NCBI GenBank assembly: GCA_053919585.1
Contig: CM132803.1
Origin: Euprymna scolopes
Lineage: Eukaryota
Direction: 5' to 3' (one strand)
Length of the DNA: 64,000 bases
Part shown: one piece after another, positions 1 to 64,000 of the stretch
Position numbering within the stretch: position 1 is the first letter of the stretch
Layout of the letters: each line of letters starts with the position of its first letter
Notes under the pieces: generated by a model
What the model was told of the DNA's origin: nothing
The model's database searches: none
The model's input: only the letters and a program-made list of their open reading frames with translations
Made by a program: the position numbers and the translations under genes

Positions 1-873
1 ATTTCCTTTTCTTTCTACAACACCAGTCCCGCAACGAACAATGGTTACACCCGCGCGGACATGAACACATGTTATATCTAAAACATTCATTCTTCCAACA
101 GTAAATAAACGACACGTTTATCTTATCCATCAATTGAGTTTTTGTTTCCTTCAATTCCATTCGTTTCATTATTCTTTTGTAACAGGATTGGGATTTATAT
201 ATCCTAGTCCCCTACAATTATTGATATCTCTAATATTAACAATATAAGGAGCACAATCATAGTTTAGTTATCATCACTAACATACATAAAAAAATAAAAT
301 CCAACTTTAAATATTTCTTGTCACCTAAACAAGCTAGTCAATCATTTGTATATTGGGCTACATGTCACTTATACCTAATGATTGGTCATATCTAGCAAGT
401 CATATCTCTGTATTTAAACCATACAACTGCTAAAAATATTTAACATACTCAAATACGAATATACATTAAAGATGTCTTGAAATGGTTAAGGAAATAACTA
501 AAGGGAATAAATATTGTAACAATTTTATTGGCAAGATTCATAATTCAGTTTTGGTATGAATTAAAAAAATAAATTGTTTCTTATACTATAAGCGCATTTA
601 TTATTTGTACAATGGCCAAGCAGTATTCATGTATTTATTATTTACATGTGCTTAAATTTTGATTTTTTAGGTATTTATTTTAATCTGAGTATTTTACATC
701 TACAATTTAAATTAGGTTCTGAATAGATTACACCTGTTTTTCTCATGTTGTAAACAAAGTCATAAAGAAATTGAACTTTACAAAATATTACTTTCATTTA
801 CAGAAACCCAAATGTATTTTGCTTTACTTTATTTGAAAATTTTCTGTATTCTATTATACATTTTGTTTTTCAG

Positions 874-1163
874 CTCTTTATTCTTCCCAGTATTGTAACC
901 CTCCTCCTTCACAAAGTGATGGACTGCAAAACACAAATATAAGACCTTTAGGTCAGACTGCCAGTTACCCAAGCGATACCACAATAGTGGCAAGAGGCTT
1001 TTATACACCTTATATGAATGAAAACAGTCCTCAAACAAGTGACAAATCTTATTCTGGCGCAGACACAAGTAGTCTCTCTAACAGACATGCACAAACGGTC
1101 AATGTACCTACGAGTGGTAGTCAGTTATCTATCAATAGACCACTTCCTCCTGTACCAAACTGA
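874..1163 (+). CDS. Protocadherin g0, terminal coding exon (rest of gene upstream of window)
   Basis: Acceptor tttttcag ends at 873. Phase-1 exon reads LYSSQYCNPPP...YPSDTTIVARGFYTPYMNE...INRPLPPVPN-TGA, homologous to the terminal exons of g1-g6 (290 nt). Confidence 0.9.
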
Positions 1164-2070
1164 AACTGATTTCTAAATATATTTTTAAAATTAGACATTA
1201 TATCTATTGTTTTATTATAATTTTTAATTTTACATAACTAAAACTAAAATGTGATTAAAATATAAAAGCAAGTTTTCTTTCGTAAATGAAAGCAAAAATT
1301 ATTTCCACCAAAATGTCAATACTAAAAAATGTCATTGATTATTACATCATAATTAATAATTAACAAATTAGTTTTAGCTTAAAAATAGATTTAATGCAAA
1401 AAGATATCTAAAATCTAGATAAAAAATTTGAATATAATTAGTTTATTAATTATAAATTAATATTTGCAATATTTTATAATATTATTATTATATCATAAAA
1501 CATTACTATTCTTTTTCAATTGAATTATTAATATCTGTAATTAATGATTGAGTAGTAATATAAAAAGACAAAGATGTTGTTAATTTCTAATTTTATTTGA
1601 TTATATTAAATATAATGAACAGGTAAACAAAATTGTACTATATAAACAATAATCTATGTGATGCTTTTCAAATTATGATTTTAGTGATTCTTTTTTTAAA
1701 TAAATTTAAAATATTTATTTTAACACTATAAAAATAAAATATGTTTATCCATAAAGATTTTTTTAAATAAAATCATTACCATATTAATATTTAATGTAAT
1801 ACATTAAATATTTTGAACTATTTAGTTTGGATTATGTTAGAGAAGTAGAAAGAAGTAATTATAATGGATGAAAACAAAACGCTCACTTAATTTTCTACAT
1901 AAAAGATGCTTTTATTTTCATCTAATTAACTTAAATGTTGCAAATATTCAAAAATATTCATTTTGTGTAATTAGTTAAGTAAATATTAAAATTATATTAC
2001 AGTTTTGAAAAAGGTTTCAATTTATTCTAGACTAAAATATATTGTCATGAGGAAGTGAGTTTTTAGTAAG

Positions 2071-2244
2071 GCAGCCATTAAACGCACAACACACAAAGTA
2101 GGACTGCTAGTTTACTGCTCACATCAACTGTACAAAGGAAACATAAGGATGTTATCACAATATGGCTGCTAAAGCTGAAGCTTTCTTCTTTCTCTGGATA
2201 TAACTTTTATTTAAACCCGGGGTTAATTGGATTTTATTTCAAAT
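2071..2244 (+). promoter_or_regulatory. g1 conserved promoter/5' element and putative non-coding exon 1
   Basis: GCAGCCATT(2071)-N19-TAGGAC(2099); donor AAT|GTAAGT after 2244; same arrangement upstream of all paralogs. TSS not determined. Confidence 0.7.
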
Positions 2245-3169
2245 GTAAGTTTATTTTCTTTCATTTTGCCCTAACTTTAATTATTACTAATTTTTAAGCT
2301 CTTTAAAGCAATTAAAAAGCATTCTGTTTATACTTAATACATTACTGTCATTATTTATCAGAGTAATCGTTAAAAAAACGCTGCCTTTGTTTCATTTATT
2401 TTATTCATCATTTTTATGCTACTAAATTTTGCTTGTTATATTAATGCATTGTAGTTAACATGTTTCAGTGTTAAATATATCATTTTTTGTTCCATGAAAA
2501 AACTGAAATATGTTTCATATTTCTCTTAAATGTACTATTTTTAACAAGCTGTTATTGAAAAAAGACAGAATACTACAATTATAGCATCAGTTTAGGATCA
2601 TATTTTGACGTGATGAATTAAGAAATTTATGCTTTCTTTAAGTGTGAGAAAAAAAATGAAAAATAAGTAATCTTGAAAATTTAGCATATCAAACACAAAC
2701 AATTTATTAAAATGTAAAATTCATTACAATTTTTCTAGTTTCTCTAGTTTTAAGTTTTACAGTCGTTTTTCAAAACAAACGATATTGAATATTTTTTCTG
2801 AATCAAAAACTATTACTTTAATAAATTAAACAATATGATTTAAAAATATATCTTTTAACTCAGTTATTTAAAATTTTATGCACATTATATTAACAGAACT
2901 GTTTCTTTTTAATTTTGTTTTTCTCTCAATGCAAAATTTAATTTGTATTCTATAGGGTCTATTTCATTTCAGAAACTTAGATTTTCTTATTAGATAGTAT
3001 TTATTTACATTTTAGAGAATATAAAATTAACTAAAATAACATTTTTCAAGGGAAAATTTAATGAAAATATAGTGATTAAAGTAGATGAAATGTAAACAAT
3101 GGAATTTAATATTAATTATTGAGTCCCCCCCTCACCTACAAAAGCACTAACAATAGACTTCATTATAAT

Positions 3170-3317
3170 TACCATACTTTGGGGTAATTGTGCCAAATCC
3201 GGGGGTAATTGTGCCAACTAAAAAAAGTGTTTTTTATATGCGTGGTTGCCAAAAGAGCACTTTTAGTTAGTTGGCGCAATTACCCTGGACTTGGCACAAT
3301 TCGCCCAATGTGCGGTA
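3170..3317. mobile_element. MITE (non-autonomous DNA transposon, TA-flanked, Tc1/mariner-like ends)
   Basis: About 60-bp imperfect terminal inverted repeats (TACCATACTTTGGGGTAATTGTGCCAA.../...TTGGCACAATTCGCCCAATGTGCGGTA), each with two GGG(T/C)(A/G)ATTG(T/C)GCCAA-like subrepeats; in g1 intron 1. Confidence 0.75.
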
Positions 3318-4149
3318 TTTGTTTATGTAATTGAAATAAAGTTAACAAATGTAGATAATACATTATGAATGTTCTTACTGGCAGGTACATGCACTTTCCT
3401 CTGTGAAAAAATGTCTAATATTTTTAAAAATATATATATTAATATTTCTCCATCTTTTTAATTATTTTTAAAATTTATACTTAAAGGTGTTCCTTATATT
3501 TATAATGATGAAATGAGAATTTAATAATCTCAGGAAATTATTTATTAAAATATTTTTGTTTAAATTTTTATAAAAATCAAACGTCCCATTTACTCTAATA
3601 ATAATCATTTGTTACTTTTATATGATAATTATTCTATATTAATATGTCCTCCTGAAAGAATTTGTTTAAAAAATATCCAATTTAGTGTGCCTATAATAAT
3701 AACAACAGCACTAATATGAAAAAATATATCATTTCATTTTCTGATTAAAAATAAATCATTGAGAAATAAGACCTGGTTTCGGTTATAGAATGCTATCAAA
3801 CATCCTTTATAATAAGTGAACTATTAAAAGAGTCCAGGGAATTGTGTACATATTAATGTACTTAAAATATAAAAGTGATTATTTGTTGAATTAATATGCA
3901 AAATGAATACGTTTTTAATGCATGGAAAAAATATTTTAAGTAAAAAAAATAGAACTACTTTTTACAAATAGCTGAGAATATCTGTTAATGTTGTTGTTTT
4001 TGTCATATTGAAAATCTGAACTTAAAAAATGCGAGTACCTTGTAAAAAATTAAATAATCTTTTCAAAAATTAGCTAAAAAATTTCATAATTATTTTTGAT
4101 TTCAGAAACAGTAAACAATTCATCAGAAACACATCTACAATCAAAACAA

Positions 4150-6573
4150 ATGAGTTATAAATATACAGTAATGATGATGCTACACATAACTTTTATTGTT
4201 CTGTCTGCTTTACAAGGTTGTTTATGTACAGACCTTACCTACATTATTGAAGAAGGAAAAAGTCCAAATACATATTTAGGAAATATTGCAGTTGATTCAA
4301 ATATCATGGAAAATATTGATTCTAAAGACAATAAATTGATTTCATTCAGTTTATTGCAAGGAAGTATTGCAGGCAGTACTCAGTTATTCCGTGTTTCAAA
4401 GAATACAGGAAAACTGTACACTGCTCAAACATTGGATGCTGAATCACTTTGTACTTATAATGTAGAATGTTTTCAAATGGTTGATATTGCTGTAAAGAAA
4501 GCAGCAACTTTTATGAAATTAATTGAAATCAGAGTTATTATTAAAGATGTAAATGACCATCAACCTGAGTTCCCAGATAAACAAGTCAACATAAAATTTT
4601 CAGAAGAATCTACACAAGGGTCAAAACGTTTAATTCCAAATGCATTTGATCGAGATGTTGGAACTATTAATTCCCAGATTACTTATCATTTAAAAAATAA
4701 AGAAAATGAACCTTTTACTTTATTTATTTCAAAAAGTGTTGATGGAACATCACAATTAGCGATAAATCTAGAGAAAAAGCTTGATAGAGAAATTAAAATT
4801 TTTTATAAGATTGAAGTAATTGCAAAAGATGGAGGTTCTCCCCCAAAAGAAAGTACTCTTTACGTTCATATAACTGTAACTGATGTGAATGATAATTCTC
4901 CAGTGTTTTCTGAAAATTCTTATAATATTTCAATCAAGAATAAACCTGATGCTGCTTTGCCTCTGACTAGCTTATCAGCAAAGGATTTAGACTCTGGAGA
5001 AAATGGCAAAATCTCATACAGTTTCAGTTCAAAAACATCAGACGTTTCTAAAACTCATTTTGATTTAAACTCAGAAACTGGAGAAATTTTTCTAGTGAAG
5101 AAATTTACAACTGGGCAAAAACTGAAATATAAACTTTATGTTAAAGCTTCTGATGGAGGCAATCCTCCATTAAGTTCTCTGGCCATGATTCAAGTGAATG
5201 TGATTAATGAACAGAACAATGCGCCAACTATAAATATCAATTTTGCCTCAACATCTGGTGACAAATTTATGAAAATTTCAGAAGATATTAAGGTTGGAAG
5301 TTTTATTGCATATGTGAAAGTTACAGATCCAGATCTTGGACAAAATGGAGATGTTACTTGTACTCTTGATCACAATAAGTTTCAACTCCAAAGTCTGGAT
5401 ACAAAGAAATATCAAGTAATTGTAAAGAAACCAGTGGACAGAGAGAGTGAAGATCACCATGACATTAGGATCAGTTGTGAGGATAAAGGAAATCCTCCTC
5501 TTGAAAGTGAAAGCAGATTTTCAGTCCAAGTGATGGATGTGAATGATGAACAGCCACAATTTTCTAAACAATTATTTAAATTCTTCATTGATGAAAACCA
5601 GAGATCGAAAATTCCTATTGGCACAATCAATGCCACAGATCCAGACTTGGGACTTGGAGGTAAACTGTCTTTTTCTTTAGTGAGCACCAATAAACAATTT
5701 GTACCATTTCGAATCACTGAAAATGGATTAATCTCTTCAATTATGTCTTTAGACCATGAGTTTCAAGATACTTATAATTTTGAAGTGTTTGTAAAAGACA
5801 AAGGAAGTCCATCATTGAATAACACAGTGAATGTGATTGTTAAGGTGAGAGATGAAAATGATAATGCTCCATATTTCACATTTCCCAGTGTTAATCCTTA
5901 TAATATGGATGTAACATATTATCCGCATCATACAAAGAACATCAGCCAGATAAAGGCATCAGACAGTGACAGTCAAGAGAATGCATTTCTAAAATATGAA
6001 ATAATCAGAGGCAATAGCAAACAGATATTCAGCATCAACCAGTACACTGGTTTGTTATGTTCAACTCATGTCCTAAGCCAACAAGATGCTGGCTCATATG
6101 AGCTGGAGTTTCTAGTAAAGGACAGTGGTAGCCCAGTTCTATCAGCCAGAACTACTGTATATTTAACACTGACCGTAAGCAACAGGACATCAGAAATGTT
6201 AAATGCTGTTAACATCAAAAAAGATAATAAGATCCACCTGACTTCAGCAATTATCATTGTGTCTGTAGCAGTGACAATAGCTGTGATCATTACAGCTTCA
6301 ATCTCAGTGTGTATCCTTCGCTGTTGCAATCCTCGAAGTGTTCCAGTAGCAGAGGGTGGATATGTGAGTAGTGGTCAGAGACATTTGATAAGTCCTCCTT
6401 ACCCAGCCAATCCTTGGTCTAATGTTGCTCTTCCTACAAGTGATGCAGTTGATATGAGAAGAAGCAGTCAACCACCAACACCCAGAATGCAAACCCATCC
6501 TTACTCAAGTGCTCAACAAATGCTGTCATCTCAAGCACCAAAACTACAGCCAACTATGGATTCAGTATCACAG
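4150..6573 (+). CDS. Protocadherin g1 exon 2 (signal peptide, EC1-EC6, TM, proximal cytoplasmic tail)
   Basis: Acceptor ttcag ends 4105; first ATG 4150. Cadherin motifs DxNDxxP, LDRE, AxDxG; EC1 C-X5-C; TM AIIIVSVAVTIAVIITASISVCIL. Donor CAG|GTAATA after 6573 (phase 0). Confidence 0.93.
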
Positions 6574-6694
6574 GTAATATATTGGAATTGATTTAATTTG
6601 ATGTTATAAGTGTTTTCTAATATCAATGTTTTTATACATAAAAACCTATTATGTTTAGAATTTTTAGAAATGAGGACTAATAATTTGTAATATT

Positions 6695-7090
6695 TTGGTT
6701 ATTCAGACTACTCTTCTCATCTTCGATGTTATTCTCCCAATGTTTCGACCAATGCAATCTCTAACATTCTTCAAATATGTTTTGTCGTAATTAAGAATCT
6801 TTCTGTCAAAATAGAAATCTGTATGAAACTTCAAATTGAACTCTTTATTTAATTCATGGAGTTACCTTTCTTCTCTTGTTTGATAAGCCATGATCTGTTA
6901 GAAGTCTGAAGCAATACATAATTCTATTCTTAATATTGCTCATACTGAGGATTTCATTTTCAAGTTCCAGGAAACTGTCACTTAGAACTGATTATTACTT
7001 TGCATCTTTATCCATAGTGAAATGGCTTAATGTGGGTTTATATTCATGAGTTTGACAGAAAGATTCCTGAGTGTGACAAAACACACTTAG
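6695..7090. mobile_element. Degenerate interspersed element with internal inverted repeats (family also at ~43830 and ~59036; possibly Penelope-like derived)
   Basis: GTTTTGTCGTAATTAAGAATCTTTCTGTCAAA (~6779) pairs with TTTGACAGAAAGATTCCTGAGTGTGACAAAAC (~7051). The left end resembles the reverse complement of 44125-44170. Confidence 0.5.
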
Positions 7091-7123
7091 ACTTAATTGT
7101 GAAAAGTACACCCAAATAGCAAT

Positions 7124-7127
<4 letters not shown>

Positions 7128-7193
<66 letters not shown>
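7128..7193. repeat. (TA)n microsatellite
   Basis: Uninterrupted AT dinucleotide run. Confidence 0.95.
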
Positions 7194-7196
<3 letters not shown>

Positions 7197-8062
7197 AGCT
7201 TGATTATCTGAGAAAGAATCTTTTAAAACTTTTTACACTGAGTAAAAATGAGGAAGTTATGACTACTTTTATGTCTTGTATGGTTGGATATTTTATAAAA
7301 AATATAGAACTTAAAAGTTTAATTGTAATACATTTTATATACACGAAACTGGAATCTAATAGTAAAACTGTTACAAAGTAAATATATTAGAAGATTTCTC
7401 TGGTCTTATTGTAGATTAATACTATCCACTAAATCACACATAACCGCTTCCCCAAAATATGTGATTCTTATTTTTTTAGGCAATTACATATGAATACCCT
7501 GAAAAACTTGCAGAAAAGAAAAAAATATATACATAAATTTAGTATAAAAATTTAATGTAAAATAATCCCAAATTTCAGGGCCTTCTAGTGTTTTAGGGTA
7601 GTTAACCAATTTTTATTTCTATGAGAAATAAATCCTGTACGTTTTTCTTTCTTTTTTCTTTTCTTGAAGAACAAATGAAATCCTTTAGTGATATGTGTTG
7701 TTTTTATTTGTTTCTTATTTTTCATATAAGCATTTAGCTTCAAAATGCCATGGTCTAAAGAGGTTTCTTTCGTCTTTATTTCCCCCTTTTATTTTTCCTT
7801 ATTGTTCTGATGATTGTTCTATATTGTTCTGTTATATATAACTTTTATTCCTCATCTTTTATTTAATATAAATATGTTGTTCCTTCGTCTATTTTTTTCA
7901 AATTTAACTATTAGACATATTATCTGGTGAAAGTCCATGACAAAAATTTCTCAGAATATGTCAAATTCTGTTGGTGTTGTTTTATTTTATATTTAAATGT
8001 TGTACCTATAAAAACTTATGTATTATTCCAATATTTCTAATGCTTATTTCTCTTTCCATTAG

Positions 8063-8225
8063 ATGTATGTTCAGGATGTAGCATTACCGTCTAGTAGTGA
8101 TAGAAACAAGAAAAGAACAACCAGAATGCAAGATTATTCCAGCAGAAGTTCAATAAAGTCTTCTCATAATGATGATAGACAAGGTTTAAGTGATGCAGAA
8201 TCATTACAAACTGAGAATGTGTCTG
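8063..8225 (+). CDS. Protocadherin g1 exon 3 (cytoplasmic)
   Basis: ttag|ATGTATGTTCAGGAT (MYVQDVALP...) to G|GTAAGT; 163 nt, phase 0 to 1; homologous exon in all paralogs. Confidence 0.9.
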
Positions 8226-8243
8226 GTAAGTGATAAGAAAAAT

Positions 8244-10400
8244 TGTTATAATTTTCTTATAACTTTCTTATTGAAGTGACGTTCTCTTTATTTGCATATC
8301 TCCTCTCACATAATCTTGCCATTTGCTTTTTCTTTTTTTTTTCTTATTTGAAAACTTTCTTTTATTCATTTTATTAACATGCTTTCCTGGCCACTTGCCA
8401 CATTTGTCGTTGTAAAATTCAGTTGAATAAAGCCTTGGGAAAAGGTATTTCGTCTTGCGTCTTTATTACATTTCAATTTATTGAACTGAATTTGTTTCCA
8501 CCTAATTTTATCTCATGGATAAAATTATTCAACATATCTTCTGCAAACCTTCAGACTAGCAAATTTTAGAAACTATAGTACTGAAAATTTAATTACTATT
8601 TGTCTACCATTGAGCATTTAAATCCAGATAAACTTAGTCCTTTATCTAAATATTTCTGCTACAGTTATTAACGTTATTGAGGGTTGTTCTGAGTTTGAAC
8701 ATGCCATCAAACTACCAAAATCTGTTAACAAGCTTCCCAACGTTATCCATGCAAGACATCTACTTTCAACACGTCTACAATGGGACAATGAGTTCTTCCT
8801 TTTTCATATGATATAAAACACTGGGAATGAAAATGTTGTCATTGATACGTTATCGTGATCATGTGGTATTGCTATTTCTTCCTTGGAGGAACTAAAATCA
8901 ATTCATAATTCTTTAATACATCCTGAAGTACAACGCTTTTTGGCATTTTGTAAGGTCACAAAATATGCTATATCCAATCAATGCCAACAAAAAAACTCCA
9001 ATTTCTTAATTCCCCTAATCATATTCTTATCCGTTCTACTGCCCCATTTCAGCGTCTTTCTGTTGATTACAAAGAACCTTTTCCGGTATCCTCATCAGGT
9101 TGCCATTACATACTTGCTGTTGTCAACGAATATAGTCAATTTCCTTTCATTTTCCCTTGTCATGATTGCTCTTCTCAAACCACGATACACTGCCTGATGA
9201 CTGTTTTCTCTATCTTCAAATTTCCCTCATTTATTCATTTCAATCAGGGAACTTCGTTTATGTCGGGAGAATTCAAACAATTTCTTCTATGACTTGAGAT
9301 TAGATCCAGTAAAACTACTGCTTATAACTCAAGAAGTAACAGCCAATGTGAGCGCTGTAATAGAATTATATGGAACACTATCTTCTTAGCTTTGGAATCT
9401 CAATGGTTATCTATTAACGCTTGGCAGGACGTTCTACAGGATGTTTTACATGCTATTCGCTCTCTACTATGTACAACCACTAATGCATTGTTACATTACA
9501 AACATGAGAATATGGAAGCAAGAGGTCAAAGTTTAGTTCAAACTTTTATTGAAGATCAATACGATCGTGGTAGAAGCTGTTGATATTGTCAGGATGTTAC
9601 AAAAATATATATTAATGTTTTAACATAGAAATATTATGTGTTTTTATGCTTTATGCCAAGAAGACAATTCCCAATTTCATTAAATTCTTTAAAAGCTATT
9701 TTAAAAACAAATTTTTTAAAATTATTTAGTCACTATTTTTAACTAGCATATTCATCTTTACTGTTTCATTCATGAATATTAAGCTGGCGCTTCCTTAAAT
9801 ATAATTGAAGGAATACTAGTCCTTATTTACTTGTTTTTCTTTGAGGCTAAAGTTAAACACAAGGTCAGTTTTTAATGTGAGGAAATTGAGCTCCCCAAAA
9901 TAAAAATTGCTTTAATCTAGAAAGACTTTTTCTTGCTTGTTTGGATAATTCATACAATAGTAATAACAGTTTCACATTTCATAACTTTAGTTTGTACATT
10001 GTGTAATATTTCTATAATATTGCTAACTGTGTTTGTGAGTCTTATAACTTTAAATGATGCTGTTGGTCTTTTCCACCTAATTATTATTTTAATGAGTATT
10101 TTGAGAGTTGAATTTTCTTATGGTATTGATTGGTCATTAAATTATTAATTGAACCAAATTGTTATAAAACTGTAAGCAGTTTTATTATGAATGTTTTTTA
10201 ATCTCTATTTATTAAATTATTGAATGTAAATAGTTTCCAAAACTATTATTTTATTCCATTGTTTCAAGTGGGGGATAGTGTTATAATTTTCTTATTGAAG
10301 TGACTTTCTCTTTATTTGCATATCTCCTTTCACATGATCTTGCTGTTTGCTTTTTCTTTATTTTCTTATTTAAATACTTTCTTTTTTATTTTTAACATGC
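8244..10400 (+). mobile_element. Decayed Ty3/Gypsy LTR retrotransposon
   Basis: 5' LTR TG...CA 8244-8470 with AATAAA. Truncated second LTR copy from 10279, preceded by polypurine tract AAGTGGGGGATAG. Internal frameshifted integrase remnants (HNSLIHP; PFQRLSVDYK; FPSFIHFNQGTSFMSGEFKQFL; TTAYNSRSNSQCER). Confidence 0.85.
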
Positions 10401-10873
10401 ATTATAACATGCATTATAATATTTAATACATGGGGATTTACTGAGAATTTTAAAGTAAAAAATAGCTTTCCATTTGACAGTTTAAATACTTTCAAATTTC
10501 CTTCAAATTCTGAAAGGTTAAAAGTAATTCATTCTCGTTTTTTCAACTAATTAAAAAAATTTAAATGATTGATTTTGTTTTTTAACAAAATGAATTATGG
10601 TGAATTAATTTCATAATGAAATGAAAAACATTTTATTTATTTCATGCTATTGCATTTTTATTACAATAAATTTTGGATTAGTTGTAAATAAAAATATTAA
10701 TGTGTAAGTCATGTAGATGCAAGAAATAAAATCAGAGAAAAAGTTTGTCTCATAATTTACTCACTATAGAGATTATGAGTATATCATAAATGCAAGAATT
10801 TAAAAAATTGTTCATAAATGATCACAAATGTTAGACGTTCATGACAATGCCTTTTTCTTATTTCTTTTTTTAG

Positions 10874-11157
10874 AGATATACCCATCACAATATTGTAATC
10901 CGCCACCATCAAAAAACGACCAGACCACAGAGATGAGATCCTTGGGACAAGTTGTCAGTTACCCTAGTGATACTACAATAGTGGCAAGAGGTTTTTATAC
11001 ACCTTATATGAATGAAAATAGCCCACTAACTGATGGAAAATCATATTTAGGTGCTGATATTAGCAGCCCTGTTGGTAGGCATTCACAATCGAGGACTGTG
11101 TCTGCTAGTGATAGTCAATCTTCTGTTAATAGACCCCTGCCACCTGTACCACAGTAA
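10874..11157 (+). CDS. Protocadherin g1 terminal coding exon
   Basis: tttag|AG ATA TAC CCA; EIYPSQYCNPPP...YPSDTTIVARGFYTPYMNE...NRPLPPVPQ-TAA. The spliced product is in frame, 956 aa. Confidence 0.9.
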
Positions 11158-12606
11158 CCCCTCTACATCTAGAAAATAATAGTCTAAACTTTAATTTTGG
11201 CATTCATTCAGCAAATGTATGTATTAAACTAATGTCACATTTTGTAATCTAGATCACATGACTCACCCCCAAAATATTTCGCAGAAAACTTTTCATAAAT
11301 ACTAAAATAGAATATGAAAATTAGATTGTAAGATAAATGTAATTATTTAGTCTTTATAATCATATAATAATTAATATTTTCAACTGTAAATTTTCTAGAT
11401 AATATGGAAAATTGTATAAAAAATAGAAATACCTGTGAAGTGTTGGTTTACAATCAGTACCATTATTTATTTTATATTAATTTAATTCTAAAATTCATAA
11501 ACTGTGACACATGTTTTAAGACATCCTTATTGTATAAATAACTAAAAATAATCTTTTTATTTCTATATCATTCTTCTTTTTTCTTTCCTCTTTTTCTCTT
11601 TCTTATTATTATATCAAAGTATCATTATTATTATCTATTATTCTTAGAGAGAAGTAAATAGACTTATTATTTAGCCATCTAATTTAGATATGCATTAGTG
11701 GTATATATAGAAAAATATGTAAATTAGATGACTATGATGAATAAAGAAAGTTACTCTTACTCTAAATGCTTACAGAGAAAATAAGAAATATTAGTGAGAG
11801 GGGCAAGAGAAATGCATAATTAAGAAAGAAATAGATCAGCTTTTTCACTTAATTGTGAATTATAACTAATTAGAACAATTAAAACAATTTTTGTTTTCAT
11901 ATATAACTTAATCTGAGAACTAAATAATACTTTAGCATATATTTTGTCATATTAAACATATAGGAAAACTCCTTAAAGACCAAACGTTGAATATCTCGCA
12001 TTCAGTATAATAATAGATTATGGTATCATTTAAAAATATAACCATAGTTTTTCATAATATCATACATAAACAAACATTAACTCAAAACTTAAACTAAACA
12101 ATGGAGTTCAACATTTATTTTCAAATATTTATTCATTTGTTTACTGATTTCAAGATCATTTTAGTTTTTCCTTTCATTATAAAATTTTATAAAAATATAT
12201 GTATAAATAAAATAAAATATTGATAAAACATAAAATACTTATCAATTGCATACTTATTATTAAGATATTAAAACTTTTTTATATATAATGTTTGATAAAA
12301 AGTTAACTACTTTTTTATTTTGCGAATTGTAAAAACAAATAACAAAATGTATGAATGCGAGAAAATTGTTTTAGCTCTACTCAAGTAAGGAATGGAGGAA
12401 GAAAAAAATTACTAATGGACGAATTAATGTCTAAATTTTTTGAAAACAAATTTTATTTTTAGGTATGATTAATTTTTTCTTTAGATATCTATTTTGTCAT
12501 TATTTACTAAATGATCTTGAATTAAAAAATGATATTTTATTATAAGACTCAAGTTTTAATTTATTTACTGCCAAAACATAAAGATATAACTAACAGGAAA
12601 TAAGCA

Positions 12607-12766
12607 GCAGCCATTACACACAAAGCACACAAAGTAGGACTGCTGGTTACCCCCTCATACAGACCATACTCTTGGATGAGACAAAATAAAAGCAATTGGA
12701 AAAATTAATATTTTTTGTGATGAAATCAGCATTTTACCATAAATCCTACTAGAATTTATTTCTAAG
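12607..12766 (+). promoter_or_regulatory. g2 conserved promoter/5' element and putative non-coding exon 1
   Basis: GCAGCCATT(12607)-N19-TAGGAC(12635); donor AAG|GTAAGT after 12766. Confidence 0.7.
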
Positions 12767-13748
12767 GTAAGTTTATTTCCCTCAATTCTCTATAATTGTT
12801 TATTTCTAAAATATGTGTGGTTTGATGATGAATGCATTTTGTCAAATATACAGGACGCCATTGCTATTGTTAGAAGATTAACTACTTAGAAATACTTTTC
12901 TTTGTTTTTCACTCTTTTCTTTGTATTTTGATTTTATTTTAGATCTTGTCTCAATTATCATATATTTTTAATCATAAAAAATATTATTTTCATTGACTTT
13001 TTATTCTTATTCTAATGTGTTATGTTATCACAAAAGAAAGTCGTGATTTTAACGTTTTTCTTGTTTTCTTCATAGTTATATCATGTGTATATAATAATTG
13101 TATAAACTTTATTTTCTTATAACAACTATTTTTCGTATCATAAATTAGAAAATAAATCCGGCTATTTATATGCAATTTTTTATATTTTATTATAATTTAA
13201 TCTTTCAACCATTGAAAATTATAACTGTATCTAAAATGTTACTGCTTATATTAACATCGAATTTTTTCTTATTTTAATCAAATATTAAACTCAGTTTTTT
13301 TTTAACTGCTATCAGAATTTGTTTAACAAGAATTAAAATAAGTTTTCTGATTTAAAGATTATTTTTAGTATAATTTGTAAATGGATGCAAATTCAATGAA
13401 AATATTACTTCAAGCAACAATTAAAATGATAAAAACAATAAGAAATATAATTAAAATAGGTCACATATTTTGCATCATGTGTGAATTAAATCTGCTTTAC
13501 CTTTAAATGAAAATGACATAGTATCAATGTAGATATTTTATCACTGATATTTCTTACTGAGTTTTGTTATTTATTCAAAAATGAAATTATTTATATTTCT
13601 GGAAGATGAGTTGATGTTTTTCTGCTGATAATATCTATAAATAAATTGAAAAATTAAAATCTTGAACCAAAAGCAATGTCTTTTTTTCTTTCAGATGAAC
13701 TGGGGGTTTCCTATTTTACAATAACGTAAATAGGATTGTTACACCAAA

Positions 13749-16160
13749 ATGTTGCTATTAGTAAACACATTATTGCCAACATACATTCTACTATTAACTC
13801 TACATGGATCTGTATGCATTGATCTTACTTACACAACTGAAGAAGGTAAAAGTTCAAATACTTACTTGGGAAATATTGCAGTTGATTCAAATATCATGGA
13901 AAATATTGACTCCAGTGATTACAGGTCTATTACATTCAGTTTATTACAAGAAGGTGTTGGCAGTACTCCATTATTCCGTGTCTCTAAGAATACAGGAAAA
14001 CTATACACTGCACAAACACTGGATGCTGAATCACTTTGTACATATAATGTAGAATGTTTTCAAATGGTTGATGTTGCTGTGAAAAAGGCATCCACATTCA
14101 TTAAATTATTAGAAATCAAAGTTATCATTAAAGATGTAAATGACCATCAACCTGAGTTCCCAGATAAGCAAATTAATATTCAATTTGATGAAGATGATGG
14201 AAGAGGGGTGAAGAGGTTAATACCTCATGCTGTAGATAGAGATATTGGAATTTTGAATGCTCAAATTACCTATGAGTTGAAAAAGAAAAAAACAGAACCA
14301 TTTACATTATTTGTTTCAAAAAGTGTTGATGGAACATCTCAATTAGCTTTGAATTTGGAGGAAAAACTTGATAGAGAAATCAAAAGTTTATATCAAATTG
14401 AAGTAATTGCAAAAGATGGTGGCAATCCTTCAAAACAAGCGAGGTTAAATGTTCAAATCACTGTAATTGATGTGAATGATAATTTCCCAGTTTTTTCTGA
14501 AAATGTTTATAATGTTTCAATTAAAAACAAACCAGATGCTGTTTTGCCTATTACTACTCTATCTGCAAAAGATTTAGATTCTGGCAAAAATGGTCAAATA
14601 TTATATCATTTCAGTTCAAAAACATCAGATATTGCTAAAACTCATTTTGATTTAAAATCAGAAACTGGAGAAATTTTTCTAGTGAAAAAATTTACAACTG
14701 GACAAAAATTGAAATATAAACTTTATGTTAAAGCTTCTGATGGAGGCAATCCTCCATTAAGCTCTCTAGTAATGGTTCAAGTAAATGTGATCAATGAACA
14801 GAACAATGCGCCAACTATAAATATCAATTTTGCCTCAACATCTGGTGACAAATTTATGAAAATTTCAGAAGATATTAAGGTTGGAAGTTTTATTGCATAT
14901 GTGAAAGTTACAGATCCAGATCTTGGACAAAATGGAGATGTTACTTGTACTCTTGATCATAATAAGTTTCAACTCCAAAGTCTGGATACAAAGAAATATC
15001 AAGTAATTGTAAAGAAACCAGTGGACCGAGAGAGTGAAGATCACCATGACATTAGGATCAGTTGTGAGGATAAAGGAAATCCTCCTCTTGAAAGTGAAAG
15101 CAGATTTTCAGTCCAAGTGATGGATGTGAATGATGAACAGCCACAATTTTCTAAACAATTATTTAAATTCTTCATTGATGAAAACCAGAGATCGAAAATT
15201 CCTATTGGCACAATCAATGCCACAGATCCAGACTTGGGACTTGGAGGTAAACTGTCTTTTTCTTTAGTGAGCACCAATAAACAATTTGTACCATTTCGAA
15301 TCACTGAAAATGGATTAATCTCTTCAATTATGTCTTTAGACCATGAGTTTCAAGATACTTATAATTTTGAAGTGTTTGTAAAAGACAAAGGAAGTCCATC
15401 ATTGAATAACACAGTGAATGTGATTGTTAAGGTGAGAGATGAAAATGATAATGCTCCATATTTCACATTTCCCAGTGTTAATCCTTATAATATGGATGTA
15501 ACATATTACCCGCATCATACAAAGAACATCAGCCAGATAAAGGCATCAGACAGTGACAGTCAAGAGAATGCATTTCTAAAATATGAAATAATCAGAGGCA
15601 ATAGCAAACAGATATTCAGCATCAACCAGTACACTGGTTTGTTATGTTCAACTCATGTCCTAAGCCAACAAGATGCTGGCTCATATGAGCTGGAGTTTCT
15701 AGTGAAGGACAGTGGTAGCCCAGTTCTATCAGCCAGAACTACTGTATATTTGACACTGACCGTAAGCAACAAGACATCAGAAATGTTAAATGCTGTTAAC
15801 ATCAAAAAAGATAACAAGATCCACCTGACTTCAGCAATTATCATTGTGTCTGTAGCAGTGACAATAGCTGTGATCATTACAGCTTCAATCTCAGTGTGTA
15901 TCCTTCGCTGTTGCAATCCTCGAAGTGTTCCAGTAGCAGAAGGCGGATATGTGAGTAGTGGTCAGAGACATTTGATAAGTCCTCCTTACCCAGCCAATCC
16001 TTGGTCTAATGTTGCTCTTCCTACAAGTGATGCAGTTGATATAAGAAGAAGCAATCAACCACCAACACCCAGAATGCAAACCCATCCTTACTCAAGTGCT
16101 CAACAAATGCTGTCATCTCCAGCAAGAAAACCAGATTCAGCTCCAGACACCCTTTCACAG
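13749..16160 (+). CDS. Protocadherin g2 exon 2 (SP, EC1-6, TM, proximal tail)
   Basis: Acceptor ends 13694; ATG 13749; six cadherin repeats; donor CAG|GTAATG after 16160. Confidence 0.93.
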
Positions 16161-16578
16161 GTAATGTATTAGCTGTAATTTCCAAAATTATATTTTTCTG
16201 AATTATTAAAAAAGTTATATTGATACAGATTAACTTTTGATTAATCTCATAAATATACGAAAAAGATTTTGTCTTGATTAATTTTTTGTTCTTTTGTATG
16301 AATGACAGCTGCAATTGTCTAAAAAAAAAATCTCGATTGGCAAAGTTTTATTATCTCATTAATAACTTTTATAAATTTTAGTCATCACTATCTACTTCCT
16401 GCAAGCATATACTGTAATATACATGAACTCTTTTAATCATATAACATGAATGTTAAATATTTCTTCTTCTTTACTTTATACAATAATAAAATATAGATCT
16501 TAATTGCTGAGAATATTTAAATGTTCTCTTTACTTGATATAATATTCATTTCTTTTTTTAACTTTCGAATGTTTTCAG

Positions 16579-16735
16579 ATGTATGCTCAAGACATTGCAC
16601 TACCACCCAATTGTAGTAGAACTCATGGGAAGACAAATAGATTACAAAATTATTCTAGTTCTCGTAAGTCTCCTCAACATGAAAATAGACAAGATTTGAA
16701 TGAAAGAAATACAAGACAAACTGAAGATATTGCAA
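16579..16735 (+). CDS. Protocadherin g2 exon 3
   Basis: ttcag|ATGTATGCTCAAGAC (MYAQDIALP) to A|GTAAGT; 157 nt. Confidence 0.88.
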
Positions 16736-18849
16736 GTAAGTCAGAAGAATTGCATACTTTAACAAATACATTTCTTGATCAATAAACTATTATTTTGGAT
16801 TAAGCCTTGTAAACAGGCTAAATTTTTATCATATACATTTTAATGTTGGAGATGATTTTTAAAACAAATTCTATTTATATGTGAATATTATTGAAAATTT
16901 TTTAAAAATATGTTGGGAACAATTATACTTATATATATTTATATACAATATTGAGAAGTATATAATTATATTATTGTATAATTAATTGTATTAGTTTCCA
17001 ATTGTATTTACTATAAAGTTATCTCAAATAAGGTTTTCATTTGATTTCAAAGCCTTGTTCTAGTTATATGCATATTTGTGATGTTATTTCCCCATTTGAA
17101 ATTAAACCATTACATTAGTAAGTATATAAAATATATTTGAATGGATGAGATTCATTGAAAATTATTTTCTGTTTCAAAGCTGTATACTTGTCCATTATTA
17201 CATTGCAATATTGCATAATTATTTTGTTTATTTAAATGCACAGTTCATATGTTAGAAAATGTATTGACACATTTTTGAGGAAAAGACAGTTCCTTCAATA
17301 TATACATCATATTAATGAAATTGAAATTCACATTTTAGTGATTAAATTTTTTAAAGATAATATTTTTAAAACCGGATTGAAATAATATACATTTTTTTTA
17401 AATTTTACTGATTTAATGAATTTATGTATATATAAAACTGTCATATAATACCTAAATAAGGAGAATATAATGGTCCTTTTTTTCCTATAAAATGTACAAA
17501 AACTAATAACAACTAATTTGACTTGTAAGTTTAACTCTGTGGTTGTTAAATTACTCTGTTCATTTAGTATCTTTGGTTTGGTTAACAATCTTTTCTATCT
17601 TGAAGATTATTTTCTCTGTTAATACCTTAATACTTGCAAATAGTATTATACATAATGGAGCATTATAATATGTTAGTCACTTTCTTGCTTAGCAAATAAT
17701 GAACAACTAATAATGAAGATTATCAAGATAATATTTTCCTATTTCTTTTTATGTAAATATATATTTGCATATACTTATAAATATATTTTACACACACACA
17801 CACACACATGTATATATATAATAATAAATACTAATAAATTTTGCTTATCTGAGTACTTTATCGCAGTTTCAAAGTTTAGCTATTTTTAAGAAGTTTTTCA
17901 ATATATTTATGAATTATATTTATACATTTGAATAAAAATTCAAAAGTTTTTTTTTGTTTTGTTTTTTTCAGAAGTCAGATGTTGGATTAATTTGAATTTA
18001 TGTATAACAAGAGTGTTAGTGAATTGCAGTTAAAAAATGTTTTTTATCTCCCTTTATTTATCTTTTTCATCATAAAATATATCTTTAGATTTTGAATGTT
18101 ATACTTTTTTTTCCCCCTTATGGTTGGAATTACACTGATGTAAACATTTATCTATATGCTATCGGCCAAACGATCATATTTCAAAAATATATGATTTAAT
18201 GAATGCACAGAAAATTTACAAAACACAAAAGATCAATTACAAATTCTTTTTTTCTATATATTACTAGTATACTGATTAATAACAAGCTTTCATTTAGAAT
18301 TATATAATGGGGCGAGGTAGATAGTTGGATTATGTAGATATGTTAAAGCATTGAAATTTTAGTTGAAATAGAAGGAACTAGAAAATAAACGGTTCTTTCG
18401 TACAACAGGAACATGTGACAAAATGAATGCTCTCCCTTGGTCCAGGAACCAACATCTTATACTACTGATCCACTATCACCTTGCAAACTGTTTTTTTTTA
18501 TGTGCGTACATTTTTTCAACTGGACAAAATGTTTTGAAGTGTTAACCCGAAAAAATATATTAACATAAAACAGTTTGCAAGATTATAAGGGACGAAATTG
18601 TTACCATTATTATTAGTGATAGTTTTATTTAAAAAAATATCCATCACTTAATTAGTGTAGCAAAATGAAAGCTTTCTCACCTATTACTTAGTTAAAAGTA
18701 ACTAATGAGAGTTCAATTTTGCTCATTAAGCGATGCCATTTTTCATATTAAAATGATCAAGCATCGGAAACTCTGAAACTCAGACATATCAACAATATAG
18801 ACCCCAAATAGGAAATTCTAGAGAACAGAAATAACAATAATTGAAGTAA

Positions 18850-20060
18850 ACTAGTAACAAGCATCACAGCTGCAACTACTGACACTTGCAGAACAATACT
18901 TGGAAGAAGCGAAAAACTATACAAAACTGTAGTGGTGGAATTCATTAACTAGTGAACCTATAAAGATGAAAGCCATAGTTTTCAAAACCTTGAAGAGAAT
19001 AGGCCTACCAACTGAGAAAAACAAGTATAAAATGGCATTTTGTCATGCTCATGATATCATCCGACACAAGAATAGAGCTTATTATAGTTTACTGAGTAAA
19101 CTGGTATGTAGATGTCACGTAATGAAACTGAAAGGCTCTATAAGGCCATCTACAAAGTTGTTAGAGAACTGAAGAACAGCTCTGACATATCTGCACAGTC
19201 GTGTATCAAGTCTGATGATAGAAAACTTCTAAAAATTGCTGAAAGATGGGAGGGAATATTTTAAAATATTAGTTAATGATGGGATCAGCAAGGATCAGTA
19301 CTTAGCACATTCTTCTTTATAATTGTCCTCAAAGAGCTGACAAAAACCTGCAAAAATTATGCTCTGTGAGAGATTCTGCATACAGATGATATTGTTATGG
19401 AAAATGTTACAGCATTTACCAGGTGGAAGACAGATCTTGAAAGGAGCAACTTCAAGGTTTAATTTCATTTACAGCATCTGTTGAAATCTGACTCCTATTG
19501 AAAGAAACATTGTTGTAAAGGTTGAAAGAGTCAATAATTCACATACTAATGTAACATAATTGATTCCAGTAGGCAAACTCAGACAGCTATAAAACAACAT
19601 ACATCTGCCACATGAAGAATCTTCAAGCAACTGTCAACAATTTTACAAAATGCAAGGATCCAATCATATACAAAAGTGGCAGCATGCAACACATGCATTT
19701 GATCTGTACTCTGCATTGCTGTGAAACATGATCAATGGTGAGATTTAAGAACAACACGATTTTGGCTGCAGCACATTGAATGGAGAAAGTTGCCGGTTTA
19801 ACTTTGTAGACCTCCATGAGAAAGTATGTTGCACAATGATGTCTACATTGGTACAGACATTTCGCCTGCTACCAGTCATCCGGAATGTTCCAAAAACACA
19901 TTCCCACATTAGCATTGATGGCCCAAAGACTGTGAGGAAATCACATCAAGGAATGATGGATAACAAGAGTGAAATGGCAACAGATTGGGAAAGTTGGAAG
20001 TCATTCACAAACCATCTAATCTTAAACATGAGACAAGAAGAAGGAAAATGAAAATAATAA
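18850..20060 (+). mobile_element. Highly degraded non-LTR retrotransposon (RTE-like reverse transcriptase remnant)
   Basis: Broken RT motifs: QGSVLS (~19288), EILHTDDIV (YADD-like, ~19370), ERVNN-TY, LHCCET. Many stops and frameshifts; boundaries approximate. Confidence 0.55.
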
Positions 20061-21091
20061 AAATTAACTTATGCATATTAATTTCCATTATGTCCTTTAT
20101 ATTATCTCAAAATGGCATGCATGTATCTGAAAAATTAAGGAAGTTATTAAAAATTTGAACCAATCAGTCAATGTTATGAGCTATACTTACTCAATGTTGC
20201 CCAGACATCTATTTCAATCTAGTTTGGGTTTTACACATTGAGCCTCCCCCCTTCTCCTACCTTTTCTTTTAATTTATTATTAAAAAATACTTACATTTTT
20301 GAGACCAAGAAGGGTATAAAGACCCCAGCCGATGAGGGAAACAAGTGAGACAACTTTCAATTGAGAGTTGCTTTACCTTGATCTTCACACACAGCATTCT
20401 GTAAATAAACATAGATCGAGTTGTTTTGTTTATTTACTAACAAGATTTTTTTTAATTCACAACTTTTTCATAAAACTATTTAAACAAAACTTTTTAATAT
20501 ACAAATGAGGGATAATTATTGTACATTTTATTAGTTATATTATTTTTTGGTAAGTGTTTTAATTTTTAAATAAGAAAAAAACCTGGGTTGTTTTCATCAG
20601 CAGATCGATATAGGAAATATATTTTAAGAAAAAGATGAGGAAATAAAAGACAATCCTAGGCAATTTTTATGCATAATAAAATCACATCTCGAATGTGTAG
20701 TTTTATTTACAAAACTTTTTTGTATCGTTTAATCAATACCTTTCCTGTCCTCAGAGAAATCCTTCTGTCCTCAGAGAAATCCTGAGGCTATTTTAATTTT
20801 TGTTTAAATCTATTTTAGGAGAAACAGGATTTTTTAAAATAATTTTTTAAATGGCCAATTAATTATCTCATTATAAAATCAGCGTTTTTCTTTTCAATGA
20901 AAACGATAAGACGTCTTAGAAAATGTTGAAATTTAAATCCCATGTAAATTTTTCTTTTAAAATTGAAATATGCATGGGCTGAAGTATTTTTCTTAACAGC
21001 TGTTGGATACTAGCTCTTTTTCTCTATTCATTTGAAACAGTTTTTTTGTGAAGTTTAATTGAATTACTTAGTGTATCATTTACTAATTATA

Positions 21092-21135
21092 TCTATCTAT
21101 CTGTCTATCTATCTAGTATTATATAAAAGGAACTC

Positions 21136-21174
<39 letters not shown>

Positions 21175-21973
21175 GTGCGCACGCGTGTGTATTCATTCAT
21201 TTCTTATAGACTCAACAAGGTCAATTTTTAAAAAAATTCATACAAATGTACTTCATATATACCTGGTAGTGTTTTCAGATTTTTTCAGATAGGTTTTTTA
21301 TCATAGTGTCTTTGATAAATATCAATAATCAATAATCAAAGAAATCTGATGAAAGAAGAACAGGCAATTTTTATTAAAGTTAACACCTTATACAACCTAA
21401 CATCACAAGTGCATTTGAGAAGGTTTATTATTACACAAGCAGAAAGGCCCGGCATATAAAATCAACAGTAGGTTCTTTGATATGATAGGAGTGTGTTCGA
21501 AATGAATGTTTTTGTTTAGATCATGAGTGAACCATGATACTTGACTTTTTAATTTTATACTTTAATTCAAGCCATTATCACCACACATATAGAAAGGCCC
21601 GGCATATGAAATCATCAGTAGGTTCTTTTAAATGACAGAGTTGTATTCAAAATGAATGTTTCTATTTAAAGCACAATTGAACTGTGATACTTGACTCTTG
21701 CATTTAAACTTTAATTCAAGCCATTATATATAAAATAATTTTATAAAATCAACAGTAGGTTCTCTACAGTACAATGTAGGCTACAATGTATTGTGGACTA
21801 AGTCATTGCAGGGAAGCTTCATTCCGGTGCTATGGTTCCCCAAGTAGAGCAGGCAATTAATCGATTTAATTGAAAAATGGGCGATTTCATCAGTTTCATT
21901 AACAATAAAATATGAGTGTAACACATTTGTTGCTCCTCATTCAATCCCGGCCAACATCGGGTTTCCCTGCTAG
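21092..21973 (+). mobile_element. Non-autonomous Helitron-like element
   Basis: 5' TCTA.. start with (TG)n/(GA)n microsatellite; 3' hairpin CCCGGCCAACATCGGG then CTAG|T (21970-21973). Internal ~150-bp direct duplication (~21440-21580 / ~21590-21728). Confidence 0.7.
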
Positions 21974-22094
21974 TTAATTTAATAAAATTGTTTAAAATGA
22001 TATACCTTTAAAAAAAACGTTAGTTTAACAAATCATGTTCGACATAAATTACTACAGATAGATGGTTTGCTTTCTAACAATTTTATTATATTTG

Positions 22095-22132
<38 letters not shown>

Positions 22133-22975
22133 GTTGGTTGTTAGATTTTATGGCATCTGATCCATCATTGAATCATTTTATTTTGAAATTATACATACAC
22201 TTTATATATTATTGGTTCGTAGATTAATTTATTTTGGAAACAGTCTGTAATTGGTAGTTTTTACTTAACTGGAGTTCTGCAGAATGTACCTGATCGAATA
22301 GGAACCTGATCATCAGATAAAATATTATGCCATTTTCGGGAAGGTGATGAATTGTTGAATATTTGGGAAACAGAGTAGACAGAAAAAAATGTAGAAAAGA
22401 CTGGGTGAGGTAAAGATGGATAATTTGTTCAAGGGTTGTATATGTAACTGCATACAGTTTAGTATTGTACGAATCCTATTTAATGCATTGATAAGACTGA
22501 CAGGTACTACCACTTCAGGTTAAAGTCAATCTGAGAGTAATGATAATTAATGGGTAACTGTACAAATCTCCCAAATTTGAAACTCATCACTGAATACACT
22601 TAGGTCTTGCACGATTTTATTCTTTCTGAGTAATACAATGTCATTTGCTAAAAGACCTTATTGAAAATAATTTTTACACTGAGCTTATCAATTAAATATC
22701 TCTAAAATCTAATTAAGATGGAATTTATTTTGATATGTTTAAACAATAATTTTATATTAGAACAAATAGATTATGTGTATTCAAAATGATTTTTGATTAT
22801 AAACTAACATAGGTTTAATAAATAAAGCAAAGTATTAGAGAAATCAAATTTAATAAGGATAAATATATCATTTTTTTCTGAGTAATGTCTGTACTATTTT
22901 AGAGTACTTAGTTTTCTCTATCGTCTGAAAACATAAAATTGTTGAACTGATAATAGTTTGTTTCATACTTTTCAG

Positions 22976-23265
22976 ATAATTACTCATCGCAGTATTGTAA
23001 TGCTTCTTCTTCACCAAGTGACCAACAGCAGATCACAGAGATGAGATCCTTAGGACAGACGGTCAGCTACCCAAGTGATACCACCATAGTAGCCAGGGGA
23101 TTTTATACACCCTATATGAATGAGAACAGCCCTCTTACAGATAGAAAACCTTACTCAGGATGTGACTCAAATAGTTCCTCTGGTAGACATTCACAACCAA
23201 GAAACGTGTCTGCAAGTGATAGTCAGTCATCTATCAATAGACCATTACCCCCTGTACCTATCTAA
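22976..23265 (+). CDS. Protocadherin g2 terminal coding exon
   Basis: ttcag|AT AAT TAC; NNYSSQYCNASS...YPSDTTIVARGFYTPYMNE...NRPLPPVPI-TAA; spliced product 952 aa. Confidence 0.9.
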
Positions 23266-24058
23266 ATTCTTTTTATAAATTAATTATCATTATTTAATTT
23301 TTTTATATTAAAAAAAACTACTGCATTCTCTGCTTCTCAAATCAAATTAACTTAAACACATGATCCTTGAATACCCATTCAAATTGTTACCTAAATTAAA
23401 TTAATTCATAATCGTCATTAATTTAATTAAGATAAATTTATAATAACAAATATATTAAAATATTTTATTAGTTTTAATATTACTTTTTATTTTAATTATT
23501 TAAGTTTTTCATTCCAAAATATGAAATAAATACATGTATTTAGACAATTTCTGTATATTTTTATCACTGAAATTTTAAAGTTGACATTTTATTTATTTTT
23601 TAGAAAAAATTAAATTCTTATTTAACTATCAAAAACCATATTTCTGAATTGGTTTATTTGTATTCTCTTTCAATACATTTTATTTTAAAAAAAAAAACAT
23701 ATATATATTTCTATAAGAAAATAAATTTTATAATCTGTTTTAAATTCTTTAATAAAAATGCATAGTATTTGAAAATTGACATTTAATTATATAAACATCA
23801 CCATCATCATTAGCAGCAGCAGCAGTAATGGAAAGAGGAAAGCAGAAAATGACAGAGAAATATATTTATTTATATAGCACTTATTTCGTGTTTTTTATTT
23901 ATTAATTTATGTCTAAATATATTTTTAAAATTTATAAAGTATTTTTTTTCCTTACATTTAGCAATGGTTATCACTAAAATAAAAATATTTCTTTGTTAAG
24001 TTTTTGTTTCAAGACTTCGTTTCTATAGTATAGTGGCCTATCATAAAGAAAGCGTTAG

Positions 24059-24208
24059 GCAGCCATTACTCAGGCAACACACAACGTAGGACTACTAGCT
24101 TATGTGGAACACAAAGAAGAATTTAAAAAAATACCACAATATAGTTATTACTATGAATTCAATATTTTACCAACATGCAAGTTAATGCAAACAGAAATAA
24201 GAACAAAG
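24059..24208 (+). promoter_or_regulatory. g3 conserved promoter/5' element and putative non-coding exon 1
   Basis: GCAGCCATT(24059)-N19-TAGGAC(24087); donor AAAG|GTAAGT after 24208. Confidence 0.7.
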
Positions 24209-24956
24209 GTAAGTAGCTATAATTTTATTTCTTTATCTTTGTCATTAAATAGAAGTTATATAAAGGCATAATATTGAAGCCAGGACAATGTGTTAACGGT
24301 CTGAGCTTACATCTTATAATATTATTAAAAAAAAAAATAAAGTGTCACCTATTTTTATGATAACCTAGTGTTTAACAATATTTTATCTCTTCATATAGAT
24401 TTTCATTGTTTTCCTTGAAATTATATTTTATTAGTTATACATAGTTTTTATGTAAAGAAAACAAGTTTGTAATATCAACAATGAAGATGGTTATTACAGA
24501 TCGATAAAGTTTTAATTATTTTAATGATGTTTCAACATATCTGATCATCAGATATTTTTTAGTTTTATGGGAAAATTCTTTGTTTACTTATGATTATTTG
24601 GACTTTTCAAGCTTTTATTTCATTATATTTTCCTTGTTTACATAAAATTCAAGTGATGTTTACGATATTAATTATTACCATTTGAAATGACATTTTTATT
24701 AAGAAAATGGTATTAATTTTAGTTCAGCTGTATGAAGAAAATCCATTTTAAAATGACTGAAATTTATTTGATCAATATCTAAGATGGTAGTTTTTAATTT
24801 CATAAGCTCATCTAATTCAACTTGCAACAAAATATTTTTGTTTAAATATTTGTTATAGATAATTTTCTTTTTTTGTATTAATAATTAATTAATAAAATTA
24901 ATTAAATTTCAGGATCAAGAAACTGTTGACTTTCCAGATTATAACTTTATCAAAAT

Positions 24957-27353
24957 ATGTTTACAAGAATTTATTTGATTCTCTTTGTCATCCACATTTG
25001 TTTATGTGCGGATCTCATTTATTATGTGGAAGAAGGGAAAAGTCCAGGTACTTACCTGGGAGATGTTGCTACTGATTCGCTTGTGTTGAAGGATATATCA
25101 CCTCAAAATGCTCACCAAATTAGTTTTAGTCTTTTGCGAAAAGGTGCCACTGGCAGTTCGCCTTTATTCCGAATCTCTGAGAAATCTGGCAAACTATACA
25201 CTGCCCAAACATTAGATGCTGAATCACTTTGCCTCTTCAATAAGGAATGCTTTCAAATGGTTGATGTAGCAGTGAGAAAAGGAACAGCTGTTTTCAAATT
25301 ATTAGAAATTAAAGTAATCATTAAAGATATCAATGATCACCAGCCTGAGTTTCCAGAGAAAAAAGTCAGTATAACATTTTCAGAGGAATTTGCTAAAGGT
25401 GCAAGGCAGTCAATTCCAAATGCAATTGATAAAGATGTGGGAATTATTAATTCAAAAATAACATACGAGCTTATGAAGCAAAGAGAGCAACCTTTCTCTT
25501 TATTTGTATCTAAAAGTGTTGATGGAACATCAAAACTGAGCATAATTTTGGAAAAAAAACTTGATAGAGAAATAAAAGACTCTTACATGCTTCAAGTGAT
25601 TGCAAAAGATGGAGGTTCTCCACCTAAAGAAAGTGTTTTAAATGTTGACGTTATTGTCACAGATGTTAATGACAATATTCCTGTTTTCTCAAAGAAAGTT
25701 TACAATGTTTCAATCCAACATAATCATGACGAAGTACAACCTGTAACTGTATTGTCTGCTACAGATTTGGATTCTGGAAAGAATGGAAAAATTTTATACT
25801 ATACCAGTGTGAAAACAAATGATATAACAAGAAATGCTTTTAAAATAAATGAACAAACAGGTGAAATATTTCTAAACAAAAAAATGATTATAAGAAAAGA
25901 TTTGGTTTATGAGTTGTATGTTGAAGCTTCAGATGGGGGGAAACCTCCCTTGAGTGCATTGGCAAAGGTTTTAATAAATGTGATAAATGAACAAAATAAT
26001 GCTCCAATTATTGATGTAAACTTTATCTCAACATCAAAGGAAAATACAGTTGATGTTTCTGAAAACATAAAAGTTGGTAGTTTCATTGCTTATGTGAAAG
26101 TAAGTGATGAGGATGCTGGTCAGAATGGAGAGGTGAACTGTGAAATAAAACATGATAAATTTCAATTGCAAAACATGGGAACCAAGAAATACCAAGTGAT
26201 AGTGAAAACTCTTTTAGACAGGGAAACTGAAGATCATCACAGTATAATTATCAAATGTCAAGACAAAGGATCTCCTCCTCTTCAAAGCAAAAGGACATTT
26301 TCTGTACATGTGATTGATGTTAATGATGTAGAACCAGTGTTTTCTAAACAATTATTTAAATTCTTCATTGATGAAAACCAGAGATCGAAAATTTCTATTG
26401 GCACAATCAATGCCACAGATCCAGACTTGGGACTTGGAGGTAAACTGTCTTTTTCTTTAGTGAGCACCAATAAACAATTTGTACCATTTCGAATCACTGA
26501 AAATGGATTAATCTCTTCAATTATGTCTTTAGACCATGAGTTTCAAGATACTTATAATTTTGAAGTGTTTGTAAAAGACAAAGGAAGTCCATCATTGAAT
26601 AACACAGTGAATGTGATTGTTAAGGTGAGAGATGAAAATGATAATGCTCCATATTTCACATTTCCCAGTGTTAATCCTTATAATATGGATGTAACATATT
26701 ACCCGCATCATACAAAGAACATCAGCCAGATAAAGGCATCAGACAGTGACAGTCAAGAGAATGCATTTCTAAAATATGAAATAATCAGAGGCAATAGCAA
26801 ACAGATATTCAGCATCAACCAGTACACTGGTTTGTTATGTTCAACTCATGTCCTAAGCCAACAAGATGCTGGCTCATATGAGCTGGAGTTTCTAGTGAAG
26901 GACAGTGGTAGCCCAGTTCTATCAGCCAGAACTACTGTATATTTGACACTGACCGTAAGCAACAAGACATCAGAAATGTTAAATGCTGTTAACATCAAAA
27001 AAGATAACAAGATCCACCTGACTTCAGCAATTATCATTGTGTCTGTAGCAGTGACAATAGCTGTGATCATTACAGCTTCAATCTCAGTGTGTATTCTTCG
27101 CTGTTGCAATCCTCGAAGTGTTCCAGTAGCAGAAGGCGGATATGTGAGTAGTGGTCAGAGACATTTAATAAGTCCTCCTTACCCAGCCAATCCTTGGTCT
27201 AATGTTGCTCTTCCTACAAGTGATGCAGTTGATATGAGAAGAAGCAGTCAACCACCAACACCCAGAATGCAAACTCATCCTTATGCAAGCACTCAGCAAA
27301 TTTTATCTTCTCAAACAAGAAAACCTGAACCAGCTCCTGACTCTGTTTCACAG
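24957..27353 (+). CDS. Protocadherin g3 exon 2
   Basis: Acceptor ends 24912; ATG 24957; six cadherin repeats and TM; donor CAG|GTAAAT after 27353. Confidence 0.93.
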
Positions 27354-27554
27354 GTAAATCAAATTTTGTACTTCTTAATTTTTATATAATTTTAAAAAGT
27401 ACATAATGAATTTAAATTGTACATTTAACTGAACTTTTTCTGTTAACAATCATTTTTAATATTTACATATTGAATTAATTAAATAAATTATATAAATGTT
27501 TTCATATTTTAGCATTTCTTTTAAATTTTATTACTGTTTTACTATTCTATTTAG

Positions 27555-27714
27555 ATGTATATTCAAGATATAGCATTGCCATCTGGTAGTGACAGAAGTC
27601 AGAAAAAAGTTGCCAAAATGCAAAACTATTCCAGTAGAAATTCTATAAAATCTCACAATGATAACAGACAAGGTTGGAATGATAAAAACACAAGATCAAT
27701 TGAAGGCCTTACGG
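27555..27714 (+). CDS. Protocadherin g3 exon 3
   Basis: ttag|ATGTATATTCAAGAT (MYIQDIALP) to G|GTAAGT; 160 nt. Confidence 0.9.
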
Positions 27715-27864
27715 GTAAGTCATGAACCACAGTTGTTTTTACATAATATTTTTTCACCTAATATATGGTCTTTTTATGTGGCACAACAAAAATAAGAAAT
27801 ATTACATTATTAAAATGAATTGAAAATTACTAAGAATATTATTATACTGATCTATATTTTATCA

Positions 27865-28898
27865 CTAGCCTACCCGTGACGTATGTTATGTTAGCTATGG
27901 AATTAATGTATGAGTGTGACACTTGTGACGTAAAGATAATAGTTTTTTGTGACATAACAGAAACATTTCTATGAAAGTATATTAAAATGAAAAAAGAATA
28001 TAGATAGATTTCTATGAGTCGTTCTGTTTATAATTGTTTATTTTTGAAAAAAAAAACTTACAGCCATTGAATTATAAGTGGTTAGCCATACTTATAGGTA
28101 AATGCGCACTGAACAGATACCATAATACTTAAAGTTAAATTCAAATTTTGATATATCTTTTAATTTAAACATGAAAAAAAAAAAACAATTGGGACACTGA
28201 AAACGTACACAGTAAAACAATACATTTTATTGTCACATTGATTATTTATTTGTAACGCAAATTAAAAAAAAAACATTTTTGGAGTTATTTATGTTGGTAG
28301 TGTAAAAGAAAATGTATGAATGTTTTTTAAGAAAGGTGTATTAAAAAATGGAGAATAAATTTAAAAAAAAAGGAAGGTGATGGGTAATTCACCATTTTAA
28401 AATGCTCTTATGGTAAGCAACGGGTTAACGTAGATTTATTTTTAAGAAAATTGCATTAAAATAACTTAAACGTAATAGGGAAATGAACGATGTATAAAAA
28501 ATGCAGAAAGTATTAACAATTGTTTATTTGGATAATTTAAACACGAAAAAAACAGTTGAGACGCTGAAAACGTACGCAGTAGAACAATACCTTTTATTGT
28601 CACATTGATTATTTATTTGTAAATATGTTTTTTTCTAATTTGCGTTACAAATAAATAATCAACACAACAATAAAACTTATTGTTTTACTGTGTACGTTTT
28701 CAGCGTCCCAATTTTTTTTCGCATTTAAATTATCCAAATAAACAATTGTTAATGCTTTCTGCATTTTTTTTACATCGTTCATTTCTGTATTATGTTATGG
28801 GTTTATGGTTATGTACGCATGTGCAACCGGAAGTCATAAACCGGATGTGGGGTTACAACACCCGTTACAAGGTCATTTGAGTTTTATAATTATATAGA
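27865..28898 (-). mobile_element. Non-autonomous Helitron-like element (minus strand)
   Basis: Minus-strand 5' end TCTATATAATTATAAAACTCAAAT at 28898; 3' end CTAG at 27865-27868 next to a degenerate CCCGTGACGT hairpin; internal direct and inverted repeats. Confidence 0.6.
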
Positions 28899-29454
28899 TT
28901 AATACCTAAAGCAACTGTATTTCAATGTTAACCTGACTTCTATATATTGTTGTGTAGGTGACTTCTTAAATGAATAATAATAAAAATTATTTTATTTTAT
29001 CTTCATAATTTCATCACTGTCTTTTATTTTCTCAATAACTTGCTAAAATGATGTTAAAATTCATTTGTACAATTAGATATTTACCCAAGTTGTATAAAAA
29101 GTATCTCACTCACATGCACAATAGTAGGACATGCATTCCCTGGGAATATTGAAAAAATGAAGAAACTCTTATATCCGCTCTGAAGCTCATATAACTATTT
29201 TTATTTACATTCTATAAAGATCAATATGCAAGTGATAAATAAAAGAAAGTAAAACCTTTTCTTTGCTGACACATAACACCTTAATGAAAAGATCTTAAAA
29301 CCTTAATGGAAAAGACAAAATAAAAACGGTTACTTATTAATGTAACTGATATTTATTTTCTAATATTAAAGTTTCAAATCAAATATTAAAAGATAATTTG
29401 GGACACTGAAAACATATGAAGAAAAACCATTTTATCTATAGCTTGCTCCTTGCT

Positions 29455-29975
29455 TTGGCGTTTAAATCATCAATCCGCTTTGTGACTTCCGGTTTAAAAA
29501 TTTCGTCTGCTTACCTATTTCATGATCGCCCTGTCTTAAGTCTGATATTAAAAGCCACTGCTGCTATTAAAAGCATACACAAAGTGAACAATATTTTTTG
29601 TTTTAACTTATTTTAACATGTTTTTTTTACAAATAAATTTAATTTAACCCCGTTGAGTTAAAAAAAAAATGATTTAAATATAAGTATACAAATTATCTAA
29701 TCTATCATATACTTATAAAACTCAAATCATTTTGCTTGATTGGGCGTTTAAACCGTCCATCCAGTTTGTGACTTTCAGTGGCAAAAAATTTGTATACCTA
29801 TTTCGTGGCCGCCCTGTCTTAAGTCCAATATTAAAAGCCACTGCTACTACTCAACACATACACAGGGTCAACAATATTTTTTTGTTTTAACTTATTTTAA
29901 TATGTTTTCCTTACAAATAAATGTAATTTAATTCCATTTAGTTTTTTAAAAAATGGTTTAAATATAAATATACAA
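29455..29975 (+). repeat. ~235-bp tandem duplication of Helitron-related sequence
   Basis: 29455-29691 resembles 29741-29975 (GGCGTTTAAA...CGCCCTGTCTTAAGTC...AAAAGCCACTGCT...). Between them, TCTATCATATACTTATAAAACTCAAAT (~29701) matches the 5' end of the 27865-28898 element. Confidence 0.7.
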
Positions 29976-32900
29976 TGTATAACTATAATCATATTTATAA
30001 CCATATTTACTGCTTTTAGTAGCGCTTCTGTGGATTCTGATGACTTGTTTTTTTTTCAGGCCTTACTTAAAAAATATTTTCTCTTCAAGGAAGTAGAAAC
30101 TTGATTTTAGTAGTGCTTGTATATTACCTTCTTTATTTTAATTAGTGCTTGCAATATTGCTCTGGGGGCTTCCTGAGTTTTATTTTTTTTTTTTCATGCA
30201 TCACTTAAAAAAAGTTTCCTCAAGACAATAAAAGAATATAATCTCAAAATCATGTTTTATTTTTAACATTTTTTATCTGACCCTTTATTGGCTAACGGGT
30301 AAACTAAATAAAAAATAATGACAGAGGGGTTGGGAGCAGATTAAACTTTTCTCAAAGTGAAAAGTCTTAAAAAAAATAATAATAATGGAGTGGGGCTGAA
30401 GGAGCCAACGTAAAATCGGGGTTGTGAATCATTTCTGTAAATAGGGGATCGATTTACTAGAAGATTGTATGTGAAATTCTTCTGAATCTTTAAATATTGG
30501 TGTTTTTCATTTTTTTTTATATATATATAATCTTGTAGCTTAGTGTCCAATAATTCAAAGAAATAGTTGAAAAAAGCTGAAAAGAAAAAAAAATTGTAAG
30601 GGGGTGCCGATTGTTCAGGTGCATCTACATATTTTTTTAAAATATTTTCTTTACCCAAGTTTTGCGTGATTAAAACTAGAACTTGATTAAAAAAAAAACT
30701 ATGTTTTTTGTGTCCAAAATTATTTATTTACGATTATTTTATTTATTTTTTTATCATTGCGAGTTGCAATTGTTTTCAAACAAAAAACAAAGCAAAAATA
30801 TTTTTCTAATATAAAAAAACTACTTGCTTAATTTACATATTTAAAAAACTATTTGTTTTTTTATAATCCAACCCACCATAGTTTACCTTCTGAACAGAAA
30901 TCAAAATCTACTTTTTTTTGGGCTAATATGTTTCAACAGCCTTTAAAGATAATATAAAAGAAGTAATCTTTTTAAATAATTAAAATTTAACATTTTAGCG
31001 TAGGGGATCACTTTCCTATATAAATTTAATATAAAATGAGGCACCACTTCTTGGTGATGTAGCAAGACATGTAATCATTAATATTTTTTTTCAAGTTTGG
31101 TGGCGGGGTGGGGACAGAAAGGGGAAATGAGATGGGGGTTAGGTCATAAGTTCCAAATATTTTAAAAATACGTAGAAACACTTCAAAATATGGGGGAGGG
31201 GCTTTCATTTTATTTAAGATTTGCTTTGAAAAGGTCTCACCATTAAATATTACTTAATCAGTTAATTATTATTTCCCAATATTTTTAAGGCTCTTAACAC
31301 GCAAAAAAAATAAATAAATAAAAACTAGGGTTGACCTGTACAATGCACACTCTCTCGTATTTTTTTCTTTTAATTTTTTTTTCAATTTTTTCGACAGATT
31401 ACACCCCTCTTATATAATAGATTTTTAATTTAGTCTGAGAGCAATGATGTTAAGACCTTTATTATCCAATGTCCATATTGTTTTTGTGCACACATGCATT
31501 CAACTTTTGCGTGTGTATGCAAAATTGCATATTGTTTTCACTGGTCGCCATGTTCGTTTTTGCGCATGTGTGCATTCAATTTTTGCACGTTTATGCATTA
31601 ATCTTGTATAATCACTTGCACTTTTATACATTAATTCTGTATACTCACTATTCCATAGCTAGCTATAACATATACTGACCTAACAGGTTATGGGTAGTCT
31701 ATTATTATTCTAAGTATTTCCAGTGTGTAAAAATGTAATCCCACTGTAAAAATGAGTGTAATTTGAAATCATATAAAAATTATAATCTGTATTCTGTCGA
31801 AATCTTTGTTAATGTGTTGTTGTTTTTTTAATGTAGGACCTTTTTTGTTTAGTTTTGTTGTGACATTTATAAAACTTTGTTGTTGATTAAAAAAATTTCC
31901 TTCCCCCTTATCCATCATATTTCTCTCCATGAGAAACATTTGTGTGTGTGCATGCATAAATAAATTTGTAAAGTAATTAGCGTTTACTCACAAAAGAGTC
32001 TATACTTTAACATTAATGATAATTTGCCTTATAAAATTAAATAAACTGGAAAGATTAAAATAATATAATGCTGGCTAATAGTCATAATAGTTGCCCAGTA
32101 TAAAAAAAAATTATTTATAAATAAAATTACTTTTTGAATAGACATTCAGAAACTTCCCAACAAGTAGAATAGGTATGGTAATCTTCAGAAATATTAAAAA
32201 TAGTAGCAGAAGAATGTATTTTTTAATACTATTTTTCTTATTTATAATCAGTGTTATCATGTTTGTTTAAAAATACAATTTAAGTAGTGTTTATTGAAAG
32301 TATAGTATTAATAATGTCTAAAATGCCGAAGATTAGCAAAGAAATTACATTTATTTCATCTTCAAAAGATACTTTGACTGAGGCAATTTTCTTTTAGTGG
32401 ATAAATGTTTCGTTATGTGATTGAAAGCATAAGTTTAATGATGAAAATAATTTTAATAAGTTTCCCAGATGATATAAGCCTGATTTTAAAATGAACTTTT
32501 AGAAAGTGACAAAAGTAAGTGACAATGACTTAGAAAGTACATGCAAAATAGTTTATCTCAGAATTTTGTTGTTAGTAATGAAAGGGAAGTATAAGTTTAT
32601 TGATGAAAATAATTTTAATGTTTTTTGTTGTTGTTGAACATGAGGTTGAGTTTCATACTTGATTTCATTATTGTTTGACACGTTTTTCTCAGACGATTTG
32701 CTTTGTTGTTTCTTTACAAATCAGGAGTCACAATTTTATCTGTTTGCTTGACAGCATATCAACCTGTTTCTAGTCATTTAATGCTGAATCAAGTTGAATT
32801 TACATATCTTTAGATCTTTATAGATAGACCAACTGCTTTTAAAAAATACATTATAATCTCTATATATTTTTAACAGATATTCATTGTACCTTCTCAGTAA

Positions 32901-33689
32901 AATATTTATTTTATAGGGGCCAGATCAATGCATTCAGTAATAATGCGTTTGATTGTGTATGTAGTCTGGCATGCATAACACATTAGTTGTTGTTTACCTT
33001 CAAGCAAATAGAATGTTTAATACTTGTGCAACTTATGCAAAATCTGGATAACACTACTTTCTCCTTTGAACCTTTTCATGAGCTTTCTTTCAATTCTCCT
33101 ACTGTAGTTTTTATTGCTAGGAGTTTGTTATGTGTATTGTTACTTCAATGTTATTGTCTTTGTTGTTGGATATATTTATCTTCATTTATAAGTCTTATTT
33201 AATATATATTTATTATAAGGGTTATTTAATGCTGAATAAAGTTGTCAAATATAATTCTAAAAGTAGGATAATTATGTATATTCCTAGAATACATTGCTCT
33301 TAGAAAACATCATTCTTTTATAATGCTCACACCCAAACTGGGAAAAGACCTTGATACTCCCCCTCCCAAACCATAGATCTATCGTATTAGTTTTGTGTTG
33401 TTTAGAATAAAGTTATCAAATATAATTCCATAGTCAAGGTAATTATTTATATCCATAGAAAACAAGAAGACATTGCTCTTAGAGAAAATTTTACAGTGAA
33501 AATGGGAATATTACTCTTAGAAGGGAATTCTGAGAGAGAGAAGCATATATTCTTAAAAAAAACACCATTTCCAGAAAAACATTACTTCTTTGAAAACATT
33601 ACTCTTTGGCATTGGTAATCTTTGTTCTTAATATGATTGACCCTCAACCACTGTCTTCTAGTATCTATTTGGGGAGAAAAATAAAAATA

Positions 33690-34274
33690 TTAGTGAATCT
33701 CTTGACAAAGGCTTCCTTTCTAGGGCAATTGCTCTTGGCATATCAAAGGCCTTCGACAAGGTATGGCATAAGGGTCTACTTCACAAGATTTCCAACTACG
33801 GTATAACTGGAAATGTTTTCTCAATCATTAAATCATTTCTCTCCGATAGGCTCATAAGAGTAGTGGTAGATGGACAAAAATCGGAGGCCTGCAATATAAA
33901 TGCTGGAGTCCCTCAGGGGTCAATCCTGGGCCCAACTCTCTTCCTGATCTACATCAATGACCTCCCTAAACACATACTTAAATCATTCGTTGACATCTAT
34001 GCTGATGACACGACCATCTACGGCAACACATCAAAGGCTGTAAATGACAAAGTTCTCTCTGATTCTCTCTCCTCTGATCTCGAGCGCGTGGTTCAGTGGG
34101 GGAAGATGTGGCTGGTTTCCTTTAATGCATCCAAAACCAAACTCCTATCCTTGCATCATCAACGCTCTGATCCCCAGCTGGCATCAATTGTGATGGATGG
34201 CTCTCGTCTGGGTGAGGCTCAGTGTTTTGACAAGCTTCTGGGTTTGACCTTTACTCCTGATCTGAAATGGAACA
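33690..34274 (+). mobile_element. CR1/L2-clade LINE reverse transcriptase fragment
   Basis: Open frame ESLDKGFLSRAIALGISKAFDKVWHKGLL...GVPQGSILGPTLFLIYINDL...YADD...WLVSFNASKTK...LGLTFTPDLKWN; truncated at both ends. Confidence 0.9.
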
Positions 34275-34804
34275 TAAATAACTACAATTTGTTTCAGTGA
34301 TCCACAACATTTGGTGCAGATAACTGAAAGTTAAGACAGTGTAGAAAAAGAATTAAACTAAGAAAATAAGAAAAGGGTTGGCTGGCTGCTGAAAGTCTTG
34401 TGGAACAATATATCTTCAGTGAAGATAGCTTTGCCTAGCTGTTTAGTTTACAGAGGCAGGAGAGAGGACGTCTTTCTTTATAGATACCAGGAACTTCTCC
34501 GGGACTGCTTCCTAAATCTTTAGGGGTCTAGAAACAATCCTTCAAAGTTCCAGTTGAAATTAATATGCACCGGGTGTAATTAGTTCTTGTGTGACTAAAT
34601 CATCTCATAGGATCTGCTCTCACAGAAGAAAGAAATGTTAATGTTAGTGACTGCTATAAATGTTCAGAATTTCTTCTACAATATTTTCGATTGAAATAAG
34701 TCTCATGCAAAATACAGCTATTGGCTTATTTTAGTAGTACTAATTAATCTAAAGTGATACAATATGACACTAATGACCTTTTCTTTTTAATTTTTTTTCT
34801 TCAG

Positions 34805-35094
34805 ATATATACCCTTCTCAATATTGTAATCCTCCTCCTTCACAAATTGATCAACGTCGTATAACAGAGACAAGACCCTTAGGACAGACTGTCAGCTACC
34901 CCAGTGATACAACAATAGTAGCAAGAGGTTTCTACACACCCTACATGAATGAAAACAGTCCTCATGCAGATGCAAAGTCTGACTCTGGTGGTGAAAACAA
35001 TAGTCTATCTAGTAGACAGTTACAATCAAGAAATATATCTGCGAGCGGTAGCCAGTCTTCAATCAACAGACCATTACCACCTGTACCATCCTAA
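34805..35094 (+). CDS. Protocadherin g3 terminal coding exon
   Basis: ttcag|AT ATA TAC CCT; DIYPSQYCNPPP...YPSDTTIVARGFYTPYMNE...NRPLPPVPS-TAA; spliced product 948 aa. Confidence 0.9.
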
Positions 35095-35957
35095 AAATAA
35101 TATGACATTATTTTAATCCCTAACATACATGCATATTTACACAAAATACTTCTAAGGTTTTTAAAATGAATTCATTAATTAGTTAGATTTCTTCTAACTT
35201 AAAACTAGTGAATTATTTTTTTTAGCTTTTAGTCAAATCTTTGTCTACAATTCTTGCTTATAAAAATAATAAATCTTAATTGATTTAAAAAAAGTTTTTT
35301 GCTACTTTTATTCATGACCAAGTATTATACTTTTTTTTTATTGCAAATAACTTATCTTTGTTTTTAAATCCGTGTTTATTTAATAAATACAGAAAATAAA
35401 TGTACAAACATGTCCAGTCTTTTACTTATAGAATTTATAAAAACTTCGATTAAATCATTGTTTTTTATTTGTTTTTGGAGCTATGTTTCTTTTATAATAA
35501 ATGAATGGTGATGATGACAGACTGACAGCTTATTAAATAGTTTTAAAAATTGCTCTTATAATAATTTTATTTTGGTATCACTTATTTTCAAAATAGAATT
35601 TAAAGATGTACAACAATTATATTTGAAATTTAAATTAGTAACAGAACACAAGAACTAAGCATTTTAGGTTGTATTGTTTTATAGAATTTGTTACAAAGAT
35701 GGGGCATTAACAATGACAGAAAGAGAAAAGTAAATTATGACGGAAGAATAGCATTATTTCCTATGTATTTGTAGATATCTTTTTCTTTAATTAATTTATA
35801 TTTAATTCAATATTTGCACCTATTTCTATTTTAATTTATTAAAATAATGATGATAAGTATATTTACAAAAATATAATTTCTATGGATAAAATTAAAATTT
35901 GTTTACTCAGTTTCGTAGCTCATGATGTTTTTCATTACTCTCTAAAGAGTGTCTGTA

Positions 35958-36104
35958 GTAGCCATTTTACAGACTGCATATAACATAGGACTGCTGGATA
36001 ACATCTAGAGTGAAACAAAGAAAAACATGTCACCGTGATGGAATAAAGCAGTATTATATGAAGCATTCTCAATGTTGCTGTCATAAACAACTTTCAAAAG
36101 AAAG
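35958..36104 (+). promoter_or_regulatory. g4 conserved promoter/5' element and putative non-coding exon 1
   Basis: GTAGCCATT(35958)-N19-TAGGAC(35986); donor AAAG|GTAAGT after 36104. Confidence 0.7.
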
Positions 36105-37815
36105 GTAAGTTGTTTTTATTTAATTTTATGATATTTATATATTCTAGTATAAGAAAAACTAGAAAGAAAATTGCAAAAATGAACTGTGAAATAATTATTA
36201 TCAGTCATCACGTACACACAGTGTATACTCCATATGAATTTAATCAAAATAACACACTATTCAGTATTTCTACATGATTCATAGGAAATTCTTTCAAGTA
36301 AAAATTCTATTAACATTGGTTTCAATGAGGAATATTTTACAGGCATTTTACCGAAAAAACATAATACATTGTAAAATTTTAGCATCTTTATAAATTTATT
36401 TCATTTCATACATAATGTTTATATCTATAAACTTCTACCAAATATGTCATTTTTGTCTTCATTTCAAATATGTTTATATGCTTTACAACTTAGACAAATT
36501 TTATAATTATAGATTTTATTCAATTACACATTTAAAATTTTTTTCAGAAATCTTTATTCAGATTAGTAAAAATATTTGTTGCAAAATAATGATGTTTATT
36601 CTTCTTTCATGTAATATTTATTTTTTGTGATAACGATTGTAATAATAATTTTTCTCCTAGTGAATGTGCTTATTTATTTTGCCAACTAAATAGAATTGTT
36701 CTTTTTTAAGTTAAATTTAATTATTGTGGTATTGTTTAACCATTAAATTATTAATTAGACCAAATCGTTATAAAATGATAACTAATTTTTTTTGTGGCAA
36801 TGTTGTTATCTCTTTTGGATGAAAATAACTTCCGATACTTTTGATGTTTTAAGACATGATGATTTGCTAAAAAAATTTACAAGCAGAAATTACTTTCTAT
36901 TTCACAGTTTAAATGTAACCAAAATAATTTCAAAATTTGAAGTGTCACAAACTAATTCATTCGTTCAAATGGATGACATAAAATGCATTCTGGTCGATTT
37001 AATTTCATAATTAAATTATTTTTCTAAATAAGATTTTTAGAAAGTTTACAATATTACATTTTTGATTTCAATAAATAATCAATTAGTCTAAATGAATAAA
37101 TTGTGAAAGTATGTTTCATTCATCAATCCTATATCACCATCAAAACGGGTTAGTGTTATTTAAATCAATAATATTATTTTGAAATATTCCATATATGGTA
37201 CAGATAAAATATGCCTAATATGTATAACTATTTTTTAAACAATTCATAATTAATTAATGTTTGATTTCATTCATTTGTAATTTTATTCTATCATTGTGTT
37301 TAGATATATGCAATAGTTTCCTCAATATTACCAATAATTAATTAAATTTACTTCATAAGAAAAATAAATATCTTATGAAAAAACATTTTGTATATAAAAC
37401 TAACACCAGTCACTAGAATTCTTACCAACAGTGAAAGGCTGTCTTGCTCTCTTCCTCTCCCTTTCTCTCTCTCCTATTAATGATACCTGTTCCATAGGCA
37501 AAACGTTTTGCAATCCTGTTTAAAAGTTTGTTTCTAAACATTTATTTTCATATAGGAAATTTTTCATATTCGATCTTATCTTTAAACACACAAAACACCT
37601 GCTTGGGCATTCATTTATTTTCTTAAATATATCAGGATTTCTTATGATAAATCATTAAATATGTTATTATATGACAAAAGTTAATATCCTCTGCATTGTT
37701 TATACACTTGAATGTGTACTTTTAAACTAAAACAGTCGTTTTATTTTATTTTATTTCAGAGTAATAACAGAAACCTCATAGAAAATAATTATTCATATTT
37801 TCATCGGGAATAAAA

Positions 37816-40212
37816 ATGATAGTGAAAATATATATTTTTATGATTATTTTCTCTTTATCTGAGTGTACAGACCTCACATATTATGTTGAGGAAGGCATAA
37901 GTCCTGGTACCTATTTGGGAGATATAGGTCTTGATTCGGAAGTGATGAAAGACACAACCCCAGAAGAAAAGAACAAAATTACTTTTAGTCTACTGCAACA
38001 AGGTCTCATTGGTACTTCTCCAATGTTTAGAATTTCAGAAAAATCAGGAAAACTCTACACAGCTCAAACTCTAGATGCTGAGGCTATTTGTACTTTTAAA
38101 AAAGAATGTTTTAAAATGGTTGATATTGCTGTTCAAAAAGCAACAACTGTTTTTAAATTGTTAGAAGTGAAAGTGATTATACAAGACATCAATGATCATC
38201 AACCTGAATTTCCAGATAAACAAGTTAATATTGAGTTTGAAGAAAGCATTGTTCCTGGAACAAAGATATTAATTCCAAATGCAATAGATAGAGATGTTGG
38301 TATTCTCAATTCTCAAATAACATATCATTTAAAAAGAAACAAAGATGAACCTTTTTCGTTATCAGTTGCAAAAAACGTAGATGGTACATCAAGATTGGAT
38401 ATAAATTTAGAAAGTCAACTTGACAGAGAAGTAAAGGACTCCTACAAGATTCAAGTGATTGCAAAAGATGGTGGATCTCCCCCAAAACAAAGTACATTAG
38501 ATGTTCTTATTACAGTGACAGATGTCAATGATAATGCTCCAATCTTTACTCAAAATGTTTATAATGTTACTGTTAACAACATGGTTGATACTAATAAAGC
38601 TGTGGCAACATTATCGGCAAAAGATTTGGATTCAGGTAAAAATGGAATGATTTCATATTATTTTAGTAGTAAAACTTCAGATATTGGCAAAAACATTTTT
38701 TCAATTAATGAAGATTCTGGAGAAATATTTTTCAATAAAAAGATAGAATTCATGCAGCAATCAACATATGAACTATATGTTAAAGCCGAAGATAAAGGTG
38801 ACCCTCCACTCAGTTCTATTGTAATGGTTGTAGTAAATTTAATTAATCAGCAGAATAATCCTCCAAGTATTAAAGTAAATTTTGTTTCAACATCAAAGGA
38901 CAACACAGTTGATATTTCTGAAGACATAAAAGTTGGTAGTTTCATTGCATACGTGAAAGTAATTGATACGGATATTGGCAATGATGGAGAGGTTAGTTGT
39001 TATCTTTCACATAAAAAATTTCAGCTTCGCAATATGGGCACACAGAAATATCAAGTTATAGTAAAAGATTATTTAGACAGAGAGAGGAATGACCATCATG
39101 ATATTATCATCGATTGTAAAGATAAAGGAAATCCTCCATTGAAAAGTAGAAGTAAATTTTCAGTCCATGTGATGGATGTGAATGATGAACAGCCACAATT
39201 TTCTAAACAATTATTTAAATTCTTCATTGATGAAAACCAGAGATCGAAAATTCCTATTGGCACAATCAATGCCACAGATCCAGACTTGGGACTTGGAGGT
39301 AAACTGTCTTTTTCTTTAGTGAGCACCAATAAACAATTTGTACCATTTCGAATCACTGAAAATGGATTAATCTCTTCAATTATGTCTTTAGACCATGAGT
39401 TTCAAGATACTTATAATTTTGAAGTGTTTGTAAAAGACAAAGGAAGTCCATCATTGAATAACACAGTGAATGTGATTGTTAAGGTGAGAGATGAAAATGA
39501 TAATGCTCCATATTTCACATTTCCCAGTGTTAATCCTTATAATATGGATGTAACATATTACCCGCATCATACAAAGAACATCAGCCAGATAAAGGCATCA
39601 GACAGTGACAGTCAAGAGAATGCATTTCTAAAATATGAAATAATCAGAGGCAATAGCAAACAGATATTCAGCATCAACCAGTACACTGGTTTGTTATGTT
39701 CAACTCATGTCCTAAGCCAACAAGATGCTGGCTCATATGAGCTGGAGTTTCTAGTGAAGGACAGTGGTAGCCCAGTTCTATCAGCCAGAACTACTGTATA
39801 TTTGACACTGACCGTAAGCAACAAGACATCAGAAATGTTAAATGCTGTTAACATCAAAAAAGATAACAAGATCCACCTGACTTCAGCAATTATCATTGTG
39901 TCTGTAGCAGTGACAATAGCTGTGATCATTACAGCTTCAATCTCAGTGTGTATCCTTCGCTGTTGCAATCCTCGAAGTGTTCCAGTAGCAGAAGGCGGAT
40001 ATGTGAGTAGTGGTCAGAGACATTTGATAAGTCCTCCTTATCCAGCAAATCCTTGGTCTAATGTTGCTCTTCCTACAAGTGATGCAGTTGATATGAGAAG
40101 AAGCAGTCAACCACCAACACCCAGAATGCAAACCCATCCTTACTCAAGTGCTCAACATATGTTACCATCTCAAGCACCAAAACCACAACCAGCACCAGAT
40201 TCTGTTTCACAG
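37816..40212 (+). CDS. Protocadherin g4 exon 2
   Basis: Acceptor ends 37759; ATG 37816; six cadherin repeats and TM; donor CAG|GTAAAT after 40212. Confidence 0.93.
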
Positions 40213-41162
40213 GTAAATTTATTGTTTTACTGTATAACTGTATTACATTTATTTCTGTACATTGTTTTCCTTATGTTTCTTTTTAATTTAAAAACTGCAA
40301 ATTACATTACAAATTAAATATCTGTAAAACATATTTGTTTGATATCAACATAAAATAAACTTATTGAAATTCACATGTATTGTTATAAATTTTCATTGTG
40401 GTAATAACAAAATGCTTTAATTTTCTATATTGACATAATTTAAAATATCTTGAATATCAAAAAGATACTTTTGTTTTATTTTATAAAATTATGCTGATAC
40501 TAATAAACTAAACAAGGGCATGATTAGTTTAATCTAAAACCGGGTACTAAAAAAAATTTTTAGATTTCATGGAATCATTGAAGATTTTATTAAAACATAC
40601 AAAAGAAAACTATCTTAAAAGTACCCGCACTTGCCTTTATTAAATTTTTCTTTCTTTTATTCTTTTAAATTACCATATGATTTTTTAAATAAATGTAATT
40701 TAAAGAAACAGATAAAAAATTGAAAGATTTTTAATGTTTTACTAATTATTCGTAAGTTTGTTTTGTTAAAGAATGAAAACAATGAATCTTTTTTGAAAAT
40801 TGCACTTTAAAACATTAATGAAAGGGAGAAAACTCATAATACTTACTTGGCTTAAATTTATGAATACTAATTTAACCATATTTACATTTATGAAAGCAAT
40901 AGTGGATGACTATGCAGTAAAACTCTCTATTGTCTCTATTCTACAAGCTAGAAAAATCAGTTTTAAAAAGCTTTATTAAATTAATAGCAGGACCTGTGTC
41001 CCAGCATTGGCCTAGTAAAATATAAAATACTTTCATTTGTTTCACTCTTCCATCCAGCATACTTCGAAGAGATCTGTTACATACACCATTTGAAAAAGGT
41101 GATCCCCCGAAATATGTTATGGAAAATTGTCAGACACAGTAGACCTCTTTAAGTAAGAATGA

Positions 41163-41198
41163 ATATATATATATATATATATATATGCAAATCAATAA

Positions 41199-41236
<38 letters not shown>

Positions 41237-41249
41237 TTATTGATTTGCA
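41163..41249. repeat. (TA)n runs with a perfect 64-bp palindrome (41186-41249)
   Basis: TGCAAATCAATAAG-(TA)18-CTTATTGATTTGCA. Confidence 0.85.
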
Positions 41250-41559
41250 AATTGTCACTTGTTTTCATCTTTCTTCCTCAACATCAACTACATTCCATTC
41301 CTCGCATTCTAATAGCCTTCTAAATCTCTTCTACATACCTATCTCACACAATGCGTCAAGCAAACTACCTCTCATTTTTATGAAATTAGATTGAAGCTTA
41401 CCAATGCGTACAGAAAGACAAGAGTAGAGTATTAAAAAAAAAAAAAAAAACAGAAAAAAGATTTTAAAATGTAACTTTTTTCATCGCTTAAGAAAAAGAA
41501 ACTAATTGGAAAAGCAGTCGGCCTGTATGTTCAGAAAAAAAAAAGAATTTGGGGACAAA

Positions 41560-42200
41560 AATTTAAATTGTCATAATGTGGAAGGGTTTTGCCTTAACTG
41601 GCCAATAAACCAAAAGATTAAGTGTAGAAGCAGAACAGATACAACATTTTAATTTTAATTCTATTTAGAAAATTAATTACAAAACTCCAAAAGCAGAAGT
41701 TTGTGGATGAAAACAAAAATTGCCACAGTTTAGAAGGATTTGTCAATGTGACTAATGATAGAAAAGATTAAGTATAGTATCATAACTATAACACTTCAAG
41801 AATTCTTTGTTTTTTTTAATTAAAAAAAATAACAATTTTAGTTACGAAAATAAAGATTGCCATAGTCTAGAATGAGTTTTCCTTAATTGACTGTAGGGAT
41901 AAAAGAGGTAGTAAGTATAGTGTCAGAACCTATACAACACTTTAATGTTAATTTGTTTTGAAAATTTAAAAAAAAAAAACAATTATTGGAATAAAAATTA
42001 AAATTTCCACAGTCTAGAATGATATCTCCTTAATTGACCAATGAAATAAAAGTTTAGTGGCAGAACTGGCAATACATTTTAATGTTAATTGGTTTTAAAA
42101 AATGAAAATAAATAGGAAAATCAAACAGAATATTTGCGATGAAAATAAAAATTGCTGCAATGTAGAAGGATTACTCCTTAACTGCTCGATGAGCATATAA
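41560..42200. repeat. Degenerate ~140-150 bp tandem repeat, about 5 copies
   Basis: Recurrent core AAAATTGCCACAGTCTAGAA(G/T)GA...CCTTAA(C/T)TG at ~41565, 41717, 41853, 42001, 42149. Confidence 0.7.
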
Positions 42201-43829
42201 TTAGAATAGATGCTATAGTTGATTGTATTTTAAAAGAAAAACCGGACATAAATTTGAATTATGATGAAGATTGAATATATCTCCAAAAGTAAGAAAAAAG
42301 AAAAAAAACACTGAAGTTTAAACGGCTGTGAATTGGGTCAGTTTTCTTTCTCTTACATTTGATGTCTTCCTCAGAACTGCATGTTTGAATGGAGAAATCT
42401 GCTTAGAGTAGGAAATGGTTTCTCAGCATACAGTCAAGTTAAGTTAAAGAATTGTTATGTTTTTTATATTAGTAAAATGTACCAATTTTTTTATAGGGCT
42501 TTCCATAATGATAGTTTTAAAATCGCTATATTGTAACAAAGAAGTTGAATGATTTCTTTTTTTTGGATTAGTTTTGAATAGAATTCACTCGAATTATGAA
42601 TATTTGGAAACATGGAGTTTCAATGAAGATTACATTAAAAAAAACAAAAAAAACAGCTATTCGTGTAGTAAATTCTAAAAAAAATTTTTATTTATTTATT
42701 TACTAAAATAAACATGAAAATCATATATGCAGTTTTAACAAATGTTTTTTTTTTATGTGCTACAGAACCGTCTTCAAAATTTAGTGGGTGATGACTTTTT
42801 TGCCTCCCTACTTTTTCTTTTTCTCACAGCAGAGATGTTGTGAGTCTATCTCTGCTCTATAGGTACTTTTATGATAGGTGTTTGAAGTTCGTAACCCATT
42901 TCACCTTGGTGGTTCATCTCACTCTGGGGTACTGTATTCTAATTCATTATCATTACATTCGCTGCGTTTAATGTGCGTCTTGTAAAATAATGTAACAATG
43001 AAGTTGAACAAATGTTTTCTAATTGAAGTAATTATTAATAGAATTAACTAGAGTTTTGATGAACATAATGGTTATGTGTGTATTTATATGTTGAAACAAT
43101 GCTGCTTGATTGCCATTAAAGATTATATAGAAGAAAAGAAGTTAATCTTATAGGGAATTTGAAGGAATTTAGTGTTTTTACTGAAAAGAACCAAAAAAGA
43201 GTTTTCTTAGTTTTAATGAATGCATTTTTTGTTGGTGGTTTGTTTCTAAAACCGGAAATGTATGAATTTTTTAGAAATTAGTTAATAATGAATAGCCAAA
43301 GAGTCATGTTAACATGTCATCTTGAATTTGTTGTGAGGTGTTCGTTTTTTTAATTACTTTGTGAATATAATCAGGACACTAGCTAGAAGTTAAGCAAAAT
43401 AGAAGGAGAAATTGTTATTTATAAAAAGTATCTAGTGTACTATGTAATAAATTGTATAAATAAGAAAGGAAATAATGAATGGTGACTTATAAATAATTAT
43501 ATTTATTAATAAATAAATACAGTGTTAAGGAGTTGCATCTGAGTAGTAAATAGAAAAACTCTTTGTTACGTTCTTTGTGAAACTATGTAATTGAAAGAAG
43601 CATTTTATTCAGAAGAAATGTAATAAATAGTTTCATGAAACATGCTTTAGGAAATGCCATATATCTGCTAATTGTGAAAGATTAGTTTAGAAAGAATTTG
43701 ATTATTTTCCTATTGAAATGATAGATGCAGAGGCAAATCAACTTCATTTATGATATAGATTATATTATTGAAAGTATTGCTCCTTTTGTTATTTTAAATC
43801 ATTTTTCTGTTTCTGAATTTTTTAGATGA

Positions 43830-44170
43830 AAATTGGTACTGTCCTCATCTTTAATGTTATTTTCACAAATTTTGGTTGTTGTAAGCTCTGGCTTTCTCCA
43901 GGTGTATATTGTTGAACTTTGGAATCTACACAGAATTTTGAACAGAACCTTTATTTTATTCACAGGGATAGCATACTCTCATTCCATCAGTAATTAGTAG
44001 AAGTTCAAAGTAATTCACAATTGTATTTTGAGTGTCGCTCGCACTGAGGATTGAACCTTCAACCTCCAGACTCAACTCAAACTGAATTTTGCCAGGTACT
44101 TTATCGACTACACTATGGGTTCAAAACGTTGTGCAAATAACACATAAGATGAGAACAGTAGTCCAAATAA
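43830..44170. mobile_element. Degenerate interspersed element with inverted termini (same family as ~6695 and ~59036)
   Basis: Left TACTGTCCTCATCTTTAATGTTATTTTCACAA is the inverse of right TTGTGCAAATAACACATAAGATGAGAACAGTA; shared core GAACCTTTATTTTATTCAC. Confidence 0.55.
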
Positions 44171-44672
44171 TCCACATCATTTTTATTTTCTATACTTTTT
44201 TAACATATGGATGTTGATGCTAAATTTAACAATGTTTTGTTTATAAATTATTTGGTAAATTTTACATTTGTGAATTGAATATTTTATATCTTAAGCTGAA
44301 CAATGAAAGAATAGTAAAGATGGCAAGGTTCCTATGTTCAAAATAACTGTGTTTTAAACTCTTTAAATGAATTAAAAATCAAATTGTGTAGAAATATGTA
44401 ATTGGCCAGTGAAATAGTGTGAAAACATAAATGGATATCAAAATAATTATGAATAGTAAAAATGTAACTAAATTGGAAAATTTCAAAACAAAATCATAAC
44501 AATTAGGCTGTAGTAACTATTTTAACCATTGTTATATCAGAGAAACTTATCAGAGAAACTTTCAAGTTTTTTTATTTCGAACATTAGTTACAGATATCAT
44601 TCAGTTTTGTAAAGTAGCATGACTTATAGAATTCTTTTTTTTGTTTGTTTGTTTGTTTTCTTTTGTTCTTAG

Positions 44673-44835
44673 ATGTATCTTCAAGATGTAGCTTTACCTG
44701 CTGGCAGGGACAGAAACAAGAAAAGAACTGAAAGGACCCAAGACTATTCAAGTGGAAAATCTATAAAATCTTCACAAAACCCAAATAGACTTGTTTGGAG
44801 TGAAGAAGAGACATTACAAACGGAAAATATAACTG
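44673..44835 (+). CDS. Protocadherin g4 exon 3
   Basis: ttag|ATGTATCTTCAAGAT (MYLQDVALP) to G|GTAAGC; 163 nt. Confidence 0.9.
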
Positions 44836-45189
44836 GTAAGCCAAAAAAAATTTAACTAAAAAATATGTTATTTCTAAACTGGTCTCTTAAATATTAATGA
44901 GAAAGAAATATATATATTTTAATATTTAGAATTCAATTGTAAAATGTATAATTTATATTTTAGTGTTACTTTTGATATTGAATAAGACAGAACATGACAT
45001 TTATAAGAAATAACATTATTTTGATTTACTGAACAATTTCTAAAACAAAGAATTATTCTAGTCTTTTAAAATATTCAGTTTTCTTCACACTAATTATATT
45101 ATGTGGGCATTTGTACACCTGACTATTATCTATATTTACATAAAAATCATGTTGTTTTTATTTTTTTAGTTTATTTTCTTATTTTTCAG

Positions 45190-45479
45190 ATTTGAGTACG
45201 TCCCAATATTGTAATCCGCCTCCATCGCAAAGTGACTTATCACAGACATCAGTGATGCGGCCTTTAGAACAAACCATCAATTATCCAAGTGATACTACAA
45301 TTGTAGCAAGGGGCTTCTATACATCTTACATGAATGAACATAATCTCCAAACAGATTCAAAGAATTACTCAGGTGTTGATAGTAGCAGTCTCCCTGAGCG
45401 ATATTCACAATCAAGAAATGTACCTGCAAGTGGTAGTCAGTCCTCAATTAACAGGCCATTGCCTCCCGTACCTCATTAA
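45190..45479 (+). CDS. Protocadherin g4 terminal coding exon
   Basis: ttcag|AT TTG AGT; DLSTSQYCNPPP...YPSDTTIVARGFYTSYMNE...NRPLPPVPH-TAA; spliced product 949 aa. Confidence 0.9.
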
Positions 45480-46291
45480 TTGTACATTACATGATTGTTT
45501 AATACAAATATTTAAAAACTTTCTACAATTTACAAATGGTTATTGAATAAAAATATCAAATATATATCTCATCTTAAATAAAAAATTAAATTATTTTGAT
45601 CTGGAATTTTTTATTATTGAAAATTCATTTAGGTAATATTAAAATTAATTTTGTAAGACTACATTTTTACCAAATATTTGTATATAATTAATTTTTATTG
45701 CTATATATTTTATTTATTTCTGTTATTTAAATGAGAATATATTCAGTAAATGTTAATGAACTTGATCATACATTCACAAAATTAATTCATATTGATGTGA
45801 ATTTTTGTTAAGTGGTAGTGTTTAGAAAATCTAAATATATAGAAAAATACAGACATTTTTCTAAGCAAATTAATAATAACTCTGTATTATTCCTTATTTT
45901 AACTAAAAAATTAAATTTTTTTTTTTCATATATACTTGATTATAACATTTTCTACAGAGAAAAATACTAAAATAATATTGTTTCGTTTTTCTTTGTTACA
46001 TAGTGTGGAAGTGCAAGTGCCTGCTGAGGCAGCAATAGAAAGAAGAAAGCAGATCTTGATAGAAGAATAGCTTCCATTGTATATTAGTGTACTGGATGTT
46101 TTTAATATTTTAAATACTAATTTAATATTTAATATTTAATTAACAACCATATACATTTCTCTTATAATTTTTTTATTTTTAATTATTTTATGGCATTATT
46201 TTTAAGAGTTATGAGCAATTATTTTAAAAATTGTTATATAACTGTTTCGTAGAATTTAATAAGAAAGAGCTGGCAACTTGGAAAGAGCATA

Positions 46292-46433
46292 GCGGCCATT
46301 ACACAGGCATCAAACTACATAGGACATGTAGTTCCTCTGTAAAAGACAGGAAAATGGTGGATTATCTAAGTATTAAAAATAATACATCTATTAACATACC
46401 TTCTATTTGGTGTGAACAGATTTAAGAACAAAG
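46292..46433 (+). promoter_or_regulatory. g5 conserved promoter/5' element and putative non-coding exon 1
   Basis: GCGGCCATT(46292)-N19-TAGGAC(46320); donor AAAG|GTAAGT after 46433. Confidence 0.7.
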
Positions 46434-47138
46434 GTAAGTTATAATATCATTTTCTTTATGTTCTATAATAAATAATACAAGAGAGATATAAATTATAACT
46501 ATAATTGAATATTTTCATCTTGAAAAATCTATTTGATTATAACTAGAAAAAATAGTGTTATCATTGATAAATTATTCTGTAATAGTATTCAAACATTTTA
46601 CTATTTTTTATTTAAAATTGTTTTTTTACAATCTCTTTTATGTTTATAAAAGATAAAACATTGAAAAAATGTATATAGATTTTGTCAAATATAGATAATA
46701 TTTGGAATGTAATATGACATCGTTTGTGCATCCATGTTGGGAAATGTAAATAATATAAAGAAATAATGTTGCAGGTTGTTACATATTTACATTTTCTTTT
46801 GCATAACAATTGTTTTAATTAAGAATTAATATTTTGAAAACAGTCTAAAGTGTTTTATTTATTTACTAAGCTAATAAAATTTAGATATTTGGTTTAATAT
46901 TTCAAAAGTAGTATCTGATATATACAGACGATTGATTTGCATAAAAACATTACGTTCTTGTGATTGTTACTTGACAATTTTGACTTCACACACATTTTAC
47001 ATTTACATGCGTGTAATCAGATTTTACAACTGAAATATTTTATGTATTTGCATTTTCATAGGCATGATAATTTTTGATGATTTATATTACTAAAATCTAT
47101 ATACATCACATACTATTTATGTTTTTTTATTATTTAAG

Positions 47139-49544
47139 ATGCTGAAGCTGTTTCTGAAAACTTGTATTAACTTCTACATCTTACACTTTTGTGTGTGTAT
47201 GGATCTCGCTTACTATGTGGAAGAAGGGAAAAGTCCAGGTACTTACCTGGGAGATGTTGCTACTGACTCTCTTGTCTTGAAGGACATATCACCTCAAGAT
47301 GCTCATCAAATTAGTTTTGGTCTTTTGCAAAAAAGTGCAACTGGCAGTTCACCATTATTCCGAATCTCTGAGAAATCTGGCAAACTCTACACTGCCCAAA
47401 CATTAGATGCTGAATCACTTTGCCTTTTCAATAAAGAATGTTTTCAAATGGTTGATGTAGCAGTGAGGAAAGGAACCACTGTTTTCAAATTAATGGAAAT
47501 TAAAGTAGTTATTAAAGATATCAATGATCATCAGCCAGAATTCCTTGAAAAACAATCAACTCTTACGTTTAGTGAAGATGATCGAAAAGGGGCCAGAAGA
47601 TCAATTCCAAATGCAATTGACAAAGATGTTGGAATTATTCATTCTAAAATAACCTATGAGCTTAAAAGGCAAAGAGAGAAACCTTTTTCTTTGCTTGTAT
47701 CTAAAAGTGTTGATGGAACATCAAAATTGAGTATAATTTTAGAAAAACCTCTTGATAGAGAAGTAAAAGACTCTTACATGCTTCAAGTGATTGCAAAAGA
47801 TGGAGGTTCTCCACCTAAAGAAAGTGTTTTAAATGTTGACGTTATTGTCACAGATGTTAATGACAATATTCCTGTTTTCTCACAGAAAGTTTACAACATC
47901 TCAATCCAACACAATCATGAGGAAACGAAACCTGTTACTGTATTGTCTGCTACAGATTTGGATTCTGGAAAGAATGGAAAAATTTTATATCATACCAGTG
48001 TGAAAACAAATGAAATGACAAGAAATGCCTTTAAATTGAATGAAAAAACTGGAGAAATATTCCTTAAAAAGAAAATCACTTTGAGAAAAGATATAATGTA
48101 TGAATTATATGTTGAAGCATCGGATGAAGGTAGTCCACCATTAAGTTCATTATCAATGGTTTTAATAAATGTGATAAATGAACAAAATAATGCTCCAATT
48201 ATTGATGTAAATTTCTTCTCAACATCAAAGGAAAATACAGTTGATGTTTCTGAAAATATAAAAGTTGGTAGTTTCATTGCTTATGTGAAAGTAAGTGATG
48301 AGGATGCTGGTCAGAATGGAGAGGTGAACTGTGAAATAAAACATGATAAATTTCAATTGCAAAACATGGGAACCAAGAAATACCAAGTGATAGTGAAAAC
48401 TCTTTTAGACAGGGAAACTGAAGATCATCACAGTATAATTATCAAATGTCAAGACAAAGGATCTCCTCCTCTTCAAAGCAAAAGGACATTTTCTGTACAT
48501 GTGATTGATGTTAATGATGTAGAACCAGTGTTTTCTAAACAATTATTTAAATTCTTCATTGATGAAAACCAGAGATCGAAAATTCCTATTGGCACAATCA
48601 ATGCCACAGATCCAGACTTGGGACTTGGAGGTAAACTGTCTTTTTCTTTAGTGAGCACCAATAAACAATTTGTACCATTTCGAATCACTGAAAATGGATT
48701 AATCTCTTCAATTATGTCTTTAGACCATGAGTTTCAAGATACTTATAATTTTGAAGTGTTTGTAAAAGACAAAGGAAGTCCATCATTGAATAACACAGTG
48801 AATGTGATTGTTAAGGTGAGAGATGAAAATGATAATGCTCCATATTTCACATTTCCCAGTGTTAATCCTTATAATATGGATGTAACATATTACCCGCATC
48901 ATACAAAGAACATCAGCCAGATAAAGGCATCAGACAGTGACAGTCAAGAGAATGCATTTCTAAAATATGAAATAATCAGAGGCAATAGCAAACAGATATT
49001 CAGCATCAACCAGTACACTGGTTTGTTATGTTCAACTCATGTCCTAAGCCAACAAGATGCTGGCTCATATGAGCTGGAGTTTCTAGTGAAGGACAGTGGT
49101 AGCCCAGTTCTATCAGCCAGAACTACTGTATATTTGACACTGACCGTAAGCAACAAGACATCAGAAATGTTAAATGCTGTTAACATCAAAAAAGATAACA
49201 AGATCCACCTGACTTCAGCAATTATCATTGTGTCTGTAGCAGTGACAATAGCTGTGATAATTACAGCTTCAATCTCAGTGTGTATCCTTCGCTGTTGCAA
49301 TCCTCGAAGTGTTCCAGTAGCAGAAGGCGGATATGTGAGTAGTGGTCAGAGACATTTGATAAGTCCTCCTTACCCAGCCAATCCTTGGTCTAATGTTGCT
49401 CTTCCTACAAGTGATGCAGTTGATATGAGAAGAAGCAGTCAACCACCAACACCCAGAATGCAAACTCATCCTTACTCAAGCGCTCAGCAAATTTTATCTT
49501 CTCAAGCAAGAAAACCAGACCCAATTTCAGATTCTGTTTCACAG
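47139..49544 (+). CDS. Protocadherin g5 exon 2
   Basis: ATG 47139 (acceptor either directly before it or at ~47061); six cadherin repeats and TM; donor CAG|GTAAAT after 49544. Confidence 0.93.
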
Positions 49545-49735
49545 GTAAATCAAAATTTCAGTAATTTTTATATAAATTTGAAAGTGTTTTTATATCAAAT
49601 TTGTCTCTAATTTTCATTGCACATTAAACTTAAAATTTTCTACTAACAATTCATATTTTTACATTTTCAATATATCCTTTTTTGATATAATGTGTAAATA
49701 ATTTTTCATTTTTAGTGTTTTACTCTTCTATTTAG

Positions 49736-49892
49736 ATGTATATTCAAGATGTGGCATTGCCATCTGGTAGTGACAGGAATCAGAAAAAAGTTGGCAGAAT
49801 GCAAAACTATTCCAGTAGTAATTCGATAAAATCTCACAATGACAGACAAGGTTTTAATGATAGAAACACAAAACCAATTGAAGGCATGACAG
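49736..49892 (+). CDS. Protocadherin g5 exon 3
   Basis: ttag|ATGTATATTCAAGAT (MYIQDVALP) to G|GTGAGT; 157 nt. Confidence 0.9.
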
Positions 49893-49999
49893 GTGAGTCA
49901 TGAAAGAAAATCTGTTATTTTATATCATCTTTTGTCTATGTCCAAATACATAAAAGCCTTGGTTAGAATCAATTAAAAATATACTAACAAAGTGGTTTT

Positions 50000-51022
50000 G
50001 GCCCAACTCTCTCCTGATCTGCATTAATGGTCTTTCAAATCACATCCTTACATCATTTATAGACATTTATGCTGATGACACTACAATCTATGGTAGCATA
50101 TCAAAGACCACAAACGACCAAGTTCTCTTTGATTCTCTCTCCTCTGATCTTGAGCTCGTGGTACAATGGGGAAAGAGATGACTGGTTACTTTTAATGCAT
50201 CTAAAACCAAGCTTCTATCTTTACATCATTAATGCTCTGATGCCCATCTGGCATCAATTGAAATGAACAGCTCTCATTTTGGGGAGGCTTCATGTTTTGA
50301 CAAGCTTCTGGGCTTGACCTTTACTCTTGATCTGAAATGGAATACGTACATCAAATTCATTGCCAAGGTCGCTGGAAAAATGGTGGGATCCTTCTACCAC
50401 TACAGTAGATATCTCCCTTCTGGTGCAATTCTCTAACTATATAAAAGCCAAGTATGGCCAACAATGGAGTACTGTTGCAACATCTGGATAGGAGCTGCTA
50501 GAAGCAGCTTATCCTGCCTTGACAGAGTTCAAAATAGACTTCGTAGCTTAGTGGGGGATGCCCTTTTTTCTTCCCTGCAACCTCTTTCCCACAGAAGAGA
50601 TGTTGCGAGACAGTCTCTGCTTTATCATTATTTTTATGGCAAGTGCTCATCTAATCTTTATCTTTGGTCCCCCCTTCACCAAAATTTCATGAAAAACACT
50701 CATCTACCTGAAACCACTATCAATAATTTCCCCCACTCTTTATTTGTGCCTAAACCTAAATGTAGATTCCATGAACAAAGCTTCTTTCTTAGAACTGTAT
50801 GCCTCTGGAACTCTCTTCTGATTGCCTGCTTTCCAGCTGACTACAGTCTGATTGTCCTCAAGTTCTTGATGAACCGTCCTCCCTAAGTAATCCAATTTAC
50901 AAAATTCCCACTACTTATGTTTACTACACTATAATCACATTGACTAATATATACCCATTAAGCACTATCCTCGAGTGGCCCCCGGGTCTTGATAAGTGGT
51001 GATTTCTGTGTAAAAAAAAAAA
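50000..51022 (+). mobile_element. 5'-truncated, degraded CR1/L2-clade LINE with 3' end and A-tail
   Basis: Alignable to 33930-34274 (GGCCCAACTCTC..TATGCTGATGACAC..GACAAGCTTCTGGG..CTGAAATGGAA). Continues into MEYCCNIW..LDRVQNR..LSHRRDVA..SFFLRTVCLWNSL, a typical CR1 C-terminus. Poly(A) at 51012-51022. Confidence 0.88.
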
Positions 51023-52447
51023 CTTTATTTCAATTTTTAAATGAGTTTTGTTTTTTATTGTGTGGATTTTTCATAGAAAGATTCTATAGTTTCGGTATTT
51101 TAGTTATAAATTTACTTCATTGATTCAAGATAACATTCCATATTTTTCTTAATAATAACAAACATGTTCATCAGTTTTCTAACACTACTATATGGATGCT
51201 GATATAGTTAAAATGCAGAATAGAAATTAAGCCCTGTATTTGTGTGCATATCATTTTTACGATGGAGCAAAGCATACTGTCTAAATATTTAGATGTATCT
51301 TTCCTTTAAATTGATTTGGAAAGTAATTTTAGATCACCAGATTATCAAAAAATCTTTATAATGTATAAATAGATACATATTACAGAAAACATGTTCCTGT
51401 AGCAAGAAAATAAATTTATTGTCTTACATTTTTATTGAACATTATTTATTAAGCAATGTTATTTATTCAAATGAGGTCCATCATGATCACAAATGTTATT
51501 TAGCTTTAGCATTTCTTGATAATCTTGATATTTAGATAAAAAAAAATAAGAAAAAACTCATCTCTGAAATGGACAATGTGGAGAGATGCTTTGAAAGATG
51601 CTATCAAAATATCCAGTACTTGTGACAACTAAAAAATATATTCAACTAGATGATGATGATAATGATAATGATGATGATAGTCCCTATAAATCAAGTTTTA
51701 AAATTCCAAATTATATTTTTCAAATTTTACAAATAAAACTATCAAGTGTATTTTTTCTTAATATTGCATTCTTAAGTTTATTTTAAGTACAATATTTTAT
51801 TATGGATTTACACAGTTGTTTTTTTGTTTTTGTTTTTTTTTTGTTTTTTTGCATAGCTTGAGGAATTGAATTTTAAAACTTTTAGCTGGGAGGTGATTGG
51901 TTTTGAAGAATTTCAGGATGAAAAAAGTTACATTATCGAGTTGATCGTGTCTGGACACATCAGACTAGAAACATAAGAAAAGGGTCACCATCCTCCATGA
52001 ATAACACTAGACACTTCCACTAAAATATAAATCAACTATTATTTGAAGGAAACATTGTATATAAAGAGAGTTACTAAGTTTGCTAGCTTTTGTCTCAAAC
52101 AAAATGTGGTATCTTGCCATTCCATATCTCACCTAATCGGTTCTACCATAGGATGAGAACAAGATAGCTCTTGTTAGCACGGAATTTACTTGAAAACTGA
52201 TTTGTATTTGGCACACATCCAGCTAGGATGGAAATCAGATTCCAGTGCGCATGTCATTGGTTTGCTAATTGCTTGTGTATCAATATGCTTACTGAACTAC
52301 AACTTGACATAATGCAGGATTTTATGTACAGCTACTACAAACTAGAAAGAATGTTATGAATACTTTCTATATAAGATTCAACATTAAATTTCTCATATGT
52401 TAAATTAATGACCTTGTTATGTACTGATATTTTAAAATTCTTTTCAG

Positions 52448-52737
52448 ATATATACCCTTCTCAATATTGTAATCCTCCGCCTTCACAAATTGATCAATGC
52501 CGTACAACAGAGACAAGACCCTTAGGACAGACTGTCAGCTATCCTAGTGATACAACAATAGTAGCAAGAGGTTTCTACACATCCTACATGAATGAAAATA
52601 GTCCTCATGCAGATGCAAAGTCTGACTCTGGTGGTGAAAACAATAGTTTATCTAGTAGACAGTTACAATCAAGAAATATATCTACAAGTGGTAGCCAGTC
52701 TTCAATCAACAGACCACTACCACCCTTACCATCCTAA
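52448..52737 (+). CDS. Protocadherin g5 terminal coding exon
   Basis: ttcag|AT ATA TAC; DIYPSQYCNPPP...YPSDTTIVARGFYTSYMNE...NRPLPPLPS-TAA; spliced product 950 aa. Confidence 0.9.
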
Positions 52738-53429
52738 AAATAATATGCCATTACTATAATCATTAACAAAATATATATTTACTCAAAATCTTAAGGTTTT
52801 TAAAATTTATTGGATAGTTAGTTTTTTTTAATTTAAACCTAATTAAAATACTTTCACTTCCAAAAAAAGTTTATAAGTCTAAATCATATATTTCTTTGCA
52901 TAGAATTCCCACTTATTGAAATAATGTATCTTCTTTATTTTATTAAAATAGTTCTTCATATTATTGAGTACAAGAAAATGTTTTTGTTATGCTGCTTTAT
53001 TAAGCCTTTGTTTAACCAGTACTTGAAATAAATTTCTGTCATGTATTTTATTTTACTGAATTTTTTTAATCTTATATTTTTTAAAATTATTATTTTAATT
53101 TCTCCTGGCTTCATCAAATCTTCCCTTCTATCATTACATCTAAATTTATTTTTCTAAAGTTATATTCCTTGAAATCTGATAACAAATAAATGAATAGCCA
53201 ACTTGTAAAGTCATTGAAAACTCACTAGGATCATTTATTAACATTATCATAAAATATAAAATAAAAAAAATGCTATTGAAGAAATTAAGCTAAATTTATT
53301 AAAAATGCATGTCTGTAGTAAAATATAATTTGTATATAACACATGAAGCTGTAGTTCCAATCCATTTGGTTGCTAGTTTATTTATCCACAGATTCCTACA
53401 AGAGTTTTAGAGATAGACACCAATAACAA

Positions 53430-53853
53430 TATATATTCTAATTACCCGGGTATTTTGAAACATAAGTTTAAGAATATCATGGGATTTGTATTTGTACTTG
53501 ACATACATATTAAAGACATACTTCTTTTTTACATTATTTTATTGATTTGTTAAAAATTATAGGGATTTAAAAAATAATAGAAATTTTAATAATAGATTAA
53601 AAACTTGCAACCAAAGTGCAGACTGGTACTCAATAATTTCCAGCATATGCTAGGTGTGTTCAAGGGTCTAAGTACTATAAATTTACTGACATTTATTTCA
53701 ATTAATATCACTTTACTTACACCCTCTTCCACCAGTCAATGTTGAGTAAATCATTGAGTTTCAATAAAAATATTGAATAAAGAAAATAATAGGCTGAGAG
53801 CTAAAGGGCAAATTACTCATACAGTCCTGGACAACGCCGGATGTACCTGCTAG
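53430..53853 (+). mobile_element. Helitron-like 3' end (5' boundary uncertain)
   Basis: CCTGGACAACGCCGGATGTACCTGCTAG|T at 53826-53853 resembles the 3' end at 21946-21973. It is absent from the homologous g3-g4 spacer. Confidence 0.5.
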
Positions 53854-54134
53854 TTATAAAATAAGCTAACGTTGCTTATTCTATATAATTTGTTAAAACG
53901 ATAAGTTTACCATGACAGAAAGAAAAGTAAAAATATAATGGACGAATAACACTTTTTCATTGCATTTTAAGAATTATTATCCTTTTATTAGATAAAATTT
54001 AACTCAATATTTAATCATTTCTTTTTTAATTTATTAAAATAATGGCATAAGGATTTTTTTTTTTTTTTTAATGTATAAACCCGTTTTCGTAGTTTCGTAG
54101 CCTATAATGCTTTACTCTCTAAAGAGTGTTTATA

Positions 54135-54288
54135 GCAGCCATTTTACAGACTGCATAAGACATAGGACTGCTGGATAATATCTAGAGTGAAACAAAGAAA
54201 AACATGTCACCATGATGGAATAAAGCAGTATTATGTGATGTGTTCTCGATGTTGTTTTCATATAGTATAAACAACTTTCAGAACAAAG
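54135..54288 (+). promoter_or_regulatory. g6 conserved promoter/5' element and putative non-coding exon 1
   Basis: GCAGCCATT(54135)-N19-TAGGAC(54163); donor AAAG|GTAAGT after 54288; closely similar to the g4 region. Confidence 0.7.
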
Positions 54289-56080
54289 GTAAGTTGCTTT
54301 TATCTAATTTTACTATTTTTATATATTATAGTGCAAGAAAGTCTAGAGAGAAAATTGTAAAAAATGAATTGCAAGATAATTTTCATCAGTCATAATGTAC
54401 AGAAAATGTACACATGATATAGATTAATCAAAATAAGGACTACTGAATATTTCTGCATGGTTTTCCTTTTATATTCAGTACATTTTCTTTAATCATTTTT
54501 TATAATGAATCTTTTATTTATTAATATTTCAGAATAAATATAATTTATTAGAAGCTTTTTAGGAAATAATTGTTTTTAATCGTTTTATTTTAATTGTATA
54601 TTTTACTTTTAAATTAATATAGAATATTTATGTATCTGTTTCTAAAATTCTCTATTATTCTATAATCTTTGATGAAAATAATTAAATGTCCTTTTTCATT
54701 TCTCAATTAGATATATACCATGTACATCTCATTTTGATATTTCCAACTTGATTAATACAAGTAATAACTGATACAGGAGTATAAAAATCATTTCTGAAAT
54801 ATTTTCTACTGATATTAATGTTTGAAAAGTTAAAAACATGTTAGAAGAACAAAAACTAAAATAGCACAATTTTATGGCCATTTTCATCCATCTATTTATT
54901 GCTATCATTCTAATTGTGATAATAAACAACTTTTCAGTTTTAAGATACATAACTTTTATCATAAATATTTAAATTCATAGATCTTTATAATTATAAGATG
55001 GTAATAAGATGTTTCTCATCTATACATATTATTTTTAATTATTTTAAAAAATTTTAATCAGATACTAAGATTTAAAAAATTCCAAGACATAAAATGAAAC
55101 AAAATTTTTTAAAATCTTCTTTAAAAATATAATTTAATTACAAAATTAAATCCATCAGTTTCTTCACACACAAATTAGTCACTTTAATCTTTTATTAATA
55201 GTTATAAAAAGAATGAGTTATTTGTAATCCTTGGAAATTTTATAGGAGCTTGAAAGCATTTAAACTGTCATTTCTGGTTTTAACATTTTTAGCAAATTTT
55301 CGTGTATTAAATGTTTTAGAAGCTATTTATATCCAATCACTTTATAATATAGAAAAGAATTAGTTATATTTTTATAACAACTTGGTCGCAAAAATGATAC
55401 CATAATAATTAAATTTAACATCCAAAATCCTATAAATAAGAAAATGGTAAAAAATGCATAGCTTTATTGAAAAAAAAAAGGGTGAAACGAAAATGAAAAT
55501 AAAAAGCATTGTGTAGGTATAGCTAGTTGTCCATATTTTATTACAATAAATCAGTATTGTAATTATATTTTATAATTTTATGTGTTTACTTGAAATTTTT
55601 TGTTTATTTGAAAGAGTTTGTTTATTTCTCACAATTGTAACTTTACATATTTTTTTTATTTAATTACTGATATGAAAATTTGGACCTTAATTTGAATCTT
55701 ATGCTTTTTCTTTTTAAGAAAATATCTAGGTCTATATAAAGAGAACAATGAAAAACCTTGTTGATTTATTTTTCAAAATAAAAGTACCATAATTTTTCAT
55801 GTTCTGGAAATTTTTATGTTAGCAAATGGTTTTGCCAATAGAAATATTATTTTATTTTTTATATTTATTCATAATAATGATTGTTAAGACAAACAGAAAT
55901 GCAGTCTTGAATTTGAAATGATATTATAATATTTTTCTACTGAATTATAAAGAAAAATACTTTTCACATAATATGTAAAATTTAATGTATACTTTAAAAC
56001 TGTGACAGTGTATTTTTTTTTTTTTTTCATATTTCAGATATCAGAATCAACACATTGAAAATAATTATTCATAAGTAAAA

Positions 56081-58480
56081 ATGATAATATTACAATCATA
56101 CATCCTTATGTGTATCTTGCCTCTGTTTAAGTGCATAGATCTCACATATTATGTTGAGGAAGGTATAAGTCCTGGAACTTACTTAGGAGATATAGGTATT
56201 GACTCAGAAGTGATGAAAGACACATCTCCAGATGAACAAAATAAAATTACTTTTAGCCTGTTACAACAAGGTGTCATTGGTACTTCTCCAATGTTTAGAA
56301 TTTCAGAAGAATCAGGAAAACTCTACACAGCTCAAACTCTAGATGCTGAGACTATTTGTACTTTTAAAAAAGAATGTTTTAAAATGGTTGATATTGCTGT
56401 TCAAAAAACAACAACTGTTTTTAAATTGTTAGAAGTGAAAGTGATTATACAAGACATCAATGATCATCAACCTGAATTTCCAGATAAAAAAGTTAATATT
56501 GAGTTTTCTGAAGGTGACCGAAAAGGAATGAGAAAAATTATCGCAAATGCAATAGACAGAGATGTTGGTGTTCTCAATTCTCAAATAACCTACCATTTAA
56601 AAAGAAACAAAGATGAACCTTTTTCGTTATCAGTTGCAAAAAACGTCGATGGTACATCAAGATTGGATATAAATTTAGAAAGCCAACTCGACAGAGAAAT
56701 AAAAGATTCCTACAAGATTCAAGTGATTGCAAAAGATGGTGGATCTCCAGCAAAACAAAGTACATTAGATGTTCTTATTACAGTGACAGACGTCAATGAT
56801 AATGCTCCAATCTTTACTCAAAATGTTTATAATGTTACTGTTAACAACATGGTTGATACTAATAAAGCTGTGGCAACATTATCGGCAAAAGATTTGGATT
56901 CAGGTAAAAATGGAATGATTTCATATTATTTTAGTAGTAAAACTTCAGATATTGGCAAAAACATTTTTACAATTAATGAAGATTCTGGAGAAATATTTTT
57001 CAATAAAAAGATAGAATTCATGCAGCAATCAACATATGAACTATATGTTAAAGCCGAAGATAAAGGTGACCCTCCACTCAGTTCTATTGTAATGGTTGTA
57101 GTAAATTTAATTAATCAGCAGAATAATCCTCCAAGTATTAAAGTAAATTTTGTTTCAACATCAAAGGACAACACAGTTGATATTTCTGAAGACATAAAAG
57201 TTGGTAGTTTCATTGCATACGTGAAAGTAATTGATACGGATATTGGCAATGATGGAGAGGTTAGTTGTTATCTTTCACATAAAAAATTTCAGCTTCGCAA
57301 TATGGGCACACAGAAATATCAAGTTATAGTAAAAGATTATTTAGACAGAGAGAGGAATGACCATCATGATATTATCATCGATTGTAAAGATAAAGGAAAT
57401 CCTCCATTGAAAAGTAGAAGTAAATTTTCAGTCCAAGTGATGGATGTGAATGATGAGCAGCCACAATTTTCTAAACAATTATTTAAATTCTTCATTGATG
57501 AAAACCAGAGATCAAAAATTCCTATTGGCACAATCAATGCCACAGATCCAGACTTGGGACTTGGAGGTAAACTGTCTTTTTCTTTAGTGAGCACCAATAA
57601 ACAATTTGTACCATTTCGAATCACTGAAAATGGATTAATCTCTTCAATTATGTCTTTAGACCATGAGTTTCAAGATACTTATAATTTTGAAGTGTTTGTA
57701 AAAGACAAAGGAAGTCCATCATTGAATAACACAGTGAATGTGATTGTTAAGGTGAGAGATGAAAATGATAATGCTCCATATTTCACATTTCCCAGTGTTA
57801 ATCCTTATAATATGGATGTAACATATTACCCACATCATACAAAGAACATCAGCCAGATAAAGGCATCAGACAGTGACAGTCAAGAGAATGCATTTCTAAA
57901 ATATGAAATAATCAGAGGCAATAGCAAACAGATATTCAGCATCAACCAGTACACTGGTTTGTTATGTTCAACTCATGTCCTAAGCCAACAAGATGCTGGC
58001 TCATATGAGCTGGAATTTCTAGTGAAGGACAGTGGTAGCCCAGTTCTATCAGCCAGAACTACTGTATATTTGACACTGACCGTAAGCAACAAGACATCAG
58101 AAATGTTAAATGCTGTTAACATAAAAAAAGATAACAAGATCCACCTGACTTCAGCAATTATCATTGTGTCTGTAGCAGTGACAATAGCTGTGATCATTAC
58201 AGCTTCAATCTCAGTGTGTATCCTTCGCTGTTGCAATCCTCGAAGTGTTCCAGTAGCAGAAGGTGGATATGTGAGTAGTGGTCAGAGACATTTGATAAGT
58301 CCTCCTTACCCAGCCAATCCTTGGTCTAATGTTGCTCTTCCTACAAGTGATGCAGTTGATATGAGAAGAAACAGTCAACCACCAACACCCAGAATGCAAA
58401 CTCATCCTTACTCAAGCAATCAACAAATGCTGTCGTCTCAAGCACCAAAACCACAGCTACCTGCAGACTCCGTTTCACAG
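56081..58480 (+). CDS. Protocadherin g6 exon 2
   Basis: Acceptor ends 56037; ATG 56081; six cadherin repeats and TM; donor CAG|GTATAT after 58480. Confidence 0.93.
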
Positions 58481-59035
58481 GTATATTGAATAGTTTCCAC
58501 ACTTTACATTAGTTGCATATAATTTTGTATGTAACACCTTTTCCTTATTTATTTTTATATGAATATATACGGGAATATCTAAAAAATAAATTACATTCAT
58601 AAACATTTCTCATATAACTATATAAAACTATTGAAATTCACATTGTTTTTTTACTTACTTTCTAATATAAAATATTAATATTTGTATTTTTATCATAAAA
58701 TTAAGGAAGAATTATATTCATAAATGTTCAGCATATTTGCTTTATTTCATAAACCTGTACTGTTAATCAGAAGTAAAACAATGATATGAATAATTCAATT
58801 CAAATATTCTAGTAACAACTATTTTTGTATGTCATATTATAATTGCAAAAGTTCTTGGATCTTTTTATTGGACTTTTTATTGGACTATATAAAAACAAAT
58901 AATGCTATAATAACTTTGTAATTTTAGTAATTCTTTTAAAGTATAATATTTTTTCTGGATGAAATTAATTGAAAAAATTAAAGAAATTTTATATAATGTT
59001 TAAGAAATTTTTAAGATGGTGATTGATAATTTCTA

Positions 59036-59395
59036 TTATTTGGACTACTATATTATTTGTTTTATTCACAGTGTTTCAGTTGATGTAACCTCTGACCTAC
59101 TTTAGGTCCATCTTTTTGAAGTTGGGAATTCTTGTCAAACTCGGAAACCTGTACAAAATTTTTAACAAAAACTTTTTATTTAATCCATACGACTGAAGAA
59201 GAACTGATTTTTAATCAATATTTCTAATCGTTAATTCATATGTCCAGGTTTTAGTTGTTCAAAATTCTGAACAGGTTCCCAAATTCGACATAAAACTTCT
59301 CAAGTTTGAATAGAAGACTTCCAAGTTTGAAAAGAAATATGGAGCTTACATTGTTGTGAATATAACGACCGATATGAAAATATTAGACCGCATAA
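59036..59395. mobile_element. Degenerate interspersed element with inverted termini (same family as ~6695 and ~43830)
   Basis: Left ATTATTTGGACTACT...TTATTCACA versus right TGTGAATATAAC...TTAGACCGCATAAT; core TTTATTTAATCCA. Confidence 0.45.
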
Positions 59396-60774
59396 TCTAA
59401 ATAACACAAAGAATTATGATATTTAACTAATTTGTTTTTCTTATAAGTAAAACGTCATAAGTCTGTTTCAGCAAATTGTCTTTTTACACACTGGTGTAAG
59501 GGAGAAAACTCATAATGCCTTAAATGTATCATTACTAATTTTACAATAAGGTGGAACATCTAGATATGAAATTTATTGGTTCCAGCTTGGCTTTTGTATC
59601 TTGAAATTTGTGTATCCTGAAAGGGATTTTATACAGAAATCCTCTAATCCATTTGAAGCCCTATTTAAACACTCTTTTATAATAAGTGTAAAACCAGTAT
59701 GAAATAAAAGCCAAATAATACATAACTTAACCATTAATACTTTCACTTGCTAATTATTTTTGGTGAACTTGTACAATGCACACATACCTTATATATTTTT
59801 TCTTTTCGTTTTTTTTTAAATTTTTTCAGCAGCTTATTGTCGATTGAACACTAATCTACCAGATTATACCCCCACCAAAATGCAAAAAATTCAATATTTA
59901 AATATTTTTAGGGGGTGTTTAGTTTCTAATACAATGTGTGTACGATAAAAATTAAAACAGAAAAGTTTTCTTCAATCTATATTCTTCAAATGTGGTGAAA
60001 ACTGTATGCATACATTGACTTTTCAAATTTTAAAATAATCTTAATTATGGGGGATAGGTAAGTAGAAAAAATAAATTCAAATTCCAGAAAAAATGTTTTC
60101 CAGATAAAAATCAACACGAATATTTCCAGAAAATAGCTAAAAAAATTTAAAACCCTGACTTTAAATAGATTTTAAAGACTTAGCTGCCTGAAAAATATTC
60201 TTTCTGTCATTCGTATCTTTCATATTCTGAAAATTTGACGTATGCAAGGATAAAAAAATTCTCACATCACGTTTTGTAAGTTGAAAATTTCATAAGCAGG
60301 GTCTTTCCTATCTAGTGGTTCCACTGTATCAGAAACACATTTATTCTTTTATAAAATTGCATATAAACGTTAATTATCGAGTTAAAAAGCATGTAGACAT
60401 ACTGATATTATCAGTTTAAAATGTTCAAGTTGTAAATTATTACTGTCAGTATTTAAAAAAATTTTCATATGTTCAAAACAAGTTACTTTGAAAATCCTTT
60501 GAATGAATTAGAATTTAGTTTTGTGCAAACATTTGTAATTGATCAGTGAGAAATAGTGGGTGAAATAAATGGAAGGCAGAATAACTAAGAAGAGCAGAAA
60601 TGCAATTACATTGGAATAAATCAGAACAAAGTATAACAATATAATTTAGCAGCTATTTTTACCTCCACTATGTAAGAACAATTTTTAAGTTACTTTTATT
60701 TTGATTTCTGATTGCAGATCTCATTCAGTGTTGTAATGTTGCATCACTTATATTGACTTCTGTCTTTTTGTTAG

Positions 60775-60937
60775 ATGTATCTTCAAGATGTAGCTTTACC
60801 TGCTGGCAGGGACAGAAACAAGAAAAGAACTGAAAGGACCCAAGACTATTCAAGTGGAAAATCTATTAAATCTTCACAAAACCCAAATAGACTTGTTTGG
60901 AGTGAAGAAGAGACATTACAAACGGAAAATATAACTG
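60775..60937 (+). CDS. Protocadherin g6 exon 3
   Basis: ttag|ATGTATCTTCAAGAT to G|GTAAGT; 163 nt, near-identical to g4 exon 3. Confidence 0.9.
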
Positions 60938-61605
60938 GTAAGTTTTAAAAGATTTTACAAGAAACACAAAAACATTTTATTTCTATTCCAGCATGTTTAA
61001 TTCTTTCAACTATCAGCAAAACATAAAAACAGTGAACTTGTTTACAAAAAGAAACAAATAAAAAATCAGAAAGGCATTGTGGTAGATTTAATTTTATAAT
61101 GAAATTATTTTTTATAGGAGTTTTAAGGGATTTGTTTTCGTATTTATACCAGGGAAATTTTTATTTCAATAAATAACTGATTAGTAAATATGTAGAGGCA
61201 AAAAACGTAGACATGAAGAAAAAGAAATACAATTTTGTTGCTTTAGAGATAAATCAGTTTTACAAATTGTTCAGTATATTAAAGTAAGCAGTTATTCTCG
61301 TTCATTAAAATATTAATATTTCCAAGTATGTTGGTATTTATGAAGGATGATAGCAATGCAGAAAACCTGGAATGGTAAAAGAAAGGATGAACAAAAACAA
61401 ACAAAGACAATATTTGAAGTAGTAATCTTCATAATTATTTATTTGTTTTTCAATGGATCTTTCATATATTATATCAACATTTCTTTCACTTTTTTCACAC
61501 GTTTTATTGCATTGGCTTCTTGAATGTGGTTAGCTATATCAATTTTTTTCTTCTTTTTTTTACTTTTAGTTTTTATTTCAGTTCATTTTCTTTCTTATTT
61601 TTCAG

Positions 61606-61895
61606 ATCAGAGTACGTCCCAATATTGTAATCCGCCTCCATCACAAAGTGACTTACTGCAGACACCAGTGATGCGGCCATTAGAACAAACCATCAATTAT
61701 CCAAGTGATACTACAATTGTAGCAAGGGGCTTCTATACATCTTACATGAATGAACATAATCTCCAAACAGATTCAAAGAATTACTCAGGTGTTGATAGTA
61801 GCAGTCTCCCTGAGCGATGTTCACAATCAAGAAACGTACCTGCAAGTGGTAGTCAGTCCTCAATTAACAGGCCATTGCCTCCTGTACCTCACTAA
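61606..61895 (+). CDS. Protocadherin g6 terminal coding exon
   Basis: ttcag|AT CAG AGT; DQSTSQYCNPPP...NRPLPPVPH-TAA; spliced product 950 aa. Confidence 0.9.
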
Positions 61896-62710
61896 TTATA
61901 CATTACATAGATGCTTATATTGAATAATTATTTGAAAACTCTGTATGATTTACAAATAATTATTTAATTCAAATAATTCAACTTCAAGTAAATCAATTAC
62001 TTTATTTGATAAGAAATGAAATTATTTTCATTTACATTTATTACTGAAAATTCATTTAGATAATTAATATTAAAATTAATTTTGTAAAATTATATTTTAT
62101 AAAATATATTTTTACAATTAATTTTAATTCCTATATATTATATTTCTGTTAATTTATTTAAACAAGAATGTAATCTTGATCAAAACTTTATTTATATTCC
62201 CTTATGTTATATTTTTAAAGTGACAGTGCTTAGAAAGTCTAAATGTACAGAAAAACGTATACTTTTTATTTAGAAAATTAAAAATAATATAGTTTTAATT
62301 AAAAGGTTAGTAAATTAATATTTTTTACTAAGAACTTGAATTTTAATTTTTCAAATTTAATTTAACTATTATATAGTTTATAGAGAGAAAGAAACGAAAA
62401 TAAAACTGTCTCGTTTTTCTTTGTTAGATAGTGTGGAAGTGTAAGAGCCTATTGAAGCAGTAATAGAAAGAAGAAAGCAGTCCTTGATAGAAGAGTAGCT
62501 TCCATGGATATTAGTGTTCTGGGTGGTTTTTGATATTTAATTAACAATCACATTTTTTTTTACATGTATATGCGTTTCTATTATTTTTATGAATTTTCTA
62601 TTTATTTATTTTATGAAATTATTTTAGTTATCAGTATTTAAAAAATGTTATATAACTGTTTCGTAGTATTCAATAAGAAATAACTGGCCTATCACAAAAA
62701 AAAACATATA

Positions 62711-62850
62711 GTAGCCATTACACAGGCATCACACTACATAGGACACATAGTTTCTTTGTAAAAGACATTATAATGTTGGATCATCTGATTATTATAAAGG
62801 ATACATCAATTAGTATAACCACCTTGTCTTAAGACGATTTAAGAACAAAG
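62711..62850 (+). promoter_or_regulatory. g7 conserved promoter/5' element and putative non-coding exon 1
   Basis: GTAGCCATT(62711)-N19-TAGGAC(62739); donor AAAG|GTAAGT after 62850; similar to the g5 region. Confidence 0.7.
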
Positions 62851-63077
62851 GTAAGTTAAAATTTTATTTATGTTCTATAATAAAGAATGCAAACGGCATG
62901 CAGATATAAAACATGATCGACCATTGTTATATCAACAAATTTGTTTTATAATAACTAGAACAGCACTTTTTTATCTTTGATAAATTATTCTGAAATATTA
63001 TTCAAAATATTTTCCTATTTTTTCTTTAAATTATTTTTTTTTACAATAGATGAAATAAAATATCAAAAAACAAAATA

Positions 63078-63122
<45 letters not shown>

Positions 63123-63626
63123 CAAATCTCAGTAATATTTCAATATCGTTTGTGCATCCATGTTAAGAATCTTTGTTCATAAATTCTAATACCATGTTGA
63201 TATTGACAATTATATTGTAGACTGACAGATATTTACAATTTTTCCTAGTGTATTATTCATTTGTTTTTTAATCATTTAAAATTAATATTTTAAAAAAAGT
63301 CTAAAATAATTTATTTTTTATTTATAAAATAAATAAAAATTTAGATAGAGTAATTTATTTTTATTGATATTTGCAAGGTAGTATTTGGTATTTAGAAAAA
63401 AATTGACCTGGCTAAATACATTACATGTCTGAGGTTGTTAGTTAAGAATTTTCAGACACACATTTATATATGCATGTATATAATCAAATTTTGCAGCTAG
63501 AAGTCTTTGGTAATATTATCTGCATAGAATGTTTATTTTTGTAGTATTATCAGTCATACTAACATTTTATGACTTATAGTTTCTCAGATGCATAACACTG
63601 TACATGTTTTGTTTTTTTAATTTAAG

Positions 63627-64000
63627 ATGCTGAAGATGTTTCTGAAAACTTGCATTAACTTCTACATCTTACACCTTTGTGTGTGTATGGATCTCACTTA
63701 CTATGTGGAAGAAGGGAAAAGTCCAGGTACTTACCTGGGAGATGTTGCTACTGACTCTCTTGTCTTGAAGGACATATCACCTCAAGATGCTCATCAAATT
63801 AGTTTTGGTCTTTTGCAAAAAGGTGCCACTGGCAGTTCACCATTATTCCGAATCTCTGAGAAATCTAGCAAACTCTACACTGCCCAAACATTAGATGCTG
63901 AATCACTTTGCCTTTTCAATAAAGAATGCTTTCAAATGGTTGACGTAGCAGTGAGGAAAGGAACCACTGTTTTCAAATTGTTAGAAATCAAAGTTATCAT
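63627..64000 (+). CDS. Protocadherin g7 exon 2, 5' part (runs off window)
   Basis: MLKMFLKTCINFYILHLCVCMDLTYYVEEGKSPGTYLGDV...LDAESLCLFNKEC; close paralog of g5/g3. The frame is open to the window end, so it is missing from the ORF track. Confidence 0.9.
   Translation, partial: MLKMFLKTCINFYILHLCVCMDLTYYVEEGKSPGTYLGDVATDSLVLKDISPQDAHQISFGLLQKGATGSSPLFRISEKSSKLYTAQTLDAESLCLFNKECFQMVDVAVRKGTTVFKLLEIKVI

What the first reader, a model, noticed from the sequence alone, without database searches (positions are those of the whole stretch)
2071..62744. Bipartite fixed-spacing element G(C/T)(A/G)GCCATT-N19-TAGGAC in front of all seven gene starts
Seen: the motif starts at 2071, 12607, 24059, 35958, 46292, 54135 and 62711. 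The AC-rich spacer varies in sequence but is exactly 19 nt in 7/7 cases. A GTAAGT donor follows 139-173 bp downstream each time, and the surrounding DNA is otherwise unalignable between gene types. Known: GCCAT(TTT) is the YY1/Pho core; strict spacing is the hallmark of Inr-DPE-type core promoters; vertebrate clustered Pcdh promoters share a CTCF-bound conserved sequence element used in stochastic promoter choice. Inference: a shared cluster-specific promoter element, with no obvious CTCF-like sequence, that may let paralogs compete for a common enhancer or factor.
Basis: partly seen in the sequence, partly recalled or inferred. Interest (0 to 1): 0.82.

Follow-up and report, generated by a model that had tools for sequence, protein, structure and literature searches.

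The report
Shared start-site box of cephalopod protocadherins
Every protocadherin gene in this squid/cuttlefish-type tandem array begins with the same 34-base two-part sequence at the start of its non-coding first exon; it is very probably a family-wide promoter element, an invertebrate counterpart in layout (not in sequence) of the conserved promoter box of vertebrate clustered protocadherins, though its function is still only inferred.

Summary
GYRGCCATT-N19-TAGGAC occurs exactly seven times in 64 kb, always on the + strand, with none expected by chance. Each copy sits at the head of a 140-174-nt non-coding exon ending in GTAAGT, 0.85-2.1 kb before a protocadherin coding exon. The seventh gene runs off the window.

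Flanking DNA between most copies aligns no better than shuffled sequence. The two boxes are 92-100% identical, and the spacer has kept its length while the nearby flanks gained indels. This is an island under selection, not residual paralogy or gene conversion.

No reads could be laid, so the transcription start is placed only indirectly, at or just upstream of box A. The support is the k-mer shares of RNA runs, a shared AT-rich trough followed by a GC rise, and the fit of GCCATT to both the initiator consensus and the YY1 core.

My best reading is a start-site-proximal core-promoter element. A linear 5'-leader RNA signal is the main rival. One related-species transcript carries a diverged copy 64 nt inside its 5'UTR.

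There is no CTCF-like site, no shared constant exons and no RNA structure. Cluster specificity and promoter choice could not be tested. An overlapping-window reader noted the same motif.

The parts
2071..2104 (+). Motif copy 1 (box A GCAGCCATT, 19-nt A/C-rich spacer, box B TAGGAC), gene 1
12607..12640 (+). Motif copy 2, gene 2
   Evidence: the RNA-run k-mer shares for 12540-12790 fit a transcript starting near 12598-12609
24059..24092 (+). Motif copy 3, gene 3
35958..35991 (+). Motif copy 4, gene 4 (recent paralog of copy 6)
46292..46325 (+). Motif copy 5, gene 5 (recent paralog of copy 7)
54135..54168 (+). Motif copy 6, gene 6
62711..62744 (+). Motif copy 7, gene 7 (coding exon opens ~63627 and runs off the window)
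12607..12766 (+). Predicted non-coding exon 1 of gene 2, with an approximate 5' edge. The equivalent exons are 2071-2244, 24059-24208, 35958-36104, 46292-46433, 54135-54288 and 62711-62850. Each ends at AG|GTAAGT or a near variant and each contains upstream ATGs.
   Evidence: A 5' non-coding exon spliced shortly before the ATG is seen directly in related-species transcripts L002-L006.
12427..12547 (+). AT-rich trough (GC 0.12-0.18) from -180 to -60 of the motif, present before all seven copies, followed by a GC rise to 0.51 at the motif. It is a candidate nucleosome-poor promoter tract.
35911..35918 (+). Upstream box TTTCGTAG. Other copies are at 46245, 54085, 54093 and 62659. These are its only occurrences in the window. 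They lie 42-52 nt before motifs 4-7, at a variable distance.
13749..16160 (+). Large coding exon of gene 2 (signal peptide, six cadherin repeats, TM), from the ATG to the conserved TCA CAG|GTA. The others are 4150-6573, 24957-27353, 37816-40212, 47139-49544 and 56081-58480. The predicted acceptor lies up to ~55 nt before the ATG (0 nt in genes 5 and 7).
10874..11157 (+). Gene-specific terminal coding exon of the preceding gene (tail ending ...RPLPPVP, then stop). Copies are at 874-1163, 22976-23265, 34805-35094, 45190-45479, 52448-52737 and 61611-61895. Its stop lies only 793-1449 nt before the next motif, which bounds the promoter region.

Best explanation
The 34-bp block is a start-site-proximal core-promoter element that every protocadherin gene of this array inherited through tandem duplication and has kept under purifying selection.

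Box A (G-Y-R-GCCATT) lies at the transcription start or within about 20 nt downstream of it. It acts as an initiator-type or YY1-type site. Box B (TAGGAC, containing GGAC) is a downstream contact held at a fixed distance. The basal machinery, or a factor bound with it, would therefore read both boxes on one face of the DNA and fix where transcription of the non-coding first exon begins.

Shown:
- the element, its strand, and its position at the head of exon 1;
- its conservation amid randomised flanks;
- the invariant spacing.

Inferred:
- the exact TSS;
- action at the DNA level;
- the identity of the binding proteins.
For: - The motif occurs 7/7 on the gene strand and nowhere else in 64 kb.
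- GCCATT at +3 and TAGGAC at +28 are the only fixed-position shared hexamers in the -400..donor regions, apart from the splice donor.
- Ungapped identity is 0.92 for box A, 1.0 for box B and 0.59 for the spacer, against 0.30-0.37 for the flanks.
- Gapped flank identity of 0.51-0.60 equals the shuffled baseline of 0.56 for all pairs except two recent duplicates.
- 4-fold-site identity in the variable N-terminal coding part is only 0.4-0.6.
- The spacer length is invariant, while the TTTCGTAG-to-box-A distance (42-52 nt) and the box-B-to-donor distance (107-141 nt) vary, even between recent paralogs.
- An AT-rich trough at -180..-60 and a GC peak at the motif are present in all seven copies.
- Seven RNA runs hold 0.58-0.63 of the sampled words of 12540-12790. 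A contig running from the motif start to the donor would give 0.59.
- GCCATT fits the human initiator consensus BBCA+1BW (PMC5287114) and the YY1 core. [quoted passage not shown]
- The promoter must be compact, because the previous gene's stop codon is only 0.8-1.45 kb upstream.
Against: - No read-level TSS or splice evidence exists for this window.
- Five RNA runs hold 0.90-0.95 of the same stretch, so some RNA or contaminating DNA extends upstream of the motif.
- In a related species, transcripts L002/L003 carry a diverged copy with the same 9+19 spacing, box B intact and box A changed to GCTGTCAGT. That copy lies 64 nt inside the 5'UTR, so there the element is transcribed rather than at the start.
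- GGAC sits at +25..+28 or +29..+32 depending on which Y-R step initiates, not in the canonical DPE register.
- Only 2/7 copies fit the extended YY1 consensus (CATnTT).
- Other related-species protocadherin 5'UTRs (L007-L017) show no clear copy, although most may be 5'-truncated.
Confidence: 0.6

Rival explanations
1. The block works at the RNA level. It would be a linear, unstructured A/C-rich leader with two protein-binding boxes at the 5' end of every protocadherin mRNA, controlling translation, stability or localisation in neurons.
For: - The element lies inside the transcribed exon in L002/L003, and probably in the window's own transcripts.
- Conservation is strand-specific.
- The spacer is 77% A+C on the sense strand, which disfavours secondary structure. 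No consensus fold exists, as expected for an accessible leader.
- All the first exons carry upstream ATGs, which suggests translational control.
Against: - Exact spacing between two short boxes is more typical of DNA-protein geometry than of linear RNA sites.
- The element coincides with the compositional switch from the AT trough to the exon, and box A fits initiator and YY1 consensus sequences.
- There is no Rfam family and no covariation.
Confidence: 0.2
2. The block is the binding site of a long multi-zinc-finger protein, a functional analogue of CTCF at the vertebrate CSE. That protein would tether each promoter to a shared enhancer and underlie promoter choice within the array.
For: - A 34-40-bp asymmetric footprint with fixed internal spacing suits 10-12 fingers.
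- One copy is present per gene.
- The layout parallels the vertebrate CSE.
Against: - No enhancer, looping or expression-choice data are available.
- No CTCF-like sequence is present.
- The published atlas describes ubiquitous and cell-type-restricted subsets, not stochastic choice.
- The semi-degenerate spacer argues against continuous base-specific contacts.
Confidence: 0.12
3. The block has no function. It is leftover similarity from duplication, or a short gene-conversion tract.
For: - The array is young in parts: g4/g6 are 95% identical and g3/g5 are 91%.
- Gene conversion is active. An 851-nt coding block is 97.8% invariant in all six genes.
Against: - Flanks on both sides are at the shuffled baseline for all but two pairs.
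- Conversion would homogenise the spacer as well, yet the boxes are 92-100% identical while the spacer is 59%.
- The spacing is indel-free although nearby segments gained indels.
- A copy with the same spacing survives in another species.
Confidence: 0.05

Closest known systems
Conserved sequence element (CSE) of vertebrate clustered protocadherin promoters
   Same: Both have one short conserved element per paralog, in a fixed orientation, just upstream of or at the start of each protocadherin transcription unit in a tandem array, with otherwise diverged promoters.
   Different: - The sequence is unrelated, and there is no CGCT/CTCF-like motif.
- These genes are complete units with their own terminal exon, rather than variable exons spliced to shared constant exons (PMC9068888).
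- CTCF binding and stochastic choice are undemonstrated here.
Initiator plus downstream element core promoters (Inr-DPE/MTE of Drosophila, Inr-DPR of human)
   Same: Both are bipartite with strictly fixed spacing and lack a canonical TATA box. Box A fits BBCA+1BW/YYANWYY, and box B contains GGAC, which fits the first four positions of RGWYV.
   Different: - The GGAC register is 1-3 nt off the canonical +28, whichever Y-R step is taken as +1.
- The TSS is unmapped.
- The element seems to be shared by one gene family rather than shown to be general.
YY1/Pho initiator-type sites (AAV P5+1 initiator; YY1 sites just downstream of human TSSs; LINE-1 5'UTR YY1 site)
   Same: The GCCAT core is present in 7/7 copies, with CCAT on the sense strand as in the P5 initiator. 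The position at or just after the start matches the preferred zone of YY1 (PMC11269187).
   Different: The extended consensus is met in only 2/7 copies. The strictly coupled second box 19 nt away is not a YY1 feature. No binding data exist for a cephalopod YY1.

Membership tests
Inr + downstream-element (DPE/DPR-type) core promoter | Initiator consensus overlapping the mapped +1 | tested here: inconclusive
   GCCATT fits BBCA+1BW in 7/7 copies, and positions 2-3 are always Y-R.
Inr + downstream-element (DPE/DPR-type) core promoter | Downstream element at a strictly fixed distance from the initiator | tested here: met
   The spacer is 19 nt in 7/7 copies, while adjacent segments vary by 3-34 nt.
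Inr + downstream-element (DPE/DPR-type) core promoter | Downstream element matches RGWYV at +28..+32 | tested here: not met
   GGAC lies at +25..+28 if the A of GCCATT is +1, or at +29..+32 if position 3 is +1. The fifth position is T in 5/7 copies. The DPE consensus is taken from my own knowledge of the literature.
YY1/Pho binding site | GCCAT core | tested here: met
   Present in 7/7 copies on the sense strand.
YY1/Pho binding site | Extended consensus CCATnTT / GCCGCCATCTT | tested here: inconclusive
   Copies 4 and 6 read GCCATTTT. The other five read GCCATTAC or GCCATTAA.
YY1/Pho binding site | Bound by the YY1 orthologue | not testable with these tools
   Needs EMSA, DAP-seq or ChIP.
Vertebrate Pcdh CSE / CTCF promoter-choice system | CTCF-type motif in each promoter | tested here: not met
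   The window has only two 2-mismatch CTCF-like hits, both downstream of coding exons and within chance (0.81 expected).
Vertebrate Pcdh CSE / CTCF promoter-choice system | Variable first exons spliced to shared constant exons | tested here: not met
   Each gene has its own terminal coding exon, in agreement with PMC9068888.
Vertebrate Pcdh CSE / CTCF promoter-choice system | Stochastic, mutually exclusive promoter use | not testable with these tools
   Needs single-cell isoform data. PMC12240821 reports ubiquitous and restricted subsets only.
Structured cis-regulatory RNA | Conserved secondary structure with covariation, or an Rfam family | tested here: not met
   RNAalifold gives 0 pairs. 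There is no Rfam hit in the window.

The most novel reading that the evidence does not exclude
The block is the cephalopod counterpart of the vertebrate protocadherin CSE, evolved independently. It would be a family-specific promoter tag read by a lineage-specific multi-zinc-finger factor from the co-expanded C2H2 family, or by YY1 acting as a looping factor. That tag would let the many full-length protocadherin genes of an array be chosen combinatorially by shared enhancers, giving neurons individual surface codes.
Probability: 0.12. Interest if true: 0.9.

Novelty: new variant of a known kind. Interest (0 to 1): 0.55.

Why it matters
Cephalopods expanded protocadherins independently of vertebrates. 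How hundreds of complete genes are regulated is unknown, and the papers I could search describe no promoter element for them.

A precisely defined, strand-specific 34-bp element with two invariant boxes gives a concrete handle on this question. It can be scanned genome-wide, mutated in reporters, and used as bait to find the binding factor.

If it proves family-specific, it would be a striking case of convergent promoter architecture in neuronal self-recognition gene arrays. If it proves generic, it would still be one of the first defined core-promoter motifs of a mollusc.

Tried and rejected
- **Own-species transcripts.** Exact look-up failed: none of the six proteins is in the collection.
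- **Related genomic contigs.** ENA and NCBI contigs (237-720 kb) and several Logan contigs returned no DNA.
- **Related-species transcripts L007-L017.** No clear copy was found. L011-L013 show only a weak A/C-rich resemblance, which I do not count.
- **Metagenome scans.** The strict pattern gave 0 hits. The looser pattern gave 10 chance hits in microbial contigs without A/C-rich spacers.
- **Hairpin between GCAGCC and GGACTGC.** Rejected: copies 3, 5 and 7 break the pairing by eye, and RNAalifold finds no pairs.
- **CTCF-like site.** Rejected.
- **REST/RE1-like bipartite site, ZNF143 ACTACA box, Drosophila MTE.** Considered from memory and dropped for poor matches. These were not tested with tools.
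- **Poly(A) hexamers.** They are too frequent in this AT-rich DNA to place the upstream gene's 3' end.
- **Conserved GGATAT|GTGAGT inside the coding exon.** Rejected as a donor, because protein conservation continues past it.
Full report
**What is there**

The window is AT-rich (GC 0.22-0.34). It holds a head-to-tail array of protocadherin genes on the + strand.
- Six ORFs of 802-833 aa each carry five or six Pfam cadherin repeats.
- A seventh ORF opens at about 63627 and runs off the end.
- The best named relatives are Acanthosepion pharaonis protocadherins at about 60% identity. Unnamed ENA contigs carry paralog-rich arrays at 70-84%.
- The source is therefore a decapodiform cephalopod. I did not determine the species.

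**The observation**

GYRGCCATT-N19-TAGGAC matches exactly seven times, all on the + strand, at the stated coordinates. Shuffles give 0.00 expected. Relaxing to three mismatches adds only three unrelated hits, against 1.7 expected.

Each copy is followed after 140-174 nt by GTAAGT. A polypyrimidine-AG acceptor then lies up to about 55 nt before the ATG of the large coding exon, 0.85-2.1 kb from the motif.

The same architecture, a non-coding 5' exon spliced shortly before the ATG, is seen directly in related-species transcripts L002-L006.

**It is an island of constraint**

With the copies stacked without gaps:
- Box A is 92% identical between non-sister copies and box B is 100%.
- The spacer is 59% identical.
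- The flanks are 30-37% identical.

With gapped alignment, the 200 nt upstream, the rest of exon 1 and the first 200 nt of intron 1 score 0.51-0.60. Shuffled sequence scores 0.56. Only m4/m6 and m5/m7 score higher, because they are recent duplicates.

GCCATT and TAGGAC are the only G/C-containing hexamers shared by all seven regions at a fixed position, apart from the splice donor.

Four-fold degenerate sites in the variable N-terminal half of the genes are only 40-60% identical, so neutral sites are near saturation.

Gene conversion does operate here. An 851-nt coding block is 97.8% invariant in all six genes. It cannot explain two perfect boxes separated by a diverged spacer and bounded by randomised flanks.

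The invariant 19-nt spacing is meaningful, because neighbouring distances drift:
- TTTCGTAG to box A varies from 42 to 52 nt, even between recent paralogs.
- Box B to the donor varies from 107 to 141 nt.

**Context that bounds the promoter**

A repeat family found in passing turned out to be a roughly 290-nt terminal coding exon. It has a TTTTCAG acceptor and an open frame ending ...RPLPPVP followed by a stop. It belongs to the preceding gene. Its stop codon lies only 793-1449 nt before the next motif.

Two things follow:
- Each gene is a complete unit with its own tail, as published for cephalopods (PMC9068888). There are no shared constant exons.
- The 3'UTR of gene n and the whole promoter of gene n+1 must fit in about 1 kb.

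All seven motifs are preceded by an AT-rich trough (GC 0.12-0.18) from -180 to -60. GC then rises to 0.51 over the motif. Four copies also carry TTTCGTAG at about -47.

**Where is the start site?**

Direct evidence could not be obtained.
- The window's proteins are absent from the collection used for transcript look-up.

Indirect evidence comes from the 251-nt query 12540-12790, which covers 67 nt upstream, exon 1 and 23 nt of intron.
- Seven RNA runs hold 0.58-0.63 of the 19 sampled words. A spliced contig running from the motif start to the donor would hold 0.59.
- This places contig 5' ends near 12598-12609, give or take about a dozen bases.
- Five runs hold 0.90-0.95. This could be unspliced RNA, read-through from the gene upstream, or DNA.

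Together with the compositional switch, I place +1 at box A or within about 20 nt upstream of it, with moderate confidence.

**What it resembles**

- GCCATT fits the human initiator consensus BBCA+1BW (PMC5287114).
- It contains the YY1 core with CCAT on the sense strand. [quoted passage not shown]
- The two variable positions of box A are always Y then R, which gives a second possible initiation step.
- Box B contains GGAC, which matches the first four positions of the DPE consensus RGWYV (my own knowledge). It lies 1-3 nt off the canonical +28 register, whichever +1 is assumed.
- No CTCF-like site accompanies the promoters.
- No consensus RNA structure forms, and no Rfam family matches.

**Cross-species evidence**

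One related-species gene (P0110, 57% identical; transcripts L002/L003 from two runs) carries GCTGTCAGT, then a 19-nt A/C-rich spacer starting ACACA, then TAGGACTGC.
- The spacing and box B are kept.
- Box A has changed to a sequence that is again initiator-like (TCAGT).
- That copy lies 64 nt inside the assembled 5'UTR. The element is transcribed there, which keeps an RNA-level function alive.

Other related transcripts either lack it or stop short of it.

**Verdict**

The most likely mechanism is a start-site-proximal, bipartite core-promoter element retained in every paralog (0.6). The rivals are:
- a linear 5'-leader RNA signal (0.2);
- a multi-zinc-finger, promoter-choice tag (0.12);
- non-functional remnant (0.05).

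Family specificity, factor identity and any role in promoter choice remain untested. I found no description of such an element in the cephalopod protocadherin literature available to me.

The scan's reader of the overlapping next window noted the same motif before its seven genes (s1-288450). That is an unchecked lead suggesting the element continues along the array.

Noticed in passing
window 5558-6408, 15145-15995, 26338-27188, 39197-40047, 48529-49379, 57465-58315: An 851-nt block of the coding exon (about aa 461-753, roughly EC5 through the TM and proximal tail) is 97.8% invariant across all six genes, including 4-fold sites. The N-terminal repeats have 4-fold identity of only 0.4-0.6. This is concerted evolution by gene conversion, creating a 'constant region' inside separate genes.
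   Followed up: partly
window 874-1163, 10874-11157, 22976-23265, 34805-35094, 45190-45479, 52448-52737, 61611-61895: Each gene has its own ~290-nt terminal coding exon, with conserved YPSDTTIVARGFYT and a C-terminal RPLPPVP. It lies 2.8-7.4 kb after the large exon and 0.8-1.45 kb before the next gene's motif. The first copy belongs to a gene upstream of the window.
   Followed up: yes
window 6573/6574, 16160/16161, 27353/27354, 40212/40213, 49544/49545, 58480/58481: The large exon appears to end at a conserved TCA CAG|GTA (phase 0), but the terminal exon needs a phase-1 partner. At least one small middle exon is therefore probably still unrecognised. The D20 repeats at 8046, 44656 and 60758 are candidates.
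   Followed up: partly
window 35958-54134 versus 54135-64000: Genes 4+5 and genes 6+7 look like a duplicated two-gene unit: g4/g6 are 95% identical, the g5/g7 heads are 98% identical, and promoters m4/m6 and m5/m7 are alignable. Promoter similarity follows the gene upstream as well as the gene downstream, as expected for offset duplication units.
   Followed up: partly
window 33863-34300: A 145-aa ORF fragment matches reverse transcriptase (RVT_1, E 3.9e-15) in the intron between the large exon and the terminal exon of gene 3. It is a decayed retroelement.
   Followed up: no
window 27576-27589 and 49757-49770 (- strand): An identical weak CTCF-like 14-mer (2 mismatches) lies about 220 nt after the predicted large-exon donors of the paralogous genes 3 and 5. 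The count is within chance expectation.
   Followed up: no
L004-L006 versus L002-L003 (related species): The same protocadherin gene shows two 5'UTR isoforms, with or without an extra ~170-nt non-coding exon between exon 1 and the coding exon.
   Followed up: no

What the first reader, a model, noticed from the sequence alone, without database searches (positions are those of the whole stretch)
5560..58410. A 'constant region' without a constant exon: a 944-bp EC5-EC6-TM-juxtamembrane tract homogenised across all six genes
Seen: tracts 5560-6503, 15147-16090, 26340-27283, 39199-40142, 48531-49474 and 57467-58410 are all 944 bp and nearly identical, including synonymous sites. I counted about 9 differences between g1 and g2 by eye and fewer among g2-g5. 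EC1-EC4 of the same exon fall into three clearly diverged types, and the last ~70 bp of the exon, the introns and exons 3-4 are diverged. The 5' edge sits at the EC4/EC5 linker (P-x-F|SKQLF). Known: in vertebrate clustered protocadherins EC1-4 set homophilic trans specificity, EC5-6 mediate promiscuous cis dimers, and alpha/gamma isoforms share spliced constant exons; gene conversion among vertebrate Pcdh paralogs is also known. Inference: this invertebrate array reaches a variable-plus-constant design by domain-restricted ongoing gene conversion. That would keep all isoforms cis-compatible while the recognition domains diversify, a convergent neuronal barcode system.
Basis: partly seen in the sequence, partly recalled or inferred. 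Interest (0 to 1): 0.88.

Follow-up and report, generated by a model that had tools for sequence, protein, structure and literature searches.

The report
Gene-converted constant block in squid-type protocadherins
Six neighbouring cell-adhesion (protocadherin) genes of a squid- or cuttlefish-like animal keep the 944 bases for their membrane-near part almost letter-identical by copying it between genes, while their outer recognition domains stay old and different; fish protocadherin clusters are known to do the same, so this is an independent new example, not a new mechanism.

Summary
The six 944-bp tracts differ pairwise by only 4-12 bases and have no indels. Synonymous divergence in the tract is 0.01-0.05. 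Between types it is 1.2-1.85 in EC1-EC4, and each gene's own exons 3 and 4 are also saturated. Introns and upstream DNA cannot be aligned.

Trees are incongruent. EC1-4 splits the genes into three types, each sister to a different gene of a collinear array in another assembly. The tract puts all six in one clade. Across other arrays of that assembly, EC5-TM is 94-100% identical within most arrays but only 63-68% between most. This rules out family-wide constraint.

Best explanation: recent interlocus gene conversion, bounded at the EC4/EC5 linker and 70 nt before the splice donor. Nested within-type tracts cover EC3/EC4.

Each gene has its own downstream exons, so there is no spliced constant exon.

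The same pattern is published for fugu and zebrafish clustered protocadherins: over 99% identity, an EC4/EC5 boundary and raised GC3. Gene conversion has been suggested in general terms for cephalopods.

The cis-compatibility and barcode reading is untested.

This scan had already found the same thing on neighbouring arrays of this genome. Verdict: a new member of a known kind.

The parts
4096..6573 (+). g1 large exon (signal peptide, EC1-EC6, TM, proximal tail); type C
   Evidence: The ORF is open to a CAG|GTA donor at 6573. Pfam Cadherin was scanned on g2 and g4 only; g1 is assigned by alignment to them.
5560..6503 (+). g1 homogenised tract (EC5, EC6, TM, about 60 aa juxtamembrane). It is the most diverged copy, with 6 private sites.
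13749..16160 (+). g2 large exon; type C
15147..16090 (+). g2 homogenised tract. Residues 1-204 align in register with EC5-EC6 of solved protocadherins (5v5x, 6e6b, 6vg1).
24957..27353 (+). g3 large exon; type A
26340..27283 (+). g3 homogenised tract
37816..40212 (+). g4 large exon; type B
39199..40142 (+). g4 homogenised tract
47139..49544 (+). g5 large exon; type A
48531..49474 (+). g5 homogenised tract
56081..58480 (+). g6 large exon; type B
57467..58410 (+). g6 homogenised tract
5182..5559 (+). Nested within-type tract g1/g2, from the end of EC3 through EC4. The partner is g2 14769-15146. There are 7 mismatches in 378 nt.
25957..26339 (+). Nested within-type tract g3/g5, from the end of EC3 through EC4. 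The partner is g5 48148-48530. There are 7 mismatches in 383 nt.
38272..39198 (+). Nested within-type tract g4/g6, from EC2 through EC4. The partner is g6 56540-57466. There are 18 mismatches in 927 nt.
8075..8230 (+). g1 exon 3 (DVALPSSSDR...). Equivalents lie at about 16591-16740, 27567-27719, 44685-44840, 49748-49897 and 60787-60943. Exon ends are approximate.
   Evidence: Blocks are conserved between genes, have AG/GT signals and keep an open frame. Between types they are 49-75% identical at the nucleotide level.
10885..11157 (+). g1 terminal exon (SQYCN...YPSDTTIVARGFYT...RPLPPVP, then stop). Equivalents: 22987-23265, 34816-35094, 45201-45479, 52459-52737 and 61617-61895. The exon at 876-1160 belongs to a gene upstream of the window.
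   Evidence: Between types pS is 0.51-0.73, although the protein motifs are conserved.

Best explanation
The window holds six same-strand, complete protocadherin genes of a decapodiform-type cephalopod. Each has one large exon (signal peptide, EC1-EC6, TM, proximal tail) plus its own two small downstream exons.

The duplications are old. Synonymous sites are saturated between the three EC1-4 types, and introns cannot be aligned. After those duplications, interlocus (ectopic, non-reciprocal) gene conversion copied one version of the EC5-EC6-TM-juxtamembrane segment into all six genes. By the scan's earlier notes it also reached neighbouring genes of the array. Since then each copy has collected a few private mutations, mostly G/C to A/T.

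Between types the converted segment ends sharply at the EC4/EC5 linker and 70 nt before the splice donor. Within a type, where more homology remains, conversion runs further 5', to the EC3/EC4 junction or into EC2.

Shown here: the homogenisation, its edges, its youth relative to the genes, its specificity to the array, and the absence of a shared exon.

Inferred, not shown: the edges are held by two forces. One is the homology cliff, because heteroduplex cannot extend into about 35% diverged DNA. The other is selection against homogenising the recognition domains. Also inferred by analogy with vertebrate clustered protocadherins: a uniform membrane-proximal module keeps isoforms of one array interchangeable in cis assembly, surface delivery and signalling.
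For: - Tract identity: 4-12 differences in 944 nt and no indels.
- Tract dS is 0.010-0.050, against 1.19-1.85 in EC1-4 between types.
- By domain, pS is 0.00-0.12 in EC5, EC6, TM and the juxtamembrane segment. It is 0.52-0.76 in EC1-EC4 between types and 0.18-0.68 in the last 23 codons of the exon.
- Internal control: the terminal exon keeps strongly conserved peptide motifs, yet pS is 0.51-0.73 between types.
- Non-coding flanks are unalignable between types and about 74-82% identical for the youngest pairs.
- Tree incongruence. In EC1-4, (g1,g2)+P0001, (g3,g5)+P0011 and (g4,g6)+P0012 all have SH-aLRT of 96 or more. In the tract the six window genes form one clade at 99.
- AU tests reject the alternative groupings: p=5e-192, 8e-4 and 7e-6.
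- The comparison array is collinear by type: P0121-P0001-P0011-P0012-P0017 against g1-g5.
- Within four other arrays, EC5-TM aa identity is 94-100% against 58-96% in EC1-EC4 (a fifth is 72-84% against 52-66%). Between most arrays EC5-JM is only 63-68%, against 58-62% for EC1-4.
- GC3 is 0.30-0.31 in the tract and 0.19-0.245 in EC1-4. Fisher p<0.05 in 5 of 6 genes.
- 17 of the 19 private tract variants are G/C to A/T.
- The same signature was interpreted as regional gene conversion in fugu (PMC1852091).
Against: - No reads are available, so homogenisation by assembly or polishing cannot be formally excluded.
- The cross-genome comparison is at protein level only. It could be a paralogous block of a related or even the same species rather than the orthologue.
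- The star-like pattern means continuing conversion is not demonstrated.
- The GC3 excess is modest and not significant in g3.
- The functional rationale (cis-compatibility) has no direct support here.
Confidence: 0.9

Rival explanations
1. Assembly or polishing artefact. The 944-bp repeats were collapsed or cross-polished to a consensus, so the near-identity is not in the animal's genome.
For: Near-identical repeats of about 1 kb in a tandem array are a known hazard for short-read polishing. No read data could be examined.
Against: - The copies are not identical. Each carries 1-6 private substitutions, and the edges are sharp to the base and lie in unique flanks.
- The edges coincide with a domain linker, not with arbitrary positions.
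- An independent assembly (ENA ERZ21867824) shows the same design in several arrays at protein level, with EC5-TM at 94-100% and EC1-4 at 58-89%.
- 944 bp is far shorter than typical long reads.
Confidence: 0.03
2. Constraint rather than copying. EC5-TM is under extreme purifying selection that includes synonymous sites (for example RNA structure for A-to-I editing, or an embedded DNA element), so old paralogs simply never diverged there.
For: Cephalopod coding sequences are known to carry constraint around RNA-editing sites (general knowledge, not tested here). EC5-TM is slightly more conserved than EC1-4 between arrays, 63-68% against 58-62%.
Against: - The same segment differs by 7-10% at amino-acid level from its closest relatives in the collinear array, and by about 35% from other arrays. 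It is therefore free to change.
- Tract trees group by array and reject grouping by type.
- The terminal exon's conserved motifs show that protein constraint leaves synonymous sites saturated.
- No Rfam family lies in the tract.
Confidence: 0.02
3. Unequal crossing-over or recent duplication. The genes, or gene tails, are young copies made by crossovers inside the tract, and EC1-4 then diverged very fast under diversifying selection.
For: Types alternate (A,B,A,B for g3-g6). The downstream exons and flanks of g3/g5 and g4/g6 are similar (pS 0.11-0.36). Together these point to duplication of a two-gene unit. Crossovers in the block probably do contribute to the birth of new copies.
Against: - A crossover leaves one flank as young as the tract. 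Here both flanks of every tract are far older than the tract: the last 70 nt of the exon, the introns, exons 3-4 and EC1-4, with pS of 0.11 or more even in the youngest pairs and saturated between types.
- Synonymous saturation in EC1-4 cannot be produced by selection on protein.
Confidence: 0.05

Closest known systems
Regional gene conversion in teleost clustered protocadherins (fugu Pcdh2 subclusters, Yu et al. 2007, PMC1852091; zebrafish, Noonan et al. 2004b as cited in PMC4978886 and PMC1852091)
   Same: - Tandem same-strand genes or variable exons, each encoding six EC repeats, a TM and a short tail in one large exon.
- The 3' part is over 99% identical at nucleotide level among neighbours whose 5' parts are diverged.
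- A discrete boundary lies in EC4 or EC5.
- Synonymous sites are homogenised.
- GC3 is raised in the converted part.
- Each converted block is specific to one subcluster and differs between subclusters.
   Different: - The cephalopod expansion is an independent, lineage-specific one (PMC9068888).
- The units are complete genes with their own downstream exons, not variable exons spliced to constant exons.
- The converted block stops 70 nt before the exon end here.
- The GC3 rise is small (0.30 against about 0.21) in a very AT-rich genome, whereas in fugu GC3 exceeds 50%.
Mammalian and Xenopus clustered Pcdh alpha/beta/gamma: low dS in EC5/EC6, high dS in EC2/EC3 (Etlioglu et al. 2016, PMC4978886)
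   Same: The same polarity: membrane-proximal domains are homogenised and N-terminal recognition domains are spared.
   Different: Conversion is much weaker in mammals and frog. Alpha and gamma isoforms share spliced constant exons, which this array lacks.
Cephalopod protocadherin arrays as described by Albertin et al. 2022 (PMC9068888) and Styfhals et al. 2019 (PMC6339937)
   Same: Multi-exon, same-orientation sub-arrays of closely related PCDH genes made by full gene duplication, without shared final exons. [quoted passage not shown]
   Different: In the texts I could search, those papers invoke conversion only in general terms, to explain species-specific clades. I found no domain-level description of an EC5-TM block, its edges, or dS by domain. 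Albertin 2015 and Noonan 2004b themselves were not readable here.
Vertebrate cPcdh cis-dimer module (EC5-EC6/EC6 asymmetric interface; Goodman 2017 and Brasch 2019 as summarised in PMC7811963)
   Same: The homogenised tract begins exactly where the vertebrate trans (EC1-4) and cis (EC5-6) division falls. It aligns in register with EC5-EC6 of gamma-B7 and gamma-B4 (5v5x, 6e6b).
   Different: Delta-protocadherins (6vg1, 6vg4, 6pgw) match about as well. Nothing shows that cephalopod protocadherins dimerise in cis. Other arrays of this genome and of the ENA assembly place the boundary inside EC3/EC4 (notes s1-244837, s1-292399).

Membership tests
Protocadherin (cadherin superfamily, six-EC type) | Six tandem extracellular cadherin repeats with a protocadherin-type N-terminal repeat, encoded by one large exon | tested here: met
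   Pfam Cadherin scores E=1e-79 with 6 stretches in g2. Cadherin_2 scores 32.5 bits against a cut-off of 23. Five inter-repeat linkers (D-x-N-D-x-x-P-x-F type) can be read in the sequence. One uninterrupted ORF of about 800 codons covers them.
Protocadherin (cadherin superfamily, six-EC type) | A single transmembrane helix after EC6 and a cytoplasmic tail | tested here: met
   A run of about 27 hydrophobic residues (LTSAIIIVSVAVTIAVIITASISVCIL), followed by RCC, is read directly from the translation. No dedicated TM predictor was run.
Regional gene conversion / concerted evolution of tandem Pcdh paralogs | Near-identity that includes synonymous sites in one part of the exon, with saturated synonymous divergence in the rest | tested here: met
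   dS is 0.01-0.05 in the tract and 1.2-1.85 outside it.
Regional gene conversion / concerted evolution of tandem Pcdh paralogs | Both flanks of the identical segment are older than the segment (a patch, not a crossover product) | tested here: met
   The 5' flank (EC1-4 and upstream DNA) and the 3' flank (70-nt exon tail, introns, exons 3-4) are all diverged.
Regional gene conversion / concerted evolution of tandem Pcdh paralogs | Phylogenetic incongruence: the converted part groups by array or species, the unconverted part by orthologue or type | tested here: met
   Trees and AU tests. This is at protein level only, and the species of the comparison contig is unknown.
Regional gene conversion / concerted evolution of tandem Pcdh paralogs | Raised GC3 in the converted part (GC-biased conversion) | tested here: met
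   GC3 is 0.30-0.31 in the tract and 0.19-0.245 outside it. Fisher p is 0.0002-0.07 across the six genes. The effect is modest.
Vertebrate-style clustered Pcdh locus (variable exons plus shared constant exons) | All isoforms are spliced to one shared set of constant exons | tested here: not met
   Every gene is followed by its own exon 3 and its own terminal exon with a stop codon. These are diverged between types: pS 0.5-0.73 in the terminal exon and 0.53 or more in exon 3, where the g4/g6 copies were only partly captured. This agrees with PMC9068888. No transcript data for this species were available.
Vertebrate-style clustered Pcdh locus (variable exons plus shared constant exons) | A conserved promoter element ahead of each isoform, with stochastic promoter choice | tested here: inconclusive
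   A conserved element of about 21-34 nt lies 0.85-2 kb upstream of g1, g2, g3, g5 and the next gene: 4 matches against 0.01 expected, plus a BLAST hit at 2071. It was not found ahead of g4 or g6 at 3 or fewer mismatches. Promoter activity and choice cannot be tested here.
cis-dimerising EC5-EC6 module of clustered Pcdhs | EC6 and EC5-EC6 surfaces that form promiscuous cis dimers | not testable with these tools
   Only in-register homology to EC5-EC6 of gamma-B7 and gamma-B4 is shown, and delta-Pcdhs match equally well.

The most novel reading that the evidence does not exclude
Each cephalopod protocadherin sub-array carries its own gene-converted EC5-EC6-TM 'constant' module, about 35% different from the modules of other arrays. 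These modules would define cis-compatibility groups: isoforms of one array co-assemble freely with one another but not with those of other arrays. The animal would then have several parallel variable-plus-constant recognition systems, built without constant exons and convergent with the vertebrate alpha/beta/gamma clusters.
Probability: 0.2. Interest if true: 0.8.

Novelty: new member of a known kind. Interest (0 to 1): 0.45.

Why it matters
Vertebrates and coleoid cephalopods expanded their protocadherins independently. Both lineages now show the same evolutionary regime: diverse N-terminal domains, and a membrane-proximal EC5-EC6-TM part that is repeatedly overwritten between neighbours. That parallel is circumstantial evidence that the modular logic worked out for vertebrate clustered protocadherins may also apply in cephalopod brains. 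In that logic EC1-4 give trans specificity and EC5-6 give shared cis assembly.

The finding has practical consequences:
- Trees of cephalopod PCDHs should be built from EC1-EC3 only.
- Counts of 'recent duplicates' based on whole-gene identity are inflated by conversion.
- The array-specific constant blocks give a defined construct design for cell-aggregation and cis-dimer assays: swap the blocks between arrays.

Tried and rejected
1. A GENECONV-style permutation of the longest concordant runs among polymorphic sites. It was uninformative for the shared tract, because all six copies are homogenised and few polymorphic sites remain. It detected only the within-type tracts (g1/g2, g3/g5, g4/g6 and g2/g4, each 0 of 2000). 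I replaced it with per-domain dS, polymorphism density and tree incongruence.
2. Fetching DNA of the closest array (ENA ERZ21867824, contig of 237,501 bp). It failed because the sample file is too large, so there is no cross-genome dS. Cluster look-up gave no name or accession, and the accession appears in no paper.
3. Reading Noonan 2004b (PMC353213) and Albertin 2015 (PMC4795812). Neither is held, so their content is cited only as reported by other papers.
4. An Rfam scan and a tandem-repeat scan of the window for an embedded RNA or repeat that could explain DNA-level constraint. There were no Rfam matches, and only AT microsatellites and one 33-nt repeat, all in introns.
5. The idea that the tract stands in for the vertebrate constant exons. 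I rejected it in favour of the closer analogy with the converted 3' part of teleost variable exons.
6. Structure prediction and fold search were not run. Sequence already places the tract in register on solved EC5-EC6 structures, and a monomer model would not test cis dimerisation.
Full report
**What is there.** The window (28.5% G+C, no N) carries six long ORFs on the + strand, 8.9-12.9 kb apart. Their products are 800-830 aa. The two scanned against Pfam (g2 and g4) show five or six Cadherin stretches and a protocadherin-type first repeat. The translations show five inter-repeat linkers, one hydrophobic TM stretch and a proximal tail. The best named relatives are protocadherins of the cuttlefish Acanthosepion pharaonis, at about 60% identity. 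The nearest relatives overall (69-84%) are unnamed proteins from one ENA assembly, ERZ21867824. No octopod protein is among the 120 best. I therefore take the source to be a decapodiform-type cephalopod; this is an inference.

**Gene structure.** Each ORF runs to a CAG|GTA donor in phase 0, at 6573, 16160, 27353, 40212, 49544 and 58480.
- Every gene is followed by its own small exon 3 (D-V/I-A-L-P...) with AG and GT signals.
- Every gene also has its own terminal exon (SQYCN...YPSDTTIVARGFYT...RPLPPVP, then stop).
- A seventh terminal exon at 876-1160 belongs to a gene upstream of the window.

There is thus no shared constant exon. This agrees with Albertin et al. 2022, who state that cephalopod PCDH diversity arises by full gene duplication and not by splicing to shared final exons (PMC9068888).

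**Check of the observation.** The six 944-bp tracts are in register without indels and differ by 4-12 bases.
- A 100-nt sliding comparison shows 97-100% identity for all 15 pairs across the tract.
- In EC1-EC4 between types, identity is 55-80%.
- In introns and upstream DNA, identity is 35-60%, which is the level of unalignable sequence.
- Only 21 of the 944 tract sites vary, against 717 of 1450 aligned coding sites outside it.

Nei-Gojobori estimates and proportions of synonymous differences:

| Region | Measure | Value |
|---|---|---|
| Tract | dS | 0.010-0.050 |
| EC1-4, between types | dS | 1.19-1.85 |
| EC5, EC6, TM, juxtamembrane | pS | 0.00-0.12 |
| EC1-EC4, between types | pS | 0.52-0.76 |
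| Last 23 codons of the exon | pS | 0.18-0.68 |

The edge is base-sharp for g3/g5, with seven differences in the ten bases before the tract. For g1, g2, g4 and g6 it lies 42 nt further upstream. Tract residues 1-204 align in register with EC5-EC6 of solved protocadherins: 5v5x gamma-B7 EC3-6, 6e6b gamma-B4 EC1-6, and the delta-type 6vg1 and 6vg4.

**Why gene conversion.** Three alternatives were tested.

1. Constraint.
   - The terminal exon is an internal control. Its peptide motifs are strongly conserved (pN 0.13-0.19), yet pS is 0.51-0.73 between types. Protein-level selection therefore does not hold synonymous sites in these genes.
   - The tract itself is free to change. It is 99-100% identical in protein among the six genes, but only 89-93% identical to most genes of the closest array (82-85% to one subgroup of that array).
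   - In four other arrays of the ENA assembly, EC5-TM is 94-100% identical within an array, while EC1-EC4 are 58-96%. A fifth array (c255849) is much less homogenised, at 72-84% in EC5-TM.
   - Between most arrays, EC5-to-juxtamembrane is 63-68% identical, hardly more than EC1-4 at 58-62%. Three pairs among c250921, c255849 and c161988 reach 80-91%, so those arrays share a related block. Otherwise the block is constant within an array, not within the family. Yu et al. reported the same for fugu subclusters (PMC1852091).

2. Recent duplication or unequal crossing-over.
   - Both flanks of every tract are older than the tract. Even the youngest pairs (g3/g5, g4/g6) have pS of 0.11-0.36 in EC1-EC2 and in exons 3-4. 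Their non-coding DNA is about 74-82% identical.
   - For g1/g2, the terminal exons are saturated (pS 0.71), although their EC4 and tract are nearly identical.
   - A crossover product would share one young flank. A patch with two old flanks is the signature of non-reciprocal conversion.

3. Phylogeny.
   - On EC1-4 the window's genes form three pairs. Each pair is sister to a different gene of the ENA contig: P0001, P0011 and P0012, with SH-aLRT of 96-100.
   - On the tract the six form one clade (99).
   - AU tests reject one clade for EC1-4 (p=5e-192). For the tract they reject type-wise grouping (p=8e-4 and 7e-6).
   - The ENA contig is collinear by type: P0121, P0001, P0011, P0012, P0017 against g1-g5.
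   - Caveats: the test is at protein level, the contig's species is unknown, and it could be a paralogous block. Either way, the tract was homogenised within the window's array after the two arrays separated.

**Further anatomy.**
- Conversion is hierarchical.
  - Within types the near-identity continues upstream: 7 mismatches in 378 nt for g1/g2, 7 in 383 nt for g3/g5, and 18 in 927 nt for g4/g6.
  - The first two of these nested tracts start within 5 alignment positions of each other, just before the degenerate EC3/EC4 linker.
  - 'Domain-restricted' is therefore true only between types. The pattern fits homology-dependent tract extension, with or without selection.
- GC3 is higher in the tract (0.30-0.31) than in EC1-4 (0.19-0.245). 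The effect is modest. This is the published signature of GC-biased conversion in fish Pcdh clusters.
- Of the 21 variable tract sites, 19 are private to one copy. That exceeds the 53% expected for a neutral genealogy of six copies (p=3e-4).
- 17 of those 19 are G/C to A/T relative to the consensus (p=5e-6).
- I read this as one recent homogenising wave followed by AT-biased mutational decay. g1 (6 private sites) and g6 (5) have been untouched the longest.
- The data show 'recent' conversion, not 'ongoing' conversion.

**Artefact.** I cannot inspect reads. Against a collapse or polishing artefact:
- Every copy has private variants.
- The edges are base-sharp and coincide with a domain linker.
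- The segment is short relative to long reads.
- An independent assembly shows the same design in several arrays.

**Comparison with what is known.** The closest described system is regional gene conversion in teleost clustered protocadherins. In fugu, the 3' region of variable exons is over 99% identical among neighbouring paralogs. A discrete boundary lies in EC4 or EC5, GC3 is raised, and the blocks are subcluster-specific (PMC1852091). The papers read cite Noonan et al. 2004b for frequent gene conversion among zebrafish and human Pcdh paralogs, less often in EC2-EC3 than in EC4-EC6. In mouse and Xenopus, dS is lowest in EC5/EC6 (PMC4978886).

[quoted passage not shown] In the searchable literature I found no domain-level description. 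The window is therefore a new, convergent member of a known kind. The correct vertebrate analogue of the tract is the converted part of the variable exon, not the spliced constant exons.

**Function.** In vertebrates, EC1-4 make the specific trans contact, and EC5-EC6/EC6 make promiscuous cis dimers (summarised in PMC7811963). The between-type edge here falls exactly on that division, which is suggestive. However:
- Other arrays place the edge in EC3/EC4 (and earlier notes).
- Delta-protocadherins match the tract as well as gamma-B isoforms do.
- Nothing tests cis dimerisation or neuronal barcoding.

I give the cis-compatibility-group reading about 0.2.

**Earlier notes of this scan.** The same kind of block was already reported just beyond this window's end (924 bp; s1-288451). 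It was also reported 69 kb further on (956 bp; s1-259181, followed up) and 48 Mb away (1296 bp; s1-244837, followed up). The follow-ups reached the same verdict. I did not see that DNA. My conclusions rest on this window and on the ENA proteins.

Noticed in passing
window 2071-2112, 12610-12630, 24062-24082, 46295-46315, 62714-62734: A conserved element with core GCCATTACNCAGGCANCANAC lies 0.85-2 kb upstream of g1, g2, g3, g5 and the next gene beyond the window. There are 4 matches against 0.01 expected, plus a BLAST match for g1. It was not found ahead of g4 or g6 at 3 or fewer mismatches. It is a candidate per-gene promoter or 5' exon element, and the scan already lists it as a separate finding (s1-288450).
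   Followed up: partly
window 24957-58480 (g3-g6): The types alternate A,B,A,B. Similar downstream exons and flanks in g3/g5 and g4/g6 (pS 0.11-0.36; non-coding about 74-82%) indicate duplication of a two-gene unit that predates the tract homogenisation. The breakpoints could not be placed.
   Followed up: partly
window about 14790-14820 (g2 residues 348-357) and the equivalents in the other genes: The EC3/EC4 linker reads N-E-Q-N-N-A-P in place of the usual D-x-N-D-N-x-P calcium-binding motif in g1, g2, g3 and g5 (N-Q-Q-N-N-P-P in g4 and g6). Two independent within-type conversion tracts (g1/g2 and g3/g5) begin just upstream of it.
   Followed up: partly
window 6504-6573 and equivalents (last 23 codons of the large exon): A short, fast-changing cytoplasmic segment (pN 0.12-0.26) sits between the constant block and the splice donor. 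It has exactly the same length (70 nt) in all six genes. Why conversion stops short of the exon end in every copy is unexplained.
   Followed up: no
window 876-1160: A terminal exon (…YPSDTTIVARGFYT…RPLPPVPN, then stop) of a further protocadherin gene whose large exon lies upstream of the window. The array therefore continues on both sides.
   Followed up: no
ENA assembly ERZ21867824, contig of 237,501 bp (proteins P0001-P0017, P0121, P0122): A collinear array with tighter gene spacing (5-8.5 kb). Its EC5 is less homogenised (mean 84% aa) than its EC6-TM (96-100%). One subgroup (P0007, P0008, P0009, P0013) has its own block variant. So the extent of conversion differs between related arrays.
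   Followed up: partly
window 7127-7193 and 41163-41235: Long (AT)n microsatellites lie in the introns after g1 and g4. The Rfam scan found no RNA family anywhere in the window.
   Followed up: yes

What the first reader, a model, noticed from the sequence alone, without database searches (positions are those of the whole stretch)
4597..56545. Hypervariable ~10-residue patch at the start of EC2 separates each sister pair, with a recurring two-state pattern
Seen: g4 and g6 are almost identical from mid-EC1 through EC4, yet differ in FEESIVPGTKILIP (38236) versus FSEGDRKGMRKIIA (56504). Likewise g1 FSEESTQGSKR (4597) versus g2 FDEDDGRGVKR (14184), and g3 FSEEFAKGARQ (25377) versus g5 FSEDDRKGARR (47568). 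In each of the three lineages one member has a charged E(D/G)D(G/R)(R/K)G version, and g5/g6 share GAAG-TGA-CGAAAAGG at the DNA level. Known: EC2/EC3 surfaces carry trans specificity in vertebrate clustered Pcdhs. Inference: a specificity-determining loop under diversifying selection or swapped by micro-conversion.
Basis: partly seen in the sequence, partly recalled or inferred. Interest (0 to 1): 0.72.

Follow-up and report, generated by a model that had tools for sequence, protein, structure and literature searches.

The report
Conversion-resistant EC2 loop in cephalopod protocadherins
In a squid/cuttlefish-type array of neuronal adhesion (protocadherin) genes, neighbouring genes keep overwriting each other's sequence except for a 13-25-codon loop at the start of the second cadherin domain; that loop stays old and different, probably because it tunes which partner the protein binds, much as in vertebrate protocadherins.

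Summary
All six coordinates and peptides match. In all three pairs the most divergent DNA segment of EC1-EC4 falls on the same patch (permutation p 0.0005 to 0.005). Contigs from two public runs bridge the g6 version.

The patch is not a fast-evolving loop in recent duplicates.
- Synonymous divergence is saturated inside it and low (0 to 0.3) in the g4/g6 and g3/g5 flanks next to it.
- A closely related five-gene array (unnamed ENA contig) has the same gene order.
- In the g3/g5 pair, the flanks group by array (68 sites). The 19-residue patch region groups by orthologue (7 sites, none the other way; Fisher p 3e-8).

So the "sisters" are old paralogues homogenised by gene conversion, and the patch is an island that escapes it.

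In 20 independent close paralogue pairs from other cephalopod contigs, the patch is the top difference hot spot (46% against a 12.5% mean). It is also the window least coupled to the rest of EC1-4.

By alignment, its second half equals Pcdh10 T122-P125, at the base of the EC2:EC3 trans interface.

The "two-state" pattern is weak and post hoc. The origin of the g6 patch is unresolved. Any role in specificity is inferred, not shown.

This is a convergent, finer-scale variant of what is known from vertebrate protocadherin clusters.

The parts
4096..6591 (+). g1: protocadherin large exon (6 cadherin repeats, TM, proximal tail). The true start is probably an internal ATG, because the listed ORF begins at TTG. 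CAG|GTAA splice donor at about 6576.
13749..16172 (+). g2: protocadherin large exon. It differs from g1 across the whole of EC2.
24957..27389 (+). g3: protocadherin large exon, A-type. Positional and patch orthologue of P0004.
37816..40317 (+). g4: protocadherin large exon, B-type. Five Pfam Cadherin stretches. The EC1-4 model matches protocadherin EC1-4 structures.
47139..49610 (+). g5: protocadherin large exon, A'-type. Positional and patch orthologue of P0122.
56081..58489 (+). g6: protocadherin large exon, B'-type. Positional counterpart of P0001.
4600..4638 (+). g1 patch, 13 codons (SEESTQGSKRLIP): end of EC2 strand A, the A-B loop and the start of strand B.
14187..14225 (+). g2 patch (DEDDGRGVKRLIP).
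25344..25418 (+). g3 25-codon tract that includes the patch (SEEFAKGARQSIP). It is orthologue-conserved with P0004: 22 of 25 residues in the tract, 12 of 13 in the patch.
38239..38277 (+). g4 patch (EESIVPGTKILIP). T149-K150-I151-L152 align to Pcdh10 T122-R123-F124-P125.
47535..47609 (+). g5 25-codon tract that includes the patch (SEDDRKGARRSIP) and the unusual PEFL. It shares 21 of 25 residues with P0122.
56507..56545 (+). g6 patch (SEGDRKGMRKIIA). It is 41% nt-identical to g4, with flanks at 98.5% and 94.7%. Contigs of two runs bridge it.

Best explanation
The patch is the outward-facing surface formed by the end of strand A, the A-B loop and the first residues of strand B at the membrane-proximal base of cadherin repeat 2.

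The genes in this array are old paralogues. Their coding sequence is repeatedly homogenised by gene conversion: completely from EC5 onward, and in blocks of different age in EC1-EC4. The patch is a 13-25-codon island that escapes this homogenisation, so it keeps the original deep divergence between paralogues. Within each gene lineage it evolves no faster than the rest.

The most likely reason it survives is selection against conversion events that would erase it. By homology, this surface sits at the base of the EC2:EC3 contact of the antiparallel EC1-4 trans dimer, where it would tune the binding preference or affinity of each isoform.

Shown here:
- the mosaic of coalescence ages;
- orthologue-type inheritance of the g3/g5 island;
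- family-wide recurrence of the hot spot;
- the structural position of the patch.

Inferred:
- that cephalopod protocadherins form the canonical dimer;
- that the island is kept by selection;
- that it changes binding.
For: 1. Ages differ sharply. NG86 dS in the patch or tract of the 'sister' pairs is saturated or 0.7-1.6, like non-sister paralogues. Flanking dS is 0.00 (g4/g6 EC1b, EC3, EC4), 0.22 (g4/g6 rest of EC2) and 0.25-0.31 (g3/g5 EC1b and rest of EC2). The two g4/g6 flanks also differ in age: 0 of 65 codons against 10 of 82 codons carry synonymous-only changes (Fisher p 0.0024). That fits separate conversion tracts ending at the patch.

2. Four-sequence site patterns for g3, g5 | P0004, P0122: 68 sites group by array, 8 group by orthologue and 0 go the other way. 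Seven of the eight lie in g3 residues 133-151 (Fisher p 2.9e-8). In the tract, identity is g3-P0004 88% and g5-P0122 84%, against g3-g5 64% and P0004-P0122 60%. Every other segment shows the reverse.

3. Gene order P0004-P0121-P0122-P0001-P0014 mirrors g3-g4-g5-g6-g7. The paralogues therefore predate the split of the two arrays.

4. The pattern is general. In 20 disjoint close paralogue pairs that exclude the window's genes, the patch window is the top hot spot: 46% differing, against a 12.5% mean and 28% for the next window. P0004 and P0122 differ at 13 EC1-4 residues, 10 of them in the tract. Among variable 13-residue windows the patch has the lowest correlation with identity of the rest of EC1-4 (r 0.07-0.12, others 0.12-0.48; the next lowest is another EC2 window at 0.12).

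5. Variable positions alternate with invariant core and calcium positions. Positions 138, 140, 142, 144-147, 149 and 151 vary, while I139, F141, E143, G148 and I153 do not. This is the pattern of a surface.

6. Position. The model gives strand 136-142, loop 143-149 and strand 150-153 in g4 numbering. A gap-free alignment maps 149-152 to Pcdh10 T122-P125, which appose the partner's EC3 G strand. The EC2 A-B-E-D face is the EC2:EC3 interface (PMC7082078). g4 E140 aligns to gammaB residue 111, a described EC2:EC3 specificity contact.

7. GC3 is lowest in EC2 (0.10-0.22) and rises to 0.35-0.37 in EC6. This is as expected if conversion is rarest in EC2 (same test as in fugu, PMC1852091).
Against: 1. 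g4/g6 have identical EC3 G-strand partners, and P0004/P0122 have 99% identical EC3. In a simple additive antiparallel dimer, a one-sided change makes the heterodimer as stable as the mean of the two homodimers. The patch alone would then change affinity rather than give strict homophilic specificity.

2. Mutual information on about 126 sequences found no coupling of patch positions to EC3.

3. For g4/g6 the related array carries the g4-type patch in both positional counterparts. An ancient g6 island is therefore not shown.

4. The organism of the ENA contig is unnamed and its DNA could not be fetched. 'Orthologue' rests on protein identity and gene order. It could be a paralogous array of a related genome; the logic would stay the same.

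5. Selection is inferred. A short, very diverged segment might also hinder heteroduplex extension on its own.

6. Family-wide, the patch ranks only about seventh among 13-residue windows for raw variability.
Confidence: 0.6

Rival explanations
1. Micro-conversion import. The patch of one member of a pair, above all g6, was recently pasted in from another paralogue by a conversion tract of about 40-75 nt. The flanks are similar because the pair is otherwise homogeneous.
For: - Near-identical 13-residue patch types recur in paralogues that are only about 60% identical overall. SEDDRKGARRSIP, with at most one change, occurs in g5, P0002, P0016, P0104 and P0119. The xEGDxKGMRK type of g6 occurs on many contigs.
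- g5 and g6 share 16 of 18 nt and the uncommon Arg codon CGA (7 of 61 Arg codons).
- Both positional counterparts of g4 and g6 in the related array carry the g4-type patch.
- The patch is decoupled from the rest of the ectodomain.
Against: - The g3/g5 difference is shared with P0004/P0122, including the odd PEFL. It is therefore older than the split of the arrays.
- The g4/g6 flanks have different ages.
- No donor better than 64% nt identity exists in the window.
Confidence: 0.2
2. Neutral heterology barrier. The island persists without selection because conversion tracts that start in the homologous flanks stop at a segment that is already too diverged.
For: The island is saturated (41-69% nt identity between any two genes). 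The g4/g6 flanks look like two separate tracts ending at it.
Against: - It does not explain why the same 13 residues are the hot spot in 20 independent pairs.
- It does not explain why only outward-facing positions vary.
- It does not explain why the g3-type and g5-type patches are each conserved at 12 of 13 residues between arrays.
- In P0001/P0121 the patch is homogeneous, which is compatible with such a segment being overwritten.
Confidence: 0.12
3. Recent duplicates with rapid diversifying point substitution in the loop.
For: dN in the patch (0.4-0.9) exceeds dN elsewhere, even between non-sister genes. Some patch dN/dS estimates are about 0.8-1.5, but on 13 codons only.
Against: - Synonymous sites are saturated in the patch but not beside it in g4/g6 and g3/g5.
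- Most differing patch codons of g4/g6 differ at two or three positions, and a serine is encoded by TCA in g3 but AGT in g5.
- The g3/g5 states are old and conserved.
- Gene order is conserved between the arrays.
Confidence: 0.04
4. Artefact: an assembly chimera or a compensated frameshift.
For: Near-identical paralogues are prone to mis-assembly.
Against: - Contigs from two studies bridge the g6 patch with at most 2 differences. A separate contig shows the g4 form.
- Shifted-frame identity is no higher: 7-14 of 39, against 16 in frame.
- The same phenomenon occurs in other assemblies.
Confidence: 0.01

Closest known systems
Regional gene conversion in vertebrate clustered protocadherin arrays (zebrafish, fugu, human; Noonan et al. 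2004 as cited in PMC6339937; Yu et al. 2007, PMC1852091)
   Same: Tandem paralogues share a 3' part (EC4/5 to the cytoplasmic tail) that is about 99% identical and has raised GC3. The N-terminal recognition domains, especially EC2-EC3, stay diverse and are said to be under diversifying selection.
   Different: - This is an independent, cephalopod-specific expansion.
- Conversion here also sweeps EC1, most of EC2, EC3 and EC4 within pairs, leaving an island of only 13-25 codons instead of whole domains.
- The island is shown to be shared between two arrays.
- The genes are reported to be complete multi-exon duplicates, not variable exons spliced to shared constant exons (PMC9068888).
EC2:EC3 part of the antiparallel EC1-4 trans dimer of delta2 and clustered protocadherins (PMC7082078; PMC5106212; PMC5001838)
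   Same: - The EC1-4 model and sequence match these proteins best.
- Patch residues align without gaps to Pcdh10 T122-P125 and to gammaB 111-125, which contact the partner's EC3.
- The patch is conserved in orthologues and varied in paralogues, the criterion used there for specificity residues.
   Different: - In delta2 protocadherins this base region is conserved across the subfamily. Here it is the most paralogue-specific spot.
- No cephalopod dimer structure or binding assay exists.
- The EC3 partner strand does not co-vary in g4/g6.
Cephalopod protocadherin expansions (Albertin et al. 2015 and 2022, PMC9068888; Styfhals et al. 2019, PMC6339937)
   Same: [quoted passage not shown] Those papers suggest homogenisation by gene conversion in general terms.
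   Different: The papers I could search describe no sub-domain map of converted and protected segments, and no EC2 island.

Membership tests
Protocadherin (cadherin superfamily, six-repeat type) | Several cadherin repeats with calcium-binding linker motifs, one TM helix, and best matches to protocadherins | tested here: met
   - Pfam Cadherin E 2.8e-82 with 5 stretches.
- Linker motifs DxNDxxPxF at g4 124, 236, 454 and 559, with a degenerate one at 343.
- Top solved-structure hits are delta2 and gamma protocadherins.
Vertebrate-type clustered protocadherin locus | Variable first exons spliced to shared constant exons at the end of the cluster | not tested
   Each large exon ends at a conserved CAG|GTA donor, but downstream exons were not mapped. 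PMC9068888 states that cephalopod genes are complete duplicates without shared exons.
Canonical antiparallel EC1-4 trans dimer | EC1 contacts EC4 and EC2 contacts EC3 of the partner | not testable with these tools
   Only a monomer could be modelled. One indirect hint: the strongest long-range covariation in about 126 relatives links EC1 V112/T111/Q84 to EC4 Q413/R445/K443. No patch-EC3 signal was seen.
Concerted evolution by gene conversion with a protected island | Paralogues within an array are more alike than orthologues in the converted parts, with near-zero dS there | tested here: met
   - g3-g5 are 91-99.5% identical against 84-92% to P0004/P0122 outside the tract, except in EC3 where the four are about equally distant.
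- g4-g6 are 92-100% identical against 83-93% to P0001/P0121 outside the tract.
- dS 0-0.06 in EC3-EC4 of g4/g6 and in EC4-cyt of the pairs.
- The GC3 gradient fits.
Concerted evolution by gene conversion with a protected island | The island shows orthologue-type (trans-array) inheritance | tested here: met
   - g3/g5 | P0004/P0122: 7 orthologue-type sites in residues 133-151 and none of the opposite type (p 2.9e-8).
- Not met for g4/g6.
- Only weakly, and EC2-wide, for g1/g2.
Positively selected (omega > 1) specificity loop | dN/dS above 1 at the sites under a model that allows for recombination | tested here: inconclusive
   There are only 13 codons, dS is saturated, and recombination is pervasive. 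Pairwise patch dN/dS ranges from 0.25 to 1.55. PAML- or MEME-type tests were not run because their assumptions fail here.

The most novel reading that the evidence does not exclude
The 13-residue EC2 patch is a discrete, ancient 'identity cassette'. On this reading, a small set of patch classes is older than the present sub-arrays and species of decapodiform cephalopods. Candidate classes are DDRKGARR, GDxKGMRK, DVVPGTKI, GDIMGTKI, NDKKGTKV and ESxKGAKR. The rest of each ectodomain would be a locally homogenised scaffold. Recognition identity in cephalopod protocadherins would then be encoded largely by this one loop, a more compact code than in vertebrates. Natural pairs such as P0004/P0122 or g4/g6 would be ready-made single-loop swap experiments.
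Probability: 0.25. Interest if true: 0.75.

Novelty: new variant of a known kind. Interest (0 to 1): 0.58.

Why it matters
Whether the huge, independently evolved protocadherin families of cephalopods act as isoform-specific recognition tags, as in vertebrate neurons, is untested.

This result points to one short loop as the part that evolution keeps distinct while everything around it is homogenised. It also supplies natural protein pairs that differ almost only there:
- g4/g6: 19 differences between mid-EC1 and the end of EC4, 10 of them in the patch;
- P0004/P0122: 13 differences in EC1-4, 10 of them in the tract.

That turns the question into a simple binding or cell-aggregation experiment. 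It is also a clean example of selection and gene conversion interacting at the scale of tens of nucleotides, convergent with vertebrate protocadherin clusters.

Tried and rejected
- DNA of the related 237-kb ENA contig could not be fetched because the sample file is too large. All cross-array tests are therefore at protein level, and no orthologue dN/dS could be computed.
- Covariation (MI with APC correction on about 126 sequences) gave no partner in EC3 for the patch. The data set is too small and too related to count as a negative.
Pervasive recombination and saturated dS in a 13-codon target make them unreliable. Pairwise NG86 by segment was used instead.
- A compensating frameshift was rejected, and so was an assembly artefact.
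- RNA contigs did not cover the g6 patch (X3 has zero depth at 56528-56615). Expression of g6 is therefore not shown.
- Rubinstein 2015, Goodman 2016 (Neuron) and Noonan 2004 are not held in the library. Their content is cited only through papers that were readable.
- The 'two-state switch' idea was set aside because the motif was defined after the fact and is simply the commonest family motif.
- The AlphaFold monomer has odd inter-domain angles (rmsd about 50 A to crystal structures, TM about 0.43). Only its secondary structure was used.
Full report
**What is in the window**

The window holds six complete tandem ORFs on the + strand, and a seventh is cut by the window's end. The ORFs are 802-833 aa long and about 10 kb apart.
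- Each ORF encodes a signal peptide, six cadherin repeats, a TM helix and a proximal tail.
- Each ends at a conserved CAG|GTA splice donor.
- The best named relatives are protocadherins of the cuttlefish Acanthosepion pharaonis, at about 60% identity.
- The closest relatives (70-87%) lie on an unnamed 237,501-bp ENA contig that carries about 17 paralogues.
- Solved-structure searches and a fold search put EC1-4 next to delta2 and clustered protocadherins.
- From EC5 to the tail all six genes are 97-99% identical at DNA level. EC1-EC4 fall into three look-alike pairs: g1/g2, g3/g5 and g4/g6.

**Checking the observation**

- g4 and g6 differ at 10 of 13 patch residues, against 9 of the other 377 residues between mid-EC1 and the end of EC4.
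- The 39-nt patch of g4/g6 is 41% identical, the lowest value of any gene pair. Its flanks are 98.5% and 94.7% identical.
- A maximum-scoring-segment scan finds the most divergent DNA segment of EC1-EC4 at the same place in all three pairs, with permutation p <=0.0005, <=0.0005 and <=0.005.
- A compensating frameshift does not explain it.
- Contigs from two public runs of different studies bridge the g6 patch. Another contig follows g6 up to 56506 and then reads the g4 patch. Both forms therefore exist in real DNA.
- For g1/g2 the difference is not limited to the patch. The rest of EC2 is only 78% identical in DNA.

**What kind of divergence this is**

If the pairs were young duplicates with a fast-evolving loop, only non-synonymous sites should be elevated in the patch. 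That is not what the data show.
- Synonymous divergence in the patch or tract is saturated or 0.7-1.6, as between non-sister genes. Beside the patch it is 0.00 to 0.31 in g4/g6 and g3/g5.
- Most differing patch codons of g4/g6 differ at two or three positions, and a serine is TCA in g3 but AGT in g5.
- In g4/g6 the two flanks have different ages: 0 of 65 codons against 10 of 82 codons carry synonymous-only changes (p 0.0024).
- The N-terminal half of EC1 in g4/g6 is old at silent sites (dS 0.75) although the protein is conserved there.
- The genes are therefore mosaics of blocks with different coalescence times, which is the signature of repeated gene conversion. The patch is one of the old blocks.
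- GC3 is lowest in EC2 and highest in EC6, in line with conversion being rarest in EC2. Yu et al. used the same test in fugu (PMC1852091).

**The related array**

The 90%-identity clusters of the closest relatives each hide a second member on the same contig.
- Gene order there is P0004 - P0121 - P0122 - P0001 - P0014. This mirrors g3 - g4 - g5 - g6 - g7.
- Intergenic homology inside the window also shows a duplicated two-gene unit.
- For the four sequences g3, g5, P0004 and P0122, every segment outside the tract except EC3 groups by array. Examples are EC1 (g3-g5 92%, P0004-P0122 98%, cross 84-86%) and EC4 (99% and 100%, cross 92-93%). In EC3 the g3-g5 identity (80%) is no higher than the cross-array values (79-85%).
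- The 25-residue tract groups the other way: g3-P0004 88% and g5-P0122 84%, against g3-g5 64% and P0004-P0122 60%.
- By site pattern, 68 sites are array-type, 8 are orthologue-type and 0 are the opposite type. Seven of the eight orthologue-type sites lie in g3 residues 133-151 (Fisher p 2.9e-8). g5 and P0122 even share the unusual PEFL in place of PEFP.
- So the g3/g5 patch difference is older than the split of the two arrays, and the flanks were homogenised afterwards within each array.
'Orthologue' therefore rests on protein identity and synteny.
- For g4/g6, both counterparts (P0121, P0001) carry the g4-type patch. Either the related array lost the second state by conversion, or g6 gained its patch later. 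I cannot tell which.
- For g1/g2, the counterparts are P0124 and P0009. The whole of EC2 rather than the patch shows weak orthologue-type inheritance.

**Generality**

The window's own genes were excluded from this test.
- In 20 disjoint pairs of close paralogues (82-97% identity in EC1-4) from other cephalopod contigs, the 13-residue window at the patch differs at 46% of positions. The mean is 12.5% and the next window reaches 28%. The four next windows are also in EC2.
- Within the related array, P0004/P0122 differ at 13 EC1-4 residues, 10 of them in the tract. P0003/P0125 differ at 20, 8 of them in the tract.
- Among all variable 13-residue windows, the patch has the weakest correlation between its own pairwise identity and that of the rest of EC1-4: r 0.07-0.12, against 0.12-0.48 for the others, the next lowest being another EC2 window.
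- In raw family-wide entropy it ranks only about seventh. It is not the most variable spot, but it is the most decoupled one.
- The same patch types recur on many contigs.
The strict pattern occurs in 14% of relatives and the loose pattern in 53%. The two-state idea is therefore weak and post hoc.

**Where the patch sits**

- The AlphaFold model of g4 EC1-4 (mean pLDDT 82) gives strand A at g4 136-142, a loop at 143-149 and strand B at 150-153.
- E143 is the calcium-binding Glu, and G148, I153, A156, D158 and D160 are invariant or nearly so. Positions 138, 140, 142, 144-147, 149 and 151 vary in alternation with conserved core residues. This is the pattern of an exposed face.
- Gap-free alignments map g4 T149-K150-I151-L152 onto human Pcdh10 T122-R123-F124-P125.
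- Harrison et al. describe exactly these residues as apposed to the partner's EC3 G strand at the base of the EC2:EC3 interface. They describe the A-B-E-D face of EC2 as the interface (PMC7082078).
- g4 E140 aligns with gammaB residue 111, a described EC2:EC3 specificity contact.
- Orthologue-conserved and paralogue-varied interface residues are what the vertebrate work treats as specificity determinants (PMC5001838, PMC5106212).
- A side result supports the same overall dimer. The strongest long-range covariation in the family links the EC1 G-strand region (V112, T111, Q84) to EC4 (Q413, R445, K443).

**Limits on the functional reading**

- No cephalopod dimer has been modelled or measured.
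- The patch shows no covariation with EC3 in my small data set.
- The EC3 partner strand is identical in g4/g6 and almost identical in P0004/P0122. In an additive antiparallel dimer, a one-sided change alters affinity but does not by itself disfavour the heterodimer.
- The patch may therefore tune binding strength, or act through contacts near the two-fold axis, rather than give strict homophilic specificity.
- A neutral heterology barrier could also help an already diverged island persist. However, it does not explain the recurrence of the same positions in independent pairs, the surface-only pattern, or the conservation of each g3/g5 patch state between arrays.

**Comparison with what is known, and verdict**

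- Regional gene conversion with spared EC2-EC3 diversity is established for vertebrate protocadherin clusters.
- For cephalopods, gene conversion has been suggested only in general terms (PMC9068888, PMC6339937). I found no description of a protected EC2 loop.
- Earlier notes of this scan reported the homogenised EC5-tail block in this genome, which I confirm here.
- The present finding is a convergent, much finer-grained variant of a known phenomenon. It is not a new mechanism.
Its interpretation is partly right about place and likely role, but wrong about process for at least the g3/g5 pair.

Noticed in passing
window 861-1165, 10885-11151, 22969-23266, 34792-35096, 45179-45472, 52441-52739, 61595-61888: A block of about 300 bp, 70-77% identical between copies, lies 2.0-3.6 kb upstream of each of the seven genes. 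It could be a shared regulatory element, a 5' exon or an old repeat.
   Followed up: no
window 33929-36279 vs 50000-54462; 45154-47506 vs 61569-63994: Intergenic homology (76-89%) shows that g3-g4, g5-g6 and g7 onward arose as a duplicated two-gene unit. The same A-B-A'-B'-A'' order is found in the related ENA contig.
   Followed up: partly
g4 residues 84, 111, 112 (EC1) and 413, 443, 445 (EC4); window about 38065-38151 and 39052-39150: The strongest long-range covariation in about 126 family members links the EC1 G-strand region to EC4 (z up to 9.5). This would be expected for an antiparallel EC1:EC4 contact. The data set is small and the sequences are related, so it is only suggestive.
   Followed up: partly
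window 37897-38031 (g4) vs 56159-56293 (g6), first half of EC1: A second old block in the g4/g6 pair: dS 0.75 but dN/dS 0.07. It is old at silent sites yet conserved as protein, unlike the patch. In the related array P0001 and P0121 differ mainly in this part of EC1.
   Followed up: partly
window about 6576, 16163, 27356, 40215, 49547, 58483: All six large exons end at a conserved TCACAG|GTA splice donor. The paralogue DNA alignments mostly end within about 20 nt of it; g3/g5 homology runs about 400 nt further. Downstream exons were not mapped.
   Followed up: no
window 4096-4170: The listed g1 ORF starts at TTG and has 18 extra residues. The real start is probably one of the ATG codons just before the signal peptide.
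   Followed up: no
g4 residues 223-235, window about 38482-38520 (EC2 F-G loop and G strand): This is the second most decoupled variable window of EC1-4 (r 0.124) and the third-ranked hot spot in close paralogue pairs. EC2 may hold a second small identity surface.
   Followed up: no
window 55900-58600: Runs labelled as two other organisms (B and C) hold about half of the sampled 31-mers of the g6 stretch. This is possibly the homogenised EC5-tail half shared with close relatives. It was not examined.
   Followed up: no
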